A stretch of 64,000 nucleotides of DNA, taken from the NCBI RefSeq assembly GCF_947500325.1, contig NZ_CANMRQ010000001.1, positions 1 through 64,000 on the forward strand, given 5' to 3'. The notes beneath the pieces were generated by a model that searched no databases, was not told the DNA's origin, and saw nothing but the letters and a program-made list of their open reading frames with translations. This stretch comes from an uncultured Lacinutrix sp. (GTDB lineage: Bacteria; Bacteroidota; Bacteroidia; Flavobacteriales; Flavobacteriaceae). Within the stretch, counting starts at the first letter, position 1; every line of letters begins with the position of its first letter. Positions 1 through 64,000 of this stretch are shown here, piece after piece. The position numbers were made by a program, and so were the translations under genes.

Positions 1-315
1 GCAAAAGCAGCTTTTGAATTAGATAACTTAGTACAGGTAATGAATAAATATCCTGATATGGTAATTTATGCAACCTCACACACAGATATTAGAGCAACAA
101 ATAGATATAACGATGCTTTATCAGACAGAAGAGCAAAAACAACAGTACAATACATTATCTCTAAAGGTATAGATGCTACAAGAATATCTGGAGCAGGAAA
201 AGGAGAAAATGAATTAGTGGTAGACTGTGGTGATAATTGTACAGAAGAAGAACACCAACTTAATCGTAGAAGTGAATTTGTAATTATGAGTGGTGGCCCT
301 AATACGAATAACTAG
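1..315 (+). CDS. OmpA-family protein, C-terminal peptidoglycan-binding domain (5' partial; reading frame is open from position 1, so the gene starts upstream of the window)
   Basis: OmpA_C-like motif TSHTD...NxxLSxRRAxxV...G...RI...G.GE..P, ends NRRSEFVIM; frame open from nt 1. Confidence 0.7.
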   Translation, partial: AKAAFELDNLVQVMNKYPDMVIYATSHTDIRATNRYNDALSDRRAKTTVQYIISKGIDATRISGAGKGENELVVDCGDNCTEEEHQLNRRSEFVIMSGGPNTNN

Positions 316-358
316 AACACACTAAACTTAGAAATAAATAACCAACCAAAACAAAAAA

Positions 359-385
359 GCCGCAACTTATGTTGCGGCTTTTTTA
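359..385 (+). terminator. rho-independent terminator (GCCGCAAC-loop-GTTGCGGC + T6)
   Basis: perfect 8-bp stem followed by TTTTTT directly after the OmpA-like stop. Confidence 0.65.
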
Positions 386-424
386 ATACTCTAAAGTCAT
401 AAGATAAAATAGTAACTTCGTAAC

Positions 425-1537
425 ATGAATTTATCATATTGGGAAATAAAAACTTGGTTATATAACATTGACTATACTATCGTTGGTAGTGGTATAGTAG
501 GTTTAAACTGCGCTTTAAGTTTAAGACAACGCTTTCCTAAAGCTAAAATTCTTGTCCTAGAAAAAGGTATTCTTCCACAAGGAGCAAGTACAAAAAATGC
601 AGGTTTTGCATGCTTTGGTAGTCTTAGTGAAATTGTAAAGGATCTTAATTCCCACTCGGAAGAAGAAGTCTTTCATCTTGTAAAAAATCGTATAGAAGGT
701 CTCAATTTATTAAGAGAAACTCTTGGTGATAAGACCATAGATTATCAAAATAACGGTGGTTACGAGTTGTTTTTAAAGAAAAACGAATCTTTATTTAGTA
801 ATTGTTTAGACAAAAAAAACGCTGTTAACACATTACTTCAGCCTTTATTTAAACAAGATATTTTCAAATTGCAGGATAATCTTTTTGGTTTTAAAACTAT
901 AAAAGAGCAATCTATATTTAATTCTTTTGAAGGCCAAATAGATACTGGAAAAATGATGAATGCTTTACTTAATAAAGTACAAGCGCAAAACATTAAAATA
1001 TTAAATAATATAACAGTTGAAGCATTTTTAAATGAAGGACACTCTGTAAAACTAAAAACAAATGCATTTGAATTATCGACTTCAAAATTATTAATAGCTA
1101 CAAATGGTTTTGCTAAACAATTATTAAATGAAATTGTTGAACCAGCAAGAGCACAAGTATTAATTACAAAGCCAATTAAAAACTTACATATTAAAGGCAC
1201 TTTTCATTTAGATGAAGGCTATTATTATTTTAGAAATATTAATAATCAAATATTATTTGGAGGCGGAAGGCATTTAGCTTTTAAAACCGAAAACACAACA
1301 AATTTTGGTGAAACAGAGCTCATTCAGAATACATTAGAAATGCTTCTAAAAACAACCATCTTACCAGAAACCTCTTTCGAAATAGAGCATCGTTGGAGTG
1401 GTATTATGGGTGTTGGAAAACAGAAAAAACCAATAGTAAAACAAATAGACGACAATGTCTTTTGCGGTGTACGATTAGGTGGTATGGGAGTTGCTATAGG
1501 TAGTCTGGTTGGAAAACAATTAGCAGATTTAATATAA
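425..1537 (+). CDS. FAD-dependent oxidoreductase (DAO/glycine-oxidase-like)
   Basis: N-terminal Rossmann dinucleotide motif IVGSGIVGLNCAL; 370 aa. Confidence 0.65.
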   Translation: MNLSYWEIKTWLYNIDYTIVGSGIVGLNCALSLRQRFPKAKILVLEKGILPQGASTKNAGFACFGSLSEIVKDLNSHSEEEVFHLVKNRIEGLNLLRETLGDKTIDYQNNGGYELFLKKNESLFSNCLDKKNAVNTLLQPLFKQDIFKLQDNLFGFKTIKEQSIFNSFEGQIDTGKMMNALLNKVQAQNIKILNNITVEAFLNEGHSVKLKTNAFELSTSKLLIATNGFAKQLLNEIVEPARAQVLITKPIKNLHIKGTFHLDEGYYYFRNINNQILFGGGRHLAFKTENTTNFGETELIQNTLEMLLKTTILPETSFEIEHRWSGIMGVGKQKKPIVKQIDDNVFCGVRLGGMGVAIGSLVGKQLADLI

Positions 1538-1543
1538 TAAATT

Positions 1544-2227
1544 ATGAAAAAGCTCTTTCGTTTTTTATTAAAATCTTGCTTTTGGAGCATTGTGTTTTCT
1601 ATAAGCTTAGTAGTATTATTTAAATACATCCCTGTACCAATTACACCTTTAATGGTTATTCGCTATTACCAAGACGATGCTAATCGTAAGCTTTGGAAAC
1701 ATGATTGGACTCCAATAGAAAAAATCTCTAAAAACTTACAGTTAGCTGTTATTTCTAGTGAAGATCAAAAATTTATATCTCATAGTGGTTTCGACATAGA
1801 AGCTATAGAAAAAGCGTACGAGAATAATAAAAAAGGGAAACGTATAAAAGGCGCAAGTACTATTAGCCAACAAACGGCCAAAAATGTGTTTTTATGGCCA
1901 GAACGCAGTTGGCTTCGTAAAGGATTAGAAACGTATTTCACTTTTTTAATTGAGAAAATATGGAGTAAAGAACGCATTTTGGAAGTCTATTTAAATAGCA
2001 TAGAAATGGGAAACGGCATATATGGTGCTGAAGCTGCTACACAGTATTGGTTTAAAAAATCTTCAGCTAGTCTAACAGAATATGAAGCAGCTGCAATTGC
2101 TGCTATATTACCAAATCCAAAACAATACAAGGCTAATCCTGCATCTTCATATATTCAGAAAAGAAAGACATGGATTGTTAGACAAATGCATTTTTACGGA
2201 AAACTAGAATTTAAAGCTCAAAAATGA
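1544..2227 (+). CDS. mtgA: monofunctional biosynthetic peptidoglycan transglycosylase
   Basis: N-terminal TM helix plus GT51 motifs ISSEDQKFxxHxGxD and GASTISQQ; 227 aa. Confidence 0.8.
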   Translation: MKKLFRFLLKSCFWSIVFSISLVVLFKYIPVPITPLMVIRYYQDDANRKLWKHDWTPIEKISKNLQLAVISSEDQKFISHSGFDIEAIEKAYENNKKGKRIKGASTISQQTAKNVFLWPERSWLRKGLETYFTFLIEKIWSKERILEVYLNSIEMGNGIYGAEAATQYWFKKSSASLTEYEAAAIAAILPNPKQYKANPASSYIQKRKTWIVRQMHFYGKLEFKAQK

Positions 2228-2673
2228 ATTTAAAGGAAGAATTATATAATCAATGTTTAGTATTTATAGACAATCGGCTTATAACGGTTCAAAATACAAT
2301 GCAAGAAATTCAAGAGTCTTTGCTTTCAGAAACAAAAAGCTCTGCTGGAGACAAACATGAAACTGGTAGAGCTATGTTACAACTGGAGCGTGAAAAGGCC
2401 GGAAATCAGTTAGCAGAAATTAATAAAACAAAAGCTAACTTAGTAAAAATAAATATAGAAACTACTTCACAAAAAATACACCTTGGCAGCATTGTCTATA
2501 CAACGCAAGCGAATTATTTTATTGCAATAAGTGCTGGTATACTAACAGTTAAAAATGAAGTGTTTTATGCTATCTCTCCAAGTACTCCAATTGCTCAACT
2601 ACTATTATCTAAAACAAAAGGAGATAAAATAACCTTTAGAACAAATAACTTTAGCATTACTAAAGTTATTTAG
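2224..2673 (+). CDS. GreA/GreB-family-like factor (C-terminal FKBP-like domain)
   Basis: C-terminal SPSTPIAQLLLSKTKGDKITF resembles GreA SPLAxALLGKxxGD; 4-bp overlap with mtgA stop. Confidence 0.4.
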   Translation: MNLKEELYNQCLVFIDNRLITVQNTMQEIQESLLSETKSSAGDKHETGRAMLQLEREKAGNQLAEINKTKANLVKINIETTSQKIHLGSIVYTTQANYFIAISAGILTVKNEVFYAISPSTPIAQLLLSKTKGDKITFRTNNFSITKVI

Positions 2674-2693
2674 AATATAATTATCTTTAAAAG

Positions 2694-3239
2694 ATGATAA
2701 AGACTAAAAGTATATTCTTCTTTTTTACATTTTTATTTTTGATAGCAAACTATAGTTATTCCCAAAGTAATAATGATGTTAATACACATGTTACCGTAGA
2801 TTTTAAAATTAGAAACCTAGGGTTTAATGTAGATGGCTATTTTAAAGATACCAAAATGAATGTTCTATTTAACAAAAATGATTTAGCAAATAGTTCAATT
2901 TCTGGCAAAGTATCTGTAAAATCGATAAATACTGATATAGAAAAAAGAGACGAACATTTAAAACAAGAGGACTATTTTGATGCTAAAAAGTATCCATATA
3001 TTTTATTTAAATCTTCAAAAATCATATTTAAATCTGGAGACACTTATAATGTTACTGGAGAATTAACCATAAAAAATACTACTAAAGAAATCACCATTCC
3101 TTTTAAGATAAAAAACACAACATCTGGTCTTGAATTATCAACTTACTTTGAAATTAACAGACGAGATTATAAAGTAGGTGGTAGTAGTTTTGCTCTTTCT
3201 AACACAGCAAAAATATCGATTACCTATCTTAAAAAATAA
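2694..3239 (+). CDS. YceI-family periplasmic protein
   Basis: signal peptide plus YceI-like beta-barrel motifs (GELTIKNTTKEITIPFKI); 181 aa. Confidence 0.6.
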   Translation: MIKTKSIFFFFTFLFLIANYSYSQSNNDVNTHVTVDFKIRNLGFNVDGYFKDTKMNVLFNKNDLANSSISGKVSVKSINTDIEKRDEHLKQEDYFDAKKYPYILFKSSKIIFKSGDTYNVTGELTIKNTTKEITIPFKIKNTTSGLELSTYFEINRRDYKVGGSSFALSNTAKISITYLKK

Positions 3240-3244
3240 ATGTC

Positions 3245-4384
3245 TTGAATACTGAAGACTCATACTTTGATGTTATAATAGTTGGTGGTGGTTTAGCTGG
3301 ATTATCTTCAGCAATTCACTTATCAAAATTTAAGATTAAGGTATTAGTCATTGAAAAAAACACCTATCCAAAACATAAAGTCTGTGGCGAGTATATTTCT
3401 AATGAAGTATTGCCCTATTTAAAATTTCTAGATATTGATGTTTTTAAATATGATGCTCATAAAATCAACTCATTTGAATTAACAACAATAAAAAATAAAA
3501 TAATAAAAGTAAGGCTACCACTTGGTGGTTTTGGTATTAGTAGATATTGTTTAGATAATATACTAGCAAAAAAAGTATTAGAAAGTAATGTTGAAATATT
3601 AAAAGACGCTGTTGAAGATATTACATTTATTAATAAAACATTTTCAGTAAAAACAAAAAGCGACACAACATATAAAGCTAAACTAGTTATTGGTGCTTAT
3701 GGAAAACGTGCCAATCTTGATACAAAATTAAATCGTCAATTTATAAAAGAGAAATCACCCTTTCTAGCTGTAAAAATACATGCTACTGGAAACTTCCCTG
3801 ATAATCTAGTAGCATTACATAATTTTAAAGGCGGTTATTGTGGTGTTTCAAAAGTTGAAAATAATAAAATCAACATCTGTTATATTACTAACTATAATAC
3901 TTTCAAAAAACACAAAAACATTCAAGCATTTCAAAAAGAAATTCTTTATAAAAACGAGCATTTAAAATCTATTTTCAAAAACTCCACGTCGGTTTTTGAT
4001 GTCCCTTTAACAATAAGTCAGATTTCTTTTTTAAATAAAAAACCTGTAGAAAACCATGTGCTTATGTGTGGTGACACGGCAGGAATGATTCATCCGCTAG
4101 CAGGAAACGGCATGAGCATGGCTATTAGAAGTGCCCAAATAGTTTCATCCTTAATAATTGATTACCTTGATGGTAATATAAAATCAAGATATTTATTAGA
4201 AAAGCAGTACTCAATGCTTTGGAATAAAGAGTTTAAGAACAGAATAAATACTGGGAAATTTATTGCCTATTTGTTTAGCTTAAATATAGTATCGGAAATA
4301 ATTGTACTAATATTAAAGCCATTTCCAAAAGTATTGCAGTACATTATTAAACGTACGCATGGCAAAATCATGACTACATCATGA
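3245..4384 (+). CDS. FAD-dependent oxidoreductase/hydroxylase (geranylgeranyl-reductase / halogenase-like; SrsC-like position in cluster)
   Basis: DVIIVGGGLAGLSSA Rossmann motif, 379 aa, translationally coupled to methyltransferase. Confidence 0.65.
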   Translation: MNTEDSYFDVIIVGGGLAGLSSAIHLSKFKIKVLVIEKNTYPKHKVCGEYISNEVLPYLKFLDIDVFKYDAHKINSFELTTIKNKIIKVRLPLGGFGISRYCLDNILAKKVLESNVEILKDAVEDITFINKTFSVKTKSDTTYKAKLVIGAYGKRANLDTKLNRQFIKEKSPFLAVKIHATGNFPDNLVALHNFKGGYCGVSKVENNKINICYITNYNTFKKHKNIQAFQKEILYKNEHLKSIFKNSTSVFDVPLTISQISFLNKKPVENHVLMCGDTAGMIHPLAGNGMSMAIRSAQIVSSLIIDYLDGNIKSRYLLEKQYSMLWNKEFKNRINTGKFIAYLFSLNIVSEIIVLILKPFPKVLQYIIKRTHGKIMTTS

Positions 4385-5094
4385 GTTTATTAGTGAATAC
4401 AAAATATAGGACTAATGCAACAGAAATTATGGATGATTTCTCAATTAGCGGTACTATTTTACGAGACACTTTAAATAAAATCGATAATATTAATGCTTTT
4501 TTAGGTGGTAATAATGTTACTATTAATGGGCTTAAAAAGCTATTAAAAAACCATCCAAAAGAAAAACCAATAACCATTATAGATTTAGGTTCTGGTAGTG
4601 GTGATATATTAAGAAACGTAGCAAAACTGGGCAAAAGAGAAGGCTATGCTTTTAATTTAATTGGCATAGATGCCAATAAAGATACTACTGCTTATGCCAA
4701 CGAATTGTCTATTAACTATCCAGAAATTCAATTTCTAGATTATAATATTTTTTCAGAAACATTTAAATCATTAGAATTTGACATCGTATTGTCAACCTTA
4801 TTTTTACACCATTTTAAAGAAAATGAATTACATTCACTCTTATCTTATTTAATAAAAAAAGCAACAATAGGAATAGTTGTTAACGATTTACAAAGACATA
4901 AACTAGCCTATTATTTATTTAAATTACTATGCATACCTATAACAAACAAAATGGTTATTGAAGATGGATTAACTTCTATATTAAGAGGTTTTAAACGTAA
5001 AGAATTAGAATCTATTTCGACAAAAATAAATGCCAATTATGCAATAAAATGGAAATGGGCTTTTCGTTTTCAATGGATTCTTAAAAGAAAATAA
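4381..5094 (+). CDS. class I SAM-dependent methyltransferase
   Basis: motif I IDLGSGSGD; 237 aa; overlaps upstream stop by 4 nt and abuts the PKS start. Confidence 0.7.
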   Translation: MSLLVNTKYRTNATEIMDDFSISGTILRDTLNKIDNINAFLGGNNVTINGLKKLLKNHPKEKPITIIDLGSGSGDILRNVAKLGKREGYAFNLIGIDANKDTTAYANELSINYPEIQFLDYNIFSETFKSLEFDIVLSTLFLHHFKENELHSLLSYLIKKATIGIVVNDLQRHKLAYYLFKLLCIPITNKMVIEDGLTSILRGFKRKELESISTKINANYAIKWKWAFRFQWILKRK

Positions 5095-6147
5095 ATGAGT
5101 GTAAAAATAACAGCAGTAGCAAAACAATTACCTCAATATACTAGAGAAACTAAAGATATTATACCATATTTAAATAATTGGTTATCTGGGCAAGACGATC
5201 GTTTTAAAAGAAAGGTAATAAAGCTTTTTGAAAATGCAGGCGTAGAAAGACGTTACTCTATTATGGACGCTAAAGACGTTTTTACTAAAACATCATTTGA
5301 AGAGAAAAACGACATTTATTCTCGAGAAACCATTAAGCTAGCTGAAAAATCCCTAATAAAAGCACTAGATAAAGCAAAACTACAACCAACAGATATAGAC
5401 TATATTATTACGGTAAGCTGTACAGGTATTATGATTCCATCTGTAGATGCTTATTTAATAAATAGATTAAAAATGAAGCGTGATATTGTGAGACTACCTG
5501 TTACAGAAATGGGCTGTGCAGCTGGAGTTTCAGGAATTATTTACGCTAAGAATTTCTTAAAAGCAAACCCTAATAAACGTGCAGCCGTTATTGCTGTAGA
5601 ATCTCCAACAGCGACGTTTCAACTAGATGATTTTTCTATGGTAAATATTGTAAGTGCCGCTATTTTTGGAGATGGTGCTTCTAGCGTTATACTATCATCG
5701 TATAAAAGCGATAATGGACCAAAAATTATAGATGAAGCAATGTACCATTTTTACAATGCAGAGACTATGATGGGTTTTAAATTAGTAAATACTGGCTTAC
5801 AAATGATTTTAGATAAAGCTGTACCAGAAACTATTGCTGAACATTTTCCAAAAATAGTCCACCCTTTTTTAGAAAAAAACAATCTTACAATAGAAGCTAT
5901 AAATCATCTTATTTTTCATCCTGGCGGTAAAAAAATTGTACAAACTGTAGAAGCTCTTTTTGGAGTTTTAGGTAAAAACATTGACGATACAAAAGAAGTT
6001 CTTAAATTGTATGGAAATATGAGTAGCGCTACTGTTTTATATGTTTTAGAGCGTTTTATGGACAAACAATTACCAAAAGGAGATAAAGGATTAATGTTAA
6101 GTTTTGGCCCAGGTTTTTCTGCACAACGCATACTTTTAGAATGGTAA
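5095..6147 (+). CDS. type III polyketide synthase (chalcone/stilbene synthase family; SrsA/ArsB-like)
   Basis: N-terminal LFENAGVERRYSIMD (type III PKS signature not found in FabH), active-site MGCAAG, C-terminal GFGPGFSAQRILLEW; 350 aa. Confidence 0.75.
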   Translation: MSVKITAVAKQLPQYTRETKDIIPYLNNWLSGQDDRFKRKVIKLFENAGVERRYSIMDAKDVFTKTSFEEKNDIYSRETIKLAEKSLIKALDKAKLQPTDIDYIITVSCTGIMIPSVDAYLINRLKMKRDIVRLPVTEMGCAAGVSGIIYAKNFLKANPNKRAAVIAVESPTATFQLDDFSMVNIVSAAIFGDGASSVILSSYKSDNGPKIIDEAMYHFYNAETMMGFKLVNTGLQMILDKAVPETIAEHFPKIVHPFLEKNNLTIEAINHLIFHPGGKKIVQTVEALFGVLGKNIDDTKEVLKLYGNMSSATVLYVLERFMDKQLPKGDKGLMLSFGPGFSAQRILLEW

Positions 6148-6254
6148 AATCTCGATTAACTTTACACTGTTAAAGCTCTGGACTAAACAGGAACTAAATA
6201 TCATATTGAGCTAGCAGGAACTTTAAACAATCGAAGTGTCATTAAAATAAATAT

Positions 6255-7061
6255 TTGAATAAAGTAATGAAAGAATTTCAAGATAAAAACTATTGGGCAA
6301 TTATTTTAGGCGGTTCTAGCGGATTAGGTTTAGCTACTGCAAAAAAATTGGCAAAGCACGGTATGAATATTTGTGTTGTCCATCGTAATGCCAGAGCACA
6401 TTCTGAAATATTTAATGCAGAATTTGATAAAATTAAAGCTGAAGGCATACTATTTAAATCTTATAACATTGATGCTTTTAAAGTTGAAAAACGAAACCGA
6501 ATTATTTCAGAATTAAAAGAGGTTTTAGGAACTAAAGGTAAAGTAAGAACACTTATTCATAGTGTTGCTAAAGGCAATTTGAAACCTATGGTAGATACCG
6601 AAAACCCAACTCTTACTAACGACGATTTTCATTTAACACTTAACGCAATGGCTATTAGTTTGTACGATTGGACTAAAGCGGTTTTTGAGGCCCAATTATT
6701 TGCGGAAGATGCAAGAGTACTCTGTTTTACAAGTGAAGGAAGTTCAAGAGCATGGAAAAGTTATGCTGCCGTTTCTGCCGCAAAAGTAACCTTAGAAGCC
6801 CTTTCAAGAAATATAGCACTAGAGTTTGCTCCTTTTGGTATTAGAGCAAATTGTATACAAGCTGGTGTTACAGACACCTTATCTTTTCGAATGATCCCTG
6901 GAAGCGATAAACTTAAAGAACATGCATTATCGCGAAGTCCCTTTAATCGTTTAACACAGCCTGAAGATGTTGCTAATGCTGTGTATTTATTAAATAAAGA
7001 TGAAGCCAGCTGGATTAACGGTTGTGTAATTCCTGTTGATGGCGGCGAACATATTAGTTAA
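6255..7061 (+). CDS. SDR-family ketoreductase (FabG-like)
   Basis: ILGGSSGLGLATAKKLAKHG cofactor motif, 268 aa. Confidence 0.75.
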   Translation: MNKVMKEFQDKNYWAIILGGSSGLGLATAKKLAKHGMNICVVHRNARAHSEIFNAEFDKIKAEGILFKSYNIDAFKVEKRNRIISELKEVLGTKGKVRTLIHSVAKGNLKPMVDTENPTLTNDDFHLTLNAMAISLYDWTKAVFEAQLFAEDARVLCFTSEGSSRAWKSYAAVSAAKVTLEALSRNIALEFAPFGIRANCIQAGVTDTLSFRMIPGSDKLKEHALSRSPFNRLTQPEDVANAVYLLNKDEASWINGCVIPVDGGEHIS

Positions 7062-7063
7062 AC

Positions 7064-7516
7064 ATGACTGGAAAACAAATCATAAAACTATTACCTTATC
7101 AACAACCTTTTCTATTCGTTGACGAGCTAACGACTATCTCAAACGAAAGTATTACTGGGCATTACACCTTTAAAAAAGATGAGTATTTTTACCAAGGTCA
7201 TTTTAAAGATAATCCTATTACACCTGGTGTTATTTTAACAGAATGTATGGCACAAATTGGTGTTGTTTGTTTAGGAGTTTTCATGCTAAAAGATGAACTT
7301 TCTGAAGTTAATCTTCCACAAATAGTATTAACGTCTAGTCAAATAGATTTCTTTTTACCGGTTTATCCAGAAGAAAAAGTAACAGTTATTTCTGAAAAAG
7401 AAGTCTTTCGTTTTAATAAATTGAAATGCAACGTAAAGCTTTTTAATGAAAGAAAAGAATTGGTTTGTCGTGGAAAAATTTCCGGAATGATGAAGATAGG
7501 ACAAAGCGATATATAA
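7064..7516 (+). CDS. hotdog-fold 3-hydroxyacyl-ACP dehydratase (FabZ/FabA-like)
   Basis: 150 aa, HFKDNPITPGVILTE hotdog catalytic motif. Confidence 0.65.
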   Translation: MTGKQIIKLLPYQQPFLFVDELTTISNESITGHYTFKKDEYFYQGHFKDNPITPGVILTECMAQIGVVCLGVFMLKDELSEVNLPQIVLTSSQIDFFLPVYPEEKVTVISEKEVFRFNKLKCNVKLFNERKELVCRGKISGMMKIGQSDI

Positions 7517-7596
7517 TAGTTAATTTGTCACACTGAGTTTGTTGAAGTGTTATATTAAAAATAATTAATAAGATTCCCGCTTTCGCGGGAAATGCT
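7517..7596. repeat. composite intergenic element: TGTCAC-ACTGAG...TTGAAG motif plus CCCGC-TTTC-GCGGG hairpin immediately before the start codon
   Basis: same two-part architecture recurs at 8869-8950; related motif at 57941-58030 and (minus orientation) 43729-43760. Confidence 0.5.
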
Positions 7597-8868
7597 ATGA
7601 AAAATAGAGTCGTCATCACAGGTTTAGGAGTTGTAGCACCAAATGGTGTTGAAATCGATGCGTTTTTAAAAGCCATTAAAAATGGAGATTCTGGTATTAC
7701 GTTTCATCAAAATTTAAAAGATTTAGAATTCTCCTGTTGCATTGGTGGTATTCCAGAAATTTCTGAAGAAAAAAAACTAAACTATCTAACACCTTTACAA
7801 CTTCGCAATTTTAACAGTAATGGTATTTTATACGGCTGTATTGCAGGAATAGACGCTTGGAAAGATGCTGGATTAAGCATAGATAAAGACAGTGAGTTAG
7901 ATTTTAATAGTGGAACTATATTTGGCACCGGAACATCCGGAGTAGAAAAATTTAGAGAAGCTATTTACAAACTAGACGATAAACAAGTGAAGCGTTTAGG
8001 AAGCACCGTTGTTGTTCAAACTATGGCCAGCGGGATTAGTGCATTTTTAGGAGGAATATTGGGTTTAGGTAATCAAGTGACAACGAATTCTTCTGCCTGT
8101 ACAACAGGCACCGAAGCTATCTTAATGGGTTATGAACGCATAAAAAACGGACACGCAAAACGTATGCTGGTTGGTAGTTGTAGTGACGATGGCCCATACA
8201 TTTGGGGCGGATTTGATACTATGCGAGTCATGACCTATAAACATAATAATACTCCAAAAAAAGGCTCCAGACCAATGAGTGTTTCTGCTAGTGGATTTGT
8301 TCCTGGAAGTGGCGCAGGTGCTTTAGTTTTAGAAAGTTTAGAAAGTGCTTTAGATCGTAAAGCTACCATTTATGCCGAAATTATTGGAGGTAATATAAAC
8401 TCTGGCGGACAACGCAATAATGGTACCATGACAGCGCCAAATCCAGAAGCTGTACAACATTGCATAAAAAACGCTATTAAAGATGCTCAAATTAAAGCTA
8501 AAGATATAGATACTATAAATGGGCATTTAACTGCTACATCAAAAGATACTTTAGAAATTGAAAATTGGTCAAAAGCTTTAAACCTAAACAGAAACGATTT
8601 TCCATACATAAATTCATTAAAATCTATGGTTGGTCACTGTTTAGCAGCAGCCGGTAGTATTGAAAGCGTAGCTACAGTATTGCAAATTAAAAATCAGTTT
8701 TTGTTTCCCAATATAAATTGTGAAGATTTACATCCTGGAATTTCGGCATTAATTTCTGAAGAAAAAGTAGTTAAACAATTAATGCATACAACAATAAACA
8801 TAGCAGCAAAAGCTAGTTTTGGTTTTGGTGATGTTAATGCTTGTGTTATCTTTAAAAAGTATAATTGA
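7597..8868 (+). CDS. beta-ketoacyl-ACP synthase (KAS I/II family)
   Basis: active-site SSACTTGTEAI, 423 aa, thiolase fold. Confidence 0.8.
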   Translation: MKNRVVITGLGVVAPNGVEIDAFLKAIKNGDSGITFHQNLKDLEFSCCIGGIPEISEEKKLNYLTPLQLRNFNSNGILYGCIAGIDAWKDAGLSIDKDSELDFNSGTIFGTGTSGVEKFREAIYKLDDKQVKRLGSTVVVQTMASGISAFLGGILGLGNQVTTNSSACTTGTEAILMGYERIKNGHAKRMLVGSCSDDGPYIWGGFDTMRVMTYKHNNTPKKGSRPMSVSASGFVPGSGAGALVLESLESALDRKATIYAEIIGGNINSGGQRNNGTMTAPNPEAVQHCIKNAIKDAQIKAKDIDTINGHLTATSKDTLEIENWSKALNLNRNDFPYINSLKSMVGHCLAAAGSIESVATVLQIKNQFLFPNINCEDLHPGISALISEEKVVKQLMHTTINIAAKASFGFGDVNACVIFKKYN

Positions 8869-8950
8869 GATGTCATGCTGAGCGCAGTCGAAGCATCTCA
8901 ACAAAAAATAAGTTTAATTAAAAAGATTTCCACTTTCGCGGAAAGTAAAC
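8869..8950. repeat. composite intergenic element: TGTCATGCTGAGCGCAGTCGAAGCAT motif plus TTCCAC-TTTC-GCGGAA hairpin before the ACP start
   Basis: paralogous to 7517-7596. Confidence 0.5.
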
Positions 8951-9205
8951 ATGACAAAAGACCAATTAATAGCCAAACTAAAAAGTATTGTAGAACCCTA
9001 TATACAGAACGAAGAAGCATTTAATAATTTATCGGAAAACACAGATTTTATTAATGACTTAAAAATAAACTCTGCTAATTTAGTTGATGTTGTATTAGAT
9101 GTTGAAGATGAGTTTGATATTCGTATAGAAAACGATGATATGGAAAAAATGATATCTGTAAAAACAGCAATGGACATTATTAATGAAAAATTGAATGCTA
9201 AATGA
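8951..9205 (+). CDS. acyl carrier protein (dedicated, cluster-associated)
   Basis: 84 aa acidic four-helix protein with phosphopantetheine-attachment serine region DLKINSANLVDVV. Confidence 0.7.
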   Translation: MTKDQLIAKLKSIVEPYIQNEEAFNNLSENTDFINDLKINSANLVDVVLDVEDEFDIRIENDDMEKMISVKTAMDIINEKLNAK

Positions 9206-9786
9206 TTGGCAACGACATTGTCGATTTAAACTATGCCGCTAAACATTCTCCCTATAGTAATAGTAAAAGATACCAACGTTTTCTAGATAAAGTTTTCACT
9301 AAAAAAGAACAACTACTTATTTTTAATGCTGAAGATAAACACCAAATGGTTTGGCTGCTTTGGAGTATGAAAGAAGCTGCCTATAAAGTAAATGTACAAC
9401 AGTTTGGGAAGCAGTTTTATAACCCAAAACGCATTGATTGCAAATTGCTTAATGACAAAAAAGGGCAAGTTATTATTGATGAAAACCTATATTTTACTGA
9501 GTCAATAATTACTGATGATTTTAGTCACTCTATTGCGACCTTAGAAGGTGAAACTGACTTTAAAAGCGAATGGTTTAAAGTTGAAAAATTGGATTATAAA
9601 ACACAAAGTAAAATGCTAAAATATTCTTTTCTAAAATTAATATCTGAAACCAAAGGATTTAATATTCAAACTTTGAGCATTAAAAAAACAGAGGTAGGTA
9701 TTCCTAAATTATTTAATGAATCTAAAAAACTGTGTATTGATTTTTCTTTGTCACATTGTGGCGAGTTTTCCGGGTTTGTTTTTTAA
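9202..9786 (+). CDS. 4'-phosphopantetheinyl transferase
   Basis: MIGNDIVDL N-terminus, 194 aa, overlaps ACP stop by 4 nt. Confidence 0.6.
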   Translation: MIGNDIVDLNYAAKHSPYSNSKRYQRFLDKVFTKKEQLLIFNAEDKHQMVWLLWSMKEAAYKVNVQQFGKQFYNPKRIDCKLLNDKKGQVIIDENLYFTESIITDDFSHSIATLEGETDFKSEWFKVEKLDYKTQSKMLKYSFLKLISETKGFNIQTLSIKKTEVGIPKLFNESKKLCIDFSLSHCGEFSGFVF

Positions 9787-10350
9787 TAAAAAATCAATAA
9801 TAAATGTGAGAAGTCAATCAAACAAATCAACTAGCTAATAAATTGCCCTTTAAATTTTATTAGAATTCTACTTTGTTATTTTTCCTTCTATTTTTAGTAA
9901 CTACTCTAAACATGAATAAGTTTTCTGTCAATTAAAGCTTAACATCACTACTTTCTGTTAAATTATTATAGCACTGCTGATGGCTTCCGTTTTCCCTTAA
10001 TGAGGATTAAACACTGTTCTTAGCCGATTAGACTTACTTACAATTTAGTTTAACAGATACAAACTGAATAGGAAAACCCTTCTGAATTTTCATAATAGCA
10101 ATTAATCTTATACGTTGTTAGGAGGCATTTATTAAGTGATTATTTTTAAGATATCCTTTTTAGTAACCTTTCTTTTTAGTTTCTTTTTTAATTTTCTATT
10201 TACTCTTTTGGCAATTCCAATTTTAGTATAACGTATTTATAAAAGTTGGCAAATAAAACGTAGATAGAAAATCCGCAATGACTTTCGTAAACTGGCTAAA
10301 ACCAACAATTAATTTTATACGGTGTTGTAAAACGTTTTTTTGTCGTCTAT

Positions 10351-10986
10351 TTATTTCAAATAATTAACGAAATTTTTTTCAGTTTTTTTTCCAACTAATC
10401 TTTTGTTTTTATAGAAAAGAGTTATTTTTTTTCTTGAAGGAAGCGTTCTGACAACTTTGACTATCTTCCTCTTTGAGAATTTAGTTTTTCTATTCCTTGG
10501 TGTATATCTTCTATATTTTACAACATAGTTTTTCCAATATTTCATTTCAGACATATGTGAAACTCTGTCATTTTTTTCAAGTCTTAAATAATTATAATTT
10601 GTACTTGACAAACTACTTCTACCACCTAAATTCAAATTTTTTATTCTTTTCTTTTTTGGTTTTCCCTCAACTTTAAATTTATGGTCGTTAAACATTTTTC
10701 TCCCAACTTTTTTACCTATCAATTTACCTCCTTGATAGAAATAAAAGGTTAAAGCACCTGAAGAACTTTTAGTAGCGTAAACTTTAATTAAATGATCAGT
10801 AAACGAAACAGTTCCATTTAGGTTTCTGTATAATCTATCTGTTCTTTTTACGTATTCTTCCCAGTAAGCTTTCTCTGTAATAGTTTTAATATATTCTTTC
10901 TTATTCTGATTATTTCTATTTTGCGCTATTGAACTCGTGGCATTTAATAAAAAAATAAAAAGTAAAAAATAGATGATCTTTTTCAT
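10351..10986 (-). CDS. secreted lysine-rich hypothetical protein
   Basis: signal peptide, 211 aa, no recognisable domain. Confidence 0.45.
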   Translation of the reverse strand: MKKIIYFLLFIFLLNATSSIAQNRNNQNKKEYIKTITEKAYWEEYVKRTDRLYRNLNGTVSFTDHLIKVYATKSSSGALTFYFYQGGKLIGKKVGRKMFNDHKFKVEGKPKKKRIKNLNLGGRSSLSSTNYNYLRLEKNDRVSHMSEMKYWKNYVVKYRRYTPRNRKTKFSKRKIVKVVRTLPSRKKITLFYKNKRLVGKKTEKNFVNYLK

Positions 10987-10992
10987 AGTAAT

Positions 10993-11736
10993 TTAGTTAT
11001 AATGGTTTCTAGTTAATTTTTTAGAAGTTTCTTCGTCAGAACTTATTCTAATGTTATATTGTTCAATCATTTTTTTACTGAAGGTTGTAAATACTTGACA
11101 AGTATAAATACCTATTGAGATATCATAAGCACATGAGTTTGTATTTTTACCATGATTTGCCTTTCCAACTAGAATAGTTTGTTGTTTACCATTAGTCCTA
11201 TTTGTTAAAACTATTTTACGAGAATAATAATTTGGATTTAAAAAACAAATGGAACCAACATTACTATTTGTCTCACTCTCAATTTCTTCCTCTTCTATTT
11301 CATCATATTCCTCTAAATCAGTTGATTCTTCATTAGAATCTTTGTTTTTTACATTTTCTGCGGTTTTATTTAAAGTTGCAACAGCAATATTACCAAGAGC
11401 TTTCCAAAATTTTCCTTTTTTCTTTTTTGACTTAATCTCCTCTTCAACTTCCTCAATAATTTCATCATCATCTTCTTCTGTCGTTTTAACAGCTATATTC
11501 TTGTTATTTTCTAATTTTTCTGAAGTTTCTTTAATCACTTTTTTAACATCAGACATTTTAATTTTAATTATTGAACCATTATCCATTTCCACAGTTAAAC
11601 TTTCATTAACTATCATTTCTGTAATTACCCCTTTAAGAATACTCCCATTATTTAAGTGAACAACATCAATTTGTTTACTTTGTGCTGCCAAAAATATCGG
11701 TATGCAGATAGTTAAAATGTAAATTAATTTTTTCAT
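10993..11736 (-). CDS. secreted hypothetical protein with acidic low-complexity region
   Basis: signal peptide, E/D-rich linker, 247 aa. Confidence 0.45.
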   Translation of the reverse strand: MKKLIYILTICIPIFLAAQSKQIDVVHLNNGSILKGVITEMIVNESLTVEMDNGSIIKIKMSDVKKVIKETSEKLENNKNIAVKTTEEDDDEIIEEVEEEIKSKKKKGKFWKALGNIAVATLNKTAENVKNKDSNEESTDLEEYDEIEEEEIESETNSNVGSICFLNPNYYSRKIVLTNRTNGKQQTILVGKANHGKNTNSCAYDISIGIYTCQVFTTFSKKMIEQYNIRISSDEETSKKLTRNHYN

Positions 11737-11880
11737 AATATTTCTAATGCTGCCTAACTATTAATAAAAAGAAAACTTAATGCTAAGAATAGTAGGTATA
11801 TTTTTTTCATTTTATTGAAATTTATTTGAAACAAATCTCAATAGAAACATATGAATTGACAACAACCACTTCGGTTGTTT

Positions 11881-13563
11881 TTACTTATTTATCTGATAAT
11901 CAACAAATAAGTCGTTAAAAATTTTAACAGAATGACTTTTAGTCATCTGAGTATCGATACTTATATCTATAAATATCTTAAGTGCTTCGTAGAGTTTTAC
12001 GATTCGAGTTTTTGCACCACTTAAGCTTAGGTTGATACTTTTAGCTATTTCATTATAACTTTTACCTTTTACAAGTTCAAGATAAACTACTAATAGGTCA
12101 TTATTAATACCTGTTTGCTCTTTAATAAATTTGTGAAATTTAGAATCTTCAATACCCTCAATATCTTGAGGTCTGTTTTCAAGATTTTGTACCATTTCTC
12201 GTAAACGCTTTCCTCTATTTAATTCTTGATTGTATTTATATTGTTCTATTTTTAATTGTTTTTGACGCTTATGAAGATAATACACTAACAATAAAGAGAA
12301 TAATGCAACAATTGAAACAATGTATATTAATTGATCTTTTTTATTACTTTCTTTGGCTAATAGTTCGGCTTGTTTAGCTTTATCTGTTCTAAGTTGTAAA
12401 TTTTCTTTTTCTTTTTCAAAGGTTTCAAATTCAATTTTATCAATAGTCGATTTTAGTTTAGTTTTAGCTCTATTTACACTGTCAACTAAACGCTTGAATA
12501 GTCTTGCCTCTTTATTATTGTTTTTCTTAATATCTATTAAAAACCCTAAACTTTCTATTTTAGAATCTGCACTATTTAATTTATTTGCAATTTTATAAGC
12601 TGCTTCTGCTTTTATTTTTGCTTGGTTGTAATTATTTAGTTTTAAATGCAGTTTCGTTAAGTGAATGTTACTAGCATAAGCGTCTATATAATAATTAAGC
12701 TTAAGCTTTTCATTTTTAATAGAATCAATTTTATTAATTGCATTTTTATTATTTAAGAGTCCTTTTGTAAATGCTTTATTGTCTTCAATTTTTAATTTAA
12801 GTTTTGGCTTTAAACTATCTTTTAAGGCTAAGTCAAAAAACTGTAATGCTTTATTATAGTTTTTTTTCTTTTGAGACATGACTCCAAAACTATTGTATGT
12901 ATTAGCACTATCTTTTTTGTTTTTTGCTATTTTCAATGCATCGGAATACCATTTTTTTGCTGACTCATAATCCCCTAAATTATTAGAACAAATACCTAAT
13001 TGCATGTATAATTTATAGCTAAGTTCTTGGTTTTTTGCACCTATTAATTTTAATCCATCTACCGCTAATTTTTCCGCAGTATAAAAATCCCCATTAATTC
13101 TAGTGATATCTGATAAATTTTTAAGGGACTTTACGACATTTAAAGTGTCTTTAATAGATAAAAAATACTTTTTAGAATTATAAAAATTAACATATGCAGA
13201 ATCTTTAATCTCAATATTGTTATAATTTAACCCTAGTTTGTAATAGGCTTTGGCAATGTAAAGCGTGTCTTTTATAGCTTTAGCGTTTTTTAATAATTTA
13301 TAAGCTTCAAGAATTGCATTTTTTTCATCATCAGCACTATAAAAAATAGCAACTTTACGCGATTGGTATTTTAACTTTTTAGAAGCATTTTCATTACTAA
13401 GCAATGCTTGGTTAATATAATTTAATTGCTGTTTTATATGCAGGCTATCGTTCTTACTTAAAATATATAAAGAGTCCGTCGAAATATTAGATTTTTTTTG
13501 AGCAAAAAGAGGAGTAATACTTAAAATAAAAAACAATAAAAAAAAGGGGAATGTTTTTTCCAT
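11881..13563 (-). CDS. TPR-repeat regulator with one TM helix and C-terminal LuxR-type HTH
   Basis: signal peptide, TPR-like repeats, TM (IYIVSIVALFSLLLVYYL), C-terminal YNEIAKSINLSLSGAKTRI HTH. Confidence 0.55.
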   Translation of the reverse strand: MEKTFPFFLLFFILSITPLFAQKKSNISTDSLYILSKNDSLHIKQQLNYINQALLSNENASKKLKYQSRKVAIFYSADDEKNAILEAYKLLKNAKAIKDTLYIAKAYYKLGLNYNNIEIKDSAYVNFYNSKKYFLSIKDTLNVVKSLKNLSDITRINGDFYTAEKLAVDGLKLIGAKNQELSYKLYMQLGICSNNLGDYESAKKWYSDALKIAKNKKDSANTYNSFGVMSQKKKNYNKALQFFDLALKDSLKPKLKLKIEDNKAFTKGLLNNKNAINKIDSIKNEKLKLNYYIDAYASNIHLTKLHLKLNNYNQAKIKAEAAYKIANKLNSADSKIESLGFLIDIKKNNNKEARLFKRLVDSVNRAKTKLKSTIDKIEFETFEKEKENLQLRTDKAKQAELLAKESNKKDQLIYIVSIVALFSLLLVYYLHKRQKQLKIEQYKYNQELNRGKRLREMVQNLENRPQDIEGIEDSKFHKFIKEQTGINNDLLVVYLELVKGKSYNEIAKSINLSLSGAKTRIVKLYEALKIFIDISIDTQMTKSHSVKIFNDLFVDYQINK

Positions 13564-13581
13564 TCCCCTAAAATACTAAAT

Positions 13582-13737
13582 TTAATCGTCGTCTTTTTCT
13601 TTTTCAGACTCAATAGACTCTTCTCCATTGGTACTTTGTTCTGTTAGATTTTTATCATCTTCCATGTTCTGCGGTGTGCAATTATATAAACTAACACTCA
13701 TTAAAATTATGGCTACTGCCAACACTGCTTTTTTCAT
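13582..13737 (-). CDS. small predicted lipoprotein (51 aa), not in ORF track
   Basis: MKKAVLAVAIILMSVSLYNC lipobox followed by acidic tail; my own translation. Confidence 0.35.
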   Translation of the reverse strand: MKKAVLAVAIILMSVSLYNCTPQNMEDDKNLTEQSTNGEESIESEKEKDDD

Positions 13738-13932
13738 CTCTTTTAAGTTTTAGAGGTTAAACAAATGTTATCCAGTTGCCGATCGGCTTTTATGTGAGTA
13801 GTATATTAAAACAGGATAGTAGCATCTCACATTGCTGTGCTTTAATACACTATTATGATGTAAATTTAAGATGGAGTTAAATGAAAAAAGTTCCAATAAT
13901 GGAACTTTGATAAAAAAGATGAAAAAAATAAA

Positions 13933-14631
13933 TTACAGTAAGCCCAATTCTTGTAGTTTTAAAACCAATTCTTTTTGATTACTAACATCTAGCAACTGGC
14001 TTAACTTGTCTATTCTTTTTTTTATACCTCTATAACTGTATGCTTTGCCTTTTTTAAAAACTTGATTTTTCCAACTTTCTATGCTTTGGTTGGTTGGTAA
14101 TAATTTAATAATCTGCATATCTACATCATCTAGTTTTAAATCATAGGTTACTCGCTTATTCAGTAATTGTTGCACTTCTTTACTATAATAGGTGTTGCCT
14201 TCTAATACTTCCTTTATAGCAAATAATAATTCTTTATTACTAGTACTAGTTTTAAGAACGTAACTTTTGGTTTTATAACTATTAATTACTGTATGTATGC
14301 GCTGCATATCATTATGAGAGCTATAAACAATAGTAGGTAATGTAATTTGTTTTGCCTTTAAAGCAGAAAGCACTTGAATACCATCTTTAAGCTGTGCATT
14401 AAAAGGTTCTATTGTAAAAGTTAAATCTAATATTAATAGAGAGTATGGCTGTGTTAATAAGCTTTTTTTTATTAGAGTAAAACCTTCGTCGCAAGTAGAG
14501 GCTATTGTTATTTTCGCTAATGGAAACTCTCGAAGAATTTTACGCTCTAAGTTTTCAAATACGTCTTCGTGATCTTCAATAATTAAAAAATTAGAATTCA
14601 TACTATTATATAATAACAAATTGAATGGCAA
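13933..14631 (-). CDS. response regulator (receiver + LuxR/NarL-type HTH)
   Basis: receiver motifs (acidic pocket, LILDLTF), 232 aa; overlaps kinase stop. Confidence 0.6.
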   Translation of the reverse strand: MPFNLLLYNSMNSNFLIIEDHEDVFENLERKILREFPLAKITIASTCDEGFTLIKKSLLTQPYSLLILDLTFTIEPFNAQLKDGIQVLSALKAKQITLPTIVYSSHNDMQRIHTVINSYKTKSYVLKTSTSNKELLFAIKEVLEGNTYYSKEVQQLLNKRVTYDLKLDDVDMQIIKLLPTNQSIESWKNQVFKKGKAYSYRGIKKRIDKLSQLLDVSNQKELVLKLQELGLL

Positions 14632-16459
14632 TAATAGTTCCTCTATTTTTTTCGCTTATTATTTTTAAATCACCATTGATATCTTTAACTCTAACTTTCA
14701 TGTTTCTAAAACCGCTTCCTATATTTGTACTTTTTTTATCAAAACCAATACCATCATCTTTAATATTAACACTAATATTTTTAATGTTTTTATTAAAATG
14801 GACATCTATATTATTCGCTTTAGCATAATTACTGCTATTAGAAACTGCTTCTCTAATTACTAAAAACAAATTGTATTTAATAGGTTGTGCTATTTTTTTC
14901 CAATCAATATTTTCTATACCAGATATATTAATTCTAGTGTTTTCTGTTTGGTATGTAGCAGCTAAAGTCGTTAACTGTTCTTGAAAAGGACTTTCCTGAA
15001 AAGACATTACACTTAATTCTTTAGAAATTTTTTTGATGTTATCTTTAATTTGTGTGGTTTGTCTCGCTAAATCACCATCTCCCTTTTTTGTTAACTTATA
15101 TGCAATTGCCTCTAGTTTTTTTGAAATACTATCATGCAATTCTTTACCTATTTCATCCTGCTCATTCTGTCTAGCTTTTATAATATTAAGTTTTGCATTA
15201 TATAAAAGTTCTGCTTTTTTATTTCTAGCATATTTATAAAATAAAATTATACCAAAAAGCAATAGCGTTAAAATAAATAACAATAGTAAATTTTGATTTT
15301 TTCGTTTTTCAGCTAAAATGATTTTTTCTGCCGTATCTGCTCTAAGTTTTTGGTTTTGTTTCTCTGTTTTTTCTGTTTGGAACTTTGTTTCAAACTCTAA
15401 ATACTTACTATTTAGCACAGTATAGTAGATACTATCTTTTAGTTTTATAATACGGTCTATGGTTTCTCTTATGTCTTTTTCACTGTTTATTTTTAGATTA
15501 GCATCTATAGCCTTTTTGCTTCCTTTTAAATATTCTAAATAAGCATTTTCTTTTTCTAATTGAATACGTTTATCTATGATACTATCTCTTTCTTTTAAAA
15601 ACGCTTCGGTATTATTAATTGATTCATTTTTGCCATTTAATTTTGCTAACTGATTCGTTTTCTCAATTTCTGCTTTTAATTTATTTGCTGTTTCAAAACT
15701 ACTATAAAGACCTAAACTTATAAATGCATGTTTCTTTGCTTTATCAAGTTTTCCTGTATATAAGTATATTTTAGCCAAATTCGAATTAGCCAAAACTACA
15801 TTTTTATTTAATTGGTTTGCTTCTGAAAATTTAATAATGTCCTTATACTTTTTCTCTGCATCATTATATTTTTTTTGAAGCTCATTAAGTTGTGCTAAAC
15901 AAATTAAAGTTTCAATAATAGTAACACTGTCTTTACTTTTTTTAGCATAAGTCATTGCTATATCTAAATATTTTTTTGCTTTCTTTTTGTTTTTTTCTTG
16001 AATAAAAATGCGTCCTAAATTAGAATTAGTAGCATTCAATAAATAATTATTATTCGTTAACTCTGCCGTTTCTATAGCTTTTAAGCCAAATACAACCGCG
16101 CTATCCATTTGGTTTTTGGTATAAAATACTGAAGATTTATAATTGTATTTTTTTACTAAAAGAGTATTTGTTTTTAATTTATCTGCAATTTCATCTCCTT
16201 TCCCATAATAAATTTGTGCCGAGTCTAAAAGAGTAAGGTTTTGAAAAGCATAACCTATTTTATAAAAAGCTTTACCTCTTTCTTGTTCCGAAATTTGAGG
16301 GTTTGCTGCTACATTTCTTAGTAGCTTAATACTAGAAAAATACAACCCATTATTAGCTAGACTATCTGATGTTTTAATTTGTTTATAAAAATAAGCGTCT
16401 TTTTCTTTACAAGAATTTAGTCCGAATATTAAAAATAGAAAAATTAGAATTCGTATCAT
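14606..16459 (-). CDS. TPR-containing sensor histidine kinase (HisKA_3/HATPase_c)
   Basis: signal peptide, TPRs, TM, ELHDSI H-box, DDGIGF and GSGFRNM ATP-lid motifs; 617 aa. Confidence 0.75.
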   Translation of the reverse strand: MIRILIFLFLIFGLNSCKEKDAYFYKQIKTSDSLANNGLYFSSIKLLRNVAANPQISEQERGKAFYKIGYAFQNLTLLDSAQIYYGKGDEIADKLKTNTLLVKKYNYKSSVFYTKNQMDSAVVFGLKAIETAELTNNNYLLNATNSNLGRIFIQEKNKKKAKKYLDIAMTYAKKSKDSVTIIETLICLAQLNELQKKYNDAEKKYKDIIKFSEANQLNKNVVLANSNLAKIYLYTGKLDKAKKHAFISLGLYSSFETANKLKAEIEKTNQLAKLNGKNESINNTEAFLKERDSIIDKRIQLEKENAYLEYLKGSKKAIDANLKINSEKDIRETIDRIIKLKDSIYYTVLNSKYLEFETKFQTEKTEKQNQKLRADTAEKIILAEKRKNQNLLLLFILTLLLFGIILFYKYARNKKAELLYNAKLNIIKARQNEQDEIGKELHDSISKKLEAIAYKLTKKGDGDLARQTTQIKDNIKKISKELSVMSFQESPFQEQLTTLAATYQTENTRINISGIENIDWKKIAQPIKYNLFLVIREAVSNSSNYAKANNIDVHFNKNIKNISVNIKDDGIGFDKKSTNIGSGFRNMKVRVKDINGDLKIISEKNRGTIIAIQFVII

Positions 16460-16641
16460 TTACAAGAAATTTAGAGTACTTCTAAAATATAGCAATAGTA
16501 ACTAATAATCTGCTTATTAATAGAGAAAATAAGAGTTTAAAAAACAACATATATATTAAAAAAGAGCCATAAATTCTTCTAAACTGTTTTTTTTGACATA
16601 AGAACGAATTAACGATATTTACAATCTAAACAACTTTCGCT

Positions 16642-18129
16642 ATGCTTAAAAACATCTTATTTAAAATCATCAAATTTTCTAAAAACTTATTTTTTATTAA
16701 ACGATTAGTGGCTCTAGCTATACTTGCTTTTATTATTTATATGTTTAGTGGCGATTTACTATTTATGTCTAAAGCTAAAAAATTAGAACCTGTAAAAGCA
16801 AAAAATATTTTAAATACTAAAGAAACACAAAAATACATGTTGCTTTCAGATTATAAAATAGATTGTAACTATCCATTTATGGTAAAAAAGGTATTTAAAA
16901 AAGATAAAATAAGTCACTTTTATTTGCCGCTTGTTAGTCTAGATAAGCCAAAAGAGATTATTGCTCTAATTAGTGAAAATGCAATAAAAGATAGTACAAT
17001 ATTAAAAACAGAAAGTTATGCTGCTAAAGTGAATTTAGCGCAAAACTATTTTGAAAAAGACATCGAGACTAAATTGTTAAATGGAGAAAAAGAGTTTTAC
17101 ATAAAAAACGGTTTTCAATTTTCAGATACTTTTATGCAGTTAAAAATAGATGCGCCACCAACAGCTTTTGGTAGATATTTAATAGCTGTTATTATAGCTT
17201 CACTTTTATTCTTACTACTTTTAATATCATTCATTCCTAATAAAATTTTAAGTAAATGGTTTAATCAGTATACTGGAATTGATTATAGTTTTGGAAATAA
17301 AACCATTAAAAAAATCGTAAAAAATGTTGAGTATGGTAAATACAATACTGCATTAGAACAAATAAAAGCGTTAACAGCAGACCAAAAAACGCAAGCCATA
17401 GATGCTTTAGCTTTAATGCTAAAAGAGAAGCAGATGCAAAAGTGGAAAAAAGCTGAAGGTAATTCTGCTTTTTTCAAATTAGTTGATGGCAGCAGACAGA
17501 TCTATGACGCATGGGAAAAACGCGGTTACGCTTATGCAACTGAAACAGATGAAGATAGTGCTTTAGGTTTTCTTGAATTACTTGAAAAAGGAAAAAGAAC
17601 ACTTAGTCAAGTACAAGGTTTTTTAAAGGTCGATGCCAATAATTTATTAATAAGCGTTAATAAAGGCTTAAGTGAAAAAGAAGTTTGTAAAAGAGCGTTT
17701 CAAGACTGTATATCTGCCGAGCCTAAACATACTATGGCACATTTAAATTATTTAGATGTAATATTACCTAAATGGCTTGGAAGTGAAGAAGAAGTCGATG
17801 CTTTTATTATAGAACATTCTAAAAAATCTACTTTTTTAGAATGTATATTAAAGGCAAAATGGCTTCATGAGAAAGTAAATTATAACGAAGAAGAAAATTA
17901 TACAAACGAGATTGAATCTTATTTAAATACCTTCGAGCCTCAAATACATCAATTAAAAACCGATAGTCCAAATAAATATATTCTTTATAATTACTTATAC
18001 TTTTTAGCAGATGAAGTTGGAAATAAAAAACTATCTAAACGCTACGAGAAAAAATTAAAAGAGTATTTGTCACCAACACTATATTCTCCCTTACGTTCTG
18101 CTGAAGAGATAAAACGTAAGTTAGGTTAA
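16642..18129 (+). CDS. hypothetical membrane protein
   Basis: 495 aa, two TM segments, no recognisable domain. Confidence 0.45.
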   Translation: MLKNILFKIIKFSKNLFFIKRLVALAILAFIIYMFSGDLLFMSKAKKLEPVKAKNILNTKETQKYMLLSDYKIDCNYPFMVKKVFKKDKISHFYLPLVSLDKPKEIIALISENAIKDSTILKTESYAAKVNLAQNYFEKDIETKLLNGEKEFYIKNGFQFSDTFMQLKIDAPPTAFGRYLIAVIIASLLFLLLLISFIPNKILSKWFNQYTGIDYSFGNKTIKKIVKNVEYGKYNTALEQIKALTADQKTQAIDALALMLKEKQMQKWKKAEGNSAFFKLVDGSRQIYDAWEKRGYAYATETDEDSALGFLELLEKGKRTLSQVQGFLKVDANNLLISVNKGLSEKEVCKRAFQDCISAEPKHTMAHLNYLDVILPKWLGSEEEVDAFIIEHSKKSTFLECILKAKWLHEKVNYNEEENYTNEIESYLNTFEPQIHQLKTDSPNKYILYNYLYFLADEVGNKKLSKRYEKKLKEYLSPTLYSPLRSAEEIKRKLG

Positions 18130-18362
18130 TAGCTTATTTAACTTTCTTTATAATTAGTTCAAAATAGTATAAAGTATTGCCTTACTAAGGAAAATTATTA
18201 ATGCACAGTATAAATAAATATCAGATTATTCTGTAACATTTATATCTACAGTGACACATATCTATAGTTAGCATTAATAATGATAGTAAAATTAAAAACT
18301 TTACCAATATTGTTTCTACATAACTGCTATTAAAAATCTATAATCTAAAAACACTAAATCTA

Positions 18363-19106
18363 TTGAGAGCTATTATTGACATTGCTTTTTCTTCTGTAAA
18401 TATTATACTAAGCCTGTTAGTTATTTTATTAATACTATACTGGCTATTTACAATGATTTCTGGAATTGATTTCGATTTAGATATCGACGTAGATGTAGAT
18501 ATTGATGTTGATGCAGATGTTGACGTAGATATTGATACTGCTACTTCTATTACAGACCTTGCTAATGCAGAAATTAATAAAGAGGATGTTCTTAAATACA
18601 ATAGAAAAAACCTAGAATGGTGGCAAATAGTATTACTCTATTTTAACTTTGTAGGCTTACCATTTATGTTCACATTTACATGCTGGATTTTTATATGGTG
18701 GTTATGTACTGTAATTTCTACAAGCATTACAGAATCGTATAACACTAGTTTTGGTTATACATTACTTTTAATAGGTATCGTTCCCTCGTTATTTTTAACT
18801 AAAATTTTTACAACACCATTTAAAGGCTTTTTTAAGAATTTGAATCCCGATGGAGATTTACCAATAAATTTAGCAGGTAGAAAAGGAGTTATGCTATCAA
18901 AAATTTCTGGTGATAAAATGGGATCTGCAGAAGTTGTAGCGAAAGGAAACCCCATGTCTGTCTATGCAAAATCATTTGGAGGTGAAACAATTAATTATAA
19001 ACAAACTATTATTGTTGTTAAACAGTCTGATGACAAAAATTTTTACTGGGTTTTCCCTTATGTAGAAGATGAAGAAAATCCCACTAGACTAGATGAAACC
19101 AATTAA
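18363..19106 (+). CDS. NfeD-like membrane protein (YqiJ-like) with acidic DVDID repeat
   Basis: TM helices plus C-terminal OB-fold-like region; immediately upstream of flotillin, as in yqiJ-yqiK. Confidence 0.6.
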   Translation: MRAIIDIAFSSVNIILSLLVILLILYWLFTMISGIDFDLDIDVDVDIDVDADVDVDIDTATSITDLANAEINKEDVLKYNRKNLEWWQIVLLYFNFVGLPFMFTFTCWIFIWWLCTVISTSITESYNTSFGYTLLLIGIVPSLFLTKIFTTPFKGFFKNLNPDGDLPINLAGRKGVMLSKISGDKMGSAEVVAKGNPMSVYAKSFGGETINYKQTIIVVKQSDDKNFYWVFPYVEDEENPTRLDETN

Positions 19107-19151
19107 AAAACATTATAAACATTAACTTAAATAAAAACTAAATAGTAATTT

Positions 19152-21218
19152 ATGGAAAACGTCACGCAATTTATTGGAATAGGAATAGGGCTTATTCTTT
19201 TTTTAATCGTAATTTATTTTGCAATTATTGCCCTATTTTATAAAAAAGTCCCTCAAGGAGAAGCTTTAGTAAGAACGGGATTTAAAGGTACAAAAGTAGC
19301 AACAGATAAAGGTTTGTATGTAGTCCCTGTATTTCATAAAGTAGAAATCATGGATATTTCTGTAAAGAAAATTCAAATTGAGCGTATTGCAGAAAATGGC
19401 TTATTATGTAAAGATAACATGCGTGCCGATATTAAAGTGGCTTTTTTTGTACGCGTAAATAATGAAGTAGATTTTATTAAAAAAGTAGCACAAACAGTAG
19501 GTTGTGAACGTGCTTCAGATATTTCAACTTTAGAAGAACTTTTCGAGGCTAAATTCTCTGAAGCTCTAAAAACGGTTGGAAAAAAATTCAACTTTGTAGA
19601 GTTATATGAAGCGCGTAGAGAATTTCGTGATGAAATTGTTGATATTATTGGTACCGATCTTAATGGTTATACACTTGAAGATTGTGCCATCGATTATTTA
19701 GAGCAAACCGCTGTTCAATTTTTAAAGTCTGATAATATTCTTGATGCAGAAGGTATCAAAAAAATTACCGAATTGACTGCTGAACAAAACATGAAAGCAA
19801 ACCTTATTAAGCGTGATGAAGAAAAAGTAATTCGTAAGCAAGATGTAGAAGCACGTGAAGCTATTTTAGAGTTAGATAAACAATTAGCCGAAAAAGAAGA
19901 ACAACAAAAAAGAGAGATTGCAAACATAAAAGCACGTGAAGGAGCAGAAACATTAAAAGTTGCCGAAGAAGAACGCCTAAAATCTGAAAGTGCTAGAATA
20001 GCTACTGAAGAAAAAGTAAAAGTAGCCGAAGAGAATATGGCACGTCAAATTATAGTCGCTGCTAAAAACAAGCAACGTACAGATGCCGTAGAAACAGAAC
20101 GTGTAGAAAAAGACAGAATGTTAGAAGCTACAGAAAGAGAACGCATAGTTACTTTAGCTCAAATTGAAAAAGAAAAGGTCGTTGAAGTTGAAAAGAAAAA
20201 CATTCAAGATGTTATTCGCGATAGAGTAATGCTGGAAAAAGGTGTTATAGAAGAGCAAGAAAACATGAAGGATATTCAAGCTTTTAAAACAGCCGATAGA
20301 GATAAACAAGTAAAAATAACGGTTGCAGAAGCTAATGCACAGGAAGACTTAATAAAAACTATAAAAGCTGCGGAAGCCGAAAAAGAAGCAGCAAAACAAA
20401 AAGCAGAAGAAATAAATATAGAAGCAGAAGCAAAGAAACAAGCCAGTCAAAAAGAAGCAGAAGCAAGAAAAACATTGGCAGAAGCTACAGCTAAGGAAGA
20501 AGCTACAAAAGGTTTATCTGAAGCTCAAGTATTACATGCTAAAGCTGAGGCTAATGAGCGTCAAGGTAAAGTAGAGGCTTTAATTATTGAGGAAAAAGCA
20601 AAAGCTGAGGCAGCAGGTATTTTAGCAAAAGCGGAAGCTATAAAAGAACAAGGTATCGCAGAAGCAGAAGTAATAAAAGAGCAGGCTTTAGCAGAAGCTA
20701 TAGGTATTGAAGAAAAAGCTAATGCCATGAAAAAACTAGATGGTGTAGGTAAAGAGCATGAAGAATTCAAACTACGTTTAGATAAAGAATTACAAGTAGA
20801 TTTAGCCGAAATTAATATTCAAAAAGAGATTGCAGATGCTCAAGCAAATGTAATTGGAGAAGCACTTAAAGCAGCTAATATTGATATTGTTGGTGGAGAA
20901 ACCATGTTCTTCGATCAAATTATTGGACAAATCACTAAATCTAAAGGTATAGATCGTTTGGTGAATCATTCAGATAATATTACTCAGGTAAAAGATGCTA
21001 TTCTGGGAAGTGACGATGTTAAGGGTAATCTTTTAGATAAAGTAAAAGAGTTTGCAACTAAATATGGGATCACTTCAGAAGATATTAAAAACCTAACTGT
21101 AGCTAACTTATTAATAGATTTAAAATCTAAAACTACAGATGCTAGTGAATCAAATCTATTTGATAATCTTGCAAACCTTGCAAAAGGATTAGGCTTATCT
21201 GATAAAAAATTAGGGTAA
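19152..21218 (+). CDS. flotillin / SPFH (band-7) family protein (YqiK-like) with long E/A/K coiled-coil
   Basis: N-terminal TM, SPFH domain, about 300 aa of EAxAK coiled-coil repeats; 688 aa. Confidence 0.8.
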   Translation: MENVTQFIGIGIGLILFLIVIYFAIIALFYKKVPQGEALVRTGFKGTKVATDKGLYVVPVFHKVEIMDISVKKIQIERIAENGLLCKDNMRADIKVAFFVRVNNEVDFIKKVAQTVGCERASDISTLEELFEAKFSEALKTVGKKFNFVELYEARREFRDEIVDIIGTDLNGYTLEDCAIDYLEQTAVQFLKSDNILDAEGIKKITELTAEQNMKANLIKRDEEKVIRKQDVEAREAILELDKQLAEKEEQQKREIANIKAREGAETLKVAEEERLKSESARIATEEKVKVAEENMARQIIVAAKNKQRTDAVETERVEKDRMLEATERERIVTLAQIEKEKVVEVEKKNIQDVIRDRVMLEKGVIEEQENMKDIQAFKTADRDKQVKITVAEANAQEDLIKTIKAAEAEKEAAKQKAEEINIEAEAKKQASQKEAEARKTLAEATAKEEATKGLSEAQVLHAKAEANERQGKVEALIIEEKAKAEAAGILAKAEAIKEQGIAEAEVIKEQALAEAIGIEEKANAMKKLDGVGKEHEEFKLRLDKELQVDLAEINIQKEIADAQANVIGEALKAANIDIVGGETMFFDQIIGQITKSKGIDRLVNHSDNITQVKDAILGSDDVKGNLLDKVKEFATKYGITSEDIKNLTVANLLIDLKSKTTDASESNLFDNLANLAKGLGLSDKKLG

Positions 21219-21280
21219 TTATATATAATTCACTTGCTTGTTTAAGTAACAGGTGAGTGAATTAAATCTTTTAATAATTA

Positions 21281-21748
21281 GTGTCAAAATTTAAGGTCAT
21301 TTTAATTGTTATTCTATCTGCAATAGTAATCTATTTAGTAGATAATATATTCTTAAAAGAAGAATACCTAAAGGGAGTTGTTATAGAAAAAAGGTACCAA
21401 GATAAAATGATTATTACTGGGACAAGTAATAATACTCGAACAGGACATTCTGTTGTAAATACTCCAACTTATGATCCTAATGGCTATAGATTAATTATTA
21501 AAGATAAAAATGATAATCAAATAGTGATAAGGAGTAACTCTGATATTTATACCAAAGCTTACAAAGGTGACTCTGTAAAATATCGTGTATCAAAAGGGCT
21601 TTTTTCTAGAAAAATATGGAAAGCTTCCATTGTTGAAATAATACCAAATTTTGAATACAGAAAACAATTTTTAAATAAAAAACTATCACCACTAGAAAAG
21701 CTCCTTAAAACAAAAGGTGATTTTAACAAAAAAGAATATGACAAGTAA
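21281..21748 (+). CDS. small membrane-anchored hypothetical protein
   Basis: N-terminal TM, 155 aa, between flotillin and giant ATPase gene. Confidence 0.4.
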   Translation: MSKFKVILIVILSAIVIYLVDNIFLKEEYLKGVVIEKRYQDKMIITGTSNNTRTGHSVVNTPTYDPNGYRLIIKDKNDNQIVIRSNSDIYTKAYKGDSVKYRVSKGLFSRKIWKASIVEIIPNFEYRKQFLNKKLSPLEKLLKTKGDFNKKEYDK

Positions 21749-21768
21749 TTTCCCTAAAAGGAAAAACT

Positions 21769-24700
21769 ATGGAAAAAACTAATATAGATAACAACATTCA
21801 GCTAGACGGCGGCACCTATGAGATTATTCAAGGGCGTTTACAAAAACAAAAAAGTGAACTGCTTTCAAGGCTTTCTCAATTAAACGATGCTCGTAAAAAC
21901 GTTTTTGGTAGTGTTGAAACCAAGCTTATTGCTAACAACCGTATTAATACAGAAAATAACTGTATAGCAAGAGATATTGTTACCATAGGTGATACCTGTT
22001 TTTTTGGATATAATGTACACTTTGGGTTGCGAACCGATATCACACTTGCAGATGTGTTTAGTGTGTATACATACGATAACGACCATTTTACCATTCAGTC
22101 TTTAGGCCTAATAGAAGACCCTACGTTTATAAACGATTTTACTAATTTATATAAGTATTATAGAAATACCATTTTCTCAAAATTTGCCATAGTTGGCAAT
22201 TACTTACATATGGTATTTCAGTTAAGCGACAGTATTACTGATATAAAAACCTTTAAATGGCTTATCAACGATGGTGCACTTCAGTATATTGATAACCGTA
22301 GCGAACATGAATTTAAATTCCCTAATCAGCATGAATTTAATTGGGTAGAATCTACCAGAGATAATCATGTGTATGGAAAACACTCGCACATATCAATATT
22401 AGACAAAGTTTTTGTAGAAACCATTGGTGGAGATTTAACTATTAAAATAGAAGATAATACAGATGATGGTAAAGGCATTTACGATGAATCTGTACTACAT
22501 CCAGACCAAACCCTAGATGATGGACAATATAAGTACGCAGACCTAGGTAATTTAATAGCTCTAGAAATTAAACCCTTTCAAGAGCAATCAAGATATTTTG
22601 TATACAATCATAAAATACAAGAAGTAAAAAAAATAGATAGTATTGGAGATGCCTGTATACTATTACCAGACGATCAAGGTATTATTTTTGCAGATGGTTA
22701 TTACTTACAATCTGGTGATTTTAAGTTATTTGATAATAGTGTTTCTAACGTTAAATTCAAAAAAAAGGTAAGCTCTCCTAATGGTGAAGATTTCCTATAT
22801 GTGTTTTACGAAAGTAAAAAAGGCTTGTATGTATTGATGTCTTATAATGTTATAGACCAGCAAGTAAAAACACCTATTATTTGTAACGGTTACACTATTC
22901 TTAATGATGGAGAATTATGCTACTTTAAAACCGAAGACGAACAAACAAAACACCATGTTATTCAAATATGGCAAACACCATTTATTAAAGGCGATGTTAT
23001 TCCTTCAGAACATACAGACAGTCTATTATATAAAATAGGAAATAAAGATATTGTAAAAGCAATGGCAGAATGCCAAGCTTTAATAACACTTTTAAATAAA
23101 GAAGATAGTTACGACGGCTTATATGATGATATTGCTAAATCCTCAAGCGATATTTTAAATAGTTACTATTGGATAACAGAACCAGAAACATTTCTTGTTA
23201 ACCAACCCTTAACAGAATTAAATGAAGCAGCCAATGCAGCTATTGATGAATTTGAAAAAGTAGTACAACTACGTAAAACAGCTGCAAATATTACTAAAGA
23301 TACACAAGCTAAAGCAGATGGTGTTTTTGGAAAAATTAAAAGTAGTACGTTTAAATCTATTGAAGATTTTGTACTTGTTTTATCACAGTTACGAACACTT
23401 AGAGGAGAAGTTATTGGTTTAAATGACATTCGCTATGTCGATACTGCATTTATAAGTGCATTAGAAGCCGAAATTATAGCGCAAAACGATAAAATTTCTG
23501 AACGTTGCGTACAGTTTTTACTAAATGATAAAGCACTTCTACCTTACCATAATCGTGTTGCTGAAAAAGAGACAGAATTAGAAGGCATAAAGAAAGTTGT
23601 TGCAGCTAAAAAATTAGAAGAAGAAGTCAATCAAATTGCTGCCGATTTAGAAATGCTCATCGATATCGTTTCTAATTTAGAAATTGAAGATGCCTCGCAT
23701 TCCACACAAATTATTGATAATATTTCATTGATTTTTGCAACCATTAATCAACTAAAGGCAGGCTTAAAAAACAAGTTAAAGTCCTTAGGTGAAAAAGAAG
23801 CTTCTGCAGAGTTTGCTTCACAATTAAAGCTAGTAGATCAAAGCATTATCAATTACTTAGATATTGCTGCTACACCAGAAAAAACAGATGAGCTCTTAAA
23901 TAAAGTCTCTGTACAATTAGAAGATTTAGAAGCTAGGTTTGCAGATTTTGAAGATTTCATTACTCAAATTATTGAAAAAAGAGAAGAAGTATATAATGCT
24001 TTCGAAGCCAGAAAAAATAGTCTAGTTGAAGCCAGAAACAAAAAAACAATAACTTTAGAAGCAGCTGCAAATCGCATTCTTAAAGGTGTTACTAAAAAAG
24101 CACTAAGCTTTAAAACTACAGCTGAAATTAACGGTTATTTTGCATCCGATTTAATGATTAATAAGCTTCGCGATATTATCACTAATCTTAAGGATTTAGA
24201 TGATGCAGGGAAAGCTGAAGCTATTGAAACAGGATTAAAAGTAGCTAAAGAAGATGCGGTTAGAAAATTAAAAGATACCCAAGATTTATACGAAGATGGC
24301 GAAAATATTATCAAACTTGGTAAGCACAGGTTTGGCGTTAATAAACAACCATTAGATCTTACCATTGTTTATAAAGATAATACTTTAAAGTACCATCTAA
24401 CTGGTACAGATTTTTATCAGTCTATTGAAAATGATACTTTAATTAAGTCTCAAAAATATTGGAATCAAGAATTGGTATCAGAGAATAAAGAGATCTATAG
24501 ATCTTCATATCTTGCCTATAAACTATTTATAAATGCCTCTAATAATCTAAAGCAACTAAGCGATACAGAATTACTTAAACTTGTAAAAAGTGAAAGTAGT
24601 AAAAACTATTCCGAAGGTTATATTAAAGGAGTTCATGATGAAGATGCTACCAAAATTTTAAAAACGTTAGTTAGCAAACATCATGATTTAGGATTATTGC

Positions 24701-26658
24701 GTTATCAATCTATAGTGAGAGCATTTGGGCAATTTTTTTGGAACACTTTAGACAATGAAAACAGAGCGTCTTGGAATCAAAAAATAAAAGCTTCAGGTGA
24801 AGTGCTATCTGCTTTTCCAGATAGCAAAGAATATGAAATTTTTGTAGAGATCTTAAGTCAAGAATTGCAAGATTCTGTGTTTTATGATGTCATTTCTAAA
24901 CACTATAAAGGGCAAAAAAATACACTTGAATTTGAAACAGCATCCTATTTATTTGATGAATTACAAAACAACGATACGTTTTGTAGTAGCAAAACAGCCC
25001 AAGAGTTATTTGATAACTTTACAAAAGCCTTAAAAAATAAAAAAGCAATTACCGCTTTTAAAACCTCTCTTAAAACCGCTTTAGGAGATAAAAATATTAC
25101 AATCAATGCGGTGCAATTAGCTGTACAATGGGTAAGCTCTTTTATAAAATCACAGGCTCCAGAGTATATAGATTACATTTATGAAGTTGTTGCACTTATG
25201 CTATTTAAAAGTGACACAAAACTAGAAACTATTCAAGTAAATGCTACTTTAATTATTAAAGATTTAAAAGGAAGTCATACCACAATTAGTGAAGGCGATT
25301 TTCAATTTAATTACCATAATTTTATAAATCAATTACAACACTTTGCTTCTGTAGAAGTACCAGCATATAATGCCTATCGTGAAGCAAAACACACAGTTAC
25401 CGAAACTCTAAAAGAAGAACTAAAATTGGAAGAGTTTAAACCTAGAGTACTCTCTTCTTTTGTGAGGAATAAGCTTATAGATCAAGTGTATTTACCTTTG
25501 TTTGGCGATAATTTATCCAAACAATTAGGAAGTGTAGGTGATAACAAGCGTACAGATCGTATGGGTATGCTATTGCTTATATCGCCTCCTGGTTATGGTA
25601 AAACAACCTTAATGGAATATATGGCAAATCGTTTAGGACTCATATTTATGAAAATAAATGGTCCAGCAATAGGTCATGACGTCACTTCTGTAGACCCGCT
25701 AACAGCAAAAAATTCTGCAGCCCGAGAAGAATTGAACAAGCTTAATCTTGCTTTTGAAATGGGTAATAATGTGATGTTATATTTAGATGACATACAACAT
25801 TGTAACCCAGAGTTTTTACAAAAATTTATATCACTTGCAGATGGTACACGTAAAATAGAAGGGATTTATAATGGTAAACCAAAAACTTACGATTTACGTA
25901 GTAAGAAGTTTTGTGTGATTATGGCAGGGAATCCATATACAGAAAGTGGTGATAAGTTTCAAATTCCTGATATGTTAGCAAACCGTGCCGATATTTATAA
26001 TTTAGGTGATATTATTGGAGATACAGCAGATTTATTTAAGCTAAGCTTAATTGAAAACTCACTAACTTCTAATCCTATTCTTCATCAATTGAGTAGCAAA
26101 TATTTTGAAGATATTTATCAATTAATAGAAGTTGTAGAATCTGGAAATCCTGCTAATTTAGAACTTAAAGGCAACCATACCAAACAAGAAGTTCAAGATT
26201 ATTTGGCAGTATTAGATAAAGTAGTTGCCATTCGCAATACGGTATTAAAGGTAAACGAAACTTATATTAAATCTGCTGCTATGGATGATAGTTACCGTAT
26301 AGAACCTTCATTTAAATTGCAAGGATCTTATCGTGATATGAACAAATTGGTGGCCAAAATAGTGCCAATAATGAATGATAAAGAGCTACAAACTCTTTTG
26401 CTATCACATTATGAAAACGAATCGCAAACCCTTACCAGTGCTGCCGAAGCCAATTTATTAAAATATAAGGAGCTTACAAGTTCTATAGATACTATTGAAA
26501 TTGAGCGTTGGCAAACCATTAAAGATACGTTTGTAAAAAACAATAAGCTTAAAGGTTTTGGAAATGAAAATGAAATGGCGCAAGTACTAAATCAAATGAT
26601 GCAATTTAGCGAGCATTTAGAAGGGATCCAGAATGTTTTAAAGAAAGGTTTAAAATAA
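21769..26658 (+). CDS. giant (1629 aa) protein with C-terminal AAA+ ATPase domain (AAA_5/MoxR/dynein-like)
   Basis: Walker A ISPPGYGKTT (about aa 1267), Walker B MLYLDD, sensor region VIMAGNPYTE...ANRADIYNLG; coiled-coil mid-region. Confidence 0.7.
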   Translation: MEKTNIDNNIQLDGGTYEIIQGRLQKQKSELLSRLSQLNDARKNVFGSVETKLIANNRINTENNCIARDIVTIGDTCFFGYNVHFGLRTDITLADVFSVYTYDNDHFTIQSLGLIEDPTFINDFTNLYKYYRNTIFSKFAIVGNYLHMVFQLSDSITDIKTFKWLINDGALQYIDNRSEHEFKFPNQHEFNWVESTRDNHVYGKHSHISILDKVFVETIGGDLTIKIEDNTDDGKGIYDESVLHPDQTLDDGQYKYADLGNLIALEIKPFQEQSRYFVYNHKIQEVKKIDSIGDACILLPDDQGIIFADGYYLQSGDFKLFDNSVSNVKFKKKVSSPNGEDFLYVFYESKKGLYVLMSYNVIDQQVKTPIICNGYTILNDGELCYFKTEDEQTKHHVIQIWQTPFIKGDVIPSEHTDSLLYKIGNKDIVKAMAECQALITLLNKEDSYDGLYDDIAKSSSDILNSYYWITEPETFLVNQPLTELNEAANAAIDEFEKVVQLRKTAANITKDTQAKADGVFGKIKSSTFKSIEDFVLVLSQLRTLRGEVIGLNDIRYVDTAFISALEAEIIAQNDKISERCVQFLLNDKALLPYHNRVAEKETELEGIKKVVAAKKLEEEVNQIAADLEMLIDIVSNLEIEDASHSTQIIDNISLIFATINQLKAGLKNKLKSLGEKEASAEFASQLKLVDQSIINYLDIAATPEKTDELLNKVSVQLEDLEARFADFEDFITQIIEKREEVYNAFEARKNSLVEARNKKTITLEAAANRILKGVTKKALSFKTTAEINGYFASDLMINKLRDIITNLKDLDDAGKAEAIETGLKVAKEDAVRKLKDTQDLYEDGENIIKLGKHRFGVNKQPLDLTIVYKDNTLKYHLTGTDFYQSIENDTLIKSQKYWNQELVSENKEIYRSSYLAYKLFINASNNLKQLSDTELLKLVKSESSKNYSEGYIKGVHDEDATKILKTLVSKHHDLGLLRYQSIVRAFGQFFWNTLDNENRASWNQKIKASGEVLSAFPDSKEYEIFVEILSQELQDSVFYDVISKHYKGQKNTLEFETASYLFDELQNNDTFCSSKTAQELFDNFTKALKNKKAITAFKTSLKTALGDKNITINAVQLAVQWVSSFIKSQAPEYIDYIYEVVALMLFKSDTKLETIQVNATLIIKDLKGSHTTISEGDFQFNYHNFINQLQHFASVEVPAYNAYREAKHTVTETLKEELKLEEFKPRVLSSFVRNKLIDQVYLPLFGDNLSKQLGSVGDNKRTDRMGMLLLISPPGYGKTTLMEYMANRLGLIFMKINGPAIGHDVTSVDPLTAKNSAAREELNKLNLAFEMGNNVMLYLDDIQHCNPEFLQKFISLADGTRKIEGIYNGKPKTYDLRSKKFCVIMAGNPYTESGDKFQIPDMLANRADIYNLGDIIGDTADLFKLSLIENSLTSNPILHQLSSKYFEDIYQLIEVVESGNPANLELKGNHTKQEVQDYLAVLDKVVAIRNTVLKVNETYIKSAAMDDSYRIEPSFKLQGSYRDMNKLVAKIVPIMNDKELQTLLLSHYENESQTLTSAAEANLLKYKELTSSIDTIEIERWQTIKDTFVKNNKLKGFGNENEMAQVLNQMMQFSEHLEGIQNVLKKGLK

Positions 26659-26790
26659 AAACGTCTGTTCGAGTGATTTTGAGTTATTGAAATTCACTCG
26701 AATTGACGAATTTTATCTAAGTTAAGATAATCAGATTTGTTTTTTAATAGACCTGTTAGGTTAGATTACTCTATGATATTTTATTTTGAT

Positions 26791-27399
26791 TCAACTATAT
26801 ACTACTGAAGTATTCGTTATATGATTTTCTATAATATGTGCGCCTAAATTTAACCAAAGTTCTGCTCTATCTAAAACCCAAGCATCTGCACTTACAACAA
26901 TGTGATTGCTTTCTGCTAAGATTTTATCTGGATTGTTTTCTAAAATAATGTCCCAATTAAAACTATGTTTTATGGCGATGTCTCTAAGTATGGTTTTAAG
27001 ACGACCACTATTAGACACAGGTCTATCAAACACCCAAATAACCTCATTTTCTTTTAAAAGATTACCCACTATAAGCAATGCGTTTTCTGTTTGTTGTACG
27101 CGTTTATAGGTACCATGAACACCAGACAAATCTCTATATGCAGCATCTAATCCTTTAAATAAGTAAGCACCAGAAAGTGCACTTTCTAAAATAATAAGCA
27201 AATTAAACCCATCTATAATAATGGTTTCAGAAGTTATATTCTTAAAAGGGATGACGTGGTTTTCTCGTCTTTCTATTTGTTGTTGCGAAGCACTCATACC
27301 TCTAACGGCTTGTTGTTGCCTTACGTTTAAACGATGCTTATTTCCAACGAGTTGCAATGATGATTTCTCGGCATAACCCCTAGAGAGCAAATAGTGCAT
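26791..27399 (-). CDS. hypothetical protein (possible PIN/NYN-like fold, very tentative)
   Basis: 202 aa; no confident motif. Confidence 0.35.
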   Translation of the reverse strand: MHYLLSRGYAEKSSLQLVGNKHRLNVRQQQAVRGMSASQQQIERRENHVIPFKNITSETIIIDGFNLLIILESALSGAYLFKGLDAAYRDLSGVHGTYKRVQQTENALLIVGNLLKENEVIWVFDRPVSNSGRLKTILRDIAIKHSFNWDIILENNPDKILAESNHIVVSADAWVLDRAELWLNLGAHIIENHITNTSVVYS

Positions 27400-27499
27400 A
27401 TCTATTATAGCTTCTTTTAGTTTTTCTGAATTTTTTCTGAACCAAATAAGACATCATCATTACTGTCTTTTCCTCTGTTTCTATAAATAGTCATACAAA

Positions 27500-28126
27500 T
27501 TACCTCCAGAAGGGTTTCTTTTTAGGTTTTAAATCCGCAACGTTTCCTGAAAAATATTTAACCTGAAAAACATTTGTATCTTCATATTGTACCTCCATAA
27601 GTTCTACTGGAAAAATACAACAATTTGTTTCTGAATTTACAACTTTTAAACACCTAAGTTTATAATTATTCGTCCTATTTATTTTTGCTCTATTAGCAAT
27701 TTTTACAATTAGACTAATAAGCTGTTTATGGTTACTTATTATTAATGGATTAAAACATATAAGATATAAAAATTCGGCTAAAGCTTCATTTTTATCTTTA
27801 GATTTAAATAAGTTAGTATTATCATGGAAATAAAAATACCATTTCAAAGGATTGTTATCAATAGCAATATTTTTTTCAATTATAATCGGATCAAGTATAG
27901 AGTTATTATAAATACTAATTATTGCATTATTTTTTAAATGTAATAACTGATTTTGCTCAACCTTATGTCTTTTTAAATTCCGATTTAACTTTTTATATCT
28001 CCATTGAATAATTATACATAAATCTAATAATTCAATAGGCAAGTTATAATTATTATTCTTTTTATTCTCTTTTAATTTATGAGATAAAAATTGAAATAAA
28101 ATATCACTACAAGTAGATGTTTTCAT
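27500..28126 (-). CDS. hypothetical protein
   Basis: 208 aa, AT-rich, adjacent to tRNA cluster. Confidence 0.4.
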   Translation of the reverse strand: MKTSTCSDILFQFLSHKLKENKKNNNYNLPIELLDLCIIIQWRYKKLNRNLKRHKVEQNQLLHLKNNAIISIYNNSILDPIIIEKNIAIDNNPLKWYFYFHDNTNLFKSKDKNEALAEFLYLICFNPLIISNHKQLISLIVKIANRAKINRTNNYKLRCLKVVNSETNCCIFPVELMEVQYEDTNVFQVKYFSGNVADLKPKKKPFWR

Positions 28127-28143
28127 GGTATTAATTTTAAAAA

Positions 28144-28215
28144 GAGAGCAAGCAGGATTTGAACCTACAACCTCGGGTTTGCAACCCGCTATTTTTCCAG
28201 TTAAACTATTACTCC
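28144..28215 (-). tRNA. tRNA-Cys (GCA)
   Basis: manual cloverleaf: acceptor GGAGTAA/TTGCTCT (GU pairs), D GTTT/AAAT, anticodon loop TTGCAAA, T-loop TTCAAAT. Confidence 0.65.
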
Positions 28216-28229
28216 CCTATTTATATAAG

Positions 28230-28302
28230 TTGGATGCATGAGACTTGAACTCACAACCTCCTGCTTGAGAGGCAGGCGCTCTTCCAATTGAGCTAGCATC
28301 CA
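28230..28302 (-). tRNA. tRNA-Glu (CTC)
   Basis: acceptor TGGATGC/GCATCCA, D GCTC/GAGC, anticodon stem CCTGC/GCAGG loop CTCTCAA, T-loop TTCAAGT. Confidence 0.6.
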
Positions 28303-28309
28303 ATAAAAA

Positions 28310-28381
28310 TCACGTAAGTAGGACTCGAACCTACAAATTTAGAAATGTTGCCTAATGTTTTTCCAATTAAACTATTACGTG
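28310..28381 (-). tRNA. tRNA-like gene with non-canonical anticodon loop (CAACATT; paralog of the tRNA-Cys unit)
   Basis: perfect 7-bp acceptor CACGTAA/TTACGTG, D GTTT/AAAC, T arm GTAGG-TTCGAGT-CCTAC; position 33 is A, anticodon ambiguous. Confidence 0.45.
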
Positions 28382-28394
28382 TTTTAAAAAAGTA

Positions 28395-28467
28395 AAGAAC
28401 GTATGAGATTCGAACTCACAACCTCAGGATTGTATGTCAAGCGCTCTTCCAGTTGAGCTAACGTTCT
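28395..28467 (-). tRNA. tRNA-like gene with disrupted anticodon stem (loop CATACAA; paralog of the tRNA-Glu unit)
   Basis: perfect acceptor AGAACGT/ACGTTCT, D GCTC/GAGC, T arm GTGAG-TTCGAAT-CTCAT; anticodon stem CTTGA/TCCTG pairs only 3 of 5. Confidence 0.4.
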
Positions 28468-28477
28468 TTACAATACT

Positions 28478-29833
28478 TTACCAATTTTCTTCTCTATAAT
28501 TCTTTAAAAGTTTACCAACAAATATATTATTATTAGTTAAAGATTCAATTATAGGATGAATAACTCTTGATGCTCCGTCTACAGGATCTAAAGGTGGAAT
28601 ATAACCTTGTTCATATTGCTTTTCTCTTAGCGATTCTATGGCTCCAGTTGATACCCAACCTACATCTACAGCATTCATGTAGATATTATAATCTTCATAT
28701 TGTTTCGCTGAAGTTCTGGTTAACATATTTAAAGCAGCTTTTGTCATATTTGTATGTGGATGAAAAACCGTTTTATTAGCATAACTAAATTGACCTTCAG
28801 ATGACGTGACATTAATAATAAATTTTTGTTCAAATCTTGATGCTTTGATAAGTGGTGTTAATTCTTTTATTAAAAAGTAAGGTGATATTTGATTAATTAA
28901 ATTAACTTCTACTAATTCATACATAGAAATTTCATCTAAAGTTGAATTCCAACTATTTTTAGTACTCAAGTCTACAGGCTGACCAAATCGATTAAGCTTC
29001 AAATCTATATCCTTTACAGATGCTAATGCTTTATCTTTTTGCATTAATGGTGTTTTGTTTTCAATAAGCTTTTGAGGCTCATTAAAATTTGACAATAGCA
29101 TTTGCTCTTTTTTAATTATTGGAATATAATATTGATCCGAATATTTAATAGTTTGAGCAGCATTATTTATTAATATATCTAAACTTTCATAATTAGATTT
29201 GTAATACTCTATAAATAATTCTACAGATTTTAAGTGTTTTAAATCTAGTCCATAAACTATTAAGTTTTTACTCCAAGTTTCATAATCCTTTTCTTCTTTA
29301 AATAGGTTCAAAGCAGAAGCAGGAAAACGTGTTGTCACCAAAACATTAGCATTACATCTTAAAAAACGCAATGCAGTGGCATAACCAATTTTAACACGAC
29401 CACCAGTAATAATTACATTTCTAGATGTTAAATCAGCCTTTTTAAAGCGATTTTCATAATTTATTTCTGAACAATCTGGACACAATCTACTATAAAAAGA
29501 ATGAACTTGATTATAAGATTTATTACACGAGTAACAGTTTTTAGGAATATTAATAGTTTGATAAAATTGTTCTTTTTGCTTTAAACCATCATACTCCGAA
29601 ACATTGTTTAATGCATTTTGAGCAATTTTAGAATTTTTCAGAATTTCTAAATCATGTCCTTTTTTAAATTTATAACTAGATGATCTATTCTGCTTTTTAG
29701 CTCTTTTATGAATTTTTGAAATCAAAGCCCCAAATTTTTGGTTATCTGGATTATCAAGAGGATTCTCTTTTAACTCAGTCAATACCTTTAGACAAGATTC
29801 CCATTCTTTAGATGTGAAATTATATTGGTCCAT
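28478..29833 (-). CDS. SDR-family oxidoreductase with N-terminal extension containing a CxxC...CxxC zinc-ribbon
   Basis: VIITGGRVKIGYATA Rossmann motif, NNAAQT, plus CYSCN...CPDC; 451 aa. Confidence 0.6.
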   Translation of the reverse strand: MDQYNFTSKEWESCLKVLTELKENPLDNPDNQKFGALISKIHKRAKKQNRSSSYKFKKGHDLEILKNSKIAQNALNNVSEYDGLKQKEQFYQTINIPKNCYSCNKSYNQVHSFYSRLCPDCSEINYENRFKKADLTSRNVIITGGRVKIGYATALRFLRCNANVLVTTRFPASALNLFKEEKDYETWSKNLIVYGLDLKHLKSVELFIEYYKSNYESLDILINNAAQTIKYSDQYYIPIIKKEQMLLSNFNEPQKLIENKTPLMQKDKALASVKDIDLKLNRFGQPVDLSTKNSWNSTLDEISMYELVEVNLINQISPYFLIKELTPLIKASRFEQKFIINVTSSEGQFSYANKTVFHPHTNMTKAALNMLTRTSAKQYEDYNIYMNAVDVGWVSTGAIESLREKQYEQGYIPPLDPVDGASRVIHPIIESLTNNNIFVGKLLKNYREENW

Positions 29834-29841
29834 AATTATAT

Positions 29842-30537
29842 TTACAAAAAAGGTTCTAAAAAACCTATTAGCGATTTATCGTATTTGGACCATCGTATAC
29901 CATGGCCACTTTTTATTCTTATTTCAAAAACAATTTCATGTTTGTAATGATAAAACGTATTCCACCATGTATGATTATCTATTATATTATTTATAATGCC
30001 TTTTACTTTATCTAATTTTTGTTGTGGAGAACCTTTAATTTCTCCCCAAAAGGAATCTTCTGTTCTATCAATATGTTTTTCCCAAGCACGAACACCAACA
30101 CTAATTTGCTTATTATAATGACTCAAGCTATTGTCTAGCATCTCTTTTTTGGTCATTGGCAAACCTTCTACAGTTTTTATTGTTGCGGGCGTTTGTCGTT
30201 GCCCCATTAATAAAAGAACATGCTCAAAAGACACGCTTTGTATTGTACTGCAAATTATGTTTTTATTTATTACGTCGGAGACAAAATCTCGTTTATTAAT
30301 TTCTGAAATTGCATGTTTAAAAAATGAAAAAGAACCTTCTAAATTAGGAGCTATTTCTTCTGAAAAATAAGGGAATTGTACATTTTTTGACACACCATAT
30401 TTATGAAAATTAATACAGTTCTTTGAAAAAACACGTAGATAGTCTTCATGAAAAAACATAGAATTAACTGTTAACCAATCTTTTGAAAAAAGATCTTTTG
30501 AATCTAATAGTAGTTGTGTTAATAGAGTTGCTTTCAC
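29842..30537 (-). CDS. hypothetical protein
   Basis: 231 aa, no motif recognised. Confidence 0.4.
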   Translation of the reverse strand: MKATLLTQLLLDSKDLFSKDWLTVNSMFFHEDYLRVFSKNCINFHKYGVSKNVQFPYFSEEIAPNLEGSFSFFKHAISEINKRDFVSDVINKNIICSTIQSVSFEHVLLLMGQRQTPATIKTVEGLPMTKKEMLDNSLSHYNKQISVGVRAWEKHIDRTEDSFWGEIKGSPQQKLDKVKGIINNIIDNHTWWNTFYHYKHEIVFEIRIKSGHGIRWSKYDKSLIGFLEPFL

Positions 30538-31592
30538 TTTTTTATATTATAAAAGTTATTTCTCATTTCATAAACGAGTTTATTTACTAAATCTAAATCA
30601 GGTCTATCTATTAATTGAGAATTATCATAAATAGCATCAAGTTCTTCTTTCATAGTTTCTGCGCGAGACACTAAATCGTCGTATTCAAATTCAGCATTTT
30701 TTATTGATAACAAAAAGTCTCTATCTGTTCTTCGAACATTAATTTCATTATGTAATCCTATTTCTTTAGCCATATGTAATAACCTAAACGTATGCATCAT
30801 GTTTTTTGCATCATAGTTTTTACTGTGAGAAATATTACTTTTATAACGTTCTTCATTTCTTTTTGCTACCCAATCCCAATATTCTTTATATTTTTTGCAA
30901 TAGGTTGAATACCCATCTACATTAAAATATAAAACGGCAATAGGTTTTTCAGATTTTGGTACAGAACTTAAACACACTTCATTTCCGTTTTCTCTAACTA
31001 TACCATTATAATTTAATTCTTCATTATAAAATAGATTATAACAATCTTTCATATGAGCTAGATTTACTAATCCACAATGTTTTGGATCTAAATTCTTTTT
31101 CTTTACAAAATCTTTAAACACTATAGATTCCTTTTCTTCTCTTACATAACAAAAATCTTCCACAGACTTTCTTTCTTTTTCAACAGGGTTTACAATTTTC
31201 TTGTTTAATCCTCTTGCTTTTTTTATTTGAGTAAATGCATAATTAGCAAAGGTGTTCTTACAAAGTTTAGATACAAAATCTTTCTTTTTAATAGTATCAA
31301 ATATTGGATCCTTATAAAGTATGCACTCCTTAGGAACATTTAATAGTTCCATAATATTTGGATTATTTTTAGAGAGTAATTCAATAAACTTTCCTAATTC
31401 ATAATAAGCGATATCGTTCGTTTCATTATTAATTTGACCTATATAATTAAGCGAGTAAAATTGTGCTTTTGGTAAAATAAAAACACCTCTTATATCAGTA
31501 TCAGAAGTGGCAGTATCTAAGCCATAAGCTCTACTGCCACTAATACTTTCTAATATTATCGATCCTGATTTTTTTAATTCTTCTATTGTCAT
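30534..31592 (-). CDS. Pol-beta-superfamily minimal nucleotidyltransferase (RNA-repair-associated type, tentative RlaP-like)
   Basis: GSRAYGLDTATSDTDIRGV (GS...DxD NTase motif); 352 aa; overlaps neighbours by 4 nt. Confidence 0.55.
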   Translation of the reverse strand: MTIEELKKSGSIILESISGSRAYGLDTATSDTDIRGVFILPKAQFYSLNYIGQINNETNDIAYYELGKFIELLSKNNPNIMELLNVPKECILYKDPIFDTIKKKDFVSKLCKNTFANYAFTQIKKARGLNKKIVNPVEKERKSVEDFCYVREEKESIVFKDFVKKKNLDPKHCGLVNLAHMKDCYNLFYNEELNYNGIVRENGNEVCLSSVPKSEKPIAVLYFNVDGYSTYCKKYKEYWDWVAKRNEERYKSNISHSKNYDAKNMMHTFRLLHMAKEIGLHNEINVRRTDRDFLLSIKNAEFEYDDLVSRAETMKEELDAIYDNSQLIDRPDLDLVNKLVYEMRNNFYNIKK

Positions 31593-32335
31593 TGTATTTC
31601 TTTTAAGAAGAATGCATTAAATTCTTCAGGATTCGGCTTTTTATTAATTAAGTCGTTTTTAATACTATTATTTTCTGTAACAATATCTCTAACTAATGTA
31701 ATTAAAGTGTTGCTAACAGGTTCTGTACTTTTTTCAATATGTTTACTTTTTAAATGAATTAAATCATTTAATATAGTATGGTATTTCTCATCAATTATTG
31801 GGTACAATTCCGTGAACAAAACTGGCGGAATAGTTTCGTTTTTATAAACCCAATTAGCACACAAAGCAGTTCTTATGGCGTAGAAAAAACTTTTTAGCGT
31901 CATTTTATCTGTATCTAGTGTTTCTTCAAAACGGTAGCTCATACTATGGTAATGATAAAAACCAGATACAGGATTAAAGTTGTTTTCTGCCAAAGTTCTA
32001 ATTTCTTTTAAAAAATCGCCATTCGCTCTATACACAATAGGAGAAAATAACCAGCCTAAAAAAGACGCATTAGATTTTGCTAATAATTTTAAAGCTTTGC
32101 GAAATTCCCAACCAGAGCCATCAAGATCGTCTTCTGTCATGAACTCAATAGTATCTTTTTGTTCCCAAAGGTTTAAATACCACTCTTTTTTATGTTTATA
32201 TACAAAACGGATATCGTAATCTGAATCTGGTGACTCAAATCCCCAAGCTCTACTTCCAGATTCTACCGCAAATAGTATGTCTATATTTTTGTCTTTCTCT
32301 ATTTCAGAAAGTTTTTCTAGTATTTTAGTTTTCAT
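31589..32335 (-). CDS. Pol-beta-superfamily minimal nucleotidyltransferase (paralog of 30534-31592)
   Basis: ESGSRAWGFESPDSDYDIRFV motif; 248 aa. Confidence 0.55.
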   Translation of the reverse strand: MKTKILEKLSEIEKDKNIDILFAVESGSRAWGFESPDSDYDIRFVYKHKKEWYLNLWEQKDTIEFMTEDDLDGSGWEFRKALKLLAKSNASFLGWLFSPIVYRANGDFLKEIRTLAENNFNPVSGFYHYHSMSYRFEETLDTDKMTLKSFFYAIRTALCANWVYKNETIPPVLFTELYPIIDEKYHTILNDLIHLKSKHIEKSTEPVSNTLITLVRDIVTENNSIKNDLINKKPNPEEFNAFFLKEIQ

Positions 32336-33779
32336 TTTTCTTTAAATTTTTAAGATCTAGCATAATAGCTTCTCTATTAAATCCATCCAACTGTTTTTCG
32401 TAACATTTATCTAAGATATTTTTAAATTTTTTAGATGGCTTTAATCCTAAATCGATTAAATCTCTACCTAAAACTACAGGTTCAATTTTTCTTTCTCCAA
32501 ACTTTTTAAATAGCTCAAAGCATTTTTCGGAAGTTTCATGTCTATCTAAAATAACATTCCTTCCTGTTCTACCTGCAGAATCTGCTTTACTTTGCCAGCC
32601 TAAGATATCCAGTCTACACTTATTATGTAATCGTTTCCATGCAGCATCTTTTGCTTGAGAACGAAATAACTGACCAGGCATCATATGTAAACCTACAATT
32701 GTTTTTACTTTATTAATTAAATCTTTATCATTAGTTAAACGCATTAAAAAAGCTTCAGCTATTTTAATACCCGCAACGTCATGTCCATGAGCTTTTAAAT
32801 CTGGAGTTGTTGTAGAAGGTTTTCCAACATCATGTAATAATGCTCCAAACATATAAGCAAGCTTCCATTTTTCAGGAATTAAATGTCTTAATTTAGCAGC
32901 ATTGTCCAGAACCATTTTTGTATGAATCCATACATCGCCTTCAGGGTGCCATACTGGGTTCTGAGGACAACCGATTAAATCCTTTAATTCAGGAAAGTGT
33001 ATTAACCATCTTGAATCTTTTAAAAAATCTAGACCTATTGATGGTTTATCTGCTTTTAATAATAATTTTTCCCACTCAACAAAAACACGTTCTCTAGGCA
33101 ATTCAGAAAATGTATTTACCATTGATTGACATAAAGTCATTGTTCTTTTTTCTACTTCTCTTCCCTTTCTTGGCAATAATTGCATAATACGCAAGACTCT
33201 TAATGGGTCTTCAATAAAAGTATTTTTATCTGTTGCTTTTATTATTCCTTTTTTTAAATCCTCTATACCATTAAAAGGATCAACAATTCTGCCATTATGT
33301 AAATTTAAATACATACTGTTAATTGTTAAATCTCTTCTTTTTCCGGCTTCTTTAGGTGTCATTTCTTGATCTAATTCAATTTCAAATCCTTTATGTCCAA
33401 TTCCAATTTTATTTTCTCGTCTTGGAATAGAAATATCTATTTCTATATTATCTATTGTTGTTTTAATGACACCAAATGATTTCCCTACTAAATTACATGG
33501 TATATTTAATTCTTCAATTAAAACAACTAATTGAGGATAAGACAAACCGTAAACTTCAATGTCGATATCTTTTAGAGGTAATTTTTTTATACTATCTATA
33601 ACTGCTCCTCCAATTAACATTGCAATTCCGCCTTGTTCTTCTATTTCTTTTAATAAGTTTTTAAAGTTTTCTTCTTTAAAGACTTTATTTCTAAGGCTTT
33701 CAATATTCTTCATAATTTTTTCGCTGTTAAATAATCTAAGATTTCTATATATACTTATTTTCAATAATAGAGTGAGCAA
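32325..33779 (-). CDS. CCA-adding tRNA nucleotidyltransferase-like protein with C-terminal HD phosphohydrolase domain
   Basis: head motif GGAVID...DIDIEV, HD motif LLHDVGKP; 484 aa. Confidence 0.7.
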   Translation of the reverse strand: MLTLLLKISIYRNLRLFNSEKIMKNIESLRNKVFKEENFKNLLKEIEEQGGIAMLIGGAVIDSIKKLPLKDIDIEVYGLSYPQLVVLIEELNIPCNLVGKSFGVIKTTIDNIEIDISIPRRENKIGIGHKGFEIELDQEMTPKEAGKRRDLTINSMYLNLHNGRIVDPFNGIEDLKKGIIKATDKNTFIEDPLRVLRIMQLLPRKGREVEKRTMTLCQSMVNTFSELPRERVFVEWEKLLLKADKPSIGLDFLKDSRWLIHFPELKDLIGCPQNPVWHPEGDVWIHTKMVLDNAAKLRHLIPEKWKLAYMFGALLHDVGKPSTTTPDLKAHGHDVAGIKIAEAFLMRLTNDKDLINKVKTIVGLHMMPGQLFRSQAKDAAWKRLHNKCRLDILGWQSKADSAGRTGRNVILDRHETSEKCFELFKKFGERKIEPVVLGRDLIDLGLKPSKKFKNILDKCYEKQLDGFNREAIMLDLKNLKKNEN

Positions 33780-34440
33780 TAGATAATGTACTCGCTAAAT
33801 CTTCATCTTTTGTATTAAAGAATTCTTTTTCAATTCTAAATAGTATAATGTCTTTATAAAACCAATATGTTAAATCACTAATAATTTCTTTGCTTATATA
33901 GTATTGCAAACCATTAACTATAGATTCTGCTATAAATAGAGTACTATTAGAAGACTCCTTATTTTTCCATATGCTTAAAGCTTTATTTAACCCTGTATAT
34001 TTAGAAACAATATTTAATACACAACCTATTTGATGAAAAGTTGCATTTTCATTTGTAATTACATCTTCCCAAAGTTTAAGCAAGTAGTTATCAATAGTAA
34101 TAATTTCATTTCTATCCCAAGTCTCCCATTCGCTATAATTCAACTTTTCAAATGTTGTGAAATCATCTAATGTATCACTATTTGGGTCTTGCATTAACTC
34201 TAATATTCTAGGCAAAAAATGCTTGAAATCTTCTACATGTCCAAAAGTTGATATTGCAGAACGAGAGAAATGTCCAATATCATCATCATTTAAATCTTTT
34301 AAAGGTTTAGATAACAACACCCTTATTTCTTCATCTGTAACACAACAGTCACAACTTCTATCTCTTAAATCTCCCTTAATTGAGTATTTACTAAAAGTAT
34401 TATAAAGTTGATTTGTTAATTTTTCAAGTTGCGGTTTCAT
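33745..34440 (-). CDS. hypothetical protein
   Basis: 231 aa. Confidence 0.4.
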   Translation of the reverse strand: MKPQLEKLTNQLYNTFSKYSIKGDLRDRSCDCCVTDEEIRVLLSKPLKDLNDDDIGHFSRSAISTFGHVEDFKHFLPRILELMQDPNSDTLDDFTTFEKLNYSEWETWDRNEIITIDNYLLKLWEDVITNENATFHQIGCVLNIVSKYTGLNKALSIWKNKESSNSTLFIAESIVNGLQYYISKEIISDLTYWFYKDIILFRIEKEFFNTKDEDLASTLSIAHSIIENKYI

Positions 34441-34558
34441 TTAATCTATGGTTTATTTCAATCCTTATTTTCGGATTAAAAATATTTGCATTACAAATGT
34501 CGAAACCTAATACGCGGTCTTTTTGCGTAGTTTATTTTTTAAGTAGGCCAACTTTAAG

Positions 34559-35053
34559 TTATTCTATTTCATTTTTTAAATTATTAATAGACCTTCTTAA
34601 CAATGAAAAAAAACTTTCAAGATCTTTATTCCTCTTCACATAATATTTAAAAGAATTGTAATGTTGTTTTGTAATTATATCTCCATCAATAATTTTCACT
34701 AAACATGGAAACCCTTTGGTTTGAGTATCTTTAGCCAAGTATTCTAATAAAGGATCGTTGAAAGTATATGTTTCAATCTTTAGGCAGTCAATTTTGAAAT
34801 TATTTTCCTTAAAATAATTATTGAAGTTAAATTGATTGTATTCTTTATATAAAAGGAATATTTCACCATTTTTTTTACCTAATATATTTTTTAACTTTTC
34901 TTTTCTTTTTTTCCTATCTATAGAACTTGTTACTATTAAATAGGGGATAAAAATTAATGCTAAAACAGTGAGTATAGGGATAAAAATAGCAAAAACTAAA
35001 ATGATTAGAATTGATAGGAAAAAGCCTGCTGGTTGATATTCTCTAGGGTGCAT
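34559..35053 (-). CDS. small membrane protein (start moved to the internal Met that avoids an 89-nt overlap with rtcB)
   Basis: TM segment FFLSILIILVFAIFIPILTVLALIFIPYLIV; ORF track gives 34559-35194. Confidence 0.4.
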   Translation of the reverse strand: MHPREYQPAGFFLSILIILVFAIFIPILTVLALIFIPYLIVTSSIDRKKRKEKLKNILGKKNGEIFLLYKEYNQFNFNNYFKENNFKIDCLKIETYTFNDPLLEYLAKDTQTKGFPCLVKIIDGDIITKQHYNSFKYYVKRNKDLESFFSLLRRSINNLKNEIE

Positions 35054-35105
35054 TTTTTTAGGTTTTGTAAAAACAGACCAACCTAAGTTAGCCTGTTTTC
35101 TATTT

Positions 35106-36568
<1,463 letters not shown>

Positions 36569-36573
36569 TTTTT

Positions 36574-37038
36574 TTATTTCAAAAGATTATACTCATTAGT
36601 TGGGAATTCATGTAAAACCCATTTTTCCTTATAAGCTTCTGGGTTCATTTTATTTAAAATTTTAATCAAAACTTCACGTACCTGATTAATATATTTAGCT
36701 ACGGTAGTTTTTCCTTCTAATTGTATTTGGTAATTATCAGTATTAATCATATTCCAACTATACCAATCTGGATACCATTTTAACTGATATATAATTAAAT
36801 TATCTTTTCGTGTTAATTCTAATATAAATTCCCCTGGCTCATCCATAAAGACAACCTTTGCATAATCCTTTGTTTGTATATTAATTGCTGATTCCGCTAG
36901 TTCTTTTAATGAATCATGTAAATAAGAAACCACAAAATCAATAGATTTTTCTAAATCACCAATTCTTCCTTTAGCCCAACCAGCATCTAATACATCGTAT
37001 TCAATAAAAAACATCTCTTTTATTTTTATAAAACCCAA
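36574..37038 (-). CDS. hypothetical protein
   Basis: 154 aa. Confidence 0.4.
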   Translation of the reverse strand: MGFIKIKEMFFIEYDVLDAGWAKGRIGDLEKSIDFVVSYLHDSLKELAESAINIQTKDYAKVVFMDEPGEFILELTRKDNLIIYQLKWYPDWYSWNMINTDNYQIQLEGKTTVAKYINQVREVLIKILNKMNPEAYKEKWVLHEFPTNEYNLLK

Positions 37039-37060
37039 AAGTTCTTTACTTGACTTGCAG

Positions 37061-37150
37061 GTTTTTCATTAATATACATCATAGCATCTTTCATCCATTT
37101 TCCTAGTCTATACTAGGGAGATTAAATCGTGTCCTGTTACTTTTGTTTTC
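37061..37150 (-). pseudogene. duplicated 5' fragment of rtcB ([14 protein letters not shown]-stop), about 85% identical to 36411-36510
   Basis: direct nucleotide comparison of the two segments; the copy carries an in-frame TAG. Confidence 0.6.
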
Positions 37151-37154
37151 ATTG

Positions 37155-37517
37155 TTATTTTACTTTAACATTTTCAACCTTAATTGCTACATAATCATAA
37201 GTATAGCATTCGTTTACTATAGTTGCTATCCCAATTTTGCAATTAGGACAAATTTGGTTTAAAAAATCAACTGGCTCATATCCACAACAACCAAAATAGT
37301 TTTTTATTAATTTGTGGTTTATTAGTTTCGAATCTCGCCAGTTTATTAATATTCTATCGTTATGAGAGATTGATACATCTTCATGTCCTTCACTCCAAAA
37401 TCCTCTTTCTATAATTTCTTCATCTTCTTCAAAAAGAGATAAGTCTAGTTTAATTTTCTTTAATTGATTTGTAAGAGATGCATCACAATTTTTACATGTT
37501 ATAATAATTTTTTCCAT
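37155..37517 (-). CDS. small Cys-rich hypothetical protein
   Basis: CKNC...CPNC pairs; 120 aa. Confidence 0.4.
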   Translation of the reverse strand: MEKIIITCKNCDASLTNQLKKIKLDLSLFEEDEEIIERGFWSEGHEDVSISHNDRILINWRDSKLINHKLIKNYFGCCGYEPVDFLNQICPNCKIGIATIVNECYTYDYVAIKVENVKVK

Positions 37518-37527
37518 TATTTCTTAA

Positions 37528-37572
37528 TTACACTACAAATATTATAGTGTATTGCGTAATCATTTTGCGTAG
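37528..37572 (-). promoter_or_regulatory. shared operator/promoter module (second copy)
   Basis: CTACGCAAAATGATTACGCAATACACTATAATATTTGTAGTGTAA on the minus strand. Confidence 0.55.
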
Positions 37573-37577
37573 ATAAT

Positions 37578-38360
37578 TTATTTTAAAGAAAAATAATTAT
37601 GTAAAGCTTTAAAAATGGATTTTACATTGGTATTTGGGTAGAACCCAGAACTGTTTATGCAATTAACTTCAACTATTTTCCATCCATTATTGGTTAAGCC
37701 TATATCCATAACAAAAGCATCAGCGATATTAAAAACAGCTATCATTTCTTTTGCAAAGGCAATGCCTTCAGGCGCTACATTTAATTCAAATAATACGTTT
37801 TCATTAAACTTATAATAACCAGCATCTACTATTTGTTTACCAACAATCCAAAGTCTAGCTTCCTTTAAAATTTCTTGTGGCTTTGAAATTTGGATAAGTG
37901 TATTTTTATTCAAATTTTCTGAAGCTTGACTTTCCAAAGCTTCGTATACATAATCAGACCAAGATGATTGATTAAAAACTTTACCCGTAAAAACCTTTGC
38001 ATCTCTATAAGGCTTAATAAATAGCTTAGAATTAGCTTTCCAATTAATCTTATCGGTCAATTTTAGAACTTGAAAATTATAATTAAGTGTATTACTCTTA
38101 TAGTGTTTAGAGTAAATTTCAAATAAGTGATTATTGCCATAAAATGAATTGGGCGACCAATCTTTATATTGTAGCGCCAAACGTGCTAATCGTACTGAAC
38201 CATAAACGAATATATCCTTACGGTTTGTTTTTAGTTCTAAATGTTTAGTTTCTTTTAGAACCTCAATAGTTTCATAAGGATAGTTTAACGTATCTAATGC
38301 TTCATATACTCTATCATGATCTGGATCTGAGTATATATTTGATTGAATTAAAAAATACAT
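37578..38360 (-). CDS. hypothetical protein, possible ATP-grasp-like C-terminal fold
   Basis: 260 aa; weak ATP-grasp-like C-terminal pattern (DIGLTNNGWKIVEVN). Confidence 0.35.
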   Translation of the reverse strand: MYFLIQSNIYSDPDHDRVYEALDTLNYPYETIEVLKETKHLELKTNRKDIFVYGSVRLARLALQYKDWSPNSFYGNNHLFEIYSKHYKSNTLNYNFQVLKLTDKINWKANSKLFIKPYRDAKVFTGKVFNQSSWSDYVYEALESQASENLNKNTLIQISKPQEILKEARLWIVGKQIVDAGYYKFNENVLFELNVAPEGIAFAKEMIAVFNIADAFVMDIGLTNNGWKIVEVNCINSSGFYPNTNVKSIFKALHNYFSLK

Positions 38361-38432
38361 GTTTTAAATATTAATTATTTTTAAATTAAGCCTACAAAAC
38401 TAATTTTGTAGGCTATTTAAAGAGGCTTCATT

Positions 38433-40265
38433 CTAGCTAAAGAGCTTTAAGAAACTATCTTTTTCTAAATTCTCCAAAGAGAAATCAAAGTCTGCTTCAT
38501 CTTTATAATCTGTAATCTCTGCACCTAAAGTTCTAACCAAATTATCAAATGATAACGGTTCGTTCCATTGCTGGTACAAGGCTTTAGTTGCTAATTTTGA
38601 TACTTCAGAATTACCAGAAACTCTGGTGTGACCTGCACCAAAATTTAATAACACAAAGCATTGCTTATCTTTTTTTGGAAGTAACATTCCTAAAATGGTT
38701 TGCTTCTGTACAGATTCACATTTAACATCTGCAAACAAATTGTTTGGATTCATCATATAATCTTTAGAGATTTTATCACCTTTACCAATAACAATTTTGT
38801 AACCACAATCTGTAGTCCCTGAGAACACGTTGTTTTGAACCAAAGTTGGTACATTTAAACCTTTATTAGCATACAAATACTCTACAGCTCCATTTGGAGC
38901 AGACGTAATATCTCCTGAATACATTAGGTTACCCTGTTGTTGGTTATATGTAGCATTCCAACCAATTTTACCAGCAATATTTAAACCAGATAAATCTAAG
39001 TCTCGCGCTCCCCATGCATCTTCCCAATAAATACCTACTGCCAATTTTTTACCATAAAAACGTGTCCCAGTAGGAATATTTCCTACATACATTTTTTCTG
39101 ATGTTGGCAAAGCATAGGTAATGTCCTCAGGAAAAAATAAACGCTTACCAGATAAATTAAAACGTTGTTTTAAATAGTTAAGTAAGAACTCATAATTTTC
39201 CTTAAACACTGTGTTTTCTATAACTGTACCCTTGTATTTACTAGCCTTACTTTTCTTTAAAAGATTAGCAAGGATATTATTTCTACTTACAACAGAAGTA
39301 GTATCAGATTTCACAAATGATTTACCGTTTCTAATTCTGTATAAAAAGGCATCTTGCCCTTGTTTTCTTGAATAGCAAGCAGACAAAGCCTTAAATAATG
39401 CAAAAGGCGTTGCGTTATCTAACCAATGTACATCTTTATCAGTTATCAATGTATTTGTAACATCATTTAACGGATTAGATACTAAAGGTTTGTGATACGT
39501 TTTAGATAGCTTACTAATTTTATTAATCGTTTTTGGAGCTTTGTTTTTAAATGCCAAAAACAAAGGTTTAAATCGATTAAATATCTCAGCAAGTTTTTCT
39601 AATCCAAAACTGTTAAACGCTTGTGTTGGATTGTATGAACTGTTTTTTATCAATTCAATTAACTCATCATTTTTGATTAATAAAGTAGAATCTGTAGCTC
39701 TATAGATAATGTATCTAAAAAACTCAACAGGATGCTCTGGATAAATATTATAATACTCTGCCAATTTTACAATCGCCTCTTTATTTCTAATATTTTCTTT
39801 ACCAGTAAATGTGTAACCTAATTCATCTACCAATACAATGATTAATTCGTCTACAGTATCTTCTTTTAAAGCCATACCAGATTTTAATAAAGCTAAACAT
39901 TTTTGCTTCATTATATCTGCAGAATATGCATTTATAACTTTATAGTTGAGCTTTACATTTGGAATATTTAAAATTTCTTCTGGAATATAAATGTCATCAT
40001 TAAAGTCACTTCCATAGGTTGACATATAGTGTTCTATTTGTCCTGCACACAATTCATATCTAGAGCTATTTTTTATTTTACTCCATGATTTGTGAAACGT
40101 TTTATTTAGATCATTACCATTTAATTTTTCAGCTTTAAAAAAAGTAATGATTCTGTCTTTTGCCCAAAGTGCATTTGGAGCTATGATATAGCCTTCATCT
40201 GAGATGTATGGCTTTTCGTTTGATGTTTTCGCTACTACAGCGTTAAATAATTTTAATGTATTCAT
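38433..40265 (-). CDS. large hypothetical protein
   Basis: 610 aa, no motif recognised. Confidence 0.45.
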   Translation of the reverse strand: MNTLKLFNAVVAKTSNEKPYISDEGYIIAPNALWAKDRIITFFKAEKLNGNDLNKTFHKSWSKIKNSSRYELCAGQIEHYMSTYGSDFNDDIYIPEEILNIPNVKLNYKVINAYSADIMKQKCLALLKSGMALKEDTVDELIIVLVDELGYTFTGKENIRNKEAIVKLAEYYNIYPEHPVEFFRYIIYRATDSTLLIKNDELIELIKNSSYNPTQAFNSFGLEKLAEIFNRFKPLFLAFKNKAPKTINKISKLSKTYHKPLVSNPLNDVTNTLITDKDVHWLDNATPFALFKALSACYSRKQGQDAFLYRIRNGKSFVKSDTTSVVSRNNILANLLKKSKASKYKGTVIENTVFKENYEFLLNYLKQRFNLSGKRLFFPEDITYALPTSEKMYVGNIPTGTRFYGKKLAVGIYWEDAWGARDLDLSGLNIAGKIGWNATYNQQQGNLMYSGDITSAPNGAVEYLYANKGLNVPTLVQNNVFSGTTDCGYKIVIGKGDKISKDYMMNPNNLFADVKCESVQKQTILGMLLPKKDKQCFVLLNFGAGHTRVSGNSEVSKLATKALYQQWNEPLSFDNLVRTLGAEITDYKDEADFDFSLENLEKDSFLKLFS

Positions 40266-40316
40266 GTTATTAATATTTAAATAAGTGAGGTGTATGGTTT
40301 TGATTATCGGTCAATG

Positions 40317-40560
40317 AAATAGGAACACCTTTTACCTATTATTTTTTTAAAGACGAAGAGTAATTATCTTGTACCCTTTCGGGCAGCAAGTCGTAAATTT
40401 ATAGGAACTCTATATGTCTTTTATGACGAAGCGTAAATTAACCTCAAGCTCTTTCGAGCTCTGGAATCGAACCAGATTATAGGAACGCTTTGTGTCTTTT
40501 ACTAACGGAAAGTAATTTCTCCAATGAATGTTATAGGAACTTTCTGTGTCAGTAATTTAA
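40317..40560 (-). repeat. four degenerate tandem units beginning ATAGGAAC (minus strand GTTCCTAT), some carrying tRNA T-arm remnants
   Basis: units start near 40320, 40400, 40477, 40532; unit 2 contains CTGGTTCGATTCCAG on the minus strand. Confidence 0.5.
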
Positions 40561-40563
40561 TTG

Positions 40564-40676
40564 TAGTCCAGGTGGGACTCGAACCCACGACACACGGATT
40601 ATGAATCTATACAGGAACTTTTTTTTGCTGAAGGCGAAAAGTATTTTCGTTGCTCTACCTTCTGAGCTACTGGACT
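40564..40676 (-). tRNA. aberrant tRNA-like gene (113 nt) with perfect acceptor/D/T arms but a 46-nt insertion in the variable region and a non-canonical anticodon arm
   Basis: acceptor AGTCCAG/CTGGACT, D GCTC-AGAAGGTA-GAGC, T GTGGG-TTCGAGT-CCCAC; anticodon region ACGAAAATACTTTTCGC. Confidence 0.4.
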
Positions 40677-40810
40677 ATTTTTTTATTATGTTAAAGAACG
40701 TTGTACCTCTTACCAGATTCGAACTGGTACTTTCACATAACGTGAACAGATTGACTCTAAATGCGCTTCCCTACTATAATTTCGGTGCTTCTGCAAATTC
40801 TATTCGATAG

Positions 40811-41933
40811 CAAGCTTGTCACTAACGACATATTCAATCACTCCGTGGCTACGATTAAAAGTCTTTTACCACAGCTCTTCCTTTTAAGCTAAAGAGGCCT
40901 AATATTTTAAAAAGCGTTCTGAGAATACCTCCGCTTATAAACAAGCTTTCCTAGAATTATAGTTTACACTTTCTCTAGTTTTCCACGTGCTTCTTATTGC
41001 TTAGAGAATTACGTACTTGTTCGATGCCTTAATACATTACAACTGTTCGGCAACTTAGACTTGACTTGCATAGTGACTTTTGTCACGCTTTGCAATTACA
41101 AGGGTTGGCTCCCTCACCATTTATAAGCGTCCTCTTTTGAGGCGGCTTATTAGAATGTTCACCGCAAGACAAAGGTTTGCGACCTCCATCTCCCCATATA
41201 TTACAATGGGTTTAGGCAACTACTAACTGCTGTAATGTTCGAAGTCTTTTGCTTTTTACTCACCAACTGAGCAGTATCAAATTATGGTTTAGATACTAGG
41301 AATCGAACCTAGAAATAAAGTTTTGACCTTGGAAAAGGGCTTCGAAAATGGCTTCGTAGATTTTAGCCTACAAAATACCAACCTTTTCCATGCGTGTTTC
41401 CCAACACACCGTATGTTTAGCTACCGAATAGTTTCCTATCGGGTACCTATAATACTGCAATACGCTCCGTTAAATTGGATGATCTATACGTAACCTATTA
41501 CTACAACTTTTCCTGTTAATGTCTCCATTTCAAGCCTAATTAAATGTTAGCTATAAACCCTTATTTACCTCAGCGGTTGCCCCTTGTAAATAGAAATTTA
41601 TGTTAGTTGCTTGCTTACCTGTACTATACTCAAAAGAATACAGTCTCCATTTGCAGTGTCTGCAAATAGATTTATCCTTGTTACCAAGTTTATCTATGGA
41701 CGATAAGCCGCCCCATTATTTATAATAAATAATGATTTCTTTATATATAGAAGCTATAAATTTTCAGCTTCTTTTAATTTCAATGAACGTTTTTATTAAA
41801 CTCCACCAGCTTCAAAATCTGGTGGAGTACTACTTATAAAGTCTGATTCCAAAAGACTTTTAATTAATTACTCTGCAAATATTTTACACTATTACGCAAT
41901 GTTTTTGCGTAGTTAAAATGATTTATGAAATTT
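40811..41933 (-). ncRNA. 1.1-kb ORF-free, GC-enriched, hairpin-rich block; candidate large structured RNA (strand uncertain), containing a tRNA-like T-arm/acceptor with encoded CCA near 41285-41318
   Basis: no ORF of 60 aa or more in six frames inside a gene-dense island; local GC visibly above flanks; many imperfect hairpins. Confidence 0.3.
41866..41906 (-). promoter_or_regulatory. shared operator/promoter module (third copy) upstream of RNA ligase
   Basis: ACTACGCAAAAACATTGCGTAATAGTGTAAAATATTTGCAG on the minus strand. Confidence 0.5.
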
Positions 41934-42929
41934 TCAATAAAGCTGTAAAATTTCTTGCCTAATAAGCTTAGCAGAGCATTGATTAAGTTGTTTTGTTAAT
42001 CGTTTTTGTTCTACTTTTTCAAGCAATTGAAACGATGTTCCAAATTCTTTTGTGAAATCTTCAAAAGCATCTTTAGAAAGAAAACCAATTAATTTACCAA
42101 TTTGGCAACTGTCTAAATTACTTTCTTTACTCATTACATTTGCCAAACGGTTTGGGTTGATATAACGCTCTAATTCAACCTGTAATAGATTAGCTTCTTT
42201 AGAAAGCTCAATTTGTAATACTGTTTTAGAATTGGCTTTGCTTTTTTCACTCCATTTCGCATTTTTATTTTTAATAATAACTCGATTTCCATTTGGTAAA
42301 AAATGAGGCTCTACAGGTTTAATAACTACACCTTCACAAATATTATCTTTAATTTCAGGTAGTTTTAACCATTTAGGAATTTTGCTTTCAAATGTATTTG
42401 AATACTCTAATGATTCTTTTAATTGACCTCTAAATAATGTTTTTGCATAGAAAAACCCATGTGCTTCTAATAATTGATTTACTTCAATTACATTTAGATA
42501 ATATGACTGGTTAAGCATAATATCAAAAGCATAAAACCCATTATATGGTGCATAAAACACTCCTTTTTGAACCTTCATAGCTCCTCTCGCTTGTTCTATA
42601 TCTGGATAACTCCCGCCAAATAATTCACCAAATACAGTAATAGATTTTGTATCTGAATATTTCTTTTTTATTGCTTCGAAAAGTAATAGCATTTTAGTGT
42701 AATACATCTCTTTAATTAAGGTATGATTGTAAAATGAATCTGAATCTTTTAAAAGACTTGTACGTTTTGCTGATTTTAAATCTTTACCATTAGTAATTAA
42801 ACTAAAATTTGCTCCATGCACTTTTTCCTGTACAACAAAATCATTATTGTTTACGGTAGCTATTGCTACACGTTCTATGAATTCTGTTCTATATGAGTTT
42901 TCAATTGAATTGTATTTTTTAAATTCCAT
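41934..42929 (-). CDS. RNA ligase, T4 Rnl2 family
   Basis: near-colinear with T4 Rnl2: FKKYxSxEN, motif I EKVHGANFSLI, EGVVIKP, NGNRVIIKNKNAKWSEK; 331 aa. Confidence 0.85.
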   Translation of the reverse strand: MEFKKYNSIENSYRTEFIERVAIATVNNNDFVVQEKVHGANFSLITNGKDLKSAKRTSLLKDSDSFYNHTLIKEMYYTKMLLLFEAIKKKYSDTKSITVFGELFGGSYPDIEQARGAMKVQKGVFYAPYNGFYAFDIMLNQSYYLNVIEVNQLLEAHGFFYAKTLFRGQLKESLEYSNTFESKIPKWLKLPEIKDNICEGVVIKPVEPHFLPNGNRVIIKNKNAKWSEKSKANSKTVLQIELSKEANLLQVELERYINPNRLANVMSKESNLDSCQIGKLIGFLSKDAFEDFTKEFGTSFQLLEKVEQKRLTKQLNQCSAKLIRQEILQLY

Positions 42930-43035
42930 GTTTTTGTGATTTTTAGGGTTAACAATTATTTTGAAATTCTACTTGGTTTCACCCAAAACCAAGTAGAATT
43001 GATTAAGTAGGAATATCTCTTTTTTAGAGGCGTTT

Positions 43036-43521
43036 TTAAACAACCTTATCTGCACAAGATGAACTTGCAAAAGCATAAGGCTTAGCTTTAAAAACGAATC
43101 CCATTCCTAAAATGTAGCCCATAGCATCTTTAAGAGCCACATTAGATTCAAACTTAGGATCTGTATTAATATCTGCGTGAACCTCTAAAGCAACATTATA
43201 TTTATCTAGTATATCACAAATAGCATATGCTACTTCTACAGACATAGTTACTTCTTTAAGCATACGTTCTTTAATACCAATTTGTTTTGTGCCTTTATAG
43301 TTTCTCATAAACATAAAACCTCCTTTTCCTTCACGAAGCACTACAATAACTGTCGCATATTCTACGTGAGAGTTGTAGGCTTGAGAATCTGAACCTACAC
43401 AAACCTTTAGACGATGTCCAGCCTTTTGCTCTCTTATAATGGCATCTTCTAGAATACCAGTAATAGGTTGATCAAAGAATTCACCACTAAAGCTTCTCCA
43501 TTTTTGCTGTTCATTTTTCAT
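43036..43521 (-). CDS. hypothetical protein (possible RNase H-like DUF458/YkuK-type fold, tentative)
   Basis: 161 aa. Confidence 0.3.
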   Translation of the reverse strand: MKNEQQKWRSFSGEFFDQPITGILEDAIIREQKAGHRLKVCVGSDSQAYNSHVEYATVIVVLREGKGGFMFMRNYKGTKQIGIKERMLKEVTMSVEVAYAICDILDKYNVALEVHADINTDPKFESNVALKDAMGYILGMGFVFKAKPYAFASSSCADKVV

Positions 43522-43779
43522 AATATTGACCGCGAAAGCGGTTATCTTTTTAGTTAAATAATTATGTTGTGGAATAAACTGGATTAGCTCGCTAATTTTT
43601 ATTTTTTTAGCTGTGCTCGTGAATGCAAAAGCATTTTAAACCAGTATCTTCCGGGCTTAACTCAATGAATTTTATTTCATTAAATAAGATTCGTTGAATT
43701 CGTAAACTCATTTCTACCGGACGTATAGACCTACCCTTCGACTCCGCTCAGGACATGCTTTGCTATTATTCCTTTTTTG

Positions 43780-43852
43780 GGGTGATTTCGGGACTCGAAC
43801 CCTATTCTTCTCATTCACAGTGAGACATTTTACCTGTTAAACTAAAACCACC
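43780..43852 (-). tRNA. tRNA-His (GTG)
   Basis: anticodon arm TCTCA-CTGTGAA-TGAGA; T-loop TTCGAGT; C73. Confidence 0.65.
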
Positions 43853-43883
43853 ATTTTTAATTCCCATGAAAATGGGAATCTTA

Positions 43884-43958
43884 GTTCTGACAAAAGGATT
43901 TGAACCTTTATCCACAAACGTATCAGGTTTGCACTTTACCAATTAAGCTATGTCAGAA
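43884..43958 (-). tRNA. tRNA-Ile (GAT)
   Basis: acceptor TTCTGAC/GTCAGAA; anticodon arm CAAAC-CTGATAC-GTTTG; T-loop TTCAAAT. Confidence 0.7.
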
Positions 43959-43963
43959 TGTTG

Positions 43964-44034
43964 TTAACCCAATAGGACTCGAACCTATACCTCAAGAGTC
44001 AAAGTCTTGAATGCTGCCATTACACCACAGGTTA
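43964..44034 (-). tRNA. tRNA-Gln (TTG)
   Basis: U1-A72; anticodon arm CAAGA-CTTTGAC-TCTTG; T-loop TTCGAGT. Confidence 0.65.
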
Positions 44035-44040
44035 ATTTTG

Positions 44041-44113
44041 TAAGCTTAATAGGACTCGAACCCATATTCCCAGAGTCGTATTCTGGAGTGTTATCCAATT
44101 ACACCATAAGCTT
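44041..44113 (-). tRNA. tRNA-Arg (ACG)
   Basis: acceptor AAGCTTA/TAAGCTT; D GTGT/ACAC; anticodon arm CCAGA-ATACGAC-TCTGG. Confidence 0.7.
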
Positions 44114-44118
44114 ATTTG

Positions 44119-44192
44119 TATCCTACCTCGGACTCGAACCGAGAAATCACAGCGCTTAAAACTGATGCCTTTTCCAATTTGGCCAGTAGGAC
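44119..44192 (-). tRNA. class-I-shaped tRNA with Leu-type anticodon TAA (short variable arm; T27-T43 mismatch)
   Basis: acceptor GTCCTAC/GTAGGAT; anticodon loop TTTAAGC; variable GATTT; A73. Confidence 0.5.
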
Positions 44193-44197
44193 ATTAG

Positions 44198-44271
44198 TAC
44201 AGGAAGAGAGATTTGAACTCTCAAAATCTTGTTTCTAAAACAAGCGCGTATGCCAGTTCCGCCATTCCTGC
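44198..44271 (-). tRNA. class-I-shaped tRNA with Leu-type anticodon TAG (short variable arm)
   Basis: acceptor GCAGGAA/TTCCTGT; anticodon arm CTTGT-TTTAGAA-ACAAG; variable ATTTT; A73. Confidence 0.5.
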
Positions 44272-44276
44272 ATTAG

Positions 44277-44350
44277 TTGAGATGTCAGGAATCGAACCTG
44301 AACCTTTCGCCTTATGAGAGCGATGCTCTACCTAGTTAAGCTACATCTCA
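44277..44350 (-). tRNA. tRNA with CAT anticodon (Met elongator or Ile-lysidine; not initiator-like)
   Basis: acceptor TGAGATG/CATCTCA; anticodon arm TCGCT-CTCATAA-GGCGA. Confidence 0.65.
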
Positions 44351-44355
44351 ATTTG

Positions 44356-44427
44356 TTGAGGCAATAGGGATCGAACCTATGACTGTCACGATGTAAGCGT
44401 GATGCTCTTCCGCTGAGCTATACCTCA
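44356..44427 (-). tRNA. tRNA-Val (TAC)
   Basis: D GCTC/GAGC; anticodon arm TCACG-CTTACAT-CGTGA; T-loop TTCGATC. Confidence 0.7.
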
Positions 44428-44432
44428 ATTTG

Positions 44433-44504
44433 TACTCTATAAGGGAATCGAACCCTTGTCTTCCGATAGAAAGTCGGATGCACTAACCACTATGCTAATA
44501 GAGC
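44433..44504 (-). tRNA. tRNA-Glu (TTC) with U at position 37
   Basis: anticodon arm TCCGA-CTTTCTA-TCGGA. Confidence 0.6.
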
Positions 44505-44510
44505 ATTTTG

Positions 44511-44582
44511 CGGTTCATACGAGAGTCGAACTCGTATCTCCCGAGAGACAGTCGGGAAGGATAGCCATTACCCCAATGAACC
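44511..44582 (-). tRNA. tRNA-Asp (GTC) with U at position 37, G73
   Basis: acceptor GGTTCAT/ATGAACC; anticodon arm CCCGA-CTGTCTC-TCGGG. Confidence 0.6.
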
Positions 44583-44589
44583 TTTAAAA

Positions 44590-44743
44590 ATTGAAGCTGA
44601 AATCGAAGTCGAACCTGAACTTATATAGCTTCGTTTTTATCTTCATTTTGTACATCTACCTGGATTAGTTCGTATCACACATATTTTTTTAAATGAGTGA
44701 GCTAAATCTTTAGTGCTATCCATTACACCATAAATGCTAATTG
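44590..44743 (-). pseudogene. decayed tRNA remnant(s): intact-looking 5' half (GCATTTA-TG-GTGT-AATGGATA-GCAC) with degenerate anticodon/T region and an unrelated GAAGCT...AGCTTC hairpin
   Basis: 5' half resembles the Arg/Gln genes of the array; no complete cloverleaf can be drawn. Confidence 0.35.
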
Positions 44744-44826
44744 TGGAAGTAGTAGGACTCGAACCTACATGCTCCGAAGAGACCAGATTTACAGTCTGGC
44801 GAGCCAACCAATTGCTCAATACTTCC
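44744..44826 (-). tRNA. tRNA-Tyr (GTA), type II with 14-nt variable arm
   Basis: acceptor GGAAGTA/TACTTCC; anticodon arm CCAGA-CTGTAAA-TCTGG. Confidence 0.7.
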
Positions 44827-44920
44827 AATTTTGAGACAAGGATGAGATTGTTACACGTTCTCATCAAGTCACAAATTGAATGTCACATTTTTAAACAGGT
44901 TTAAAATGTTTTCATCATTG

Positions 44921-44993
44921 AGACAAGGATGAGATTCGAACTCATAAAAAACAGTTTTGCAGACTGTTACTTTAACCATTCAGCCACCTTGTC
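44921..44993 (-). tRNA. tRNA-Cys (GCA), second copy
   Basis: acceptor GACAAGG/CCTTGTC; anticodon arm ACAGT-CTGCAAA-ACTGT; preceded by a 19-bp direct repeat of its own 3' end. Confidence 0.6.
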
Positions 44994-44997
44994 TTTG

Positions 44998-45070
44998 CGA
45001 TAGTGATAGGATTCGAACCTATAACCAAGGACTTAACAGATCCACGCTCTGCCATTGAGCTACACTATCA
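44998..45070 (-). tRNA. tRNA-Asn (GTT), G73
   Basis: acceptor GATAGTG/CACTATC; anticodon loop CTGTTAA. Confidence 0.65.
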
Positions 45071-45075
45071 TTTTG

Positions 45076-45148
45076 AGGAGTTACGGAGACTTGCACTCCA
45101 TTCTGCACATTGCAAACGTGCTGTTTTGGCTTGGTAAACTATAACCCC
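45076..45148 (-). tRNA. tRNA-Ala (TGC) with G3:U70 identity pair and unusual T-loop TGCAAGT
   Basis: acceptor GGGGTTA/TAACTCC; anticodon arm GCACG-TTTGCAA-TGTGC. Confidence 0.6.
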
Positions 45149-45159
45149 ATAATTTTTTG

Positions 45160-45246
45160 CGGAGAGCAAAGGAATCGAACCTTCACCGCCATAAAGCGGA
45201 CTTGTTTAGCAGACAAGCGCAACAAACCAGTATTTGCCTACTCTCC
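45160..45246 (-). tRNA. tRNA-Ser (GCT), type II
   Basis: anticodon arm CTTGT-CTGCTAA-ACAAG; long variable arm; G73. Confidence 0.65.
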
Positions 45247-45259
45247 ATTTATTTATATC

Positions 45260-45333
45260 GTCTAAGAGACAGGATTCGAACCTGCAACCTCTCGCTTCCA
45301 AAGCGAGTAAACTATCCATCGTTCTCCTCTTAG
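45260..45333 (-). tRNA. tRNA-Pro (TGG), C1-G72, A73
   Basis: acceptor CTAAGAG/CTCTTAG; anticodon arm CTCGC-TTTGGAA-GCGAG. Confidence 0.7.
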
Positions 45334-45338
45334 TTTTG

Positions 45339-45425
45339 CGGAAGGAGTGGGAATCGAACCCACACGAGTCGTTATCTCCGAACAGTTTTCAAAACTGTGG
45401 CCACCACCTATTGGCTTGCCCTTCC
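45339..45425 (-). tRNA. tRNA-Ser (TGA), type II
   Basis: anticodon arm ACAGT-TTTGAAA-ACTGT; long variable arm; G73. Confidence 0.65.
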
Positions 45426-45434
45426 ATTTTTTTG

Positions 45435-45508
45435 TTGACGTAGTGAGAGTCGAACTCACATAACCTCGATTAAAAGTCGAGTGCTTTAGCCAGTTAAGCT
45501 ACACGTCA
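45435..45508 (-). tRNA. tRNA-Lys (TTT)
   Basis: acceptor TGACGTG/TACGTCA; D GCTT/AAGC; anticodon arm CTCGA-CTTTTAA-TCGAG. Confidence 0.7.
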
Positions 45509-45794
45509 CTATTTTATTTCAATGAACACCATAAAAAAAGCACCTCATTTTTATGGAAGGTGCTTTCTTTAAATCTATAAATACATCAACTCATGTATCT
45601 ATAACCTTCCTATTATATTTTATAAATCTCTCATCACAACTAGATGCGACCATATTATGCTTCGGCGAGCGAAACCAGAGATTTTGTTTAATTATATGTT
45701 GTAAATAATTTTCCATTATTGTTTTATTTGTTTTTGACGATGCAAAGATGAAACGCTTTTTTGAATTACACAAGAAAAATTTCATTTTAATTTA

Positions 45795-45992
45795 CTGATA
45801 ATCAATTAATTATGTTGTTTTTAGGCAATAGAATTCCTGTCCGTTTTTTAACGGATATTCAACATGTTATACAATAGTCTGTCTCCCAATTGTTTTGCTG
45901 TTTCAATGCTCTATTTTAATCTTTTTACTGTTCTATAATCATTTCAAAAAAAATTAAAAAAAAACGTCCAACTTTTAGGTTGGACGCTTAAT
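45795..45992 (-). repeat. repeat block 1 (upstream of the tRNA array): conserved core TTTTAGGCAATAGAATTCCTG(T/C)CCG plus GCGTCCAAC hairpin/terminator
   Basis: shares an about 48-bp core and a terminal hairpin with 53262-53447. Confidence 0.5.
45955..45990 (-). terminator. rho-independent terminator for the minus-strand gene 46229-47176
   Basis: minus strand reads GCGTCCAACC-TAAAA-GTTGGACG followed by T-run. Confidence 0.6.
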
Positions 45993-46176
45993 ATTCTATT
46001 TTTATTAGAGTTTAAATCATAATCTACTCTTTAAAAAAGATACAAAACGTCCTTCTTGGGGATTCAGTAAAATAACTGCTCCTCTATAATCGCATTCACT
46101 AAAGCGCGATATTGCTTGTTTATGTATTTCTTGTTTTATCATAATTATTTCCCACGAAAGTGGGAATCTGTTTTAT

Positions 46177-46222
46177 TTACACTACAAATATAATTGCAGT
46201 AAGACGCAATCTTTTTACGTAG
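46177..46222 (-). promoter_or_regulatory. shared operator/promoter module (fourth copy)
   Basis: ACTACGTAAAAAGATTGCGTCTTACTGCAATTATATTTGTAGTGTAA on the minus strand. Confidence 0.5.
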
Positions 46223-46228
46223 TTAAAA

Positions 46229-47176
46229 TTATTTTTTTGTTTTTAAATGAATCTCTCCTCTTTTTGGATTAAAAATCATTTGTTGAACAGTAATATCCAT
46301 TTTTACATTACCATCTGAAAGAATATCAAAATGATCTTGAATTGATTCTGGCGATTTAAACTTAATCATTTCGTTCACCCTTTTGTGCCTACCAGATGCT
46401 GTTAATTGCAAGGTGTCATTAGTTTGTTTATTTTCAGTTAACGATAAATATTCGTTAGTTACAATTAAGCTGTTACCCGCAGCTTTTCTTATAGAAAAAG
46501 TTGTTGGGGTTCGTTCTATAACTACATTTTCATCTTTATTTACGCCCACAACCATTAATAAACAATCTGAGGCAATAGTTGTTTCAGAAAGCATTACAAC
46601 CGCTTCATCAAATGTTTTTGCTTTTTCTAAAACATCCCTAATTAAAAACGTAATAGGAATAGCAAACTGAGGCGATTCATTACTTAATACAGCATTTAAA
46701 GTTATTGAAAATAATCTTGGTTTTACTCCTGATAACGCTCCAATAAAACCTGGCCAACTTACTAAAGAATATTGAGTTTCATTATCCTTCTTAAAGTCAA
46801 ATATTTTAGTAAACTTTCCCAGCATATTATTCTCTGACCACCAATCTAGATTTCTAGCATGAAGCTTTTCATTTTGATTAGTAACACAAAACGAAGTACA
46901 ACCAAAAACAAACTTTAATGCATCGTAATATAAGTTTGTAATTAATATTTCATTTTCTGAAAAATCACTATATCTTGAAACAGATTTAATTTCTTCTTGA
47001 TACTCTTTATTAATAAATAGTGTTTTATAGGTTTCTATATAGTCTTGGAAAATACCAGCACTACTCAAATCTTCTAAATAGTATTTGAAAAGACTATTCA
47101 TCTCTTTCCTATAGTCTTTAAGCCAATGCCACCTTTCTGATGGCTTAGCATTTAAATTTATTATAATTCGTTCCAT
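46229..47176 (-). CDS. Ntn-hydrolase, acid-ceramidase / choloylglycine-hydrolase-like (linear amide C-N hydrolase)
   Basis: candidate nucleophile in FGCTSFCVTNQ, 315 aa. Confidence 0.5.
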   Translation of the reverse strand: MERIIINLNAKPSERWHWLKDYRKEMNSLFKYYLEDLSSAGIFQDYIETYKTLFINKEYQEEIKSVSRYSDFSENEILITNLYYDALKFVFGCTSFCVTNQNEKLHARNLDWWSENNMLGKFTKIFDFKKDNETQYSLVSWPGFIGALSGVKPRLFSITLNAVLSNESPQFAIPITFLIRDVLEKAKTFDEAVVMLSETTIASDCLLMVVGVNKDENVVIERTPTTFSIRKAAGNSLIVTNEYLSLTENKQTNDTLQLTASGRHKRVNEMIKFKSPESIQDHFDILSDGNVKMDITVQQMIFNPKRGEIHLKTKK

Positions 47177-47211
47177 TTTAATTCCTTTTTCTAATAAGTA
47201 AAATCACAGGT

Positions 47212-47787
47212 TTAGTTTTGCTGTTGCAAACACCAATGTAAAATTTTTGCAATATTTTTTGCGTCATCTACACCTCGGTGATGCGTCCCTTCTAGAGGTA
47301 TTTTTAAAATATTAAGAGCGCCTTTCATCCCTACTTTTTTATTTAAATCTTTTACCCAACTAAAATGAGTTTTTACATTAATATGTTTTTGAGATAATGG
47401 GTATTCCACACCTCGCAACTTACATTGTTTTTTCATCATATTTAAATCGTAAGCGCCATAGCTTGCCCAAGTGTAATGATTAGCACTGTAATCTTCTCTT
47501 AATTTTACACAAGCTTCTTTAAAAGTAATACCTTCTTTATCTAAAAGATCTTGAGTTATTGTTGTTAGCTCTGTACAAAACGAACTTACCTTAGAGCGTT
47601 CTGGCTTAATTAATATCCCTTCACTTTTTGTAATACTTCCTGTAATTATGTCTAAAACACAAATACCTATTTCTATTATTTCATTTACTTGACCATTTGG
47701 AATTTCCCCATTCCAACACGTAGCCTCTAAATCTATTATAATTATATTTTTATTGTAATTCATTATCTTATTTTTAAAAGTAGACAA
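47212..47787 (-). CDS. DEDD-family 3'-5' exonuclease (DnaQ/KapD-like)
   Basis: Exo I motif IIIDLEATC, downstream acidic motifs, conserved H near C-terminus; 191 aa. Confidence 0.65.
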   Translation of the reverse strand: MSTFKNKIMNYNKNIIIIDLEATCWNGEIPNGQVNEIIEIGICVLDIITGSITKSEGILIKPERSKVSSFCTELTTITQDLLDKEGITFKEACVKLREDYSANHYTWASYGAYDLNMMKKQCKLRGVEYPLSQKHINVKTHFSWVKDLNKKVGMKGALNILKIPLEGTHHRGVDDAKNIAKILHWCLQQQN

Positions 47788-47813
47788 ACCTAAGCATGCC
47801 TACTTTTCTTTAT

Positions 47814-48173
47814 TTATTGAGATGCATATATTTTATCTCTCCTATCTATTTCGCCTAAGGGACTTCCTTTGAAGGTTAAAATATTTACAAACCCATTATC
47901 TTTTGTAATTAAAGAGTCTTTTTCTTTAACAGCTCCAATAGCTTTATTTCCATAATCGCCAGTTAATTTTTTGGTTGCAGGATCTAAATCTCCCCAAAGT
48001 ATATCTGGCTTACCATTATCTATTGGTTCAACGAAATAAGTAATCCCAGTAATTTTAGAACTTACTATAAATCGTCCTGTTCTATCTGTTCTTGTAAGGA
48101 ATCGCTTTAGTAATTCTTGTCGTTTCATAAAGGTTTGTTTTTTATTGTGAACTCCTACCTTCGCAGGAATCAC
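47814..48173 (-). CDS. hypothetical protein
   Basis: 119 aa. Confidence 0.4.
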   Translation of the reverse strand: MIPAKVGVHNKKQTFMKRQELLKRFLTRTDRTGRFIVSSKITGITYFVEPIDNGKPDILWGDLDPATKKLTGDYGNKAIGAVKEKDSLITKDNGFVNILTFKGSPLGEIDRRDKIYASQ

Positions 48174-48179
48174 AAATAG

Positions 48180-48707
48180 TTATTTCTTTTTTTTCTTCTT
48201 CTTTTTGGATGTTTTCTTCTTATTAGGTTTCATTTTAGTTTTCACTCTTGATATTTCTGAGTTGATATAGCTTATAAAACCATCATTATATCCAAATTGT
48301 TTTGCTTTTTTTAGCGCTTTAATTGCTTTTTTGTAGTCTTGTGTTATTTCAAAAAGCTGGCCTTGATTTTTCCAAATAACCCCTTTATCAATACCTTTTA
48401 CTGTTAAAGCAAAATCAATTAATTTTTGAGCTTCATCAAAATCGTCATTATCCAATAACACTTGAATATATCTTGGATAAACACGTTGATAATCCATTTT
48501 GTTTGCTAATGCTTCTGCATAATATTGCTTCGCCTTTTCATAATCTCCAAACTGTTCTGCTTGTAAACGCGCCATGAGATACAATGCGTAAGCATTATTA
48601 CTTTCGTAAGACAAGGCATAGTTTAGATTCTCTACAGTTTCTTCTAACTCATATGGATAAGCATCAATAGCTTTTAGCACGTAATTATTTAATAAATTAG
48701 TTTCCAT
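48180..48707 (-). CDS. TPR-like helical protein with poly-Lys C-terminus
   Basis: 175 aa; KKKKKKK tail. Confidence 0.45.
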   Translation of the reverse strand: METNLLNNYVLKAIDAYPYELEETVENLNYALSYESNNAYALYLMARLQAEQFGDYEKAKQYYAEALANKMDYQRVYPRYIQVLLDNDDFDEAQKLIDFALTVKGIDKGVIWKNQGQLFEITQDYKKAIKALKKAKQFGYNDGFISYINSEISRVKTKMKPNKKKTSKKKKKKKK

Positions 48708-48711
48708 TGTT

Positions 48712-49407
48712 TTAGTTATTTAATTCATTGCGTAAATCATTTTTTAATGCGCAACGTTGTTTTTTATATTTTTTTACAACTGTATTCTTTTTAAAATTTG
48801 AGCCTTTAAAAACTTGTATAGGATTACCTCTTTCTAATTTTAAATGGTTTCCCCATTGGTTTTTAATACTCATTTGTAAAGCTTCTAATTGTATTGCGCT
48901 TACTTTTTCTTGCAAGCGTATTTTTGCTATTTTTTTATTTTGATGTTGTGAGCGGCTATCCATAACTAATACTTGTGTTTTAGTTAGTTTATGAATAGCC
49001 CTAATAGCGGAGCTCACTTTATTTACATGCTGTCCTCCAGGTCCAGAACTACGAGTTGCTTGATATGTAATATCTTTGTCATGAATTTGAAATTCTTGAC
49101 TTTGTTCTATCTCATATAAACCCACAAACCAATTTTTACGTTTATGATTTGGCCTAAAAGCCGAAACGCCTATCCACTGTATTGTTCCTTTCCATTGACT
49201 TAAAAACACCTCTAGGTTTTCTCCTTTTAATTGAACAGTAACCGACTGCAATGTCAAATTCTCTATTCCTTTTTCCCTTTGTAATATTTTATAATCAATA
49301 GCATTGCGTTTTACAGCTTCTAAAAATTGCTTTAAAACTTGAGCCACAACCCAACAACATTCTGCTGGTCCTCGACCTGAGGTTATTTGTATTATTTTAG
49401 TATTCAT
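48712..49407 (-). CDS. prfH: peptide chain release factor homologue PrfH (GGQ-containing; RtcB2-associated)
   Basis: matches E. coli PrfH block-by-block: GPAECC, WKGTIQWIGVSAFRPNHKRKNWFVG, RSSGPGGQHVNK, ERGNP; 231 aa. Confidence 0.85.
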   Translation of the reverse strand: MNTKIIQITSGRGPAECCWVVAQVLKQFLEAVKRNAIDYKILQREKGIENLTLQSVTVQLKGENLEVFLSQWKGTIQWIGVSAFRPNHKRKNWFVGLYEIEQSQEFQIHDKDITYQATRSSGPGGQHVNKVSSAIRAIHKLTKTQVLVMDSRSQHQNKKIAKIRLQEKVSAIQLEALQMSIKNQWGNHLKLERGNPIQVFKGSNFKKNTVVKKYKKQRCALKNDLRNELNN

Positions 49408-49966
49408 TTTTATATACTTTTTCTAAAGGATTTTTAGACAGTAATACATTACCAACAGGATTTTCACCTTTCGCAATTAATTGTAACGCTGCTTTTACTG
49501 CCCAGCATTTATCGCTAGAATGAATGTTAGAGTAGAAGCTTAATAACGTTTTTGGCTCAACTAATGTCCAACCATTTACTTTTATAACTTCTACTGTCGC
49601 AGATTCAAAAAAATCTATAGTTACTCTTACTTGTTTTCCTGTTTCTAGCCAATCTATTTTCTCGTAACGTCTAAAATTTTCGTTACTTGGCATATGGTCA
49701 TATCGTGTCCACACTTTTTCGAAACCATTGGCTGCTAGTACTACCATCACTTCTGCAACATCTTTTGGATGTACAAAAATGTCTATATCCTTATGATCAT
49801 GCGCATGTTTGTATTCTGTATGGTCTTCTGGTGACATAAAATGCCATGCCCAACCTCCTGAAATAATAATCCATGCTTTTAATTTATTTAAAATGTCCAA
49901 ACCCTTTTCTATTCTATAGTTTGGCCATTGCTCTCCGTATCTTTTTATGTTATGATTTGCTCCCAT
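49397..49966 (-). CDS. hypothetical protein, possible minimal nucleotidyltransferase (GG...DIDI motif)
   Basis: ISGGWAW...DHKDIDIFV; 189 aa; overlaps prfH start. Confidence 0.35.
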   Translation of the reverse strand: MGANHNIKRYGEQWPNYRIEKGLDILNKLKAWIIISGGWAWHFMSPEDHTEYKHAHDHKDIDIFVHPKDVAEVMVVLAANGFEKVWTRYDHMPSNENFRRYEKIDWLETGKQVRVTIDFFESATVEVIKVNGWTLVEPKTLLSFYSNIHSSDKCWAVKAALQLIAKGENPVGNVLLSKNPLEKVYKNEY

Positions 49967-49992
49967 AATTCCTTTGTTTTTAAAGCAAAAAT

Positions 49993-51384
49993 TTACCTAG
50001 CCATTCTCACTATTTTTGGTGTAAACTTGCCAACAACCTCAACTAATTCTAATTGATTTTGCATCACTTTTTCAATGTTTTTATATGCCATTGGCGCCTC
50101 GTCAATACCGCCTCCAATTAAAGAGACGTCATGCTTTTGCAATTCTTTTTTTATTGCACTTTGCGTTAATGTCATTTTACATTGTCGTCTTGACAATAAA
50201 CGTCCTGCACCGTGAGATGCCGATTGTAAACTCTCTGTATTACCTAATCCTCTAACTATAAATCCTGGCGCCGTCATAGATCCAGGAATAATACCTAGCT
50301 CTCCTTTTTTTGCTGGTGTCGCTCCTTTTCTATGTACTATACATTCTTGACCATTTACGTCTTGTTTCCAAGCGAAATTGTGATGATTTTCTATTTTGGC
50401 AATTGGTCTTTCTCCTAATAATTTACCTATGCGTTTATGAATATCATCATGGCAAGCTTTTGCATAATCTCCAGCCAAATTCATAGCTAGCCAATATTCT
50501 TGTCCGTCGTGAGTATTTAAATCTAACCATGCTAAATGCTGTACATGTTTTGGTAACGGACATTGCTTTGTTGCCAAATATGTATAATGCTTAGCGATGT
50601 TAGCACCCAAACCTCTTGAACCACTATGTGATAAAACACCTAAGTATTCTCCTATTGGTAAATCCCATTCGTTATTTACATCTAGAATACTTACTTGACC
50701 AAATTCGACAAAATGATTGCCGCCACCCGAAGTTCCTAATTGCTTATAAGCTTTATCTTTTAAGCGTTTTACTAACGGAATCGTTTTAAACTCTTCACGT
50801 TCAAAAACTGGATCATCATGTTTTATTTTGTGCGTTTCGTACATCCCAAATTTGGTGTGCTCCGACAAAATATTTTCCAATTGATGCTTCTTTCCTTTTA
50901 AATAAGAGGCTTTAACGGGATATATAGTTAAACACATTCTGCACCCAATATCTACGCCTACACCATAAGGAATAACAGCATCTTTTGTTGCTAATACGCC
51001 TCCAATTGGCAATCCATATCCTACATGTGCATCTGGCATTAAAGCACCAGCAACTGCAATTGGTAGTTTTAAAGCATCGAATAATTGATACTTTGCTTTA
51101 TCGTCGATTTCATTGTCTCCATAGATTTGAAATGGTGCGCGATGTGTATTTAATACTTGCTTTTTTACCACTACAGGATCTAATAAACTTTCGGCTATTT
51201 TACCCCAAACACCATCACCTTTATAAGCCTCAGGATTTAATAATACTTTCTTTGCTTCTATTAATATTTTTTCTTTTTTTATTCTTTTCTGGTAACGATT
51301 AATTTGACCTAAAGTCACATTAATACTATTGTTTTTCGGAAAGCCTAACTTGATTAAGTCTTTCCCGCTTAATTTCTTTCCCAT
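49993..51384 (-). CDS. rtcB: RtcB-family RNA ligase, PrfH-associated paralog (RtcB2-type)
   Basis: RtcB motifs PDAHVGYG, GCRMC, GGGNHF, HSGSRGLG, HHN; 463 aa; same operon as prfH. Confidence 0.8.
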   Translation of the reverse strand: MGKKLSGKDLIKLGFPKNNSINVTLGQINRYQKRIKKEKILIEAKKVLLNPEAYKGDGVWGKIAESLLDPVVVKKQVLNTHRAPFQIYGDNEIDDKAKYQLFDALKLPIAVAGALMPDAHVGYGLPIGGVLATKDAVIPYGVGVDIGCRMCLTIYPVKASYLKGKKHQLENILSEHTKFGMYETHKIKHDDPVFEREEFKTIPLVKRLKDKAYKQLGTSGGGNHFVEFGQVSILDVNNEWDLPIGEYLGVLSHSGSRGLGANIAKHYTYLATKQCPLPKHVQHLAWLDLNTHDGQEYWLAMNLAGDYAKACHDDIHKRIGKLLGERPIAKIENHHNFAWKQDVNGQECIVHRKGATPAKKGELGIIPGSMTAPGFIVRGLGNTESLQSASHGAGRLLSRRQCKMTLTQSAIKKELQKHDVSLIGGGIDEAPMAYKNIEKVMQNQLELVEVVGKFTPKIVRMAR

Positions 51385-51432
51385 TGTTTTAGTTTTTAAT
51401 GAGAAGGTGAAAATTAAATCACCTTCTCTTTT

Positions 51433-52806
51433 TTAATTCATCATTGTTTTCAAAATGAAATACATAATCCAAAAGATTATTTTCAATACCAAAGTAGAAT
51501 CATAATTTTGCTTCTCAGTCATTTGTCTACGTTCAACTAGCCTAGCATATGCTTGCTGTTGACCATGAGCTTGGTATGGTCTTTCGTATTCCATCTCTTT
51601 TTTTCGCCTAACTTGTGAATTGTTAATCCAGTGATTTATTAATTCAACAGATTTACTGTCAGGATCTTGATTACACTTTGCTTTAGCTTGAACAATTGTA
51701 TAGCTTGGTAATTCTATTTCTAAAGTAACCAAGCGTTTCATTGGTTTACCTTCAATTTCTTGTCTTAAAGAAAAAATTGAACACCTTCCTTCATCACAAT
51801 CGTCATCGTATTCAGAAACACAGTGTTGCATTTCATTTCCTTCATCATAAAGCTCCCCTGAACTTAAAAGCTCTTCAGTTTTATAAATAACTTTTTTATT
51901 ATCTAAAGTTTCTTCAAAGTATAAAGGCTTAATTCCTGATGAGCTCCAAGAAAATTCCTCCCCTTTTTCTTTTAAGTAAACACTACGATGCCATTCTTGC
52001 GTTTGATTCAACAATGAGCTGAATGTTCTATTTTTCATTGAAAGCGACTGATTATCACGATATTTATATGCTAAATAATCAACAACTTCATCTAATTCAT
52101 TAACATTTAAATTTTCTTCTTTTGAAAAAAACTGAACAACTGATGCCCAAAAACATTCTTGCTCTTCTCTTATAATTGATAACCTTGAAAATGCAATCAT
52201 TTTAGAGGTTTTTGTTGAAGCTCCATAACCTAATGCTTGTGCGTAACGTAAAGCTTCATTAACCGACAAAAATGAAGGAGCATTTCTAAACTCATGCGCC
52301 ATTTTATCTGTTAGCTTTATTGGCATATTAGATAAGCTTTTTACACTTTTTCCTTTTCCCAACTGAACGTACCAAAACATGTGTTTTTTTTCACTTATAT
52401 AAAATGAGTTTTCTAAAAACGTTGGTGTTACATATAATGCAAAACAGTGTTTTATTACTGCGCTTAGTTGTTTTTCTTCTTGCAAACATTCGTTTTGCCA
52501 ATCTTCAATATTTCTTACTATTTTATTACCAAAACCACTTATATTATGAAGAACACTAACACTGTTATAATTTCTTAATAATGCATAACACTTTTGGTTG
52601 TACAAGTGAATTAATAACCTCTTAAAAGTTTCTCTTTTCCATGTGTATTTTCTCTTGCTGGTTTTAGAAAAAAATTCACGAAGCATTGATTCTATAGAGC
52701 CTTTATAACGAGTAGGCTTATTATTTTCGTTATATATTTTTTCAACTAATTTTATATAACTCCCTTTATGTAAGTGTTTGTTCTCTACATTCTTATTTGT
52801 TTTCAT
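51433..52806 (-). CDS. hypothetical protein, possibly PcfJ-like (tentative)
   Basis: 457 aa; C-terminal MQHCVSEY...C.EGRCSIF Cys/His cluster. Confidence 0.35.
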   Translation of the reverse strand: MKTNKNVENKHLHKGSYIKLVEKIYNENNKPTRYKGSIESMLREFFSKTSKRKYTWKRETFKRLLIHLYNQKCYALLRNYNSVSVLHNISGFGNKIVRNIEDWQNECLQEEKQLSAVIKHCFALYVTPTFLENSFYISEKKHMFWYVQLGKGKSVKSLSNMPIKLTDKMAHEFRNAPSFLSVNEALRYAQALGYGASTKTSKMIAFSRLSIIREEQECFWASVVQFFSKEENLNVNELDEVVDYLAYKYRDNQSLSMKNRTFSSLLNQTQEWHRSVYLKEKGEEFSWSSSGIKPLYFEETLDNKKVIYKTEELLSSGELYDEGNEMQHCVSEYDDDCDEGRCSIFSLRQEIEGKPMKRLVTLEIELPSYTIVQAKAKCNQDPDSKSVELINHWINNSQVRRKKEMEYERPYQAHGQQQAYARLVERRQMTEKQNYDSTLVLKIIFWIMYFILKTMMN

Positions 52807-53261
52807 TTTAAAGTTCTTTACTAGATTATTTTCTATGTAAAGCCACTCAAATTTTTAATACACATTGTTAAATTGTATGCATTTATAATCATATCTTAAT
52901 TTGGCTTTTACTATTTAATGAGAAGCTGCATTTTATATTAGCTTTCGTTTCAACATCCCTTAAAAGGGTTCACTTCGAACAATTGATATCCGGAATTTTT
53001 AAGCCTAAACTACTTTTGAAAAAAAGGCATACAAAAAAGTCCGAAACTTTTGGCTTCGGACTCTTTGTATGATAAAAATAGATCTCTATTTATCTGGAAA
53101 GAAGTCTCGAAGCGAGTATACTAAAGAACCTAGTTCTTCAATTATACTTTTGTTTACATTGGTATTAAACATTTTACTTCGTTTTAATATTTATTTTGTT
53201 GCAGTATTGCGGTGCAAATATAGAATGTAATTTTTGAAAAATCCAAATAAAAAATAAAATT

Positions 53262-53447
53262 AATTTGCTGAAAATCAATTAGTTAAATTGATTTTAGGCA
53301 ATAGAATTCCTGCCCGAATTTCTTCAGATATGTAATTCCTTGACAGTGTGCTATGTAATTAATCAATACACAATTTTTAGGCATTTACAGGTTTTTATTT
53401 TTTTTATAAAAAAAAAGCGTCCAAATTAAATTATTTGGACGCTTTCA
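53262..53447 (-). repeat. repeat block 2, paralogous to 45795-45992
   Basis: TTTTAGGCAATAGAATTCCTGCCCG core and GCGTCCAAATAATTTAATTTGGACGC hairpin. Confidence 0.5.
53409..53447 (-). terminator. rho-independent terminator for the minus-strand gene 53615-54676
   Basis: minus strand: GCGTCCAAATAATTTAATTTGGACGC followed by T9. Confidence 0.6.
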
Positions 53448-53614
53448 CTATTTTTTATTTATATATACCTACTAAATATATCTACAATAGCGCAATTTTG
53501 CGTCCTTATTATGTGATTTAAATAGATTCATATAGGTGTGTTTATTTTTTTATGCTGTACAAATATGTGAATTTTATTTGAAATATTCACAATAAGTATA
53601 AATGTATTTATTTT

Positions 53615-54676
53615 CTATTCCAAGATCTTATTAATGTATTTGAAACCCAAAAGATCTAATGCTTTTAACTTATCTAAAGTTATCTTATCAAGAAAAGAAA
53701 GTATTACCTCTCCATTTTTTAATCGAATGTGAGTAATAAACTCAGAAACATCTATTACATCTCCAAACATTTCAGATTTAAATTTTATAAAAGATTCCTC
53801 ATTCTCGAAAACATAGATATCTACATCCGAAAGAAAAGTAATTAGGCCATATTTTAAACTAAATTTTTTTTCTTTAAAAAGACCAACTTTGCTTACATAG
53901 ATTTCACTTGGGTTTGCTTTAAATTTTTGTAACCATATTTCATTTTGAATTACATCTTTATTTAAGACAAAAGCCTCTTCTATAAAACTTAAGTCTATAT
54001 TAACAGACTCTTTAGATATTTCATAAACTGTATTCTCTAAAGGAATTTCTTTTTCCCAGTCTAAACAGTAAGTATTAAGAGGAATTCTTGATGTGTTTGA
54101 AGGTATTAACGCTTCGGCTTCTCCAGTATAACTAGCTTCTAATTGAAATTCGGAATTAAACTTTATATTATGTAAAAAGGAAAACAATGTTTTTAGCGTT
54201 TTTGGAACAGATATTAAATTTTGAGGATTTCCTACTAAAGGCTTTAGTTTCATTGCTTTATTGTCTAACCAATTAACACAAAACTCTGTTCCCAAATCGA
54301 TACTTGTGTTAAAGTTTGTATTTAAAACAGCTTCAGAAGCTGTGCCTCTTGTTGTTTTAAGTTGAAATGCTCCTAAATCAATTCCATCAGAAAGATTCAT
54401 ATAAAAACATGTTTCACCTAAAGGTTTTATAGCAAAACCAGCACTTAGCTCAATATCTTCATATAACTTAGTACCAATACTAACATCTAAAGATTTTCCA
54501 TCGAATTTAAAATCCATAGACATTCCTTTTGTTAATTCAATAGAATTATTGAGACTTAGACCATCTTTAGTAGCAATTATTTTACCTGAAAGTATTTTTT
54601 TTTCTGTTTTATCTTGTTGAGCATAATTACTAAGAAGGCTACATGAAATAAAGAAAAGAGTAAATAATGATTTCAT
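53615..54676 (-). CDS. secreted hypothetical protein
   Basis: signal peptide, 353 aa. Confidence 0.45.
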   Translation of the reverse strand: MKSLFTLFFISCSLLSNYAQQDKTEKKILSGKIIATKDGLSLNNSIELTKGMSMDFKFDGKSLDVSIGTKLYEDIELSAGFAIKPLGETCFYMNLSDGIDLGAFQLKTTRGTASEAVLNTNFNTSIDLGTEFCVNWLDNKAMKLKPLVGNPQNLISVPKTLKTLFSFLHNIKFNSEFQLEASYTGEAEALIPSNTSRIPLNTYCLDWEKEIPLENTVYEISKESVNIDLSFIEEAFVLNKDVIQNEIWLQKFKANPSEIYVSKVGLFKEKKFSLKYGLITFLSDVDIYVFENEESFIKFKSEMFGDVIDVSEFITHIRLKNGEVILSFLDKITLDKLKALDLLGFKYINKILE

Positions 54677-54856
54677 ATTATATTGTTTTTTAATGAGTTA
54701 AATCAAAAATAAATGTTTTACTATATTCATATTATCCCCAGTATCGGGTATTTTAGTCTCTTTTATTTAAGTTTCACTTTTATTTTTTAATATTTACTAC
54801 GCAAATTATTTACGTTGTAAGTATTATTTTTAAATTTTGTAATAAAGAGAATTAAC

Positions 54857-56578
54857 ATGGCAGTAAATAAAAACGCATTAATTCGTTATAAAACTATAGA
54901 TAAATGTCTTCAAAATAATTTTAGACAATGGACACTTAATGACTTAATAGAAGCTGTATCTGATGCGCTTTACGAATACGAAGGCAAAGATATAGATGTA
55001 AGTAAACGTACAGTGCAATTAGACCTTCAAATGATGCGTAGCGATAAACTAGGTTATAATGCTCCTATTGTGGTTTATAATAGAAAATATTATAAGTACG
55101 ATGATGACAATTATAGTATTACAAATAGCCCTATTTCTAATCAAGATTTAACAAAATTATCTGAAGCTGTTTCTTTTTTAAAACAATTCCAAGGATTTTC
55201 CCATTTTAAAGAACTAGGAAGCATGGTTCAAAAACTAGAAGACCATGTATACACCCAAAAAACACAAGAAAAATCGTTAATTGATTTTGAAAAAAATGAA
55301 AACTTGAAAGGTCTAGAGTTTCTAGATGAATTATATCAATTTATTCTTAAAAAACAAGCTATTGAAATTACATACCAGTCTTTTAAAGCAAGACAAGAAA
55401 ATACATTTACATATTATCCTTATTTATTAAAAGAATATAGAAATCGATGGTTTGTTATTGGTAAAAGAAAGAAAAATGAAGGCATAATGAACTTAGCTTT
55501 AGACCGCATTATTTCAATTAATAAAAGCTCTAAAACTTATACAATTGACAGCTCTTTTGATTCTAAAACATACTATAAAGATGTTATAGGCGTATCTGTA
55601 AGTCCAAATATGGCTGCAGAAGATGTTGTGTTTTATGTTAACCATAAACACGCTCCTTATGTTATTACAAAACCTTTTCATAAATCTCAAAAAATTATAG
55701 ATCGTGATAATTATGGTGTTACTTTCTCTATGCAAGTGCAACTTAATTTTGAATTAGAAAAGGAAATTTTAGGGCTTGGGGAATCTATTAAAATTATAGC
55801 TCCAGAGCGTTTAAAACGGAATATTAAAGAACGTTTATATGATGCTATTGACACTTATGAAACAGAGATTAGTGATAAAAATTTACGAACTATAGCAAAA
55901 CGATTAGAATATAAAGGGTTCGGTATTTTAAATCACATATATTCAAAGCGTGATATTAGAAAACTTAAAGCACGATTTGATAGTTATATAAAACAGAACA
56001 ATGAACAAGCTTATGGTATGCGAGAAGTCTTATTAAAAATGCCTGAACTTAAGGGTATTCTTTTTAATAAAAACTTTAGAAAACTTATTAAGTCTATTGA
56101 TAAAAATGTGTTTTTAACTAAAGCTATTTATTTTGACAAATCTCCAAATGAAAATTGGTATGTTAATTGGCACCAAGATGTCCCTATTAATGTTAGTAAA
56201 AAAATAGAAACTAATAATTTCTCGTCTTGGACAAATAAAAAAGGTGTTATTAGTGTTTGTCCTCCGCAAAAAATTTCTCAGAATACTTTTTCTATGCGCA
56301 TTCATTTAGATGATACCTCCATAAAAAATGGAGCCTTAAAGGTTATTCCTGGTTCGCATAACAAGCGTTTAAAAGACGATGAGATACAATTAATAAGCTC
56401 AAATTCAATACCTTTTATATGTGAAGTTGCTTCAGGTGGTGTTCAATTATTAAAACCGTTACTTCTTCACGCTTCTTCTAAAACTACTACTCAAAAAAGG
56501 CGCCGTGTACTACATTTAGAATTTTCTTCTATTGCGTTACCAAATGGCTTAGAATATGCTGAAAAAGAAGTGTTATAA
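54857..56578 (+). CDS. HTH-WYL domain regulator fused to a PhyH-type Fe(II)/2-oxoglutarate dioxygenase domain
   Basis: N-terminal HTH (SKRTVQLDLQMM), WYL-like core YYPYLLKEYRNRWFVIG, C-terminal WHQDVP (HxD) and VIPGSH motifs; 573 aa. Confidence 0.55.
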   Translation: MAVNKNALIRYKTIDKCLQNNFRQWTLNDLIEAVSDALYEYEGKDIDVSKRTVQLDLQMMRSDKLGYNAPIVVYNRKYYKYDDDNYSITNSPISNQDLTKLSEAVSFLKQFQGFSHFKELGSMVQKLEDHVYTQKTQEKSLIDFEKNENLKGLEFLDELYQFILKKQAIEITYQSFKARQENTFTYYPYLLKEYRNRWFVIGKRKKNEGIMNLALDRIISINKSSKTYTIDSSFDSKTYYKDVIGVSVSPNMAAEDVVFYVNHKHAPYVITKPFHKSQKIIDRDNYGVTFSMQVQLNFELEKEILGLGESIKIIAPERLKRNIKERLYDAIDTYETEISDKNLRTIAKRLEYKGFGILNHIYSKRDIRKLKARFDSYIKQNNEQAYGMREVLLKMPELKGILFNKNFRKLIKSIDKNVFLTKAIYFDKSPNENWYVNWHQDVPINVSKKIETNNFSSWTNKKGVISVCPPQKISQNTFSMRIHLDDTSIKNGALKVIPGSHNKRLKDDEIQLISSNSIPFICEVASGGVQLLKPLLLHASSKTTTQKRRRVLHLEFSSIALPNGLEYAEKEVL

Positions 56579-56614
56579 TCTCTATTTAGAGTGTTTCTTA
56601 TATATAATTAATGT

Positions 56615-56911
56615 CTATGACATTGGTAATATCTCTATTACTTTTCCATAAACATTTTTTGTCCATCCATTAATTCTACCGTGATTATTACCAATTAATA
56701 ATCCCCGTTTGTTATTTTTCCCTTTTACAAGGTGTGTAAAACAATTGCCTCTCACTTTACAGTAAACAATATCTCCTGTTTCACAATCTTCCCATTGAAT
56801 AGGTTTAAGCTTAACAGGTTGCTTTGACTTAAGTCGTGGTAGCATAGAATTTCCTGGTTCTTTTGAAATAATGGTCTCGCCATTTTGTAGTTTTTGAATT
56901 TTCCAATTCAT
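56615..56911 (-). CDS. S24-family (LexA/UmuD-like) peptidase domain protein
   Basis: GNSMLP serine motif and downstream KG.. lysine region; 98 aa. Confidence 0.5.
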   Translation of the reverse strand: MNWKIQKLQNGETIISKEPGNSMLPRLKSKQPVKLKPIQWEDCETGDIVYCKVRGNCFTHLVKGKNNKRGLLIGNNHGRINGWTKNVYGKVIEILPMS

Positions 56912-57021
56912 AATATTTAATTTTAAATGTTATATAAGCCACTATTGACTTATATATCCTTCAAAATTGTTTCAAAAGCATTTTTCAATGAACTAATGCA
57001 AAGATATATAAATTATTGTAT

Positions 57022-57930
57022 TTACTTTATAAAGACTTCTTCTCCTTTTTTAATTGCAGAATGGTGCTCGAAAAAAATAACCTCATCATTTAAACTCGCT
57101 TCAATTAAGTAGTAATTACCTTTAAAATAACATTGTACTACCTTTACTTTTAAATTAGAATGCGCTACTATTTTTAGTTGATAAGAATACACAATCTCAT
57201 TATTTATAATATTAAATTCTCCAAAAAAAGAAGCTATTAAAGGAGTCTCTGGATTGCTATATAATTCTTGAGGCGTATTATTTGCAACTATCATGTTATT
57301 ATCTAAAACAAGCATCTTATCTGCATAACCTAACACATCTTCTTTATCGTGTGTTGCTACAATGCAGGTAATTTTTTTCTTTTTTAAGTAGCTAAAAATA
57401 TTACGCCTTAAGGACTGTTTCTTAAAATTATCTATATGACTAAATGGCTCATCAAGTAATAAAATTTCTGGCTGCTTAGCTAATGCTCTTGCTAATGCTA
57501 CACGTTGTTTTTGTCCCCCAGAAAGGAGTTTTACTTTTGTTTTAGTAAAAGACTGTAATTCTACTACATCTAATAATTCTGCAACACGCTGTTTTTTTTC
57601 TTCTGGATAAAAATTAGATAGAAATTGACCTATATTTTCTTCAACCGATATATAAGGCTCTAATTCAAATTCTTGAGCAACATATTTCATAAAGTCATAA
57701 CCAACAACAAGATTGAATTTAGGTCCTAGTATGTCTTCGTCTTTCCATAAGACCTGACCTTTATTTAAATCGTATTCACCGCGAAGCACTTTTAATAGTG
57801 TGCTTTTTCCAGAGCCACTTTCTCCAATAATAGCTATATATTCTCCAGCTTCAGCTTTAAAGGAAATATCTTTTAAGACAGTTTTCTTTTTATAACTAAA
57901 GTGAATGTTTTTTACTTGAAGCATGAACAA
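57022..57930 (-). CDS. ABC transporter ATP-binding protein
   Basis: Walker A GESGSGKST, signature LSGGQKQR, Walker B ILLLDE; 302 aa. Confidence 0.8.
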   Translation of the reverse strand: MFMLQVKNIHFSYKKKTVLKDISFKAEAGEYIAIIGESGSGKSTLLKVLRGEYDLNKGQVLWKDEDILGPKFNLVVGYDFMKYVAQEFELEPYISVEENIGQFLSNFYPEEKKQRVAELLDVVELQSFTKTKVKLLSGGQKQRVALARALAKQPEILLLDEPFSHIDNFKKQSLRRNIFSYLKKKKITCIVATHDKEDVLGYADKMLVLDNNMIVANNTPQELYSNPETPLIASFFGEFNIINNEIVYSYQLKIVAHSNLKVKVVQCYFKGNYYLIEASLNDEVIFFEHHSAIKKGEEVFIK

Positions 57931-57940
57931 AAACAGGTTG

Positions 57941-58030
57941 CCAAAAATCTAGTGCAATGTCATATTGAGCTTGTCGAAACATTTAGTCTTCACTACTAAC
58001 TAAAATAGGTTTCGACAGGCTTAACCTGAC
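57941..58030. repeat. intergenic element related to the TGTCAT-CTGAGC...TCGAA motif family, with GCTTGTCGAAAC / GTTTCGACAGGC inverted repeat
   Basis: sequence similarity to 8869-8895 and 7517-7545. Confidence 0.4.
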
Positions 58031-58087
58031 AAATTAAAATTATCATGATTTTTGGTAATCTTTAAAATTTAATAGTTAAAAATAAAA

Positions 58088-60253
58088 TTAGTCTTTAAAC
58101 TCGTCTTTCATTTTACTTGGTAAAACATCAAACCCCATATTATATAGTGTAAAGCCGTAAATATCTGCAGCTTGTTCAATGGTTTTACTTACTGGTGTTC
58201 CTGCACCATGTCCTGCATCTGTTTCTATACGAATAAGTGTTGGATTATTTCCTGCTTGTTTGCTTTGTAACTCTGCTGCAAATTTAAAGCTATGCGCTGG
58301 CACTACACGATCATCATGATCTCCAGTAGTTACCATAGTTGCAGGATATTCTACACCTTTTTTTACATTGTGAAGAGGTGAATACCCTTTTAGGTAATCG
58401 AACATTTCCTTACTATCTTCTGCGGTACCATAATCGTAAGCCCAGCCAGCCCCTGCAGTAAACGTATGATAACGTAACATATCTAACACACCAACTGCTG
58501 GTAAAGCAACCTTCATTAAATCTGGACGCTGTGTCATAGTTGCTCCTACCAGTAAACCACCATTAGATCCTCCTCGAATTGCTAAATAATCACTAGATGT
58601 GTACTTCTTTTCTATTAAGTATTCTGCAGCTGCTATAAAATCGTCAAATACATTCTGCTTTTTTAATTGCGTTCCTGCATCATGCCATTTTTTACCATAT
58701 TCACCACCACCACGAAGGTTTGGAACTGCAAAAATACCACCTTGTTCCATCCATACAGCATTAGTGATACTAAAACCAGGTGTTAAACTAATATTAAACC
58801 CTCCGTAACCATAAAGAATTGTTGGATTTTTTCCATTAAGCTCTGTCCCTTTTTTATATGTAATAATCATAGGTACTTTTGTGCCATCTTTAGAACTATA
58901 AAAGACTTGTTTACTTTCATAATCTTCCGGATTAAAATCAATATCTGGTTTACGAAAAAGTTCTGAAGTTCCTTCTGCAATATTATATTTATATATATTT
59001 CCTGGTGTTACATAATTAGTAAACGAATAATACAATTCCTTATCTTCTTTTTTAGCTCCAAAACGTCCTACACTTCCAACACCTGGTAATTTAACCTCAC
59101 GTATTAATTTACCATCATAATCATATTGTAATGTTTTTGATACAGCGTCTACCATATATTCTGCAAAAAAATTACCTCCTGCCGTAGATGCGCTTAAAAC
59201 ATTTTCGGTTTCTGGAATTAGATCTTTCCAATTCTCAGGCGTTGGACTTGATGCATCAACAGTCACAATTTTTTTATTTGGCGCATCTAAATTAGTCACC
59301 AAATAAAGTTTACTCCCTGCATTTTCTATAATATTAGTATCGCTATTTGTATGATCCAATATTGTAACTAAAGGACTATCTGGGTTTGTTAAGTCTTTAA
59401 TAAATAATTTATTCCCAGAGGTAGAAACACTAGCAGAAATCATTAAATAATTATCATCTTCTGTTACTCTTGCTCCAGCATATCTATGTTTTTCTTCAGG
59501 CTTAGCTCCAAAAATAATTTTATCTTCTTTTTGAGATGTTCCTAATTTATGGTAATATACTTTATGTTGATCCGTCTTTGCTGATAATTCACTTCCTTTA
59601 GGTTTATCGTAACTTGAATAATAAAACCCTTCGTTTTTATACCAAGACATACCACTAAATTTAACATCTACAATAGTGTCTTCTATAATTTCTTTAGTTT
59701 CTGTATTCATTACTAAAATTTTACGCCAATCACTTCCTCCTTCAGAAATTGCGTATGCTAACGTTTTTCCATCTTTAGAAAAGCTTGCGCCTCCAAGTGA
59801 AATTGTTCCATCCTCTTTAAACGTATTAGGGTCTAAAAAAACTGTTGCTGTCTTAGAATCTTCTCCTGTTTTATACCTATAGATTACATATTGATTTTGA
59901 AGACCATTATTTTTATAAAAGTAAGTATAATCACCTTCTTTAAAAGGAGATCCTATTTTTTCATAATTCCATAATTTTTCTAATCTAGATTTCAACTCTT
60001 CACGAAAAGGTATGTTATCTAAATAGCCATATGTTGCTTTATTTTGATCTTTCACCCAAGCTTGAGTTGCTTCACTTCTATCATCTTCTAACCATCGATA
60101 AGGGTCTTTTACTTCTGTTCCAAAGTAATTAGTAATAGTATCTACTGTATTTGTTTTAGGGTAGTTTACTGTAACTTCCTTTCGAGAAGTTTGCTCTTCT
60201 TTGCAAGACATAATTATTGAAAGTGTTAAAAAGCAAAATGCTATTTTTTTCAT
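58088..60253 (-). CDS. prolyl oligopeptidase (S9A family)
   Basis: lipoprotein signal, beta-propeller, catalytic GGSNGG serine motif and C-terminal D/H; 721 aa. Confidence 0.8.
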
Positions 60254-60334
60254 ATTCTTAAGTTTAAGACATAAAAATAAACAAAAAAGCTCTTGTGATA
60301 ATACACAAGAGCTTTTTTAAGTTTATTTTAAAAT

Positions 60335-62770
60335 TTACTTTTTTATAAATTTCTGTGTTTTCACACTTCTATTTGCTGAAATTTGAAGGATATAATTTCC
60401 AGACTGTAATTTAGAAATATCAATACTATTAGAATTAAAATTCCCATTGGCAACCATTCTTCCGACCATATCAAATATTGAATATTTAGTGTTATCAAAC
60501 AAGTAGTCTGTTCCATTTAAATTTAATACTGTAGTTGCTGGGTTAGGGTATAGAATTAAATCTTCAACAGAAAACGCTGCAACACTTAAAGGACTTGATC
60601 CTTCGACAACTTCAAGAGGTTCATTAATATTAGGATTCTCTATAAAATCTGTCATTCCAGATGGCCAGTGTATTGTTATAGATGTTATTGCTGTATCTGC
60701 CCCAATACCAAAATGAGCATTTAGAGTGTTCATAAATCTAAATCCATCACCACTTCTTACATCTCTAATTTGAGTTCCAGAAGCTGTTTCTAATATAATT
60801 CTTGCCCCAATGCCATCTAAATTACTTGCCGTACCTACAGTATTAATCTTAATCCAGTTATTTGAGTTGGTATTGTTTGTATATAGCGTTCCTGTTTCAG
60901 AAAAATTATCTATAAATCCATCATTATTTAAGTCACCAAATGAGCCTCTTGCTGCAACAACGTTTTCATAAGATGTAAATGTTAAATCTCCATTTCCAAA
61001 TAATATATTACCATTAGAAGCAATGTCTAGGTTTCCATCATTATCAAAATCGAAAGTCACATTTTCAATACCTGTCGCAGTTAAAGAAGAAACACCTGAA
61101 GTTCCTGTAACTTCGGTAAATGTAACCGATACTAGATCTCCATTTGTATCTAAAACTAAATCATTACGCATTAATTTATGAGTACCAGAACTTGCACCTA
61201 CAAAAACATCCATATCACCATCATTATCAAAATCTCCCCAAGCAGAAGACCAAGTTTGCATTGGGTCTGCAAGGTTTAAAGCTACTCCATTTTCTGTAAA
61301 ACTAGTAGTGATTCCGTTAGCATCAAGTCCATTATTGGTATGCATTTGGTTTGTTCTTCGCGCAACTTCACCGCCACATTTTGCTATAAACATATCTTGA
61401 TCTCTATCGTTATCATAATCTATCCAAATAGACCCATAGTTTCCTCCAGAAACATAATCTCCTAAATTATAAGGAGCACCAGCATTAGTTGTTTGGTGGA
61501 ATGTTAAATTCCCACTACCATCATTTATATAATACACATTTGGAGCAACATCATGGCAAACAAAAGCATCTAGATTACCATCATTATTAATATCTATAAA
61601 GTTAGAACGTTGAGAAAACACATTTTGAGATCCCGAAATTTCTGTAAAAGATGTTCCTGTTGCATTATCGGCTTTCATAAAAGTCACCCCAGAACCAGCA
61701 CCGTAAAGTAAATCGGTATATCCATTACCATCCCAATCTGCTGCAGCTAAACTCCATGATGGTGTGAAATCTGCATTAGTAGTCGTAATATTTTTAACAG
61801 CAAATCCACCTCCAACTTGTTGTTCTTGAATATGGATATTTGTAGAATTAACAGCCACAATATCATCTAAATGATCTCCATTCATATCTACTACTGCTCT
61901 TATAGTTCCAGTAGTAGTAATTGGAGATTGTGTAAAAGAAATTGGAGCAGGAATAGAAGCTGTTTCAAATTGTCTTGCAGCTCCCCATGTACTATAGCCA
62001 TCATCAACACCACAATAGCTTCTTACATATACATCATAGCTAGTTCCTGCTATTAATCCCGTAACGTTATATGTCGTTGTAGTTACTACTGTTCCAGTAT
62101 CAGTATCTAAAGGTTGAGGCTGACCAGTTAATTGCACTATAATTTCCCAAGACGTTTCACTACCACCAGCGGTCCAATCTATAGTAGCTGTATTTTGTGT
62201 AATATTCGTCACGATAGTGTTTGTTGGTCCTGCACATGAAGTATTATAAATACTAACATTATCAATAAGCCAATACCATGCCCAAACATCATTATCATTA
62301 TAAATAAAACGTACTTGCATATTTGCATTCTTATATGCAGTAATATCTATTTGTTGTATATCTGGATTATTAAAAGCTCCAGCATCAGCAGTTTGATTTA
62401 AAATCTCTACCCAGTTAGTTCCATCGTAAACTTCAACAATAGCGACATCTGCTCCAAAATTATTAAAAAACTGATGGAATTCTAAATATAATGCAGTAGC
62501 TCCAGAAGTATCAACAATTGGACTTGTTAATGTCTCAAATAAAATTGTTCCATCTCCAACACCATCACTATCTACAATAGCTGCATTTGTACCGTTTAAA
62601 GCATTTCCATTTTTCATACCAGACGTCCAAGAATCTCCAGTTGCCTCGCCGGCATCAGTAATGATCCAACTACTAGGAATAGTAGTATCAAAGTTTTCAC
62701 TTAAATATGTTTGTGCTTTTACAGTTAATGCAAAAACAAAACACAATGTTAATAATGTAATTTTTTTCAT
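60335..62770 (-). CDS. T9SS-secreted VCBS/FG-GAP repeat protein (C-terminal Por sorting domain)
   Basis: signal peptide, repeated DxDxDGxxD FG-GAP/VCBS units, C-terminal LILYPNPA...sorting domain; 811 aa. Confidence 0.7.
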   Translation of the reverse strand: MKKITLLTLCFVFALTVKAQTYLSENFDTTIPSSWIITDAGEATGDSWTSGMKNGNALNGTNAAIVDSDGVGDGTILFETLTSPIVDTSGATALYLEFHQFFNNFGADVAIVEVYDGTNWVEILNQTADAGAFNNPDIQQIDITAYKNANMQVRFIYNDNDVWAWYWLIDNVSIYNTSCAGPTNTIVTNITQNTATIDWTAGGSETSWEIIVQLTGQPQPLDTDTGTVVTTTTYNVTGLIAGTSYDVYVRSYCGVDDGYSTWGAARQFETASIPAPISFTQSPITTTGTIRAVVDMNGDHLDDIVAVNSTNIHIQEQQVGGGFAVKNITTTNADFTPSWSLAAADWDGNGYTDLLYGAGSGVTFMKADNATGTSFTEISGSQNVFSQRSNFIDINNDGNLDAFVCHDVAPNVYYINDGSGNLTFHQTTNAGAPYNLGDYVSGGNYGSIWIDYDNDRDQDMFIAKCGGEVARRTNQMHTNNGLDANGITTSFTENGVALNLADPMQTWSSAWGDFDNDGDMDVFVGASSGTHKLMRNDLVLDTNGDLVSVTFTEVTGTSGVSSLTATGIENVTFDFDNDGNLDIASNGNILFGNGDLTFTSYENVVAARGSFGDLNNDGFIDNFSETGTLYTNNTNSNNWIKINTVGTASNLDGIGARIILETASGTQIRDVRSGDGFRFMNTLNAHFGIGADTAITSITIHWPSGMTDFIENPNINEPLEVVEGSSPLSVAAFSVEDLILYPNPATTVLNLNGTDYLFDNTKYSIFDMVGRMVANGNFNSNSIDISKLQSGNYILQISANRSVKTQKFIKK

Positions 62771-62792
62771 AGCTTTATTGGTTTTTTTTTAG

Positions 62793-63890
62793 TTATTGGC
62801 AAGGCTGAGTTAAAGACTCGATCCATTCTTCAACTAATCTAATACCTTGTGTATGTTTTAATGTCCTCCCTATAAGAGGCATTCTATATTCTTCTAATGT
62901 TGAACTCATTCTAAAAAAAGCAACAGATTCATTTGGGCTATTGGGTTTTATAATATGTGTCAAACTACTATTTACATTAGTATCTGGTTCTACACAAACA
63001 CCCATATTTATTAAATCATCATTCTCATTAAATGCAAAACGCATAGGTCTATATTCACAATAACTTTCTTCACTATGACAATGTGCACAATTAATATCTA
63101 TATATGACCTAGCTCTGAGATCTAGAGACAGACTAGTATCTTTCCAATTTACTGTTGCAATAATATTTGAAGGGTAATTAGGTTCTAGATAATCCATCTC
63201 AACCCATTTTTGCATTTGATTTTTTAGACCGTCACTATATTGTAAGTCTTTAAATATATTTTGTGGTTTGGGACCAATTGGAACTGGCGTTCCAAATTTA
63301 TTATGACATGTAAAGCATTCTGCTGCTGCAGGTACTCTATAATTTACATTTTTAATCTCGTTGTCTTGAATCCACTCTATATTAACAACACTTCCTTCAC
63401 TAGTTAAAGTTGCTTCAGATTGTGCTTCATTCCAAAGGTACTCTGCGAATATCCATTGATCTGCTTTTTTAATCATTAAGCGTGTCTCTATTATTCTTTT
63501 AGTGTTATTGGGTTGAATATTTTCAAAATAGAAATTTTTAATGAGTACCGTTCCTATTGGAAAATTAAAAGGCAAATGATCACTAACATATGTGGCCTTA
63601 ACATTTTCAGGCATCCATACAAATCGTTTTTTCTTAGCATAATCACTAAATAAACTTGAGTTTAATTCATACGGTAATACTCCAAAAACAGGTTCTAAAT
63701 CTTTAAGTTCCTCTTTAAAGAAATTATATTCTGATAACGTTTGATAAGGTACATTTTCAATATTAAAAATCACAGGAGATTCCTGTTCCTCTTGATTAGG
63801 AATCGTTTCATAATTTTCTTCTTTAGTACAGGAAGATATACTAAAAAAAAAGAGGGAAATTATTAAAAATAGAGCGTAGTTTTTTACCAT
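62793..63890 (-). CDS. lipoprotein with two CxxCH haem-binding motifs (di-haem cytochrome c-like)
   Basis: lipobox SISSC; CFTCH and CAHCH motifs; 365 aa. Confidence 0.5.
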   Translation of the reverse strand: MVKNYALFLIISLFFFSISSCTKEENYETIPNQEEQESPVIFNIENVPYQTLSEYNFFKEELKDLEPVFGVLPYELNSSLFSDYAKKKRFVWMPENVKATYVSDHLPFNFPIGTVLIKNFYFENIQPNNTKRIIETRLMIKKADQWIFAEYLWNEAQSEATLTSEGSVVNIEWIQDNEIKNVNYRVPAAAECFTCHNKFGTPVPIGPKPQNIFKDLQYSDGLKNQMQKWVEMDYLEPNYPSNIIATVNWKDTSLSLDLRARSYIDINCAHCHSEESYCEYRPMRFAFNENDDLINMGVCVEPDTNVNSSLTHIIKPNSPNESVAFFRMSSTLEEYRMPLIGRTLKHTQGIRLVEEWIESLTQPCQ

Positions 63891-64000
63891 AAATTCAATT
63901 CAATTCTACTAATATATAGAATTCTTTAAATTCTGGCAATTAAAGCGCTGAAATTAACGCTTTTAGCTATAAAACGACTAAACTAAATTATTATCGACTA

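What the first reader, a model, noticed from the sequence alone, without database searches (positions are those of the whole stretch)
28144..53460. Accessory island combining a large tRNA gene array with a multi-enzyme RNA/ribosome repair toolkit, no integrase
About 25 kb holds an unusually complete set of RNA-repair functions: two RtcB ligases, PrfH, a T4 Rnl2-type ligase, a CCA-adding/HD enzyme, three minimal nucleotidyltransferases and a DEDD exonuclease. Around these sit roughly 25 tRNA or tRNA-like genes. Known RtcB2-PrfH modules are two-gene operons, and known tRNA arrays occur mostly in phages. Their combination here, with a shared operator on four genes and no integrase, terminase or capsid genes visible, looks like a dedicated counter-ribotoxin island. 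Such islands would answer anticodon nucleases, colicin E3/E5/D-like rRNase/tRNases, and VapC/PrrC-type toxins. The idea is that cleaved tRNAs and 16S rRNA are religated and 3' ends re-CCA-ed, while the array resupplies the tRNA pool. As an integrated package this does not match any named system I know.
Basis: partly seen in the sequence, partly recalled or inferred. Interest (0 to 1): 0.85.

Follow-up and report, generated by a model that had tools for sequence, protein, structure and literature searches.

The report
Repressor-controlled RNA-repair and tRNA island
A marine Flavobacterium chromosome carries a 30-kb block that puts a spare set of tRNA genes, several RNA-repair enzymes and a giant cage-forming RNA of unknown function (GOLLD) behind one shared repressor-binding site; most parts are known kinds, but finding GOLLD among them is new and can be tested.

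Summary
The window (uncultured Lacinutrix sp.) holds 22 tRNA genes plus one tRNA-like RNA. It also holds two RtcB ligases, PrfH, Rnl2, a CCA-adding/HD enzyme, two RlaP and one small Pol-beta nucleotidyltransferase, and a DEDD exonuclease. A 20-bp palindromic operator occurs at five sites plus one degenerate copy. No phage or integrase genes were found.

The novelty claim is overstated. RtcB–NTase–PrfH–TPR neighbourhoods, RlaP–ligase operons, long horizontally spread tRNA arrays co-regulated with rtcB, and phage tRNA-plus-repair kits are all published.

- A roughly 950-nt GOLLD RNA (Rfam E=6e-35, below the gathering score) lies in the ORF-free gap at 40.9–41.9 kb and has its own copy of the operator.
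- A divergent WYL-WCX-PhyH regulator sits at the island edge and is the likely repressor.
- A highly conserved 610-aa protein with no Pfam match has a tRNA-like plus tandem-hairpin leader. In two cyanophages its homologue sits inside the giant tRNA array.

The island occupies the same chromosomal site in Psychroserpens. Its gene order recurs in Bizionia, Winogradskyella and Tenacibaculum, and its core (WYL, RtcB, the 610-aa protein, RlaP) recurs in Chryseobacterium.

Verdict: a resident, modular RNA-damage regulon and a new variant of a known kind. Function and induction are inferred, not shown.

The parts
54857..56578 (+). WYL-WCX-PhyH protein, the candidate repressor of the island. It is transcribed divergently from the island.
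   Evidence: Pfam WYL 1.7e-11, WCX 2e-7, PhyH 7.7e-10. A WYL-WCX gene flanks the related islands L001, L002 and L004-L008 and 62 of 69 full-length genome loci.
54796..54815 (+). Degenerate operator copy (CTACGCAAATTATTTACGTT, 4 mismatches by my own count, one half-site perfect). It lies upstream of a TTTG box and of the regulator's ATG, which suggests autoregulation.
   Evidence: Operators lie in the WYL divergent region of L001, L004, L006 and L007.
53615..54676 (-). 353-aa protein of unknown function, specific to this window.
   Evidence: No Pfam, NCBIfam, PHROG or PADLOC match. No homologue in the related loci.
51433..52806 (-). PcfJ-like protein, specific to this window.
   Evidence: Pfam PcfJ 4.9e-15. 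Its PHROG matches are families of unknown function.
49993..51384 (-). RtcB ligase (RtcB2), first gene of the RtcB-NTase-PrfH-TPR module.
   Evidence: Pfam RtcB 2.5e-81. TIGR03073 (the RtcB type paired with PrfH) gives 146 bits, below the 271.8 cut-off. The module order is conserved in L011, L013, L029 and L044; L012 has the same order without the NTase.
49397..49966 (-). Small Pol-beta-type nucleotidyltransferase between RtcB2 and PrfH.
   Evidence: Weak Pfam matches to NTP_transf_5 and Aminoglyc_resit. Conserved at 72-91% identity in L011, L013, L029 and L044. This kind of NTase is described next to PrfH in PMC6514570.
48712..49407 (-). PrfH (release factor H).
   Evidence: TIGR03072 equivalog, 221.7 bits against a cut-off of 166.65. 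Pfam RF-1 3.6e-21.
48180..48707 (-). TPR protein of the PrfH module.
   Evidence: Pfam TPR families. Conserved in related islands.
47212..47787 (-). DEDD 3'-5' exonuclease (RNase_T family).
   Evidence: Pfam RNase_T 5.8e-16.
46229..47176 (-). Ntn-hydrolase-like protein (AAT/CBAH families); role unknown.
   Evidence: Pfam AAT 2.6e-11.
45509..46225 (-). Conserved ~700-nt leader of the tRNA array. In order: operator and promoter (46203-46222), small ORF 1, terminator (45989-45962), a second TTTG box, a 41-aa ORF, a hairpin, and a terminator about 25 nt before the first tRNA.
   Evidence: Alignment A4 with four related loci, 74% mean column identity. Terminator scan. Fold z = -3.9.
43778..45508 (-). 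Array of 18 tRNA genes covering 17 amino acids. 17 of the 18 lack an encoded CCA end.
   Evidence: The same tRNA order appears in L001 and L002.
43036..43521 (-). PF04308 RNase H-like protein. In the related loci examined it lies directly after the tRNA array.
   Evidence: Pfam 3e-33. Same position in L001-L003 and L010-L013. Homologues occur in 77 phage records, mostly large phages.
41934..42929 (-). Rnl2-family RNA ligase.
   Evidence: Pfam RNA_ligase 5.7e-23 and T4_Rnl2_C 9.7e-16. TIGR02307 gives 181.5 bits, just under the 197.15 cut-off.
40913..41860 (-). GOLLD RNA. The operator and promoter lie at 41893-41912. The variable 5' part comes first, the conserved core starts near 41710, and the 3' domain is 41390-40913.
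   Evidence: Rfam RF02032: 131.9 bits (gathering score 150), E=6e-35, full model 1-416. Homologues scoring 135-139 bits in L002, L010, L011 and L013. 59 of 261 predicted pairs show compensatory changes. Each GOLLD copy has its own operator.
40266..40690 (-). Structured leader of the 610-aa gene. It consists of a tRNA-like RNA with a 51-nt insertion (40564-40676) followed by four tandem hairpin units built around GTTCCTAT.
   Evidence: The motif occurs at 7.5 per kb upstream of homologues against 0.03 per kb elsewhere in the same loci.
38433..40265 (-). 610-aa protein ('P610') that matches no Pfam, NCBIfam, PHROG or PDB sequence entry. The N-terminal domain is helical. The C-terminal beta domain is possibly TerD-like.
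37578..38360 (-). R2K-clade ATP-grasp protein.
   Evidence: Pfam R2K_3 3e-23 and R2K_2 3.5e-17.
36574..37600 (-). Inserted cassette: a duplicated operator and promoter (37553-37572), a 120-aa ORF, a truncated copy of the RtcB 5' end, and a 154-aa ORF.
   Evidence: Repeat families D2, D7 and D16. Translation.
35106..36506 (-). Divergent RtcB ligase (RtcB1) with its operator at 36549-36568.
   Evidence: Pfam RtcB 4.3e-37. Aligned to P. horikoshii RtcB it keeps GDGNHF, HHGSRG, HAKGAT and PHGAGR. 26% identical to RtcB2.
33745..35194 (-). Two proteins of unknown function (211 aa and 231 aa). An operator lies at 34511-34530 in front of the second.
   Evidence: No family match. Operator. Weak homologues in L001 and L002.
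32325..33779 (-). CCA-adding enzyme with an HD domain.
   Evidence: Pfam PolyA_pol 8.3e-16, PolyA_pol_RNAbd and HD. The best NCBIfam match is the multifunctional CCA addition/repair protein, below its cut-off.
30534..32335 (-). Two RlaP nucleotidyltransferases: 248 aa (full-length match) and 352 aa (N-terminal half matches).
   Evidence: Pfam PF10127 7.2e-66 and 2.1e-23.
28478..30537 (-). SDR-family protein with an N-terminal extension, and a 231-aa protein of unknown function.
   Evidence: Pfam adh_short 1.2e-21.
28143..28468 (-). Small array of four tRNAs: Val-TAC, Cys-ACA, Glu-CTC and Cys-GCA. None has an encoded CCA end.
26791..27399 (-). DUF434-DUF5616 protein. It marks the conserved left end of the island.
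   Evidence: Pfam DUF5616 9.2e-48. 82% identical in L001, where it also sits at the island end; preceded by operators in L006.
56615..56911 (-). 98-aa protein, very highly conserved in related islands.
   Evidence: 88-97% identical in L015, L006, L020 and L021. The only Pfam match is a weak one to Peptidase_S24.

Best explanation
This is a resident chromosomal RNA-damage and translation-stress regulon of Flavobacteriaceae, about 30 kb long (26.8-56.9 kb). It is not a prophage.

Regulation (inferred). The divergently encoded WYL-WCX-PhyH protein is proposed to bind a 20-bp palindrome, CTACGCAAAAnnATTGCGTA. This palindrome sits about 12 nt upstream of the TTTG-containing -7 box of at least five island promoters and of the regulator's own promoter. 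Binding would keep the island off. WYL domains are thought to sense nucleic-acid ligands, so damaged RNA, such as fragments with 2',3'-cyclic phosphate ends, is the proposed inducer.

Products, with roles taken from what the families are known to do:
- An 18-gene array of tRNAs that lack CCA ends, plus a CCA-adding/HD enzyme, to replace or decoy the tRNA pool.
- Two RtcB ligases and Rnl2, to reseal cut RNA.
- Two RlaP enzymes and a small NTase, to rebuild trimmed 3' ends before ligation.
- The RtcB2-NTase-PrfH-TPR module, to release and repair ribosomes whose 16S rRNA has been cut.
- DEDD and PF04308 nucleases, for processing.
- Two components of unknown role that carry the same operator: a GOLLD RNA, and the 610-aa protein with its tRNA-like and hairpin leader.

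What is shown: the family assignments, the operator and its conservation, the synteny, and the presence of GOLLD.

What is inferred: that the WYL protein is the repressor, the identity of the inducer, and every biochemical role assigned in this organism.
For: Family assignments.

Operator:
- 5 matches against 0.07 expected in the window, all inside the island and all followed by a TTTG box.
- The same palindrome occurs in Psychroserpens, Chryseobacterium, Kordia, Aquimarina, Winogradskyella, Bizionia and Tenacibaculum loci. There it precedes RtcB, the 610-aa gene, tRNA-array leaders, GOLLD, Band_7, TROVE and the WYL gene.
- 87 sites in 69 genome loci against 0 in shuffled copies.
- A WYL gene is present in 62 of those 69 loci.

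Resident, not mobile:
- The same flanking genes occur in Psychroserpens L001: KS 84%, FabA 78% and SDR 78% on one side; ABC 71% and FG-GAP 53% on the other. L009 and L015 share the right flank.
- The order RtcB2-(NTase)-PrfH-TPR-[tRNA array]-PF04308-...-P610-... recurs, in whole or in part, in five or more genera; RtcB1, CCA and RlaP follow P610 in Bizionia L013.

Not phage:
- No PHROG structural or replication matches.
- No phage DNA match beyond tRNAs and Rnl2.

GOLLD.

Published precedent:
- Anabaena TrcR represses a tRNA array together with rtcB, a slipin gene and RimK (PMC10272220, PMC8421152).
- WYL and CARF transcription factors are proposed to sense RNAs with cyclic phosphate ends and to regulate RNA-repair pathways (PMC9503650).
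Against: - There are no expression or binding data. The link between the WYL protein and the operator rests only on their co-occurrence.
- Pfam finds no HTH domain in the regulator's N-terminus.
- Two intrinsic terminators lie between the operator at 46222 and the first tRNA. The operator may therefore control only a small ORF, and the array may be gated in another way.
- RtcB2 does not reach the cut-off of the PrfH-paired RtcB model.
- No 5'-kinase (Pnkp type) is present for Rnl2-type sealing of 5'-OH ends.
- About a third of the island's genes have no assignable function.
- No ribotoxin or other trigger is identified.
Confidence: 0.7

Rival explanations
1. The region is a decayed prophage, or a phage-derived tRNA region, that kept the phage's tRNA array, GOLLD RNA and RNA-repair genes after losing its structural genes.
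For: - GOLLD and long tRNA arrays are typically reported in phages and prophages (PMC12286853).
- Rnl2, PF04308 and homologues of the 610-aa protein occur in large phages.
- Many of the array tRNAs start with U or A rather than G, and 17 of the 18 lack an encoded CCA end.
- The 7.5-kb stretch carrying the PrfH module lies between two copies of a 101-nt direct repeat (family D6).
Against: - No integrase, terminase, capsid, tail or replication gene occurs anywhere in the 64 kb.
- G+C content is like that of the flanks, 0.28-0.35 except over the tRNAs.
- The block sits at the same chromosomal site with the same flanking genes in another genus.
- Its gene order is shared by five or more genera.
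- Its promoters carry a host-type regulon operator that is also found in Chryseobacterium loci without tRNA arrays.
- An ancient phage origin of individual modules is not excluded.
Confidence: 0.1
2. The island is a general response to translational stress, for example to antibiotics, starvation or the cell's own toxin-antitoxin RNases. It is not a dedicated defence against foreign ribotoxins. The extra tRNAs act as a buffer or sponge rather than as replacements.
For: - The Anabaena tRNA array and rtcB are induced by translation inhibitors. The authors suggest the operonic tRNAs may act as sponges for toxin RNases (PMC8421152).
- The E. coli Rtc system responds to ribosome-targeting antibiotics (abstract of PMC12606134, listed).
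- A 41-aa ORF followed by a terminator sits just before the array. This layout could sense ribosome stalling.
Against: - PrfH-RtcB2 has only been shown to act on ribosomes cut by colicin E3 (PMC9304027).
- RlaP activity fits nucleases that trim ends after cutting (PMC12776372).
- This reading largely overlaps the best explanation. It differs only in the trigger, and sequence cannot settle that.
Confidence: 0.3
3. The clustering has no functional meaning. A variable chromosomal hot spot has collected unrelated accessory genes, and the shared sequence is only a duplicated promoter.
For: - The promoter and the RtcB 5' end are visibly duplicated inside the island.
- Several genes are specific to this window: PcfJ-like, the 353-aa ORF, and the 120-aa and 154-aa ORFs.
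- The neighbouring block at 10.3-26.7 kb is an unrelated insertion.
Against: - The operator is conserved as a palindrome, while its surroundings vary, across two families of Flavobacteriales and in front of non-homologous genes.
- Gene order is conserved across genera.
- Nearly every gene with an assignable function acts on RNA.
Confidence: 0.05

Closest known systems
Anabaena sp. PCC 7120 trn L-array and the TrcR regulon (PMC8421152, PMC10272220)
   Same: - A long, same-strand tRNA array that is separate from the usual dispersed tRNA genes.
- An RNA-processing gene neighbourhood.
- A shared operator on the array promoter and on rtcB.
- A regulon that includes an ATP-grasp gene (RimK there) and a slipin (Band-7) gene. 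Band_7 genes carry the operator in related loci L003 and L007.
- A repressor that regulates its own gene.
   Different: - The repressor there is a ribbon-helix-helix protein binding 9-nt direct repeats. Here the candidate is a WYL-WCX(-PhyH) protein with a 20-bp palindrome.
- Here the repair genes are physically clustered with the array.
- This island also carries PrfH, Rnl2, RlaP, a CCA-adding enzyme, GOLLD and the 610-aa protein.
- Induction is shown in Anabaena but is untested here.
Expanded prfH/RFH-RtcB neighbourhoods (Burroughs and Aravind 2019, PMC6514570) and the E. coli RtcB2-PrfH module (PMC9304027, PMC9223846)
   Same: PrfH sits next to an RtcB ligase, with a TPR protein and an uncharacterised Pol-beta NTase, as already catalogued.
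   Different: - Here the module is embedded in a larger operator-controlled island.
- The RtcB falls below the cut-off of the PrfH-paired RtcB model.
- No biochemistry exists for this version.
tRNA arrays that carry GOLLD RNA in Mycobacterium and in phages (PMC6582537; Morgado 2020, cited in PMC12286853)
   Same: GOLLD lies inside or beside a large tRNA cluster. A tRNA-like element sits in the variable linker of GOLLD.
   Different: - Phylum Bacteroidota, at a conserved chromosomal site, with no phage genes and no HNH endonuclease.
- GOLLD here has an operator shared with RNA-repair genes.
- No paper in the searchable library links GOLLD to RNA ligases or RNA repair.
RNA-repair kits of jumbo phages (PMC7824862)
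   Same: tRNAs combined with RtcB, Rnl2, RlaP and a CCA-adding enzyme. Thg1 and Ro/TROVE also appear in the related loci L004 and L005 (Ro/TROVE also in L003).
   Different: This is a bacterial chromosome under a host-type repressor, and it includes the ribosome-rescue factor PrfH.
Salmonella rsr-yrlBA-rtcBA operon regulated by RtcR (PMC7790460)
   Same: An RtcB-centred repair operon with a dedicated sensor-regulator and a tRNA-like non-coding RNA paired with a protein partner (Ro60 with YrlA).
   Different: - There is no RtcR (CARF, sigma-54 dependent) and no RtcA here.
- The regulator is a WYL protein.
- The protein next to the tRNA-like RNA is the 610-aa protein, not Ro60.

Membership tests
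PrfH-RtcB2 ribosome rescue and repair module | A PrfH-type release factor lacking the GTPase-interacting domain | tested here: met
   TIGR03072 equivalog, 221.7 bits against a cut-off of 166.65; 231 aa.
PrfH-RtcB2 ribosome rescue and repair module | A partner RtcB of the PrfH-linked clade (TIGR03073) | tested here: not met
   146.2 bits against a cut-off of 271.8. It is clearly an RtcB (Pfam 2.5e-81) but does not pass this model's threshold.
PrfH-RtcB2 ribosome rescue and repair module | rtcB and prfH adjacent in one operon | tested here: met
   Same strand, separated only by the 189-aa NTase whose ends overlap or abut its neighbours. The order is conserved in L011, L013, L029 and L044. This variant is described in PMC6514570.
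PrfH-RtcB2 ribosome rescue and repair module | Religation of 16S rRNA cut by colicin E3, and peptide release | not testable with these tools
   Needs biochemistry or a toxin challenge.
L-type tRNA array (Santamaria-Gomez et al. 2021) | A long run of closely spaced tRNA genes on one strand, far longer than arrays formed by gradual accretion | tested here: met
   18 tRNAs in 1.73 kb, mostly with 3-13 nt spacers.
L-type tRNA array (Santamaria-Gomez et al. 2021) | Patchy distribution among relatives, indicating horizontal spread | tested here: inconclusive
   Arrays are present in Psychroserpens, Winogradskyella, Bizionia, Tenacibaculum, Aquimarina and one Chryseobacterium locus. They are absent within 10 kb in most Chryseobacterium loci. 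Here the array sits at a chromosomal site conserved across genera. Whole genomes were not compared.
L-type tRNA array (Santamaria-Gomez et al. 2021) | Silent by default and induced by translational stress through a repressor site | not testable with these tools
   An operator and two terminators lie upstream. There are no expression data.
GOLLD RNA (Rfam RF02032) | A covariance-model match at or above the gathering score | tested here: not met
   131.9 bits against a gathering score of 150. However, E=6e-35 and the whole model (1-416) is matched. The four relatives score 135-139 bits.
GOLLD RNA (Rfam RF02032) | A conserved, ornate secondary structure supported by covariation | tested here: met
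   Five sequences, 82% mean column identity, 261 predicted pairs, 59 of them with compensatory changes on both sides.
GOLLD RNA (Rfam RF02032) | Length above 800 nt, with a conserved 3' domain, a more variable 5' region and a variable linker, lying beside tRNA genes | tested here: met
   About 820 nt of conserved core plus a variable 5' end. The linker comes in two alternative forms. The tRNA array lies about 1.9 kb upstream and a tRNA-like RNA about 240 nt downstream in the direction of transcription.
GOLLD RNA (Rfam RF02032) | Assembly into a multimeric nanocage | not testable with these tools
   Needs cryo-EM or native gels.
WYL-domain transcription-factor regulon (CapW, BrxR, DriD or PafBC type) | HTH-WYL-WCX domain architecture | tested here: inconclusive
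   WYL and WCX are found. No HTH family is reported for residues 1-150. An extra C-terminal PhyH dioxygenase domain is present.
WYL-domain transcription-factor regulon (CapW, BrxR, DriD or PafBC type) | A palindromic operator at target promoters and at the regulator's own promoter | tested here: met
   This is by sequence only; binding was not tested.
RlaP nucleotidyltransferase (PF10127) | A Pfam match above the gathering score, next to RNA ligase genes | tested here: met
   222.8 and 83.8 bits against a cut-off of 23. RtcB and Rnl2 lie in the same island.
Prophage or integrative element | Integrase or recombinase, phage structural or replication genes, and flanking att repeats | tested here: not met
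   No such Pfam or PHROG match. No flanking repeat bounds the whole island. The chromosomal site is conserved.
Rtc system (RtcR-RtcA-RtcB) | The RtcR CARF/sigma-54 activator and the RtcA cyclase | tested here: not met
   Neither is present among the window's ORFs.

The most novel reading that the evidence does not exclude
GOLLD, whose function has been unknown since 2009, may be a working member of a bacterial RNA-damage response rather than a phage-specific RNA. In all five flavobacterial loci that hold GOLLD, it has its own copy of the operator that also precedes RtcB, the tRNA-array leader and the 610-aa gene. Its nanocage could therefore act on tRNAs or ribosomes under attack, by sequestering them, acting as a decoy, or storing them. 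In parallel, the 610-aa protein with its cognate tRNA-like and tandem-hairpin RNA may be a new ribonucleoprotein tied to tRNA arrays, analogous to Ro60 with Y RNA. It is found from Flavobacteriales to cyanophages.
Probability: 0.35. Interest if true: 0.8.

Novelty: new variant of a known kind. Interest (0 to 1): 0.6.

Why it matters
The enzymes are known kinds, so the island itself mainly extends existing catalogues of RNA-repair systems to a large, well-ordered version in Flavobacteriaceae.

The value lies in three leads:
- GOLLD has a solved 14-mer cage structure but no known function (PMC12286853, PMC12990946). Here it sits in a non-phage, apparently repressor-controlled regulon, in genera with cultured representatives (Winogradskyella, Bizionia, Psychroserpens, Lacinutrix). 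A regulator knockout or an inducer screen could therefore reveal when GOLLD is made and with which partners.
- A conserved pairing of a WYL regulator with one operator across Flavobacteriales offers a defined system for asking what signal WYL domains sense in RNA repair.
- The 610-aa family has 1342 cluster representatives and no annotation. It is strongly tied to RtcB, to a unique structured leader and, in two cyanophages, to the middle of giant tRNA arrays. It is a good candidate for an unknown tRNA-related function.

Tried and rejected
- **Prophage reading.** PHROG scan of nine hypothetical proteins and the PcfJ-like protein: only families of unknown function matched, and only for PcfJ. blastn of the tRNA/GOLLD/Rnl2 region and of GOLLD alone against 50,697 phage records gave only short tRNA and Rnl2 matches, or nothing. 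Rejected.
- **Exact look-up of the Rnl2 protein in the contig index.** Not on record. The source organism was identified instead from a 100%-identical database protein.
- **Upstream DUF3686-AAA operon (16.6-26.7 kb) as a known defence system.** No PADLOC match and no paper mentions DUF3686. It is absent from the related loci, so I treated it as a separate insertion.
- **Does GOLLD sit with repair genes in phages generally?** A strict flavobacterial GOLLD pattern gave 0 matches in the viral contigs. A loose 15-base pattern gave 120 loci, but nhmmer with the flavobacterial GOLLD profile recognised none of them. They are probably chance matches. No conclusion.
- **Circularly permuted tRNA-like module in the GOLLD linker.** The fold reproduces the three hairpins, but the energy is not better than shuffled sequence (z = -0.6). 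Kept only as a passing note.
- **Test of the hairpin-unit stem allowing G-U pairs.** Weak discrimination in this A+T-rich sequence: 235 of 309 units against 169 of 309 in the control. Support rests on the nine or more distinct Watson-Crick arm pairs.
- **Papers that could not be read.** Burroughs and Aravind 2016 (NAR, RNA-repair systems) and Morgado 2020 (GOLLD in Mycobacterium) are not held. What they report is taken from papers that cite them and from memory.

Full report

Yes. ARAGORN finds 22 tRNA genes, all on the minus strand. Four lie at 28143-28468 and 18 lie at 43778-45508. Rfam confirms them at or above the tRNA gathering score. It also adds a 113-nt tRNA-like RNA at 40564-40676 whose anticodon arm holds a ~51-nt insertion.

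- Two RtcB ligases, at 35106-36506 and 49993-51384.
- PrfH at 48712-49407, passing the TIGR03072 equivalog cut-off.
- Rnl2 at 41934-42929.
- A CCA-adding enzyme with an HD domain at 32325-33779.
- Two RlaP nucleotidyltransferases at 30534-32335.
- A small Pol-beta NTase at 49397-49966.
- A DEDD exonuclease at 47212-47787.

Further members are an R2K ATP-grasp protein, a PF04308 RNase H-like protein, a TPR protein, an Ntn-hydrolase-like protein and a DUF434-DUF5616 protein. RtcB1 is divergent. Aligned to the Pyrococcus horikoshii RtcB it keeps the GDGNHF, HHGSRG, HAKGAT and PHGAGR motifs. From memory, these include the metal-binding and GMP-histidine residues.

No integrase, transposase, terminase, capsid or tail family appears in any ORF of 100 aa or more in the whole 64-kb window. 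Nine island hypothetical proteins have no PHROG match.

**2. The shared operator**

The repeat search found a promoter-sized element in four places (families D2 and D9). Read in the direction of the genes, each copy is a 20-bp imperfect palindrome, CTACGCAAAAnnATTGCGTA, followed after about 12 nt by an ..ATATTTG.. box of the Bacteroidetes -7 type.

A search allowing up to 3 mismatches finds 5 sites against 0.07 expected, and none outside the island. They lie in front of:
- the 231-aa gene (34530);
- RtcB1 (36568);
- the 120-aa gene (37572);
- the ORF-free region at 41.9 kb (41912);
- the leader of the tRNA array (46222).

A sixth copy with 4 mismatches faces the regulator gene at about 54796.

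**3.

*(a) A GOLLD RNA.* The 1.7-kb gap without ORFs (40266-41933) holds a GOLLD RNA. The Rfam RF02032 match covers the whole model (1-416) at 40913-41390, with 131.9 bits and E=6e-35. That is below the curated gathering score of 150.

Four related flavobacterial loci have the same RNA at 135-139 bits. An alignment of the five shows about 820 nt of conserved core. RNAalifold predicts 261 pairs, and 59 of them carry compensatory changes on both sides. I accept it as a divergent GOLLD.

GOLLD is known to form a 14-mer nanocage, to lie near tRNA islands in phages and prophages, and to have no known function (PMC12286853, PMC12990946).

*(b) The regulator.* The gene transcribed divergently at the island's edge (54857-56578) encodes a WYL-WCX-PhyH protein.

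*(c) The 610-aa protein ('P610').* The gene at 38433-40265 has no Pfam, NCBIfam, PHROG or PDB sequence match. Even so, it is 67-68% identical between Lacinutrix and Chryseobacterium, more conserved than Rnl2 at 47%. The family has 1342 representatives at 50% clustering.

**4. Source and relatives**

The Rnl2 protein is 100% identical to one from 'uncultured Lacinutrix sp.' on a 604-kb contig. I fetched related loci through Rnl2 and P610 homologues. Four points follow.

*Same chromosomal site.* In Psychroserpens L001 the island lies between the same flanking genes:
- The flexirubin-type KS, FabA and SDR genes on one side, at 78-84% identity.
- The ABC transporter and the FG-GAP/T9SS protein on the other, at 71% and 53% identity.

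L009 and L015 share the right flank. The block at 10351-26658 is absent from L001 and is a separate insertion. It holds TPR proteins, a histidine kinase and a five-gene DUF3686-AAA operon.

*Conserved gene order.* The order RtcB2-(NTase)-PrfH-TPR-[tRNA array]-PF04308-(Rnl2, R2K)-[GOLLD]-[leader]-P610-RtcB1-...-CCA-RlaP-RlaP-DUF434 recurs, with modules gained or lost, in Bizionia, Winogradskyella, Tenacibaculum, Psychroserpens and uncultured Flavobacteriaceae. The tRNA order within the array is also shared.

*A conserved core.* Of 69 full-length genome loci with a P610 homologue, 62 have a WYL gene, 66 an RtcB and 61 an RlaP. Sixty carry the operator (87 sites against 0 in shuffled copies).

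The operator precedes non-homologous genes in different genera:
- RtcB, the P610 leader, the tRNA-array leader and GOLLD;
- DUF434-DUF5616 genes in Kordia (L006);
- Band_7 and TROVE/Ro60 genes in Chryseobacterium glaciei (L003);
- the WYL gene's own divergent promoter.

*GOLLD as an optional cassette.* GOLLD is present in five loci, all with arrays of 14 or more tRNAs. It is absent from other array-bearing loci (L001, L012, L029, L044). In all five loci it has its own operator and promoter.

**5. Most likely mechanism**

The island is a resident regulon for RNA damage or translation stress. The WYL protein is the best candidate for the repressor that binds the palindrome. The reasons are that it is the only regulator conserved next to these loci and that an operator copy lies in its own promoter.

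WYL transcription factors have been proposed to sense RNA fragments with cyclic phosphate ends and to control conflict and RNA-repair systems (PMC9503650). The repressor role and the ligand are inferences; nothing here tests them.

Once the island is derepressed, the expected roles follow from what the families do:
- RtcB seals 2',3'-cyclic-phosphate/5'-OH breaks. Rnl2 seals nicks with 3'-OH and 5'-phosphate ends (established biochemistry, from memory).
- RlaP adds nucleotides to trimmed tRNA halves before ligation (PMC12776372).
- The CCA/HD enzyme rebuilds 3' ends. 21 of the island's 22 tRNA genes lack an encoded CCA, so they need it for maturation.
- PrfH with RtcB2 releases and repairs ribosomes whose 16S rRNA has been cut (PMC9304027, PMC9223846).

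The array could replace cleaved tRNAs or act as a sponge for nucleases, as proposed for Anabaena (PMC8421152).

One caution applies to the array. Two intrinsic terminators and two small conserved ORFs lie between the operator at 46222 and the first tRNA. The operator may therefore not control the array directly.

**6. Comparison with what is known**

- PrfH-RtcB neighbourhoods with a TPR protein and an unnamed Pol-beta NTase were catalogued in 2019 (PMC6514570).
- Long tRNA arrays are a defined class. They are reported in Bacteroidetes among other phyla. In cyanobacteria their neighbourhoods are enriched in RNA-processing genes, and in Anabaena the array shares operator repeats with rtcB (PMC8421152). 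The repressor TrcR also controls slipin and RimK genes (PMC10272220).
- Jumbo phages combine tRNAs with RtcB, Rnl1/2, RlaP, a CCA-adding enzyme, Thg1 and Ro (PMC7824862).
- GOLLD inside tRNA arrays is known from Mycobacterium (PMC6582537).

This island differs in four ways:
- The physical union of all these modules at one conserved chromosomal site.
- The WYL regulator with a palindromic operator, where other systems use the ribbon-helix-helix repressor TrcR or the CARF activator RtcR.
- GOLLD carrying that same operator.
- P610 with its structured leader.

No paper in the searchable library links GOLLD to RNA ligases or RNA repair. The two most relevant papers could not be read.

**7. The 610-aa protein and its leader (a side finding)**

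*The leader.* Upstream of every P610 homologue lies a structured leader. It is made of 3-6 tandem units built around GTTCCT(A/G)T. The motif occurs at 7.5 per kb in the 500 nt upstream, against 0.03 per kb elsewhere in the same loci. In most loci a tRNA-like RNA with the insertion precedes the units.

The arm just before UCCUAU pairs with an arm after UUAC. The pairs differ between units and between loci while staying complementary: GAAAGU/ACUUUC, AAGCGU/ACGCUU, AGGUGU/ACACCU, GGGAGU/ACUCCC and others.

*Phage homologues.* In the phage collection P610 homologues occur in only three phages (five database records). In Synechococcus phages S-CRM01 and S-CBWM1 the gene sits in the middle of the giant tRNA array. 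In S-CRM01 a weak YrlA-like match (35.9 bits, E=2e-4) lies directly upstream of it.

This points to a tRNA-related ribonucleoprotein, loosely analogous to Ro60 with Y RNA. That is a hypothesis.

**8. Verdict**

The functional reading is reasonable but unproven, and the novelty claim is overstated. I class the locus as a new variant of a known kind. Interest is moderate to high, mainly because it places GOLLD and an unannotated, widespread protein family in a defined regulon that is likely open to genetic study.

Noticed in passing
window 40266-40690 (- strand); also L002 13690-14116, L004 9604-10000, L006 9455-10000, L007 9697-10000: The leader of the 610-aa gene is a conserved structured RNA. 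It holds a tRNA-like element with a ~51-nt insertion in the anticodon arm, followed by 3-6 tandem hairpin units built around GTTCCTRT. The stems of the units covary. One unit holds a T-arm-like hairpin (CTGGTTCGATTCCAG). The last unit ends about 20 nt before the ATG. Apart from the tRNA model, no Rfam family matches.
   Followed up: partly
window 45509-46225 (- strand); alignment A4: The ~700-nt leader of the tRNA array is conserved across genera. In order it holds a small ORF, a strong terminator (45989-45962), a second promoter-like box, a conserved 41-aa ORF whose stop codon sits in a 12-bp hairpin, and a terminator about 25 nt before tRNA-Lys. GGAAGGU near the end of the ORF could pair with ACCUUCC in the terminator's 5' arm. 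That would allow ribosome-dependent attenuation of the array.
   Followed up: partly
window ~41235-41320 (- strand), in the GOLLD linker: In this window and in L011 the variable GOLLD linker holds three hairpins: one like a T-arm, one like an acceptor stem closed by a loop containing ACCA, and one like a D-arm. Together they look like a circularly permuted tRNA-like module. L002, L010 and L013 have an unrelated sequence at this position. The fold energy is not significant (z = -0.6).
   Followed up: partly
L209 (Synechococcus phage S-CRM01) 8977-10818; L210 (phage S-CBWM1) 8980-10836: Homologues of the 610-aa protein (31-34% identity) sit in the middle of the giant tRNA arrays of two cyanophages. 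S-CRM01 also has a weak YrlA-like RNA match directly upstream (8619-8733) and an 'Rnase H' gene inside the array. S-CBWM1 has a metallophosphoesterase and a tRNA nucleotidyltransferase just before its array, and a cyanobacterial-type tmRNA at 17198-17476.
   Followed up: partly
window 16642-26658 (+ strand): A five-gene operon ends in a 1629-aa protein with DUF3686, DUF7902 and AAA+ domains. The other four proteins have no Pfam match. It has no PADLOC match and no paper mentions it. It is absent from the equivalent site in Psychroserpens, so it looks like a separate accessory insertion, perhaps a conflict system.
   Followed up: partly
window 56615-56911 (- strand): A 98-aa protein is 88-97% identical in Kordia and other flavobacterial islands. 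In Kordia it sits just upstream of the leader of the 610-aa gene. Its only Pfam match is a weak one to Peptidase_S24 (E = 0.05).
   Followed up: partly
window 36415-36596 and 37063-37152 plus 37519-37600: The RtcB1 promoter and operator and the first ~90 nt of the RtcB1 coding sequence are duplicated at 80-93% identity. The second copy of the RtcB start is truncated by a stop codon ([14 protein letters not shown]). It frames an inserted cassette of a 120-aa and a 154-aa ORF.
   Followed up: yes
window 45758-45858 and 53231-53331: A 101-nt direct repeat (76% identity) flanks the 7.5-kb segment that carries the PrfH module and the PcfJ-like gene. One copy is part of the conserved tRNA-array leader.
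   Followed up: no
L003 18791-18866, L007 17457-17584, L008 17295-17422, L011 15012-15087: Flavo-1 RNA (RF01705, function unknown) matches above its gathering score inside four related RNA-repair islands. In L003, L007 and L008 the match lies next to a Band_7 or TROVE/Ro60 gene. L003 also has a tRNA-like RNA upstream of Band_7 and a weak YrlA-like match downstream of TROVE.
   Followed up: no
window 28143-28468 (- strand): The small array of four tRNAs includes an unusual tRNA-Cys with anticodon ACA and two mutually similar tRNAs, Glu-CTC and Val-TAC (76% identity). This suggests recent duplication and a change of anticodon.
   Followed up: no
window 54857-56578; L002 81-1805; L014, L015, L016: In Lacinutrix and some relatives the WYL regulator carries a C-terminal PhyH (2-oxoglutarate/Fe(II) dioxygenase) domain. 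In Chryseobacterium, Kordia and Aquimarina it is the short ~340-aa form. L002 also has an AlkB-like dioxygenase gene in the island.
   Followed up: no

Follow-up and report, generated by a model that had tools for sequence, protein, structure and literature searches.

A conserved family of tRNA-like genes following zinc-ribbon SDR genes in Bacteroidota

Are tRNA-shaped genes whose anticodon loops lack the usual U33 working tRNAs, decaying copies, or RNAs of another kind? The question is raised by a 64,000-nucleotide stretch of DNA from an uncultured Lacinutrix sp. (here, the window), in which ARAGORN and Rfam agree on four tRNA-shaped genes at 28143-28468 on the minus strand.

Four tRNA-shaped genes in the window

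28394-28468, minus strand: gene A; ARAGORN Val(tac), Rfam tRNA 49.3 bits, family model R1 81.7 bits
28310-28382, minus strand: gene B; ARAGORN Cys(aca), Rfam 54.1 bits, R1 56.2 bits
28229-28303, minus strand: gene 'Glu-CTC' (ARAGORN); Rfam 67.3 bits, R1 89.3 bits
28143-28216, minus strand: gene 'Cys-GCA' (ARAGORN); Rfam 55.3 bits, R1 61.3 bits

The pattern goes beyond chance, with family model scores of 56-89 bits for these genes and a cloverleaf that covaries across 36 homologs. Genes A and B form the tRNA-shaped pair with odd loops that the initial annotation had described, CATACAA in A and CAACATT in B, with A33 in both and T37 in B. Its structural details hold as well: the acceptor stems are AGAACGT/ACGTTCT in A, extended by an extra A-1:T73 pair, and CACGTAA/TTACGTG in B, the D and T arms of both are intact (the D stem of B is GTTT/AAAC), and one anticodon stem, that of A (CTTGA/TCCTG), is paired at 3/5 positions. 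The A/U-rich anticodon stem of B is paired at 5/5 positions, one of them G-U, and the minimum-energy folds of both genes lack the anticodon stem. By sequence inspection, no shifted register of A or B restores U33 with a better stem, and the opposite strand offers no canonical loop.

Gene 'Glu-CTC' is a member of the same family; its loop (CTCTCAA) looks canonical, its anticodon stem (CCTGC/GCAGG) is of the tRNA-Asp type, and it has the acceptor TGGATGC/GCATCCA and a T-1:A73 pair. The final array member, 'Cys-GCA', has the loop TTGCAAA, the acceptor GGAGTAA/TTGCTCT with two G-U pairs, a G-1:C73 pair, and a T-run downstream. U73 is an identity element of tRNA-Cys, and 'Cys-GCA' is a poor fit to that identity because C73 is present instead and is paired with G-1. 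CCA is encoded in none of the four genes (0/4).

The pair had also been read as the second copies of a tandem duplication in which all seven acceptor pairs differ from those of the first copies. The acceptor count is wrong, and a recent duplication with drifted second copies is not supported. Gene B resembles 'Cys-GCA' and differs from it by double-sided changes at 3/7 acceptor pairs, with a further pair changed on one side (U-G to U-A); gene A resembles 'Glu-CTC', the D stem, variable loop, and T stem being identical in the two, and differs at 4/7. The paralogs are old, since each gene is closer to its ortholog in another genus than to its neighbor: A and 'Glu-CTC' share 0.74 identity and B and 'Cys-GCA' 0.65, compared with 0.83 for A and 0.88 for 'Glu-CTC' against locus L001, 0.75 for B against L002, and 0.77 for 'Cys-GCA' against L003. 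In other genera the orthologs of gene A are 'Asp-like' C(C/T)GTCAC genes, the best of them in L001 and in L021 (0.81). Its anticodon stem reads CTTGA where the L001 ortholog has CAGGA, with identical 3' strands; the weak stem is a local uncompensated loss relative to the orthologs, which shows relaxed constraint on that arm and not design. The nearest genes to B, in L002 and L003, have the loop CATCAAA, likewise with A33, and orthologs of 'Glu-CTC' combine the same stem with the different loops CCACCAA, CTGTCAC, TCCGCAC, and TCATCAA.

Distribution, structure, and evolutionary rates of the family

The locus set comprises 84 loci (the window and 83 others) with 302 tRNA-like genes, and three further loci bring the total to 87. 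In all 87 Bacteroidota loci checked, the tRNA-like genes lie directly after a Zn-ribbon-SDR gene on the same strand. The nearest protein-coding genes in the window are as follows.

28478-29833, minus strand: Zn-ribbon + SDR protein, 451 aa; the array-associated gene
29842-30537, minus strand: p231a, 231 aa; N-terminal helical domain and C-terminal colicin-D/CdiA-CT(PABL017) BECR tRNase fold
26791-27399, minus strand: DUF434 + DUF5616 (COG2454) protein by Pfam, a predicted NYN/PIN-like nuclease
27500-28126, minus strand: 208-aa ORF, beginning 17 nt past the last tRNA-like gene and outside the conserved core

The arrays contain one to eight tRNA-like genes, the first of which starts a median of 9 nt past the SDR stop codon (84/84 loci), and in 70% of loci the last member is followed by a T-run, compared with 18% for inner members. 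The tRNA-like genes track the SDR and not p231a, and one of the three further loci has the SDR and tRNA-like genes with both p231a and the NYN nuclease gene absent. Units within the window array share 56-74% pairwise identity. In metagenomes, the 5' half of gene A matched one contig, equivalent to the Aquimarina locus, and the 5' half of gene B had no match. Several carriers of the family are cultured strains, among them Kordia algicida OT-1, Chryseobacterium gambrini DSM 18014, C. indologenes, and Flavobacterium pectinovorum, and SDR loci extend to at least 314 species in GTDB.

The family is a conserved structured RNA encoded beside SDR genes, and it keeps all the features of the L-shaped tRNA fold. 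In a covariation alignment of a 36-gene seed, 96.8% of cells are paired and double-sided changes occur at 18/22 pairs; the covariation score is 0.752, compared with 0.303 in shuffles (n=500, of which 0/500 reach the observed score) and 0.10-0.21 in slid controls. The anticodon stem is part of this pattern, with pairing of 97.8% in the seed and 91.7% across the 302 genes, and double-sided changes at 5/5 pairs. The -1:73 pair covaries too (AU12/GC10/CG2/UA2), which points to constraint on the mature RNA. The T loop is canonical (TTCGA(G/A)T), the D loop is uniform (AAnTGGAA), positions 8-9 are TA (U8-A9 at the gene level) in 84% of family genes, and the cloverleaf is accompanied by the conserved nucleotides of the tertiary fold (U8, A14, G18G19, and TTCRA). 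We note that the D-arm motif TAGCTCAAYTGGAAGAGC was tried as a family marker and proved useless, being frequent in phage tRNAs with normal loops; it served as a control.

Several features set the family apart from decoding tRNAs. U33 is kept in 54% of the family, compared with 94% of the neighboring array tRNAs and 95% of phage tRNAs that share the identical D arm, and loops of six or eight nucleotides are present in 26/302 genes (9%). Non-U33 loops make up 46% of the 276 seven-base loops among the 302 genes of the 84 loci, and the unusual loop is not special to A and B but a trait of the whole family. Identity rules for tRNAs involve the discriminator base and a long arm for Ser and Leu, whereas all family genes are class I, even those with 'Ser' or 'Leu' anticodons, 20 'Ser(gct)' genes among them. 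A pyrimidine occupies position 73 in 78%, this position forms a Watson-Crick pair with position -1 in 75%, so that an eighth acceptor pair is usual, and CCA is encoded in 24/302 genes. Body and identity elements do not agree with the anticodon, and the anticodon is not stable among orthologs.

These features bear directly on the idea that the genes are working elongator tRNAs with nuclease-resistant loops, a backup set like the phage T5 tRNAs or long tRNA arrays. The good tRNA scores (Rfam 49-67 bits) favor it, about half of the family has canonical loops (e.g., CTGTCAC, CTTCCAA, TTGCTAA, and CTCATAA), and the surrounding tRNA/RNA-repair island also holds a true 18-tRNA array. We nevertheless consider it very unlikely, given the frequent absence of U33, the six- and eight-base loops, the 'Ser' and 'Leu' types without a long variable arm, and the paired pyrimidine at position 73. 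In addition, near-identical bodies carry different 'anticodons', which is incompatible with a fixed amino acid identity, and the triplets are dominated by NNC (C36 in 64%), far from a complete decoding set. Suppressor or recoding tRNAs were rejected, as the loops form no consistent stop-codon-reading set. Gene finders call the family genes tRNAs with odd anticodons (Sec/TCA, Cys/ACA, Ser without a long arm, or '???'), and such calls inflate and distort Bacteroidota tRNA sets and calls of codon reassignment.

Rates were taken from 18 non-overlapping sister pairs with SDR third-codon positions as the reference. The anticodon loop has 38/347 = 0.110 substitutions per site, the body 137/3115 = 0.044, and SDR third positions 0.172, which puts the loop at about 2.5 times the rate of the body and about 0.6 of that at third-codon positions. 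No other part of the molecule is under so little constraint as the anticodon loop, within which positions 35-36 are the most conserved. In this lineage the 3/5 stem of gene A and the A33 loops of genes A and B are what would be expected of this region, and not a special adaptation. There are local bursts of loop change, as in Tenacibaculum locus L053, where three to four of seven loop positions changed compared with zero to two of about 60 elsewhere; positive selection on the loop was dropped and is not claimed because the overall loop rate is under the third-codon rate.

The same measurements speak to the proposal that the genes are pseudogenes decaying after tandem duplication of a Cys-Glu tRNA pair. 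The uncompensated loss of two anticodon-stem pairs in gene A relative to its L001 ortholog would fit, as would the minimum-energy folds of A and B. However, neither the pairing loss nor the neutral rate of a tRNA pseudogene is seen: the substitution rate of the body is about one quarter of that at SDR third-codon positions, stem-preserving changes across the 36 homologs show a covarying cloverleaf with covariation in all four stems, orthologs are kept across genera, and the SDR link is invariant in the 87 loci. Decay is contradicted at the family level and highly improbable, and the view of the initial annotation that these are selected structures is borne out.

Cis-acting elements providing punctuation, 3'-end formation, or stability to the SDR operon mRNA are a further consideration, with the excised RNAs being functionless, as in the MALAT1 mascRNA and mitochondrial tRNA punctuation. 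The close spacing to the SDR stop codon and the terminal T-run are in keeping with this, and a free anticodon loop is predicted by it. One unit should be enough, however, yet there are up to eight distinct units, each kept across genera, and RNase P and RNase Z require no more than the acceptor/T minihelix and the elbow, yet the anticodon stem covaries. With loop positions 35-36 also conserved and the -1:73 pair constrained, a purely cis-acting role appears unlikely.

Protein neighbors and possible functions

The N-terminal ~130 aa of the SDR protein have four invariant cysteines (C100, C103, C118, and C121), and the SDR domain retains TGGRVKIG and NNAA, with Thr at the tyrosine position of the canonical YxxxK. 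An exact look-up of the window SDR returned no record, and an uncultured Lacinutrix chromosome contig encodes a protein 100% identical to it. The p231a gene is directly upstream of the SDR gene, and its product has the BECR fold of the colicin D subtype and an invariant motif, RAWEKHxGR. In sequence it matches 6D7Y modestly (E=3.3e-4), and its invariant K154-H155, a tentative counterpart of the published H3372, lines up with the S-K-H-A-G-R-H segment of the toxin. p231a is present in 70/77 loci, and homologs occur without the SDR or tRNA-like genes in Uabimicrobium (between TyrRS and IleRS genes) and Flammeovirga, so p231a may be a housekeeping enzyme and not a partner. The COG2454 NYN nuclease is present in 62/77 loci, mostly just upstream of p231a, and the COG2454 protein has been proposed to act in tRNA maturation (PMC5499597); the DUF434 protein had no match among PDB sequences. 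The 208-aa ORF has homologs in 2/83 loci searched and no match in Pfam, PHROG, PADLOC, or NCBIfam; corresponding 203-aa ORFs are annotated in the same place in L002 and L003. Ten cluster proteins had no PADLOC match, the NCBIfam matches among the cluster proteins were all generic SDR ones, and the N-terminal domains of the SDR and p231a gave only weak Zn-ribbon-like noise against Pfam. A sigma-70 promoter scan showed no enrichment, the sigma-70 consensus being different from Bacteroidota promoters. Further genes for RNA repair and tRNAs are located in the same window.

30534-31592, minus strand: RlaP nucleotidyltransferase (Pfam PF10127), accessory RNA repair
31589-32335, minus strand: second RlaP nucleotidyltransferase (Pfam PF10127), accessory RNA repair
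32325-33779, minus strand: CCA-adding-type tRNA nucleotidyltransferase (PolyA_pol head + HD)
35106-36506, minus strand: RtcB RNA ligase, accessory RNA repair
43778-45508: true 18-tRNA array

RlaP, which adds one to two NMPs to damaged RNA 3' ends (PMC12776372), is present in 22-24/77 loci and RtcB in 21/77, and the CCA-adding enzyme occurs only in the window version of the cluster (0/83 other loci). Rnl2 is in the same gene string as RtcB, RlaP, and the CCA-adding enzyme, and R2K ATP-grasp ligase genes are near the window cluster. A phage (jumbo) origin, suggested by the tRNA array and repair genes, was rejected: the window is a Flavobacteriaceae chromosome, with no match by megablast or tblastn against INPHARED and no IMG/VR match for either flanking protein.

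The tRNA-targeting nucleases are a major weapon in conflicts among bacteria and between bacteria and phages, and known defenses against them are protein immunity factors, repair enzymes, and replacement tRNAs. The connection to anticodon nucleases and RNA repair suggested by the initial annotation stands as a direction, with a tRNase-fold gene and repair genes nearby, and it is the role of the RNAs as decoy, substrate, or scaffold that we infer. The tRNA-like genes probably code for tRNA mimics in a system of RNA damage, repair, or conflict. More specifically, there is perhaps an even chance that the four window genes represent one conserved family of non-decoding tRNA-like RNAs acting as bait or pseudo-substrate partners of a tRNA-directed enzyme module. 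The array would be cotranscribed with the SDR operon, and RNase P and RNase Z, or else the NYN nuclease of the module, would excise the RNAs. Their eight acceptor pairs, pyrimidine at position 73, and often missing U33 presumably exclude them from aminoacylation and decoding. The Zn-ribbon-SDR could then be the binding platform for the mimics and the colicin-D-like tRNase the enzyme addressing the anticodon arm. The baits would present anticodon stem-loops, ancestrally those of tRNA-Asp, to anticodon-loop nucleases, either the module's own or foreign, and cleaved baits may be resealed by the RtcB and RlaP that are often encoded nearby.

Some observations fit a bait poorly. A loop-specific nuclease calls for bait whose loops resemble real ones, yet U33 is missing in 46%. 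Nor does a bait role explain the chemistry of the SDR, with Thr at the catalytic Tyr position, and RtcB and RlaP are in under a third of loci. We also note that with a loop rate at ~0.6 of the third-codon rate, relaxed constraint fits as well as an arms race.

The SDR is more central if the RNAs are carriers, with a 3'-(amino)acylated tRNA-like molecule whose attached group is oxidized or reduced by the SDR, comparable to glutamyl-tRNA reductase acting on Glu-tRNA or FabG on acyl-ACP. The anticodon would be irrelevant, with the acceptor end and body the parts that matter, consistent with purifying selection on the body and acceptor stem, the free loop, and acceptor sequences that are unit specific and kept across genera. 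The association of the SDR with the tRNA-like genes is also the tightest of all and holds without p231a and the NYN nuclease, and the CCA-adding enzyme in the window cluster and nearby R2K ATP-grasp ligase genes could be accommodated. However, no known aminoacyl-tRNA synthetase identity set fits (pyrimidine 73, the 73:-1 pair, and 'Ser' without a long arm), the conserved core has no aminoacyl-tRNA synthetase-like or acyltransferase gene, the catalytic Tyr of the SDR is not at its standard position, and the anticodon stem maintained by covariation is left unexplained. Such a carrier function is improbable, if marginally less so than the other alternatives to the bait reading.

The colicin-D-type tRNase fold in the same operon, with a tandem array at the operon end, instead recalls type III-like RNA antitoxins, in which tandem tRNA mimics would silence the colicin-D-like nuclease until transcription stops, for example in phage infection. 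The natural inhibitor of colicin D is a tRNA-mimicking immunity protein, according to the title of Graille et al. 2004, as cited in PMC9086364. The array is nonetheless present without p231a in 7/77 loci, p231a homologs occur without adjacent tRNA-like genes, once in a housekeeping setting among aminoacyl-tRNA synthetase genes, and there is no PADLOC match. Known type III antitoxins are near-identical tandem repeats, whereas the window units are divergent, and with p231a also found apart from arrays a ToxI-like antitoxin is quite unlikely.

Returning to the bait reading, a bolder version is a Bacteroidota-wide tRNA-mimic ribonucleoprotein (RNP), in which the Zn-ribbon-SDR would hold non-chargeable look-alikes, made by the NYN nuclease, that bait anticodon nucleases and are reset by RtcB and RlaP. 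Freely evolving stem-loops might thereby capture, sense, or absorb either the colicin-D-like enzyme of the module itself or toxins that competitors and phages bring in. We regard this as a tentative and somewhat doubtful extension of what the sequences suggest. If true, it would be the RNA equivalent of tRNase immunity proteins and would parallel, in bacteria, the animal-mitochondrial SDR-plus-NYN tRNA platform. If the set of mimics is real, it would add a class of RNA components to the tRNase-conflict field and would make the tRNA-like RNAs candidate substrates for the COG2454 and p231a families. No prior description of the family was found in the literature searched, to which Burroughs & Aravind 2016 did not belong.

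Comparison with known systems

The YrlA-type Y RNAs (rsr-yrlBA-rtcBA operon; PMC4201824; bioRxiv 10.1101/312249) are likewise non-coding and non-decoding RNAs with a tRNA-like module, and both are operon encoded between protein genes with a link to RtcB-type repair. In YrlA, however, a Ro-binding helix replaces the anticodon arm and works with Rsr/Ro60, whereas the tRNA-like RNAs keep the full cloverleaf with a covarying anticodon stem, have the Zn-ribbon-SDR as their invariant neighbor, and have one to eight distinct units per locus. A Ro/TROVE domain was absent among the 20 window ORFs scanned. The Bacillus cereus tRNA-Other (PMC3399842) is also tRNA shaped and non-decoding with a cellular role, but it is a single gene at a genomic-island border, unrelated to the tRNA-like genes in sequence and context.

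L-arrays (PMC8421152) resemble the SDR-linked arrays in being clustered extra tRNA-type genes near RNA-processing and repair genes; they are linked to RtcB and translational stress, and a role as a sponge for toxin RNases has been proposed (PMC8421152). In L-arrays the anticodon loops are canonical (U33 in 94%), the D loops vary, some genes are class II, and the discriminators are purines, whereas the SDR-linked genes are one family of class I only, in which the acceptor stem has eight pairs and U33 is often lost. The four genes thus differ from the long, diverse, and canonical L-array type, which the array at 43778-45508 fits.

Among protein systems, the colicin D/CdiA-CT(PABL017) tRNases (PDB 6D7Y, 1TFK, 5ZNM; PMC9086364) share the BECR tRNase fold with p231a, which in contrast is cytoplasmic, has 231 aa with an N-terminal helical fusion, and lacks both a delivery domain and a recognizable immunity gene; the mimics encoded next to p231a are RNAs, whereas colicin D immunity is a protein. 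The human mitochondrial RNase P and tRNA maturation platform (SDR5C1 + TRMT10C + PRORP; PMC8437803) combines an SDR, an NYN nuclease, and tRNA-shaped substrates from a polycistron, as is proposed here. A TRMT10C-like methyltransferase and a PPR domain are absent among the cluster ORFs, and the cluster SDR has its own Zn-ribbon; the cluster does not belong to the mitochondrial-type protein-only RNase P complexes; its likeness to SDR5C1 is one of shared fold, an analogy and not membership.

tRNA-like genes of the window and their neighborhood

ARAGORN and Rfam concur on four minus-strand genes of tRNA shape at 28143-28468, with Rfam tRNA scores of 49 to 67 bits against a gathering score of 29. 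These tRNA-shaped genes belong to one conserved family whose structure is under selection, and the finding exceeds the pair of genes singled out in the initial annotation, extending to a Bacteroidota-wide module of tRNA mimics, a zinc-ribbon short-chain dehydrogenase-like protein (SDR), a colicin-D-like tRNase, and an NYN nuclease.

The four tRNA-like genes in presumed transcription order (gene; coordinates and strand; ARAGORN call; anticodon loop; acceptor strands)
A; 28468-28394 (-); Val-tac; CATACAA; AGAACGT/ACGTTCT
B; 28381-28310 (-); Cys-aca; CAACATT; CACGTAA/TTACGTG
'Glu-CTC'; 28302-28229 (-); Glu-ctc; CTCTCAA; TGGATGC/GCATCCA
'Cys-GCA'; 28216-28143 (-); Cys-gca; TTGCAAA; GGAGTAA/TTGCTCT

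The acceptor sequences, the loops (with A33 in A and B), and the anticodon stem of A (CTTGA/TCCTG, paired at three of five positions) were described correctly in the initial annotation, as judged from the sequence and from ARAGORN and Rfam. The anticodon stem of B is A/U-rich and paired at all five positions, including one G-U; minimum free energy folds do not form the anticodon stem in A and B and are near cloverleaf for 'Glu-CTC' and 'Cys-GCA'. Direct reading finds no canonical loop for A or B in any shifted register or on the opposite strand. The observation was largely real, but its framing as a duplicated pair with compensatory change was wrong: rather than all seven acceptor pairs, three differ on both sides between B and 'Cys-GCA' and four differ between A and 'Glu-CTC', and a recent tandem duplication is contradicted by identities of 0.74 (A-Glu) and 0.65 (B-Cys), each gene being more similar to an orthologue from another genus (0.75 to 0.88). 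Gene A is an orthologue of 'Asp-like' genes carrying the loop C(C/T)GTCAC; its 5' stem strand is CTTGA versus CAGGA in the Winogradskyella orthologue, the 3' strand TCCTG is common to both, and the change is a local, uncompensated loss.

With 22 tRNA genes and repair enzymes, the window has a phage-like look. A phage origin was rejected, as the phage collections searched gave no match to its sequence or proteins, and the SDR matches at 100% identity an 'SDR family oxidoreductase' encoded on a 604-kb contig from uncultured Lacinutrix sp., with thousands of homologues (59 to 80% identity) in Flavobacteriia, Chryseobacterium, Saprospiraceae, and Cytophagia; the window is therefore Flavobacteriaceae chromosome.

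Minus-strand gene string, from the low-coordinate end
26791-27399 (-), DUF434/DUF5616 protein
(-), 208-aa open reading frame (ORF)
28143-28468 (-), four tRNA-like genes
28478-29833 (-), SDR, 451 aa
29842-30537 (-), p231a, 231-aa ORF
(-), two RlaP nucleotidyltransferases
(-), CCA-adding-type enzyme
(-), RtcB
37578-38360 (-), R2K ATP-grasp protein, RimK/CDC123-like peptide ligase clade
(-), 610-aa ORF, then a 1.67-kb ORF-free gap
(-), Rnl2-type RNA ligase, then RNase H-like protein
43778-45508 (-), 18-gene tRNA array

Convergent on the tRNA-like module is a gene for a 1629-aa protein (21769-26658, plus strand) with DUF3686 ('ATPase involved in DNA repair'), DUF7902, and dynein-type AAA_5 domains, which is absent from 83 related loci, has no PADLOC match, and may be a separate defense or repair gene. 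In Winogradskyella (L001, 5815-6843) and Kordia antarctica (L086, 4585-5598), a divergent gene immediately 5' of the module encodes a WYL/WCX-domain regulator, which may control the operon in response to a ligand.

The 1.67-kb gap that separates the 610-aa ORF from Rnl2 contains a GOLLD-like RNA (Rfam RF02032; 40913-41390, minus strand) with counterparts at the equivalent position in two related genera (L002, 725-1202; L003, 1109-1586), matching the full model (1-416) at 132 to 139 bits (below the gathering score of 150; E about 1e-36). GOLLD is found in phages and prophages close to tRNA islands (PMC12286853); this one lies in a Flavobacteriaceae chromosomal island with tRNA and RNA-repair genes. 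In this clade the GOLLD region and RtcB are bordered by R2K-clade ATP-grasp genes, both in the window and in L002 and L003. Just 3' of the GOLLD-like RNA is a conserved, interrupted tRNA-like element of 112 to 113 nt (40564-40677, minus strand; L002, 1268-1379; L003, 1601-1713) with normal acceptor, D, and T arms and ∼60 nt in place of the anticodon arm; it scores 48 bits with the Rfam tRNA model and 52 bits with R1, our model of the SDR-linked family, has no ARAGORN call, and could be a tRNA embedded in a GOLLD linker or a Y-RNA-like module. Downstream of it are at least five copies of the motif RGTTCCTATAA or GTTCCTGTATAG (40320-40640, minus strand), and three lone T-arm-like hairpins (GGTTCGAnTCC) are at ∼40470, ∼40725, and ∼41310 (minus strand) in the ORF-free region. 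The 18-gene array is of the long accessory type, with canonical U33 loops and unusual members, including two tRNA-Leu genes (taa and tag) of only 75 nt without the long variable arm; the Rnl2-type ligase and RNase H-like genes are just downstream on the same minus strand. In Kordia, similar arrays come directly after the SDR-linked tRNA-like genes.

Association with the SDR gene

We compared 84 loci, comprising the window, three close relatives, and 80 species-level genomes carrying the SDR (including Kordia, Aquimarina, Chryseobacterium, Flavobacterium, Tenacibaculum, Dokdonia, and Saprospiraceae). Every one of the 84 has tRNA-like genes 3' of its SDR gene and in the same orientation, their place at the end of that transcription unit being obligatory, and three further loci are arranged likewise, including a Chondrinema locus with the SDR and without p231a or the NYN nuclease. 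Arrays have one to eight units (mode, three; 302 genes in total) and mostly start 4 to 50 nt past the SDR stop codon (median, 9 nt), with the first call ∼800 nt downstream in two loci; adjacent units are separated by a median of 7 nt. At L081 (11635-12089), three successive near-identical units with the loop CCACCAA, ∼200 nt apart, are a case of recent tandem amplification inside an array. Runs of at least four T's follow the last unit in 70% of loci versus 18% after inner units, which speaks for a less probable alternative, that the tRNA-like genes are cis-acting processing or terminator elements; against this stand the covarying anticodon stem and -1:73 pair described below. 

The constant linkage also raises the alternative of an RNA carrier for SDR chemistry. 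The SDR has four invariant cysteines in its N-terminal ∼130 aa (CxxC...CPxC) and recognizable nucleotide-binding motifs (TGGRVKIG and NNAA), but oxidoreductase activity cannot be asserted because threonine occupies the usual place of the YxxxK tyrosine.

Structure and departures from decoding tRNAs

Pairing across the family (acceptor stems, 96.9%; anticodon stems, 91.7%; T stems, 97.9%) is on par with real tRNAs, the T loop has the canonical form, the D loop reads a near-uniform AAnTGGAA with G18G19, and TA (the gene-level equivalent of U8-A9) is at positions 8-9 in 84%. A gapless alignment of 36 non-identical members (74 columns, positions -1 and 73 included) has 96.8% of cells paired, two-sided changes in 18 of 22 pairs, and covariation at all five anticodon-stem pairs; its score is 0.752 versus 0.303 in shuffles (none of 500 as high) and 0.10 to 0.21 in slid-partner controls. 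Among 18 non-overlapping pairs of related loci, changes per site are 0.110 in the anticodon loop (38/347), 0.044 in the rest of the RNA (137/3115), and 0.172 at SDR third-codon positions (mean of pairs); the twelve closest comparisons, in which several loci recur, give 0.068, 0.018, and ∼0.073, respectively. The body rate is below that of SDR third-codon positions, and purifying selection on the body is therefore clear. Decaying pseudogenes are a very unlikely alternative, contradicted for the family by these rates and this covariation, and the initial view of selected rather than decaying structures was right.

The anticodon loop is the least constrained part, changing overall no faster than near-neutral sites; positions 35-36 are slowest and 32-34 and 37-38 fastest, unlike real tRNAs, in which 33-36 are near-invariant. 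Local bursts do exist, as in Tenacibaculum (L053), with the loop CAATCTC versus CTGTCAC in two ∼95%-identical relatives and the rest of the gene almost unchanged. U33 is present in 54% of the family (A, 18%; C, 26%), compared with 94% of internal controls (223 other tRNAs of the same loci, chiefly from long accessory arrays) and 60 of 63 phage tRNAs sharing the family's exact D arm. The 302 genes have 149 distinct loops, 26 loops being of six or eight bases, and orthologues with near-identical bodies have different 'anticodons'; counterparts of 'Glu-CTC' in four other genera have CCACCAA, CTGTCAC, TCCGCAC, and TCATCAA on an unchanged anticodon stem. The commonest stem and loop, CCTGC-CTGTCAC-GCAGG, is the bacterial tRNA-Asp anticodon arm (as in the Escherichia coli sequence), which suggests tRNA-Asp ancestry.

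At position 73, 78% of the family have a pyrimidine (77% of controls have a purine), and in 75% this base is Watson-Crick paired with -1 (AU 12, GC 10, CG 2, UA 2, and unpaired 10 among the 36 aligned members), pointing to an eight-pair acceptor stem, which with the relaxed anticodon loop characterizes the family. Only 24 of the 302 genes encode CCA. Every gene is class I, even the 20 called 'Ser(gct)', which SerRS therefore could not recognize. Nuclease-resistant backup tRNAs are an unlikely alternative, the good Rfam tRNA scores speaking for it and the relaxed loops and class I 'Ser' genes against it.

Accompanying proteins, proposed role, and known systems

Of the 77 loci whose upstream sequence reaches 4 kb or more, p231a is present in 70, DUF434/DUF5616 in 62, RtcB in 21, RlaP (two genes) in 22 to 24, and Rnl2 in 11; the array thus usually co-occurs with a colicin-D-fold protein and an NYN nuclease, whereas RNA-repair enzymes accompany it more rarely. 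The 208-aa ORF, CCA enzyme, and DUF3686 ATPase are not conserved among related loci. DUF434/DUF5616 (COG2454) is classed as an NYN-type PIN-like nuclease with a proposed role in tRNA maturation (PMC5499597). p231a has no match in Pfam, PHROG, PADLOC, or NCBIfam, and its profile (25 members) matches the CdiA toxic tip of Pseudomonas aeruginosa PABL017 (PDB 6D7Y) over the full length (E=3.3e-4), listed as a colicin-D-like BECR tRNase that has a catalytic histidine and acts on tRNA-Gln and tRNA-Pro (PMC9086364); in this profile alignment, the invariant RAWEKHxGR motif is opposite the toxin's SKHAGRH.

An RNA antitoxin of p231a is a further, unlikely alternative, favored by the presence of a colicin-D-type fold in the same operon. 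However, p231a homologues also occur without the SDR or tRNA-like genes, and it is therefore the SDR, not p231a, to which the array is most closely bound. One such homologue stands alone in Flammeovirga, and another, in the planctomycete Candidatus Uabimicrobium (L087, 7001-7717), sits between TyrRS and HIT-family/IleRS genes, a location among aminoacyl-tRNA synthetase genes that hints at a housekeeping tRNA-related role for the family rather than that of a toxin.

We consider it highly probable that these RNAs are selected, non-decoding, and linked to the module. In the reading we propose, to which we give even odds overall, they would be cut out of the operon transcript, kept out of translation, and act as tRNA-mimic partners of the module's proteins, as baits or pseudo-substrates offering anticodon arms to anticodon-loop nucleases, with RtcB and RlaP at hand to reseal cleaved RNAs. 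The bait mechanism itself is more tentative and somewhat doubtful: the RNAs track the SDR and not the nuclease, a faithful mimic of real loops would not be expected to lose U33, and baiting does not account for the SDR.

No description of the SDR-linked array was found in the literature searched, although an earlier mention is still possible, and we place it among the tRNA-like non-coding RNAs of RNA-repair or tRNase-conflict loci. Among the closest functional analogues are the YrlA Y RNAs, with tRNA-like modules in the rsr-rtcBA operon, and the long accessory tRNA arrays, which share their regulation with rtcB (PMC8421152), and the animal mitochondrial tRNA maturation platform is a protein-RNA parallel to the module; the SDR-linked family lacks defining features of the long arrays and of the platform, and it keeps a covarying anticodon arm where YrlA has a Ro-binding helix.

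Follow-up and report, generated by a model that had tools for sequence, protein, structure and literature searches.

A tRNA-shaped RNA element with an interrupted anticodon stem is one module of a conserved stem-loop RNA in a flavobacterial RNA-repair island

The tRNA-shaped element at positions 40,564 to 40,676 (minus strand) of the window, the whole 64,000-nt stretch of Lacinutrix sp. DNA that was analyzed, has a fold that is under selection at the RNA level. Far from standing alone, it forms one module of a conserved RNA. The same RNA contains a downstream array of four stem-loops that repeat a short junction module found inside the tRNA-like element, and it is linked to a protein gene and to an RtcB-family RNA ligase. 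We hold the structural statement, for the tRNA-like element and the stem-loops together, with high confidence. The best reading of the locus, for which we claim moderate confidence, is that an RNA-repair module uses this RNA as a Y-RNA-like scaffold or leader, a proposed function that involves a candidate partner protein other than Ro60.

An earlier note on this DNA had described a 113-nt tRNA-like gene at this position. Its end points proved exact, and the gene lies on the minus strand. When the element was checked against Rfam, nucleotides 40,676 to 40,564 (minus strand) matched the tRNA family RF00005 at 48.3 bits (gathering score, 29; E value, 2.9e-7 for the whole window). The arms also agree with the first description: the acceptor stem has 7 bp (AGUCCAG/CUGGACU), the D arm reads GCUC-AGAAGGUA-GAGC, and the T arm reads GUGGG-UUCGAGU-CCCAC. 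The canonical cloverleaf is also seen in the GG of the D arm, the UUCRANY loop of the T arm, and U8/A14. The 5' part (40,648 to 40,676), delimited by sequence and covariation, comprises the 5' strand of the acceptor, U8 and A9, the D arm, A26, and ACG, the first three nucleotides of the anticodon stem. The 3' part (40,564 to 40,607) comprises GA, a UUCAUAA loop with the anticodon CAU at 40,603 to 40,601, UCCGU, the 5-nt variable loop GUGUC, the T arm, the 3' strand of the acceptor, and a discriminator A; CCA is not encoded. The tRNA-like element has no continuous 5-bp anticodon stem with a 7-nt loop and a conserved anticodon, as 40 nt interrupt this arm. Standard ARAGORN called no tRNA at 40,564 to 40,676, whereas with introns allowed it returned a tRNA-Met(cat) with a 40-nt intron.

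Selection on the fold was assessed in an alignment of 61 distinct relatives (alignment A3), in which 99.3% of the cells are paired. Changes on both sides of a pair occur in 15 of the 27 pairs, a level that none of 500 shuffles reached and that slid controls did not come close to. The compensatory changes affect six of the seven acceptor pairs, three of the five T-stem pairs, and all three of the upper anticodon-stem pairs (columns 28 to 30/97 to 99). In addition, a covariance model built from the tRNA-like sequences (R1) was used to sort insert-bearing tRNA-likes from ordinary tRNAs. The 70 insert-bearing sequences score 82 to 127 bits (the window copy, 109.4 bits), and ordinary tRNAs score 52 bits at most.

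The interruption itself differs from the initial description, which had counted 46 inserted nucleotides, located them between the anticodon arm and the T arm, and proposed a 6-bp stem with a 3-nt loop (CGAAAA-UAC-UUUUCG) as the anticodon hairpin. The pairs of this hairpin form in 64.6% of the cells, against 64.2% in shuffles, and its G-C pair holds in just 8 of 59 sequences. The hairpin was rejected because it is not conserved across the 61 relatives and performs no better than shuffles, and the 46-nt boundaries were dropped with it. The insert is instead 40 nt long and lies in the 5' strand of the anticodon stem (40,647 to 40,608, minus strand; AAAAUACUUUUCGCCUUCAGCAAAAAAAAGUUCCUGUAUA). It breaks this strand after ACG, between positions 29 and 30, and is followed by the UUCAUAA loop. 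Delimited by ARAGORN -i and by homology to the repeat units, it consists of AAAAU, ACUUUU-C-GCC-UUCA-(A)GC-AAAA-AAAAGU, and UCCUGUAUA. Its central part forms a capped helix (ACUUU/AAAGU plus GCY/RGC; 40,617 to 40,642, minus strand) that is paired in 100% of cells, with two pairs changed on both sides. The inner pair of this helix is U-G in 47 of the 61 sequences, which is consistent with an RNA on the minus strand. The module can be described as a helix that ends in A-U and C-G pairs and from which two strands depart, AUU on the 5' side and UCCUAUAA on the 3' side.

The insert is homologous to the downstream repeat units (repeat families D2 and D6), and it is better conserved in sequence than the "exon" that surrounds the anticodon. 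At its junctions, single strands of 3 to 5 nt and 9 to 10 nt flank the covariation-supported capped helix of 5 to 6 bp, and no bulge-helix-bulge (3-nt bulges 4 bp apart) was found there. Group I introns in tRNAs measure at least about 200 nt, contain a P3-P8 core, and are inserted in the anticodon loop. Here, the insert measures 40 nt and sits in a stem, a search for group I core elements in it returned none, and no group I intron family was matched in the Rfam search of the window, even at E values up to 10. Accordingly, and in line with the earlier note, the element is not a type II tRNA and does not contain an intron of any known type: the 40-nt insert lies in a stem, with no group I core and no bulge-helix-bulge. 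On the best reading, the insert replaces the lower anticodon arm and is a built-in functional arm, neither spacer, junk, nor ordinary intron.

The tandem repeats reported at 40,317 to 40,560 are real, and the tRNA-like element does belong with this adjacent array. Their description as degenerate tRNA fragments does not hold, since they form four stem-loops that share the module of the insert; a T-arm-like hairpin occurs in just one of the four units (P3). Folding each repeat as a self-contained hairpin was rejected, as this typically gives five of six pairs with a central mismatch. The comparison supports pairing between consecutive repeats, in which four bases plus GU before UCCUAU pair with AC plus four bases of the next repeat, and the region from 40,550 to 40,284 was therefore modeled as four stem-loops, P2 to P5. 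Beyond an ANA/C internal loop, the unit helix continues with 3 bp of RRC/GYY. Perfect 6-bp helices were found in 217 of 303 units and comprise at least 12 different helix sequences (e.g., GAAAGU/ACUUUC, AAGCGU/ACGCUU, AAACGU/ACGUUU, AGACGU/ACGUCU, AGGUGU/ACACCU, and AGGAGU/ACUCCU). Among 69 distinct units, 95.3% of the cells are paired, against 79% in shuffles and 34 to 53% in slid controls, and 138 cells show a double change. The G-U pairs in the stem-loop units also fit one strand only.

Each of the loops of P2 to P5 starts with UCCUAUAA and ends with AUU, with a variable insert in between. In the stem-loops, each of which has the module at its top, the two module strands are connected by the loop insert. 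In the tRNA-like element it is the tRNA body that connects them, and a cap closes the far end of the helix. All units lie on the minus strand, and P2 to P4 follow from the inter-repeat pairing model. P2 (40,504 to 40,550) is GAC-ACA-GAAAGU / ACUUUC-C-GUU with the loop UCCUAUAA...AAUU. P3 (40,425 to 40,496) is GAC-ACA-AAGCGU / ACGCUU-C-GUC, and its loop holds a T-arm-like hairpin (40,476 to 40,460) and a GNRA hairpin (40,459 to 40,448). Both hairpins covary across genera, and together they mimic a permuted acceptor/T tRNA minihelix. P4 (40,352 to 40,418) is GAC-AUA-UAGAGU / ACUCUU-C-GUC, with a GAAA-capped hairpin (40,390 to 40,368) in its loop. P5 (40,284 to 40,336; GGU-AAA-AGGUGU / ACACCU-C-ACU) is supported by covariation and is the most widely conserved unit, its stem occurring as AGGUG/CACCU, AGGAG/CUCCU, AGACG/CGUCU, GGGUG/CACCC, and AGAAG/CUUCU. 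Exact copies of GTTCCTATAA were found nowhere in the 64-kb window outside the array; a role of this sequence as a genome-wide promoter was rejected for this confinement. A "punctuation" motif, ACGTTCTTTAA, showed no clear enrichment in the window.

These data bear on whether the locus is a decaying tRNA pseudogene surrounded by tRNA-fragment debris, such as leftovers of integration at a tRNA gene, or a set of DNA-level iterons or transcription factor sites. The silence of standard ARAGORN, the T-arm-like pieces in the repeats (repeat family D7), and the surroundings, an island that looks mobile and contains tRNA arrays and a PcfJ-like gene, would fit such an origin. However, compensatory changes are present in every stem of the tRNA-like element and the units, across genera and phages, the G-U pairs work on one strand only, and conservation reaches cyanophages whose protein is approximately 31 to 34% identical. 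The confinement of GTTCCTATAA to the array likewise speaks against this reading. Because the stems covary, pseudogene decay and DNA-level repeats are essentially refuted, and we consider them extremely improbable. The possibility, raised in the earlier note, that the element is a degenerate remnant was not upheld by the covariation or by the conserved link to a protein family and RtcB.

Directly downstream of the array lies the gene for the candidate partner, a 610-amino-acid protein (38,433 to 40,265, minus strand). Structure modeling (pLDDT, 87) predicts a novel helical domain (approximately residues 1 to 370) followed by a TerD-fold beta-sandwich (approximately residues 375 to 545). Weak matches of the helical domain include PPR and other helical-repeat RNA-binding proteins, and the protein has no match in Pfam, PHROG, or NCBIfam. 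TerD folds are not known to bind RNA. More than 2,000 homologs, all unnamed, were found, mainly on Flavobacteriia chromosomes; those of Winogradskyella and Bizionia are the closest (84 to 91% identity), followed by Algibacter, Kordia, Aquimarina, Tenacibaculum, and Chryseobacterium.

The window represents an RNA-repair and tRNA-array island with 22 tRNAs. RtcB1 is a divergent RtcB-family RNA ligase (35,106 to 36,506, minus strand; Pfam PF01139, E value of 4e-37). Of 88 loci, 73 have a homolog of it no more than 4 kb from the partner gene, and 35 have RlaP there. In addition to RtcB1, the island holds two RlaP nucleotidyltransferases, a CCA-enzyme-like gene, and Rnl2. It also contains an R2K ATP-grasp gene, a PF04308 RNase H-like gene, an RNase T-like exonuclease, and a TPR/PrfH-like/RtcB2 cluster. 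It carries a PcfJ-like gene as well and looks mobile. The TPR/PrfH-like/RtcB2 cluster matches the described PrfH-RtcB2 module (PMC6514570, PMC9304027), and linkage of rtcB to long tRNA arrays has likewise been reported (PMC8421152).

In each of the 80 species-representative genomes examined, the array precedes the protein gene by no more than 450 nt, as two to six GTTCCTAT copies with the last copy at about −60. An insert-bearing tRNA-like element was found in 64 of these 80 genomes and in 2 of 8 array-bearing viral contigs. Its absence from the remaining 16 genomes and 6 viral contigs marks it as an accessory module. The viral relatives were obtained by a pattern scan of viral contigs, which returned approximately 120 loci, 8 of them true relatives and most of the others chance matches or collagen-like coding repeats. 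A blastn search of the locus against 50,697 phage genomes gave no match. In one viral contig (L021), the whole array lies downstream of the gene and none of it upstream.

Array units are also carried by the cyanophages S-CRM01 and S-CBWM1, although their partner proteins are just 31 to 34% identical. In S-CRM01, the homolog g174 (34% identity) lies inside the phage tRNA cluster. Five similarly built units, with lower stems GCU/AGC, GUC/GAC, GGC/GCC, and GAU/AUC, lie ahead of it, and a further unit follows its stop codon. The second S-CRM01 unit holds a circularly permuted tRNA-like structure, in the order T arm, UUCG-capped acceptor stem, and D arm. This structure aligns over its full length with the Rfam YrlA model at 35.9 bits (E value, 3e-6), below the curated threshold of 69 bits. 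The tRNA body and the module helix are therefore regarded as one object with two connectivities. S-CBWM1 has a single P5-like unit before its protein homolog.

Upstream, the likely start of the transcription unit (41,800 to 41,911, minus strand) is shared with relatives and has a putative promoter function. It contains an inverted repeat, TACGCAAAAACATTGCGUA (41,911 to 41,893), a AAAATATTTGCA box (AAnaTTTG; 41,885 to 41,874), and two leader hairpins (41,859 to 41,839 and 41,828 to 41,800). The same upstream module precedes the tRNA-like element in loci L122, L124, L127, L128, L131 to L133, and L161, where inverted repeat, box, and hairpins sit just before it. In the window and in L123 and L126, a GOLLD RNA is inserted between the leader hairpins and the tRNA-like element (131.9 to 136.9 bits; E value of approximately 1e-35). 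The part of the window copy modeled by Rfam (RF02032) spans 40,913 to 41,390 (minus strand) with 131.9 bits and an E value of 1e-35, under the gathering score of 150, and it ends 236 nt upstream of the tRNA-like element, at 40,913. Most relatives of the tRNA-like element and array lack GOLLD, and the tRNA-like element was not recovered as part of a conserved GOLLD 3' domain or linker. GOLLD is thus context, outside the conserved module. The GOLLD 5' region (AUUAUAGG) is complementary to the CCUAUAAU loops, but this match was treated as chance because it is conserved in neither L123 nor L126. GOLLD RNAs with linked or embedded tRNAs near tRNA islands have been reported (PMC12286853, PMC6582537). 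The window resembles them in that its tRNA-like element lies downstream of GOLLD in a tRNA-array island and in that the local GOLLD linker holds a tRNA-like piece, but the tRNA-like element co-varies with the protein gene and not with GOLLD.

The position of the array raises the question of whether it acts purely in cis, as a 5' leader that senses the encoded protein, uncharged or damaged tRNA, or ribotoxin cleavage and sets the expression of the operon behind it, with no role in a trans ribonucleoprotein. In every one of the 80 genomes, the last unit stops approximately 18 nt short of the start codon, and it does so in S-CBWM1 as well, where it is the sole unit. A conserved operator-like repeat and a promoter-like box lie upstream, and the invariant AUAGGUAAAAGG of the last unit could pair with CCUAU as an alternative hairpin. 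All of this would suit a leader. On the other hand, the L021 array downstream of the gene argues that the RNA is a partner and not only a leader, and weakens the autoregulatory part of any model. The additional S-CRM01 unit past the stop codon points the same way, and three to six units together with tRNA mimics exceed the needs of known leaders. No terminator or anti-terminator was predicted between the array and the gene in a sigma-70-type scan, which is uninformative for a Bacteroidota host. Taken together, a purely cis-regulatory leader appears unlikely, although it deserves serious consideration.

A further alternative is that the element is a true intron-containing tRNA(CAU), of the Met or Ile2 type, in which an endonuclease cuts the AUU/UCCUAUAA module junctions and RtcB1 joins the halves. 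In silico removal of the 40 nt yields a perfect 73-nt cloverleaf with the anticodon stem ACGGA/UCCGU and the loop UUCAUAA. [quoted passage not shown] The 3' junction is constant, 9 nt past the GU of the module (10 nt in one sequence). An RtcB ligase is the usual neighbor, and RtcB is the splicing ligase family of archaea and metazoans. Outside this clade, however, more than 50 sequences show no consistent anticodon loop, and close relatives give Leu, Trp, Gly, and others. The distance to the 5' junction varies from 3 to 5 nt, and the insertion site shifts between 28/29 and 29/30. Bulge-helix-bulge and group I core are both missing, and the same module is kept in stem-loops that contain nothing to splice. 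In S-CRM01, the module helix continues into the permuted tRNA-like structure and forms its stem, so that excision would be meaningless. No endonuclease candidate was found among the neighboring genes, with no EndA-like domain in the ORFs scanned between 19 and 54 kb of the window, where RtcB1 is adjacent.

The anticodon, junction, bulge-helix-bulge, shared-module, and S-CRM01 evidence leaves splicing as a minor rival, which we judge improbable. Its narrower form, in which a protein endonuclease of the Winogradskyella/Bizionia clade, maybe the protein with the helical domain and TerD fold itself, would excise the module and RtcB1 would ligate the halves into a working tRNA(CAU), is equally doubtful. 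If true, this would be the first case of bacteria splicing a tRNA by enzymes and not by self-splicing, and the supply of tRNA(CAU) would depend on an RNA-repair ligase.

Under the preferred scaffold reading, a long structured RNA would be transcribed from the minus strand, starting at approximately 41,900 and running through GOLLD, the tRNA-like element, and the four stem-loops to the start codon at 40,265, with the 113-nt element probably serving as its tRNA-shaped first module. The 610-amino-acid protein may bind each AUU/UCCUAUAA junction module, so that one RNA would present several copies. The tRNA-shaped body and the P3 minihelix mimic could act as processing sites for RNase P and RNase Z. 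As tRNA mimics, they might also recruit the tRNA-directed repair enzymes of the island (RtcB1, RlaP, and the CCA-adding enzyme). Such recruitment would resemble that proposed for YrlA, which in rsr-rtcBA operons combines a tRNA-like domain with a stem that binds Ro60. The last stem-loop lies so close to the start codon that binding to it would probably also give feedback on translation of the protein itself. The CAU anticodon hairpin of the Winogradskyella clade would be a relic of a tRNA(CAU) ancestor that may still be read by an enzyme or toxin.

The functional part of the scaffold reading draws on linkage and analogy, and we put it forward tentatively, as a possibility that falls somewhat short of probable. 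What has been observed directly is the fold together with its conservation, the repetition of the module, the genomic linkage to RtcB and the protein gene, and a design akin to that of YrlA. The perfect, covarying anticodon stem and YUCAUAA loop of the Winogradskyella clade would not be required for a scaffold, and the model leaves them unaccounted for. Further points weigh against it: the partner is not a Ro60/TROVE protein, its TerD fold is of a kind not known to bind RNA, and the tRNA-like element is only accessory.

RtcB ligases occur in many bacteria, but for most of them little is known of the natural substrates and partners; to our knowledge, Ro60 with its Y RNA is the one well-studied RNA partner system. 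The locus points to a second, unrelated protein family with a Y-RNA-like tRNA mimic, here multiplied into several stem-loops that bear the motif and found in islands with spare tRNAs and repair enzymes. It offers a candidate for how tRNA repair is organized or regulated in Bacteroidota and phages. It provides a concrete operon context for GOLLD RNA, the function of which is unknown, and a natural case of one RNA fold with two connectivities, as a normal and a circularly permuted tRNA-like structure. It also represents a structured RNA class missing from Rfam: release 15 has no family for the array or the stem-loop unit, and no description of the RNA or the partner protein was found in the literature. 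Chryseobacterium and Winogradskyella are culturable and S-CRM01 is a cultured phage, which makes these proposals directly testable.

Several known systems share single features with the locus. CsrB/RsmZ-type titrating RNAs likewise present the same short single-stranded motif on several stem-loops, but motif, partner, and context are unrelated; the hairpins described here, whose binding is putative, carry tRNA mimics in an RNA-repair operon. Mitochondrial tRNA punctuation and the MALAT1 mascRNA are tRNA-like processing signals, cut by RNase P and RNase Z so that the flanking RNAs are separated. The tRNA-shaped element inside a longer transcript would resemble them as a functional analogy only. 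Non-canonical archaeal tRNA introns (e.g., at 29/30; processed by EndA and RtcB) are likewise short inserts in the anticodon stem and not in the loop, and the likeness extends to an excision that restores a perfect tRNA (in one clade) and to an RtcB-family ligase nearby. They differ in that the host here is bacterial, no bulge-helix-bulge is present, and no splicing endonuclease was seen among the neighbors. In addition, the insert described here is highly conserved and reused outside the tRNA, and most relatives have no restorable anticodon loop.

The closest counterpart is YrlA (RF02553), the tRNA-like domain of which has been proposed to recruit tRNA-directed enzymes for Ro60 and which is encoded in rsr-yrlA-rtcBA operons (PMC4201824). 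The window family shows the Y RNA design, with a T arm, an acceptor-like stem, and a D arm joined to a putative protein-binding stem at the anticodon position. As in YrlA, the T and D arms are canonical, the anticodon arm is replaced by a module-bearing stem, the RNA is encoded beside its candidate partner protein and RtcB, and it occurs in phages too. In contrast to the TROVE plus vWA architecture of Ro60, the partner here combines a helical domain with a TerD fold. The window copy has true tRNA termini and is not circularly permuted; with 14 bits (E value, 8) it stays, like the permuted S-CRM01 structure, under the curated YrlA threshold. Neither a nearby Ro60/TROVE gene nor the GNCGAAN0-1G stem motif of Y RNAs (PMC4201824) was found at the window locus, where the module is N4GU-UCCUAUAA / AUU-ACN4 instead. 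This module is repeated in three to five further stem-loops, which have no counterpart in Y RNAs. What appears to be new is therefore that a Y-RNA-like tRNA mimic found alongside RtcB has a different candidate partner, is not permuted, and comes with multiple copies of a module that, by analogy with Y RNAs, may serve for binding.

The insert-bearing tRNA-like element and its stem-loop array lie within a dense RNA-repair island (window 28143-54676), which encodes two RlaP proteins, a CCA-enzyme-like protein, two RtcB ligases, Rnl2, an RNase T-like protein, a PF04308 RNase H-like protein and an R2K ATP-grasp protein. One of the two RtcB genes is paired with genes for a PrfH-like release factor and a TPR protein. 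In addition, the island contains 22 AT-rich tRNA genes, split over two arrays. The small array, of four tRNAs, includes a gene called by ARAGORN as tRNA-Cys (28310-28381, minus strand), with the unusual A34 anticodon ACA.

A GOLLD RNA was identified next to the tRNA-like element (40913-41390, minus strand; Rfam match of 131.9 bits, E value of 1e-35, slightly below the gathering score of 150), and its position is the same in two relative loci (L123 and L126). GOLLD and the tRNA-like element probably share one transcription unit within the RNA-repair operon, and the setting of this GOLLD copy is a flavobacterial chromosome, not a prophage. The variable linker of GOLLD harbors a circularly permuted tRNA-like piece (41258-41312, minus strand), in which a T arm (41312-41296) is followed first by a 4-bp stub that carries a 13-nt loop (41295-41275) and then by a D arm (41272-41258). 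An additional T-loop hairpin is located close to the GOLLD 3' side (40730-40703, minus strand).

Upstream of the module, the inverted repeat TACGCAA-N5-TTGCGTA, whose arms match perfectly, precedes a AAAATATTTGCA box (41874-41911, minus strand). At least eight other genera or species have both elements conserved ahead of the module, and together they probably represent a Bacteroidota-type promoter with an overlapping repressor operator. A second motif, ACGTTC(T/A)TT(A/G)AA, occurs approximately 12 nt ahead of both GOLLD and the tRNA-like element (41779-41790 and 40690-40701, minus strand), and in locus L128 it also precedes a genuine tRNA. This motif, only weakly enriched in the window, may serve as a signal for processing or as punctuation.

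The last stem-loop unit, nearest the start codon of the partner gene, contains AUAGGUAAAAGG (40325-40345, minus strand), which is also present in the relatives and almost invariant among them, the sole absence being in viral contig L009. Its AUAGG stretch is complementary to the CCUAU found in every loop, and the only variant within it, AUGGG (L124), retains pairing via G-U. This complementarity could point to an alternative hairpin or to contacts between loops.

In some genomes, one array contains two insert-bearing tRNA-like elements, in tandem or in separate units (L125, 3462-3701; L142, 3485-3795; L158, 3488-3797). In viral contig L021 (8112-10400), the partner gene and a small ORF come first and an array of three units follows them, with no array on the upstream side, showing that RNA and gene do not always occur in the same order. 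The same stem-loop RNA as in the window is found in the cultured cyanophage Synechococcus phage S-CRM01 (NC_015569), where five units (L202, 4510-4965) precede the partner gene homolog g174 and one further unit (L202, 6835-6880) follows its stop codon, all lacking annotation. Unit 2 of this phage is a YrlA-like permuted tRNA mimic, although the approximately 12 kb examined around g174 contain no annotated Ro60 gene.
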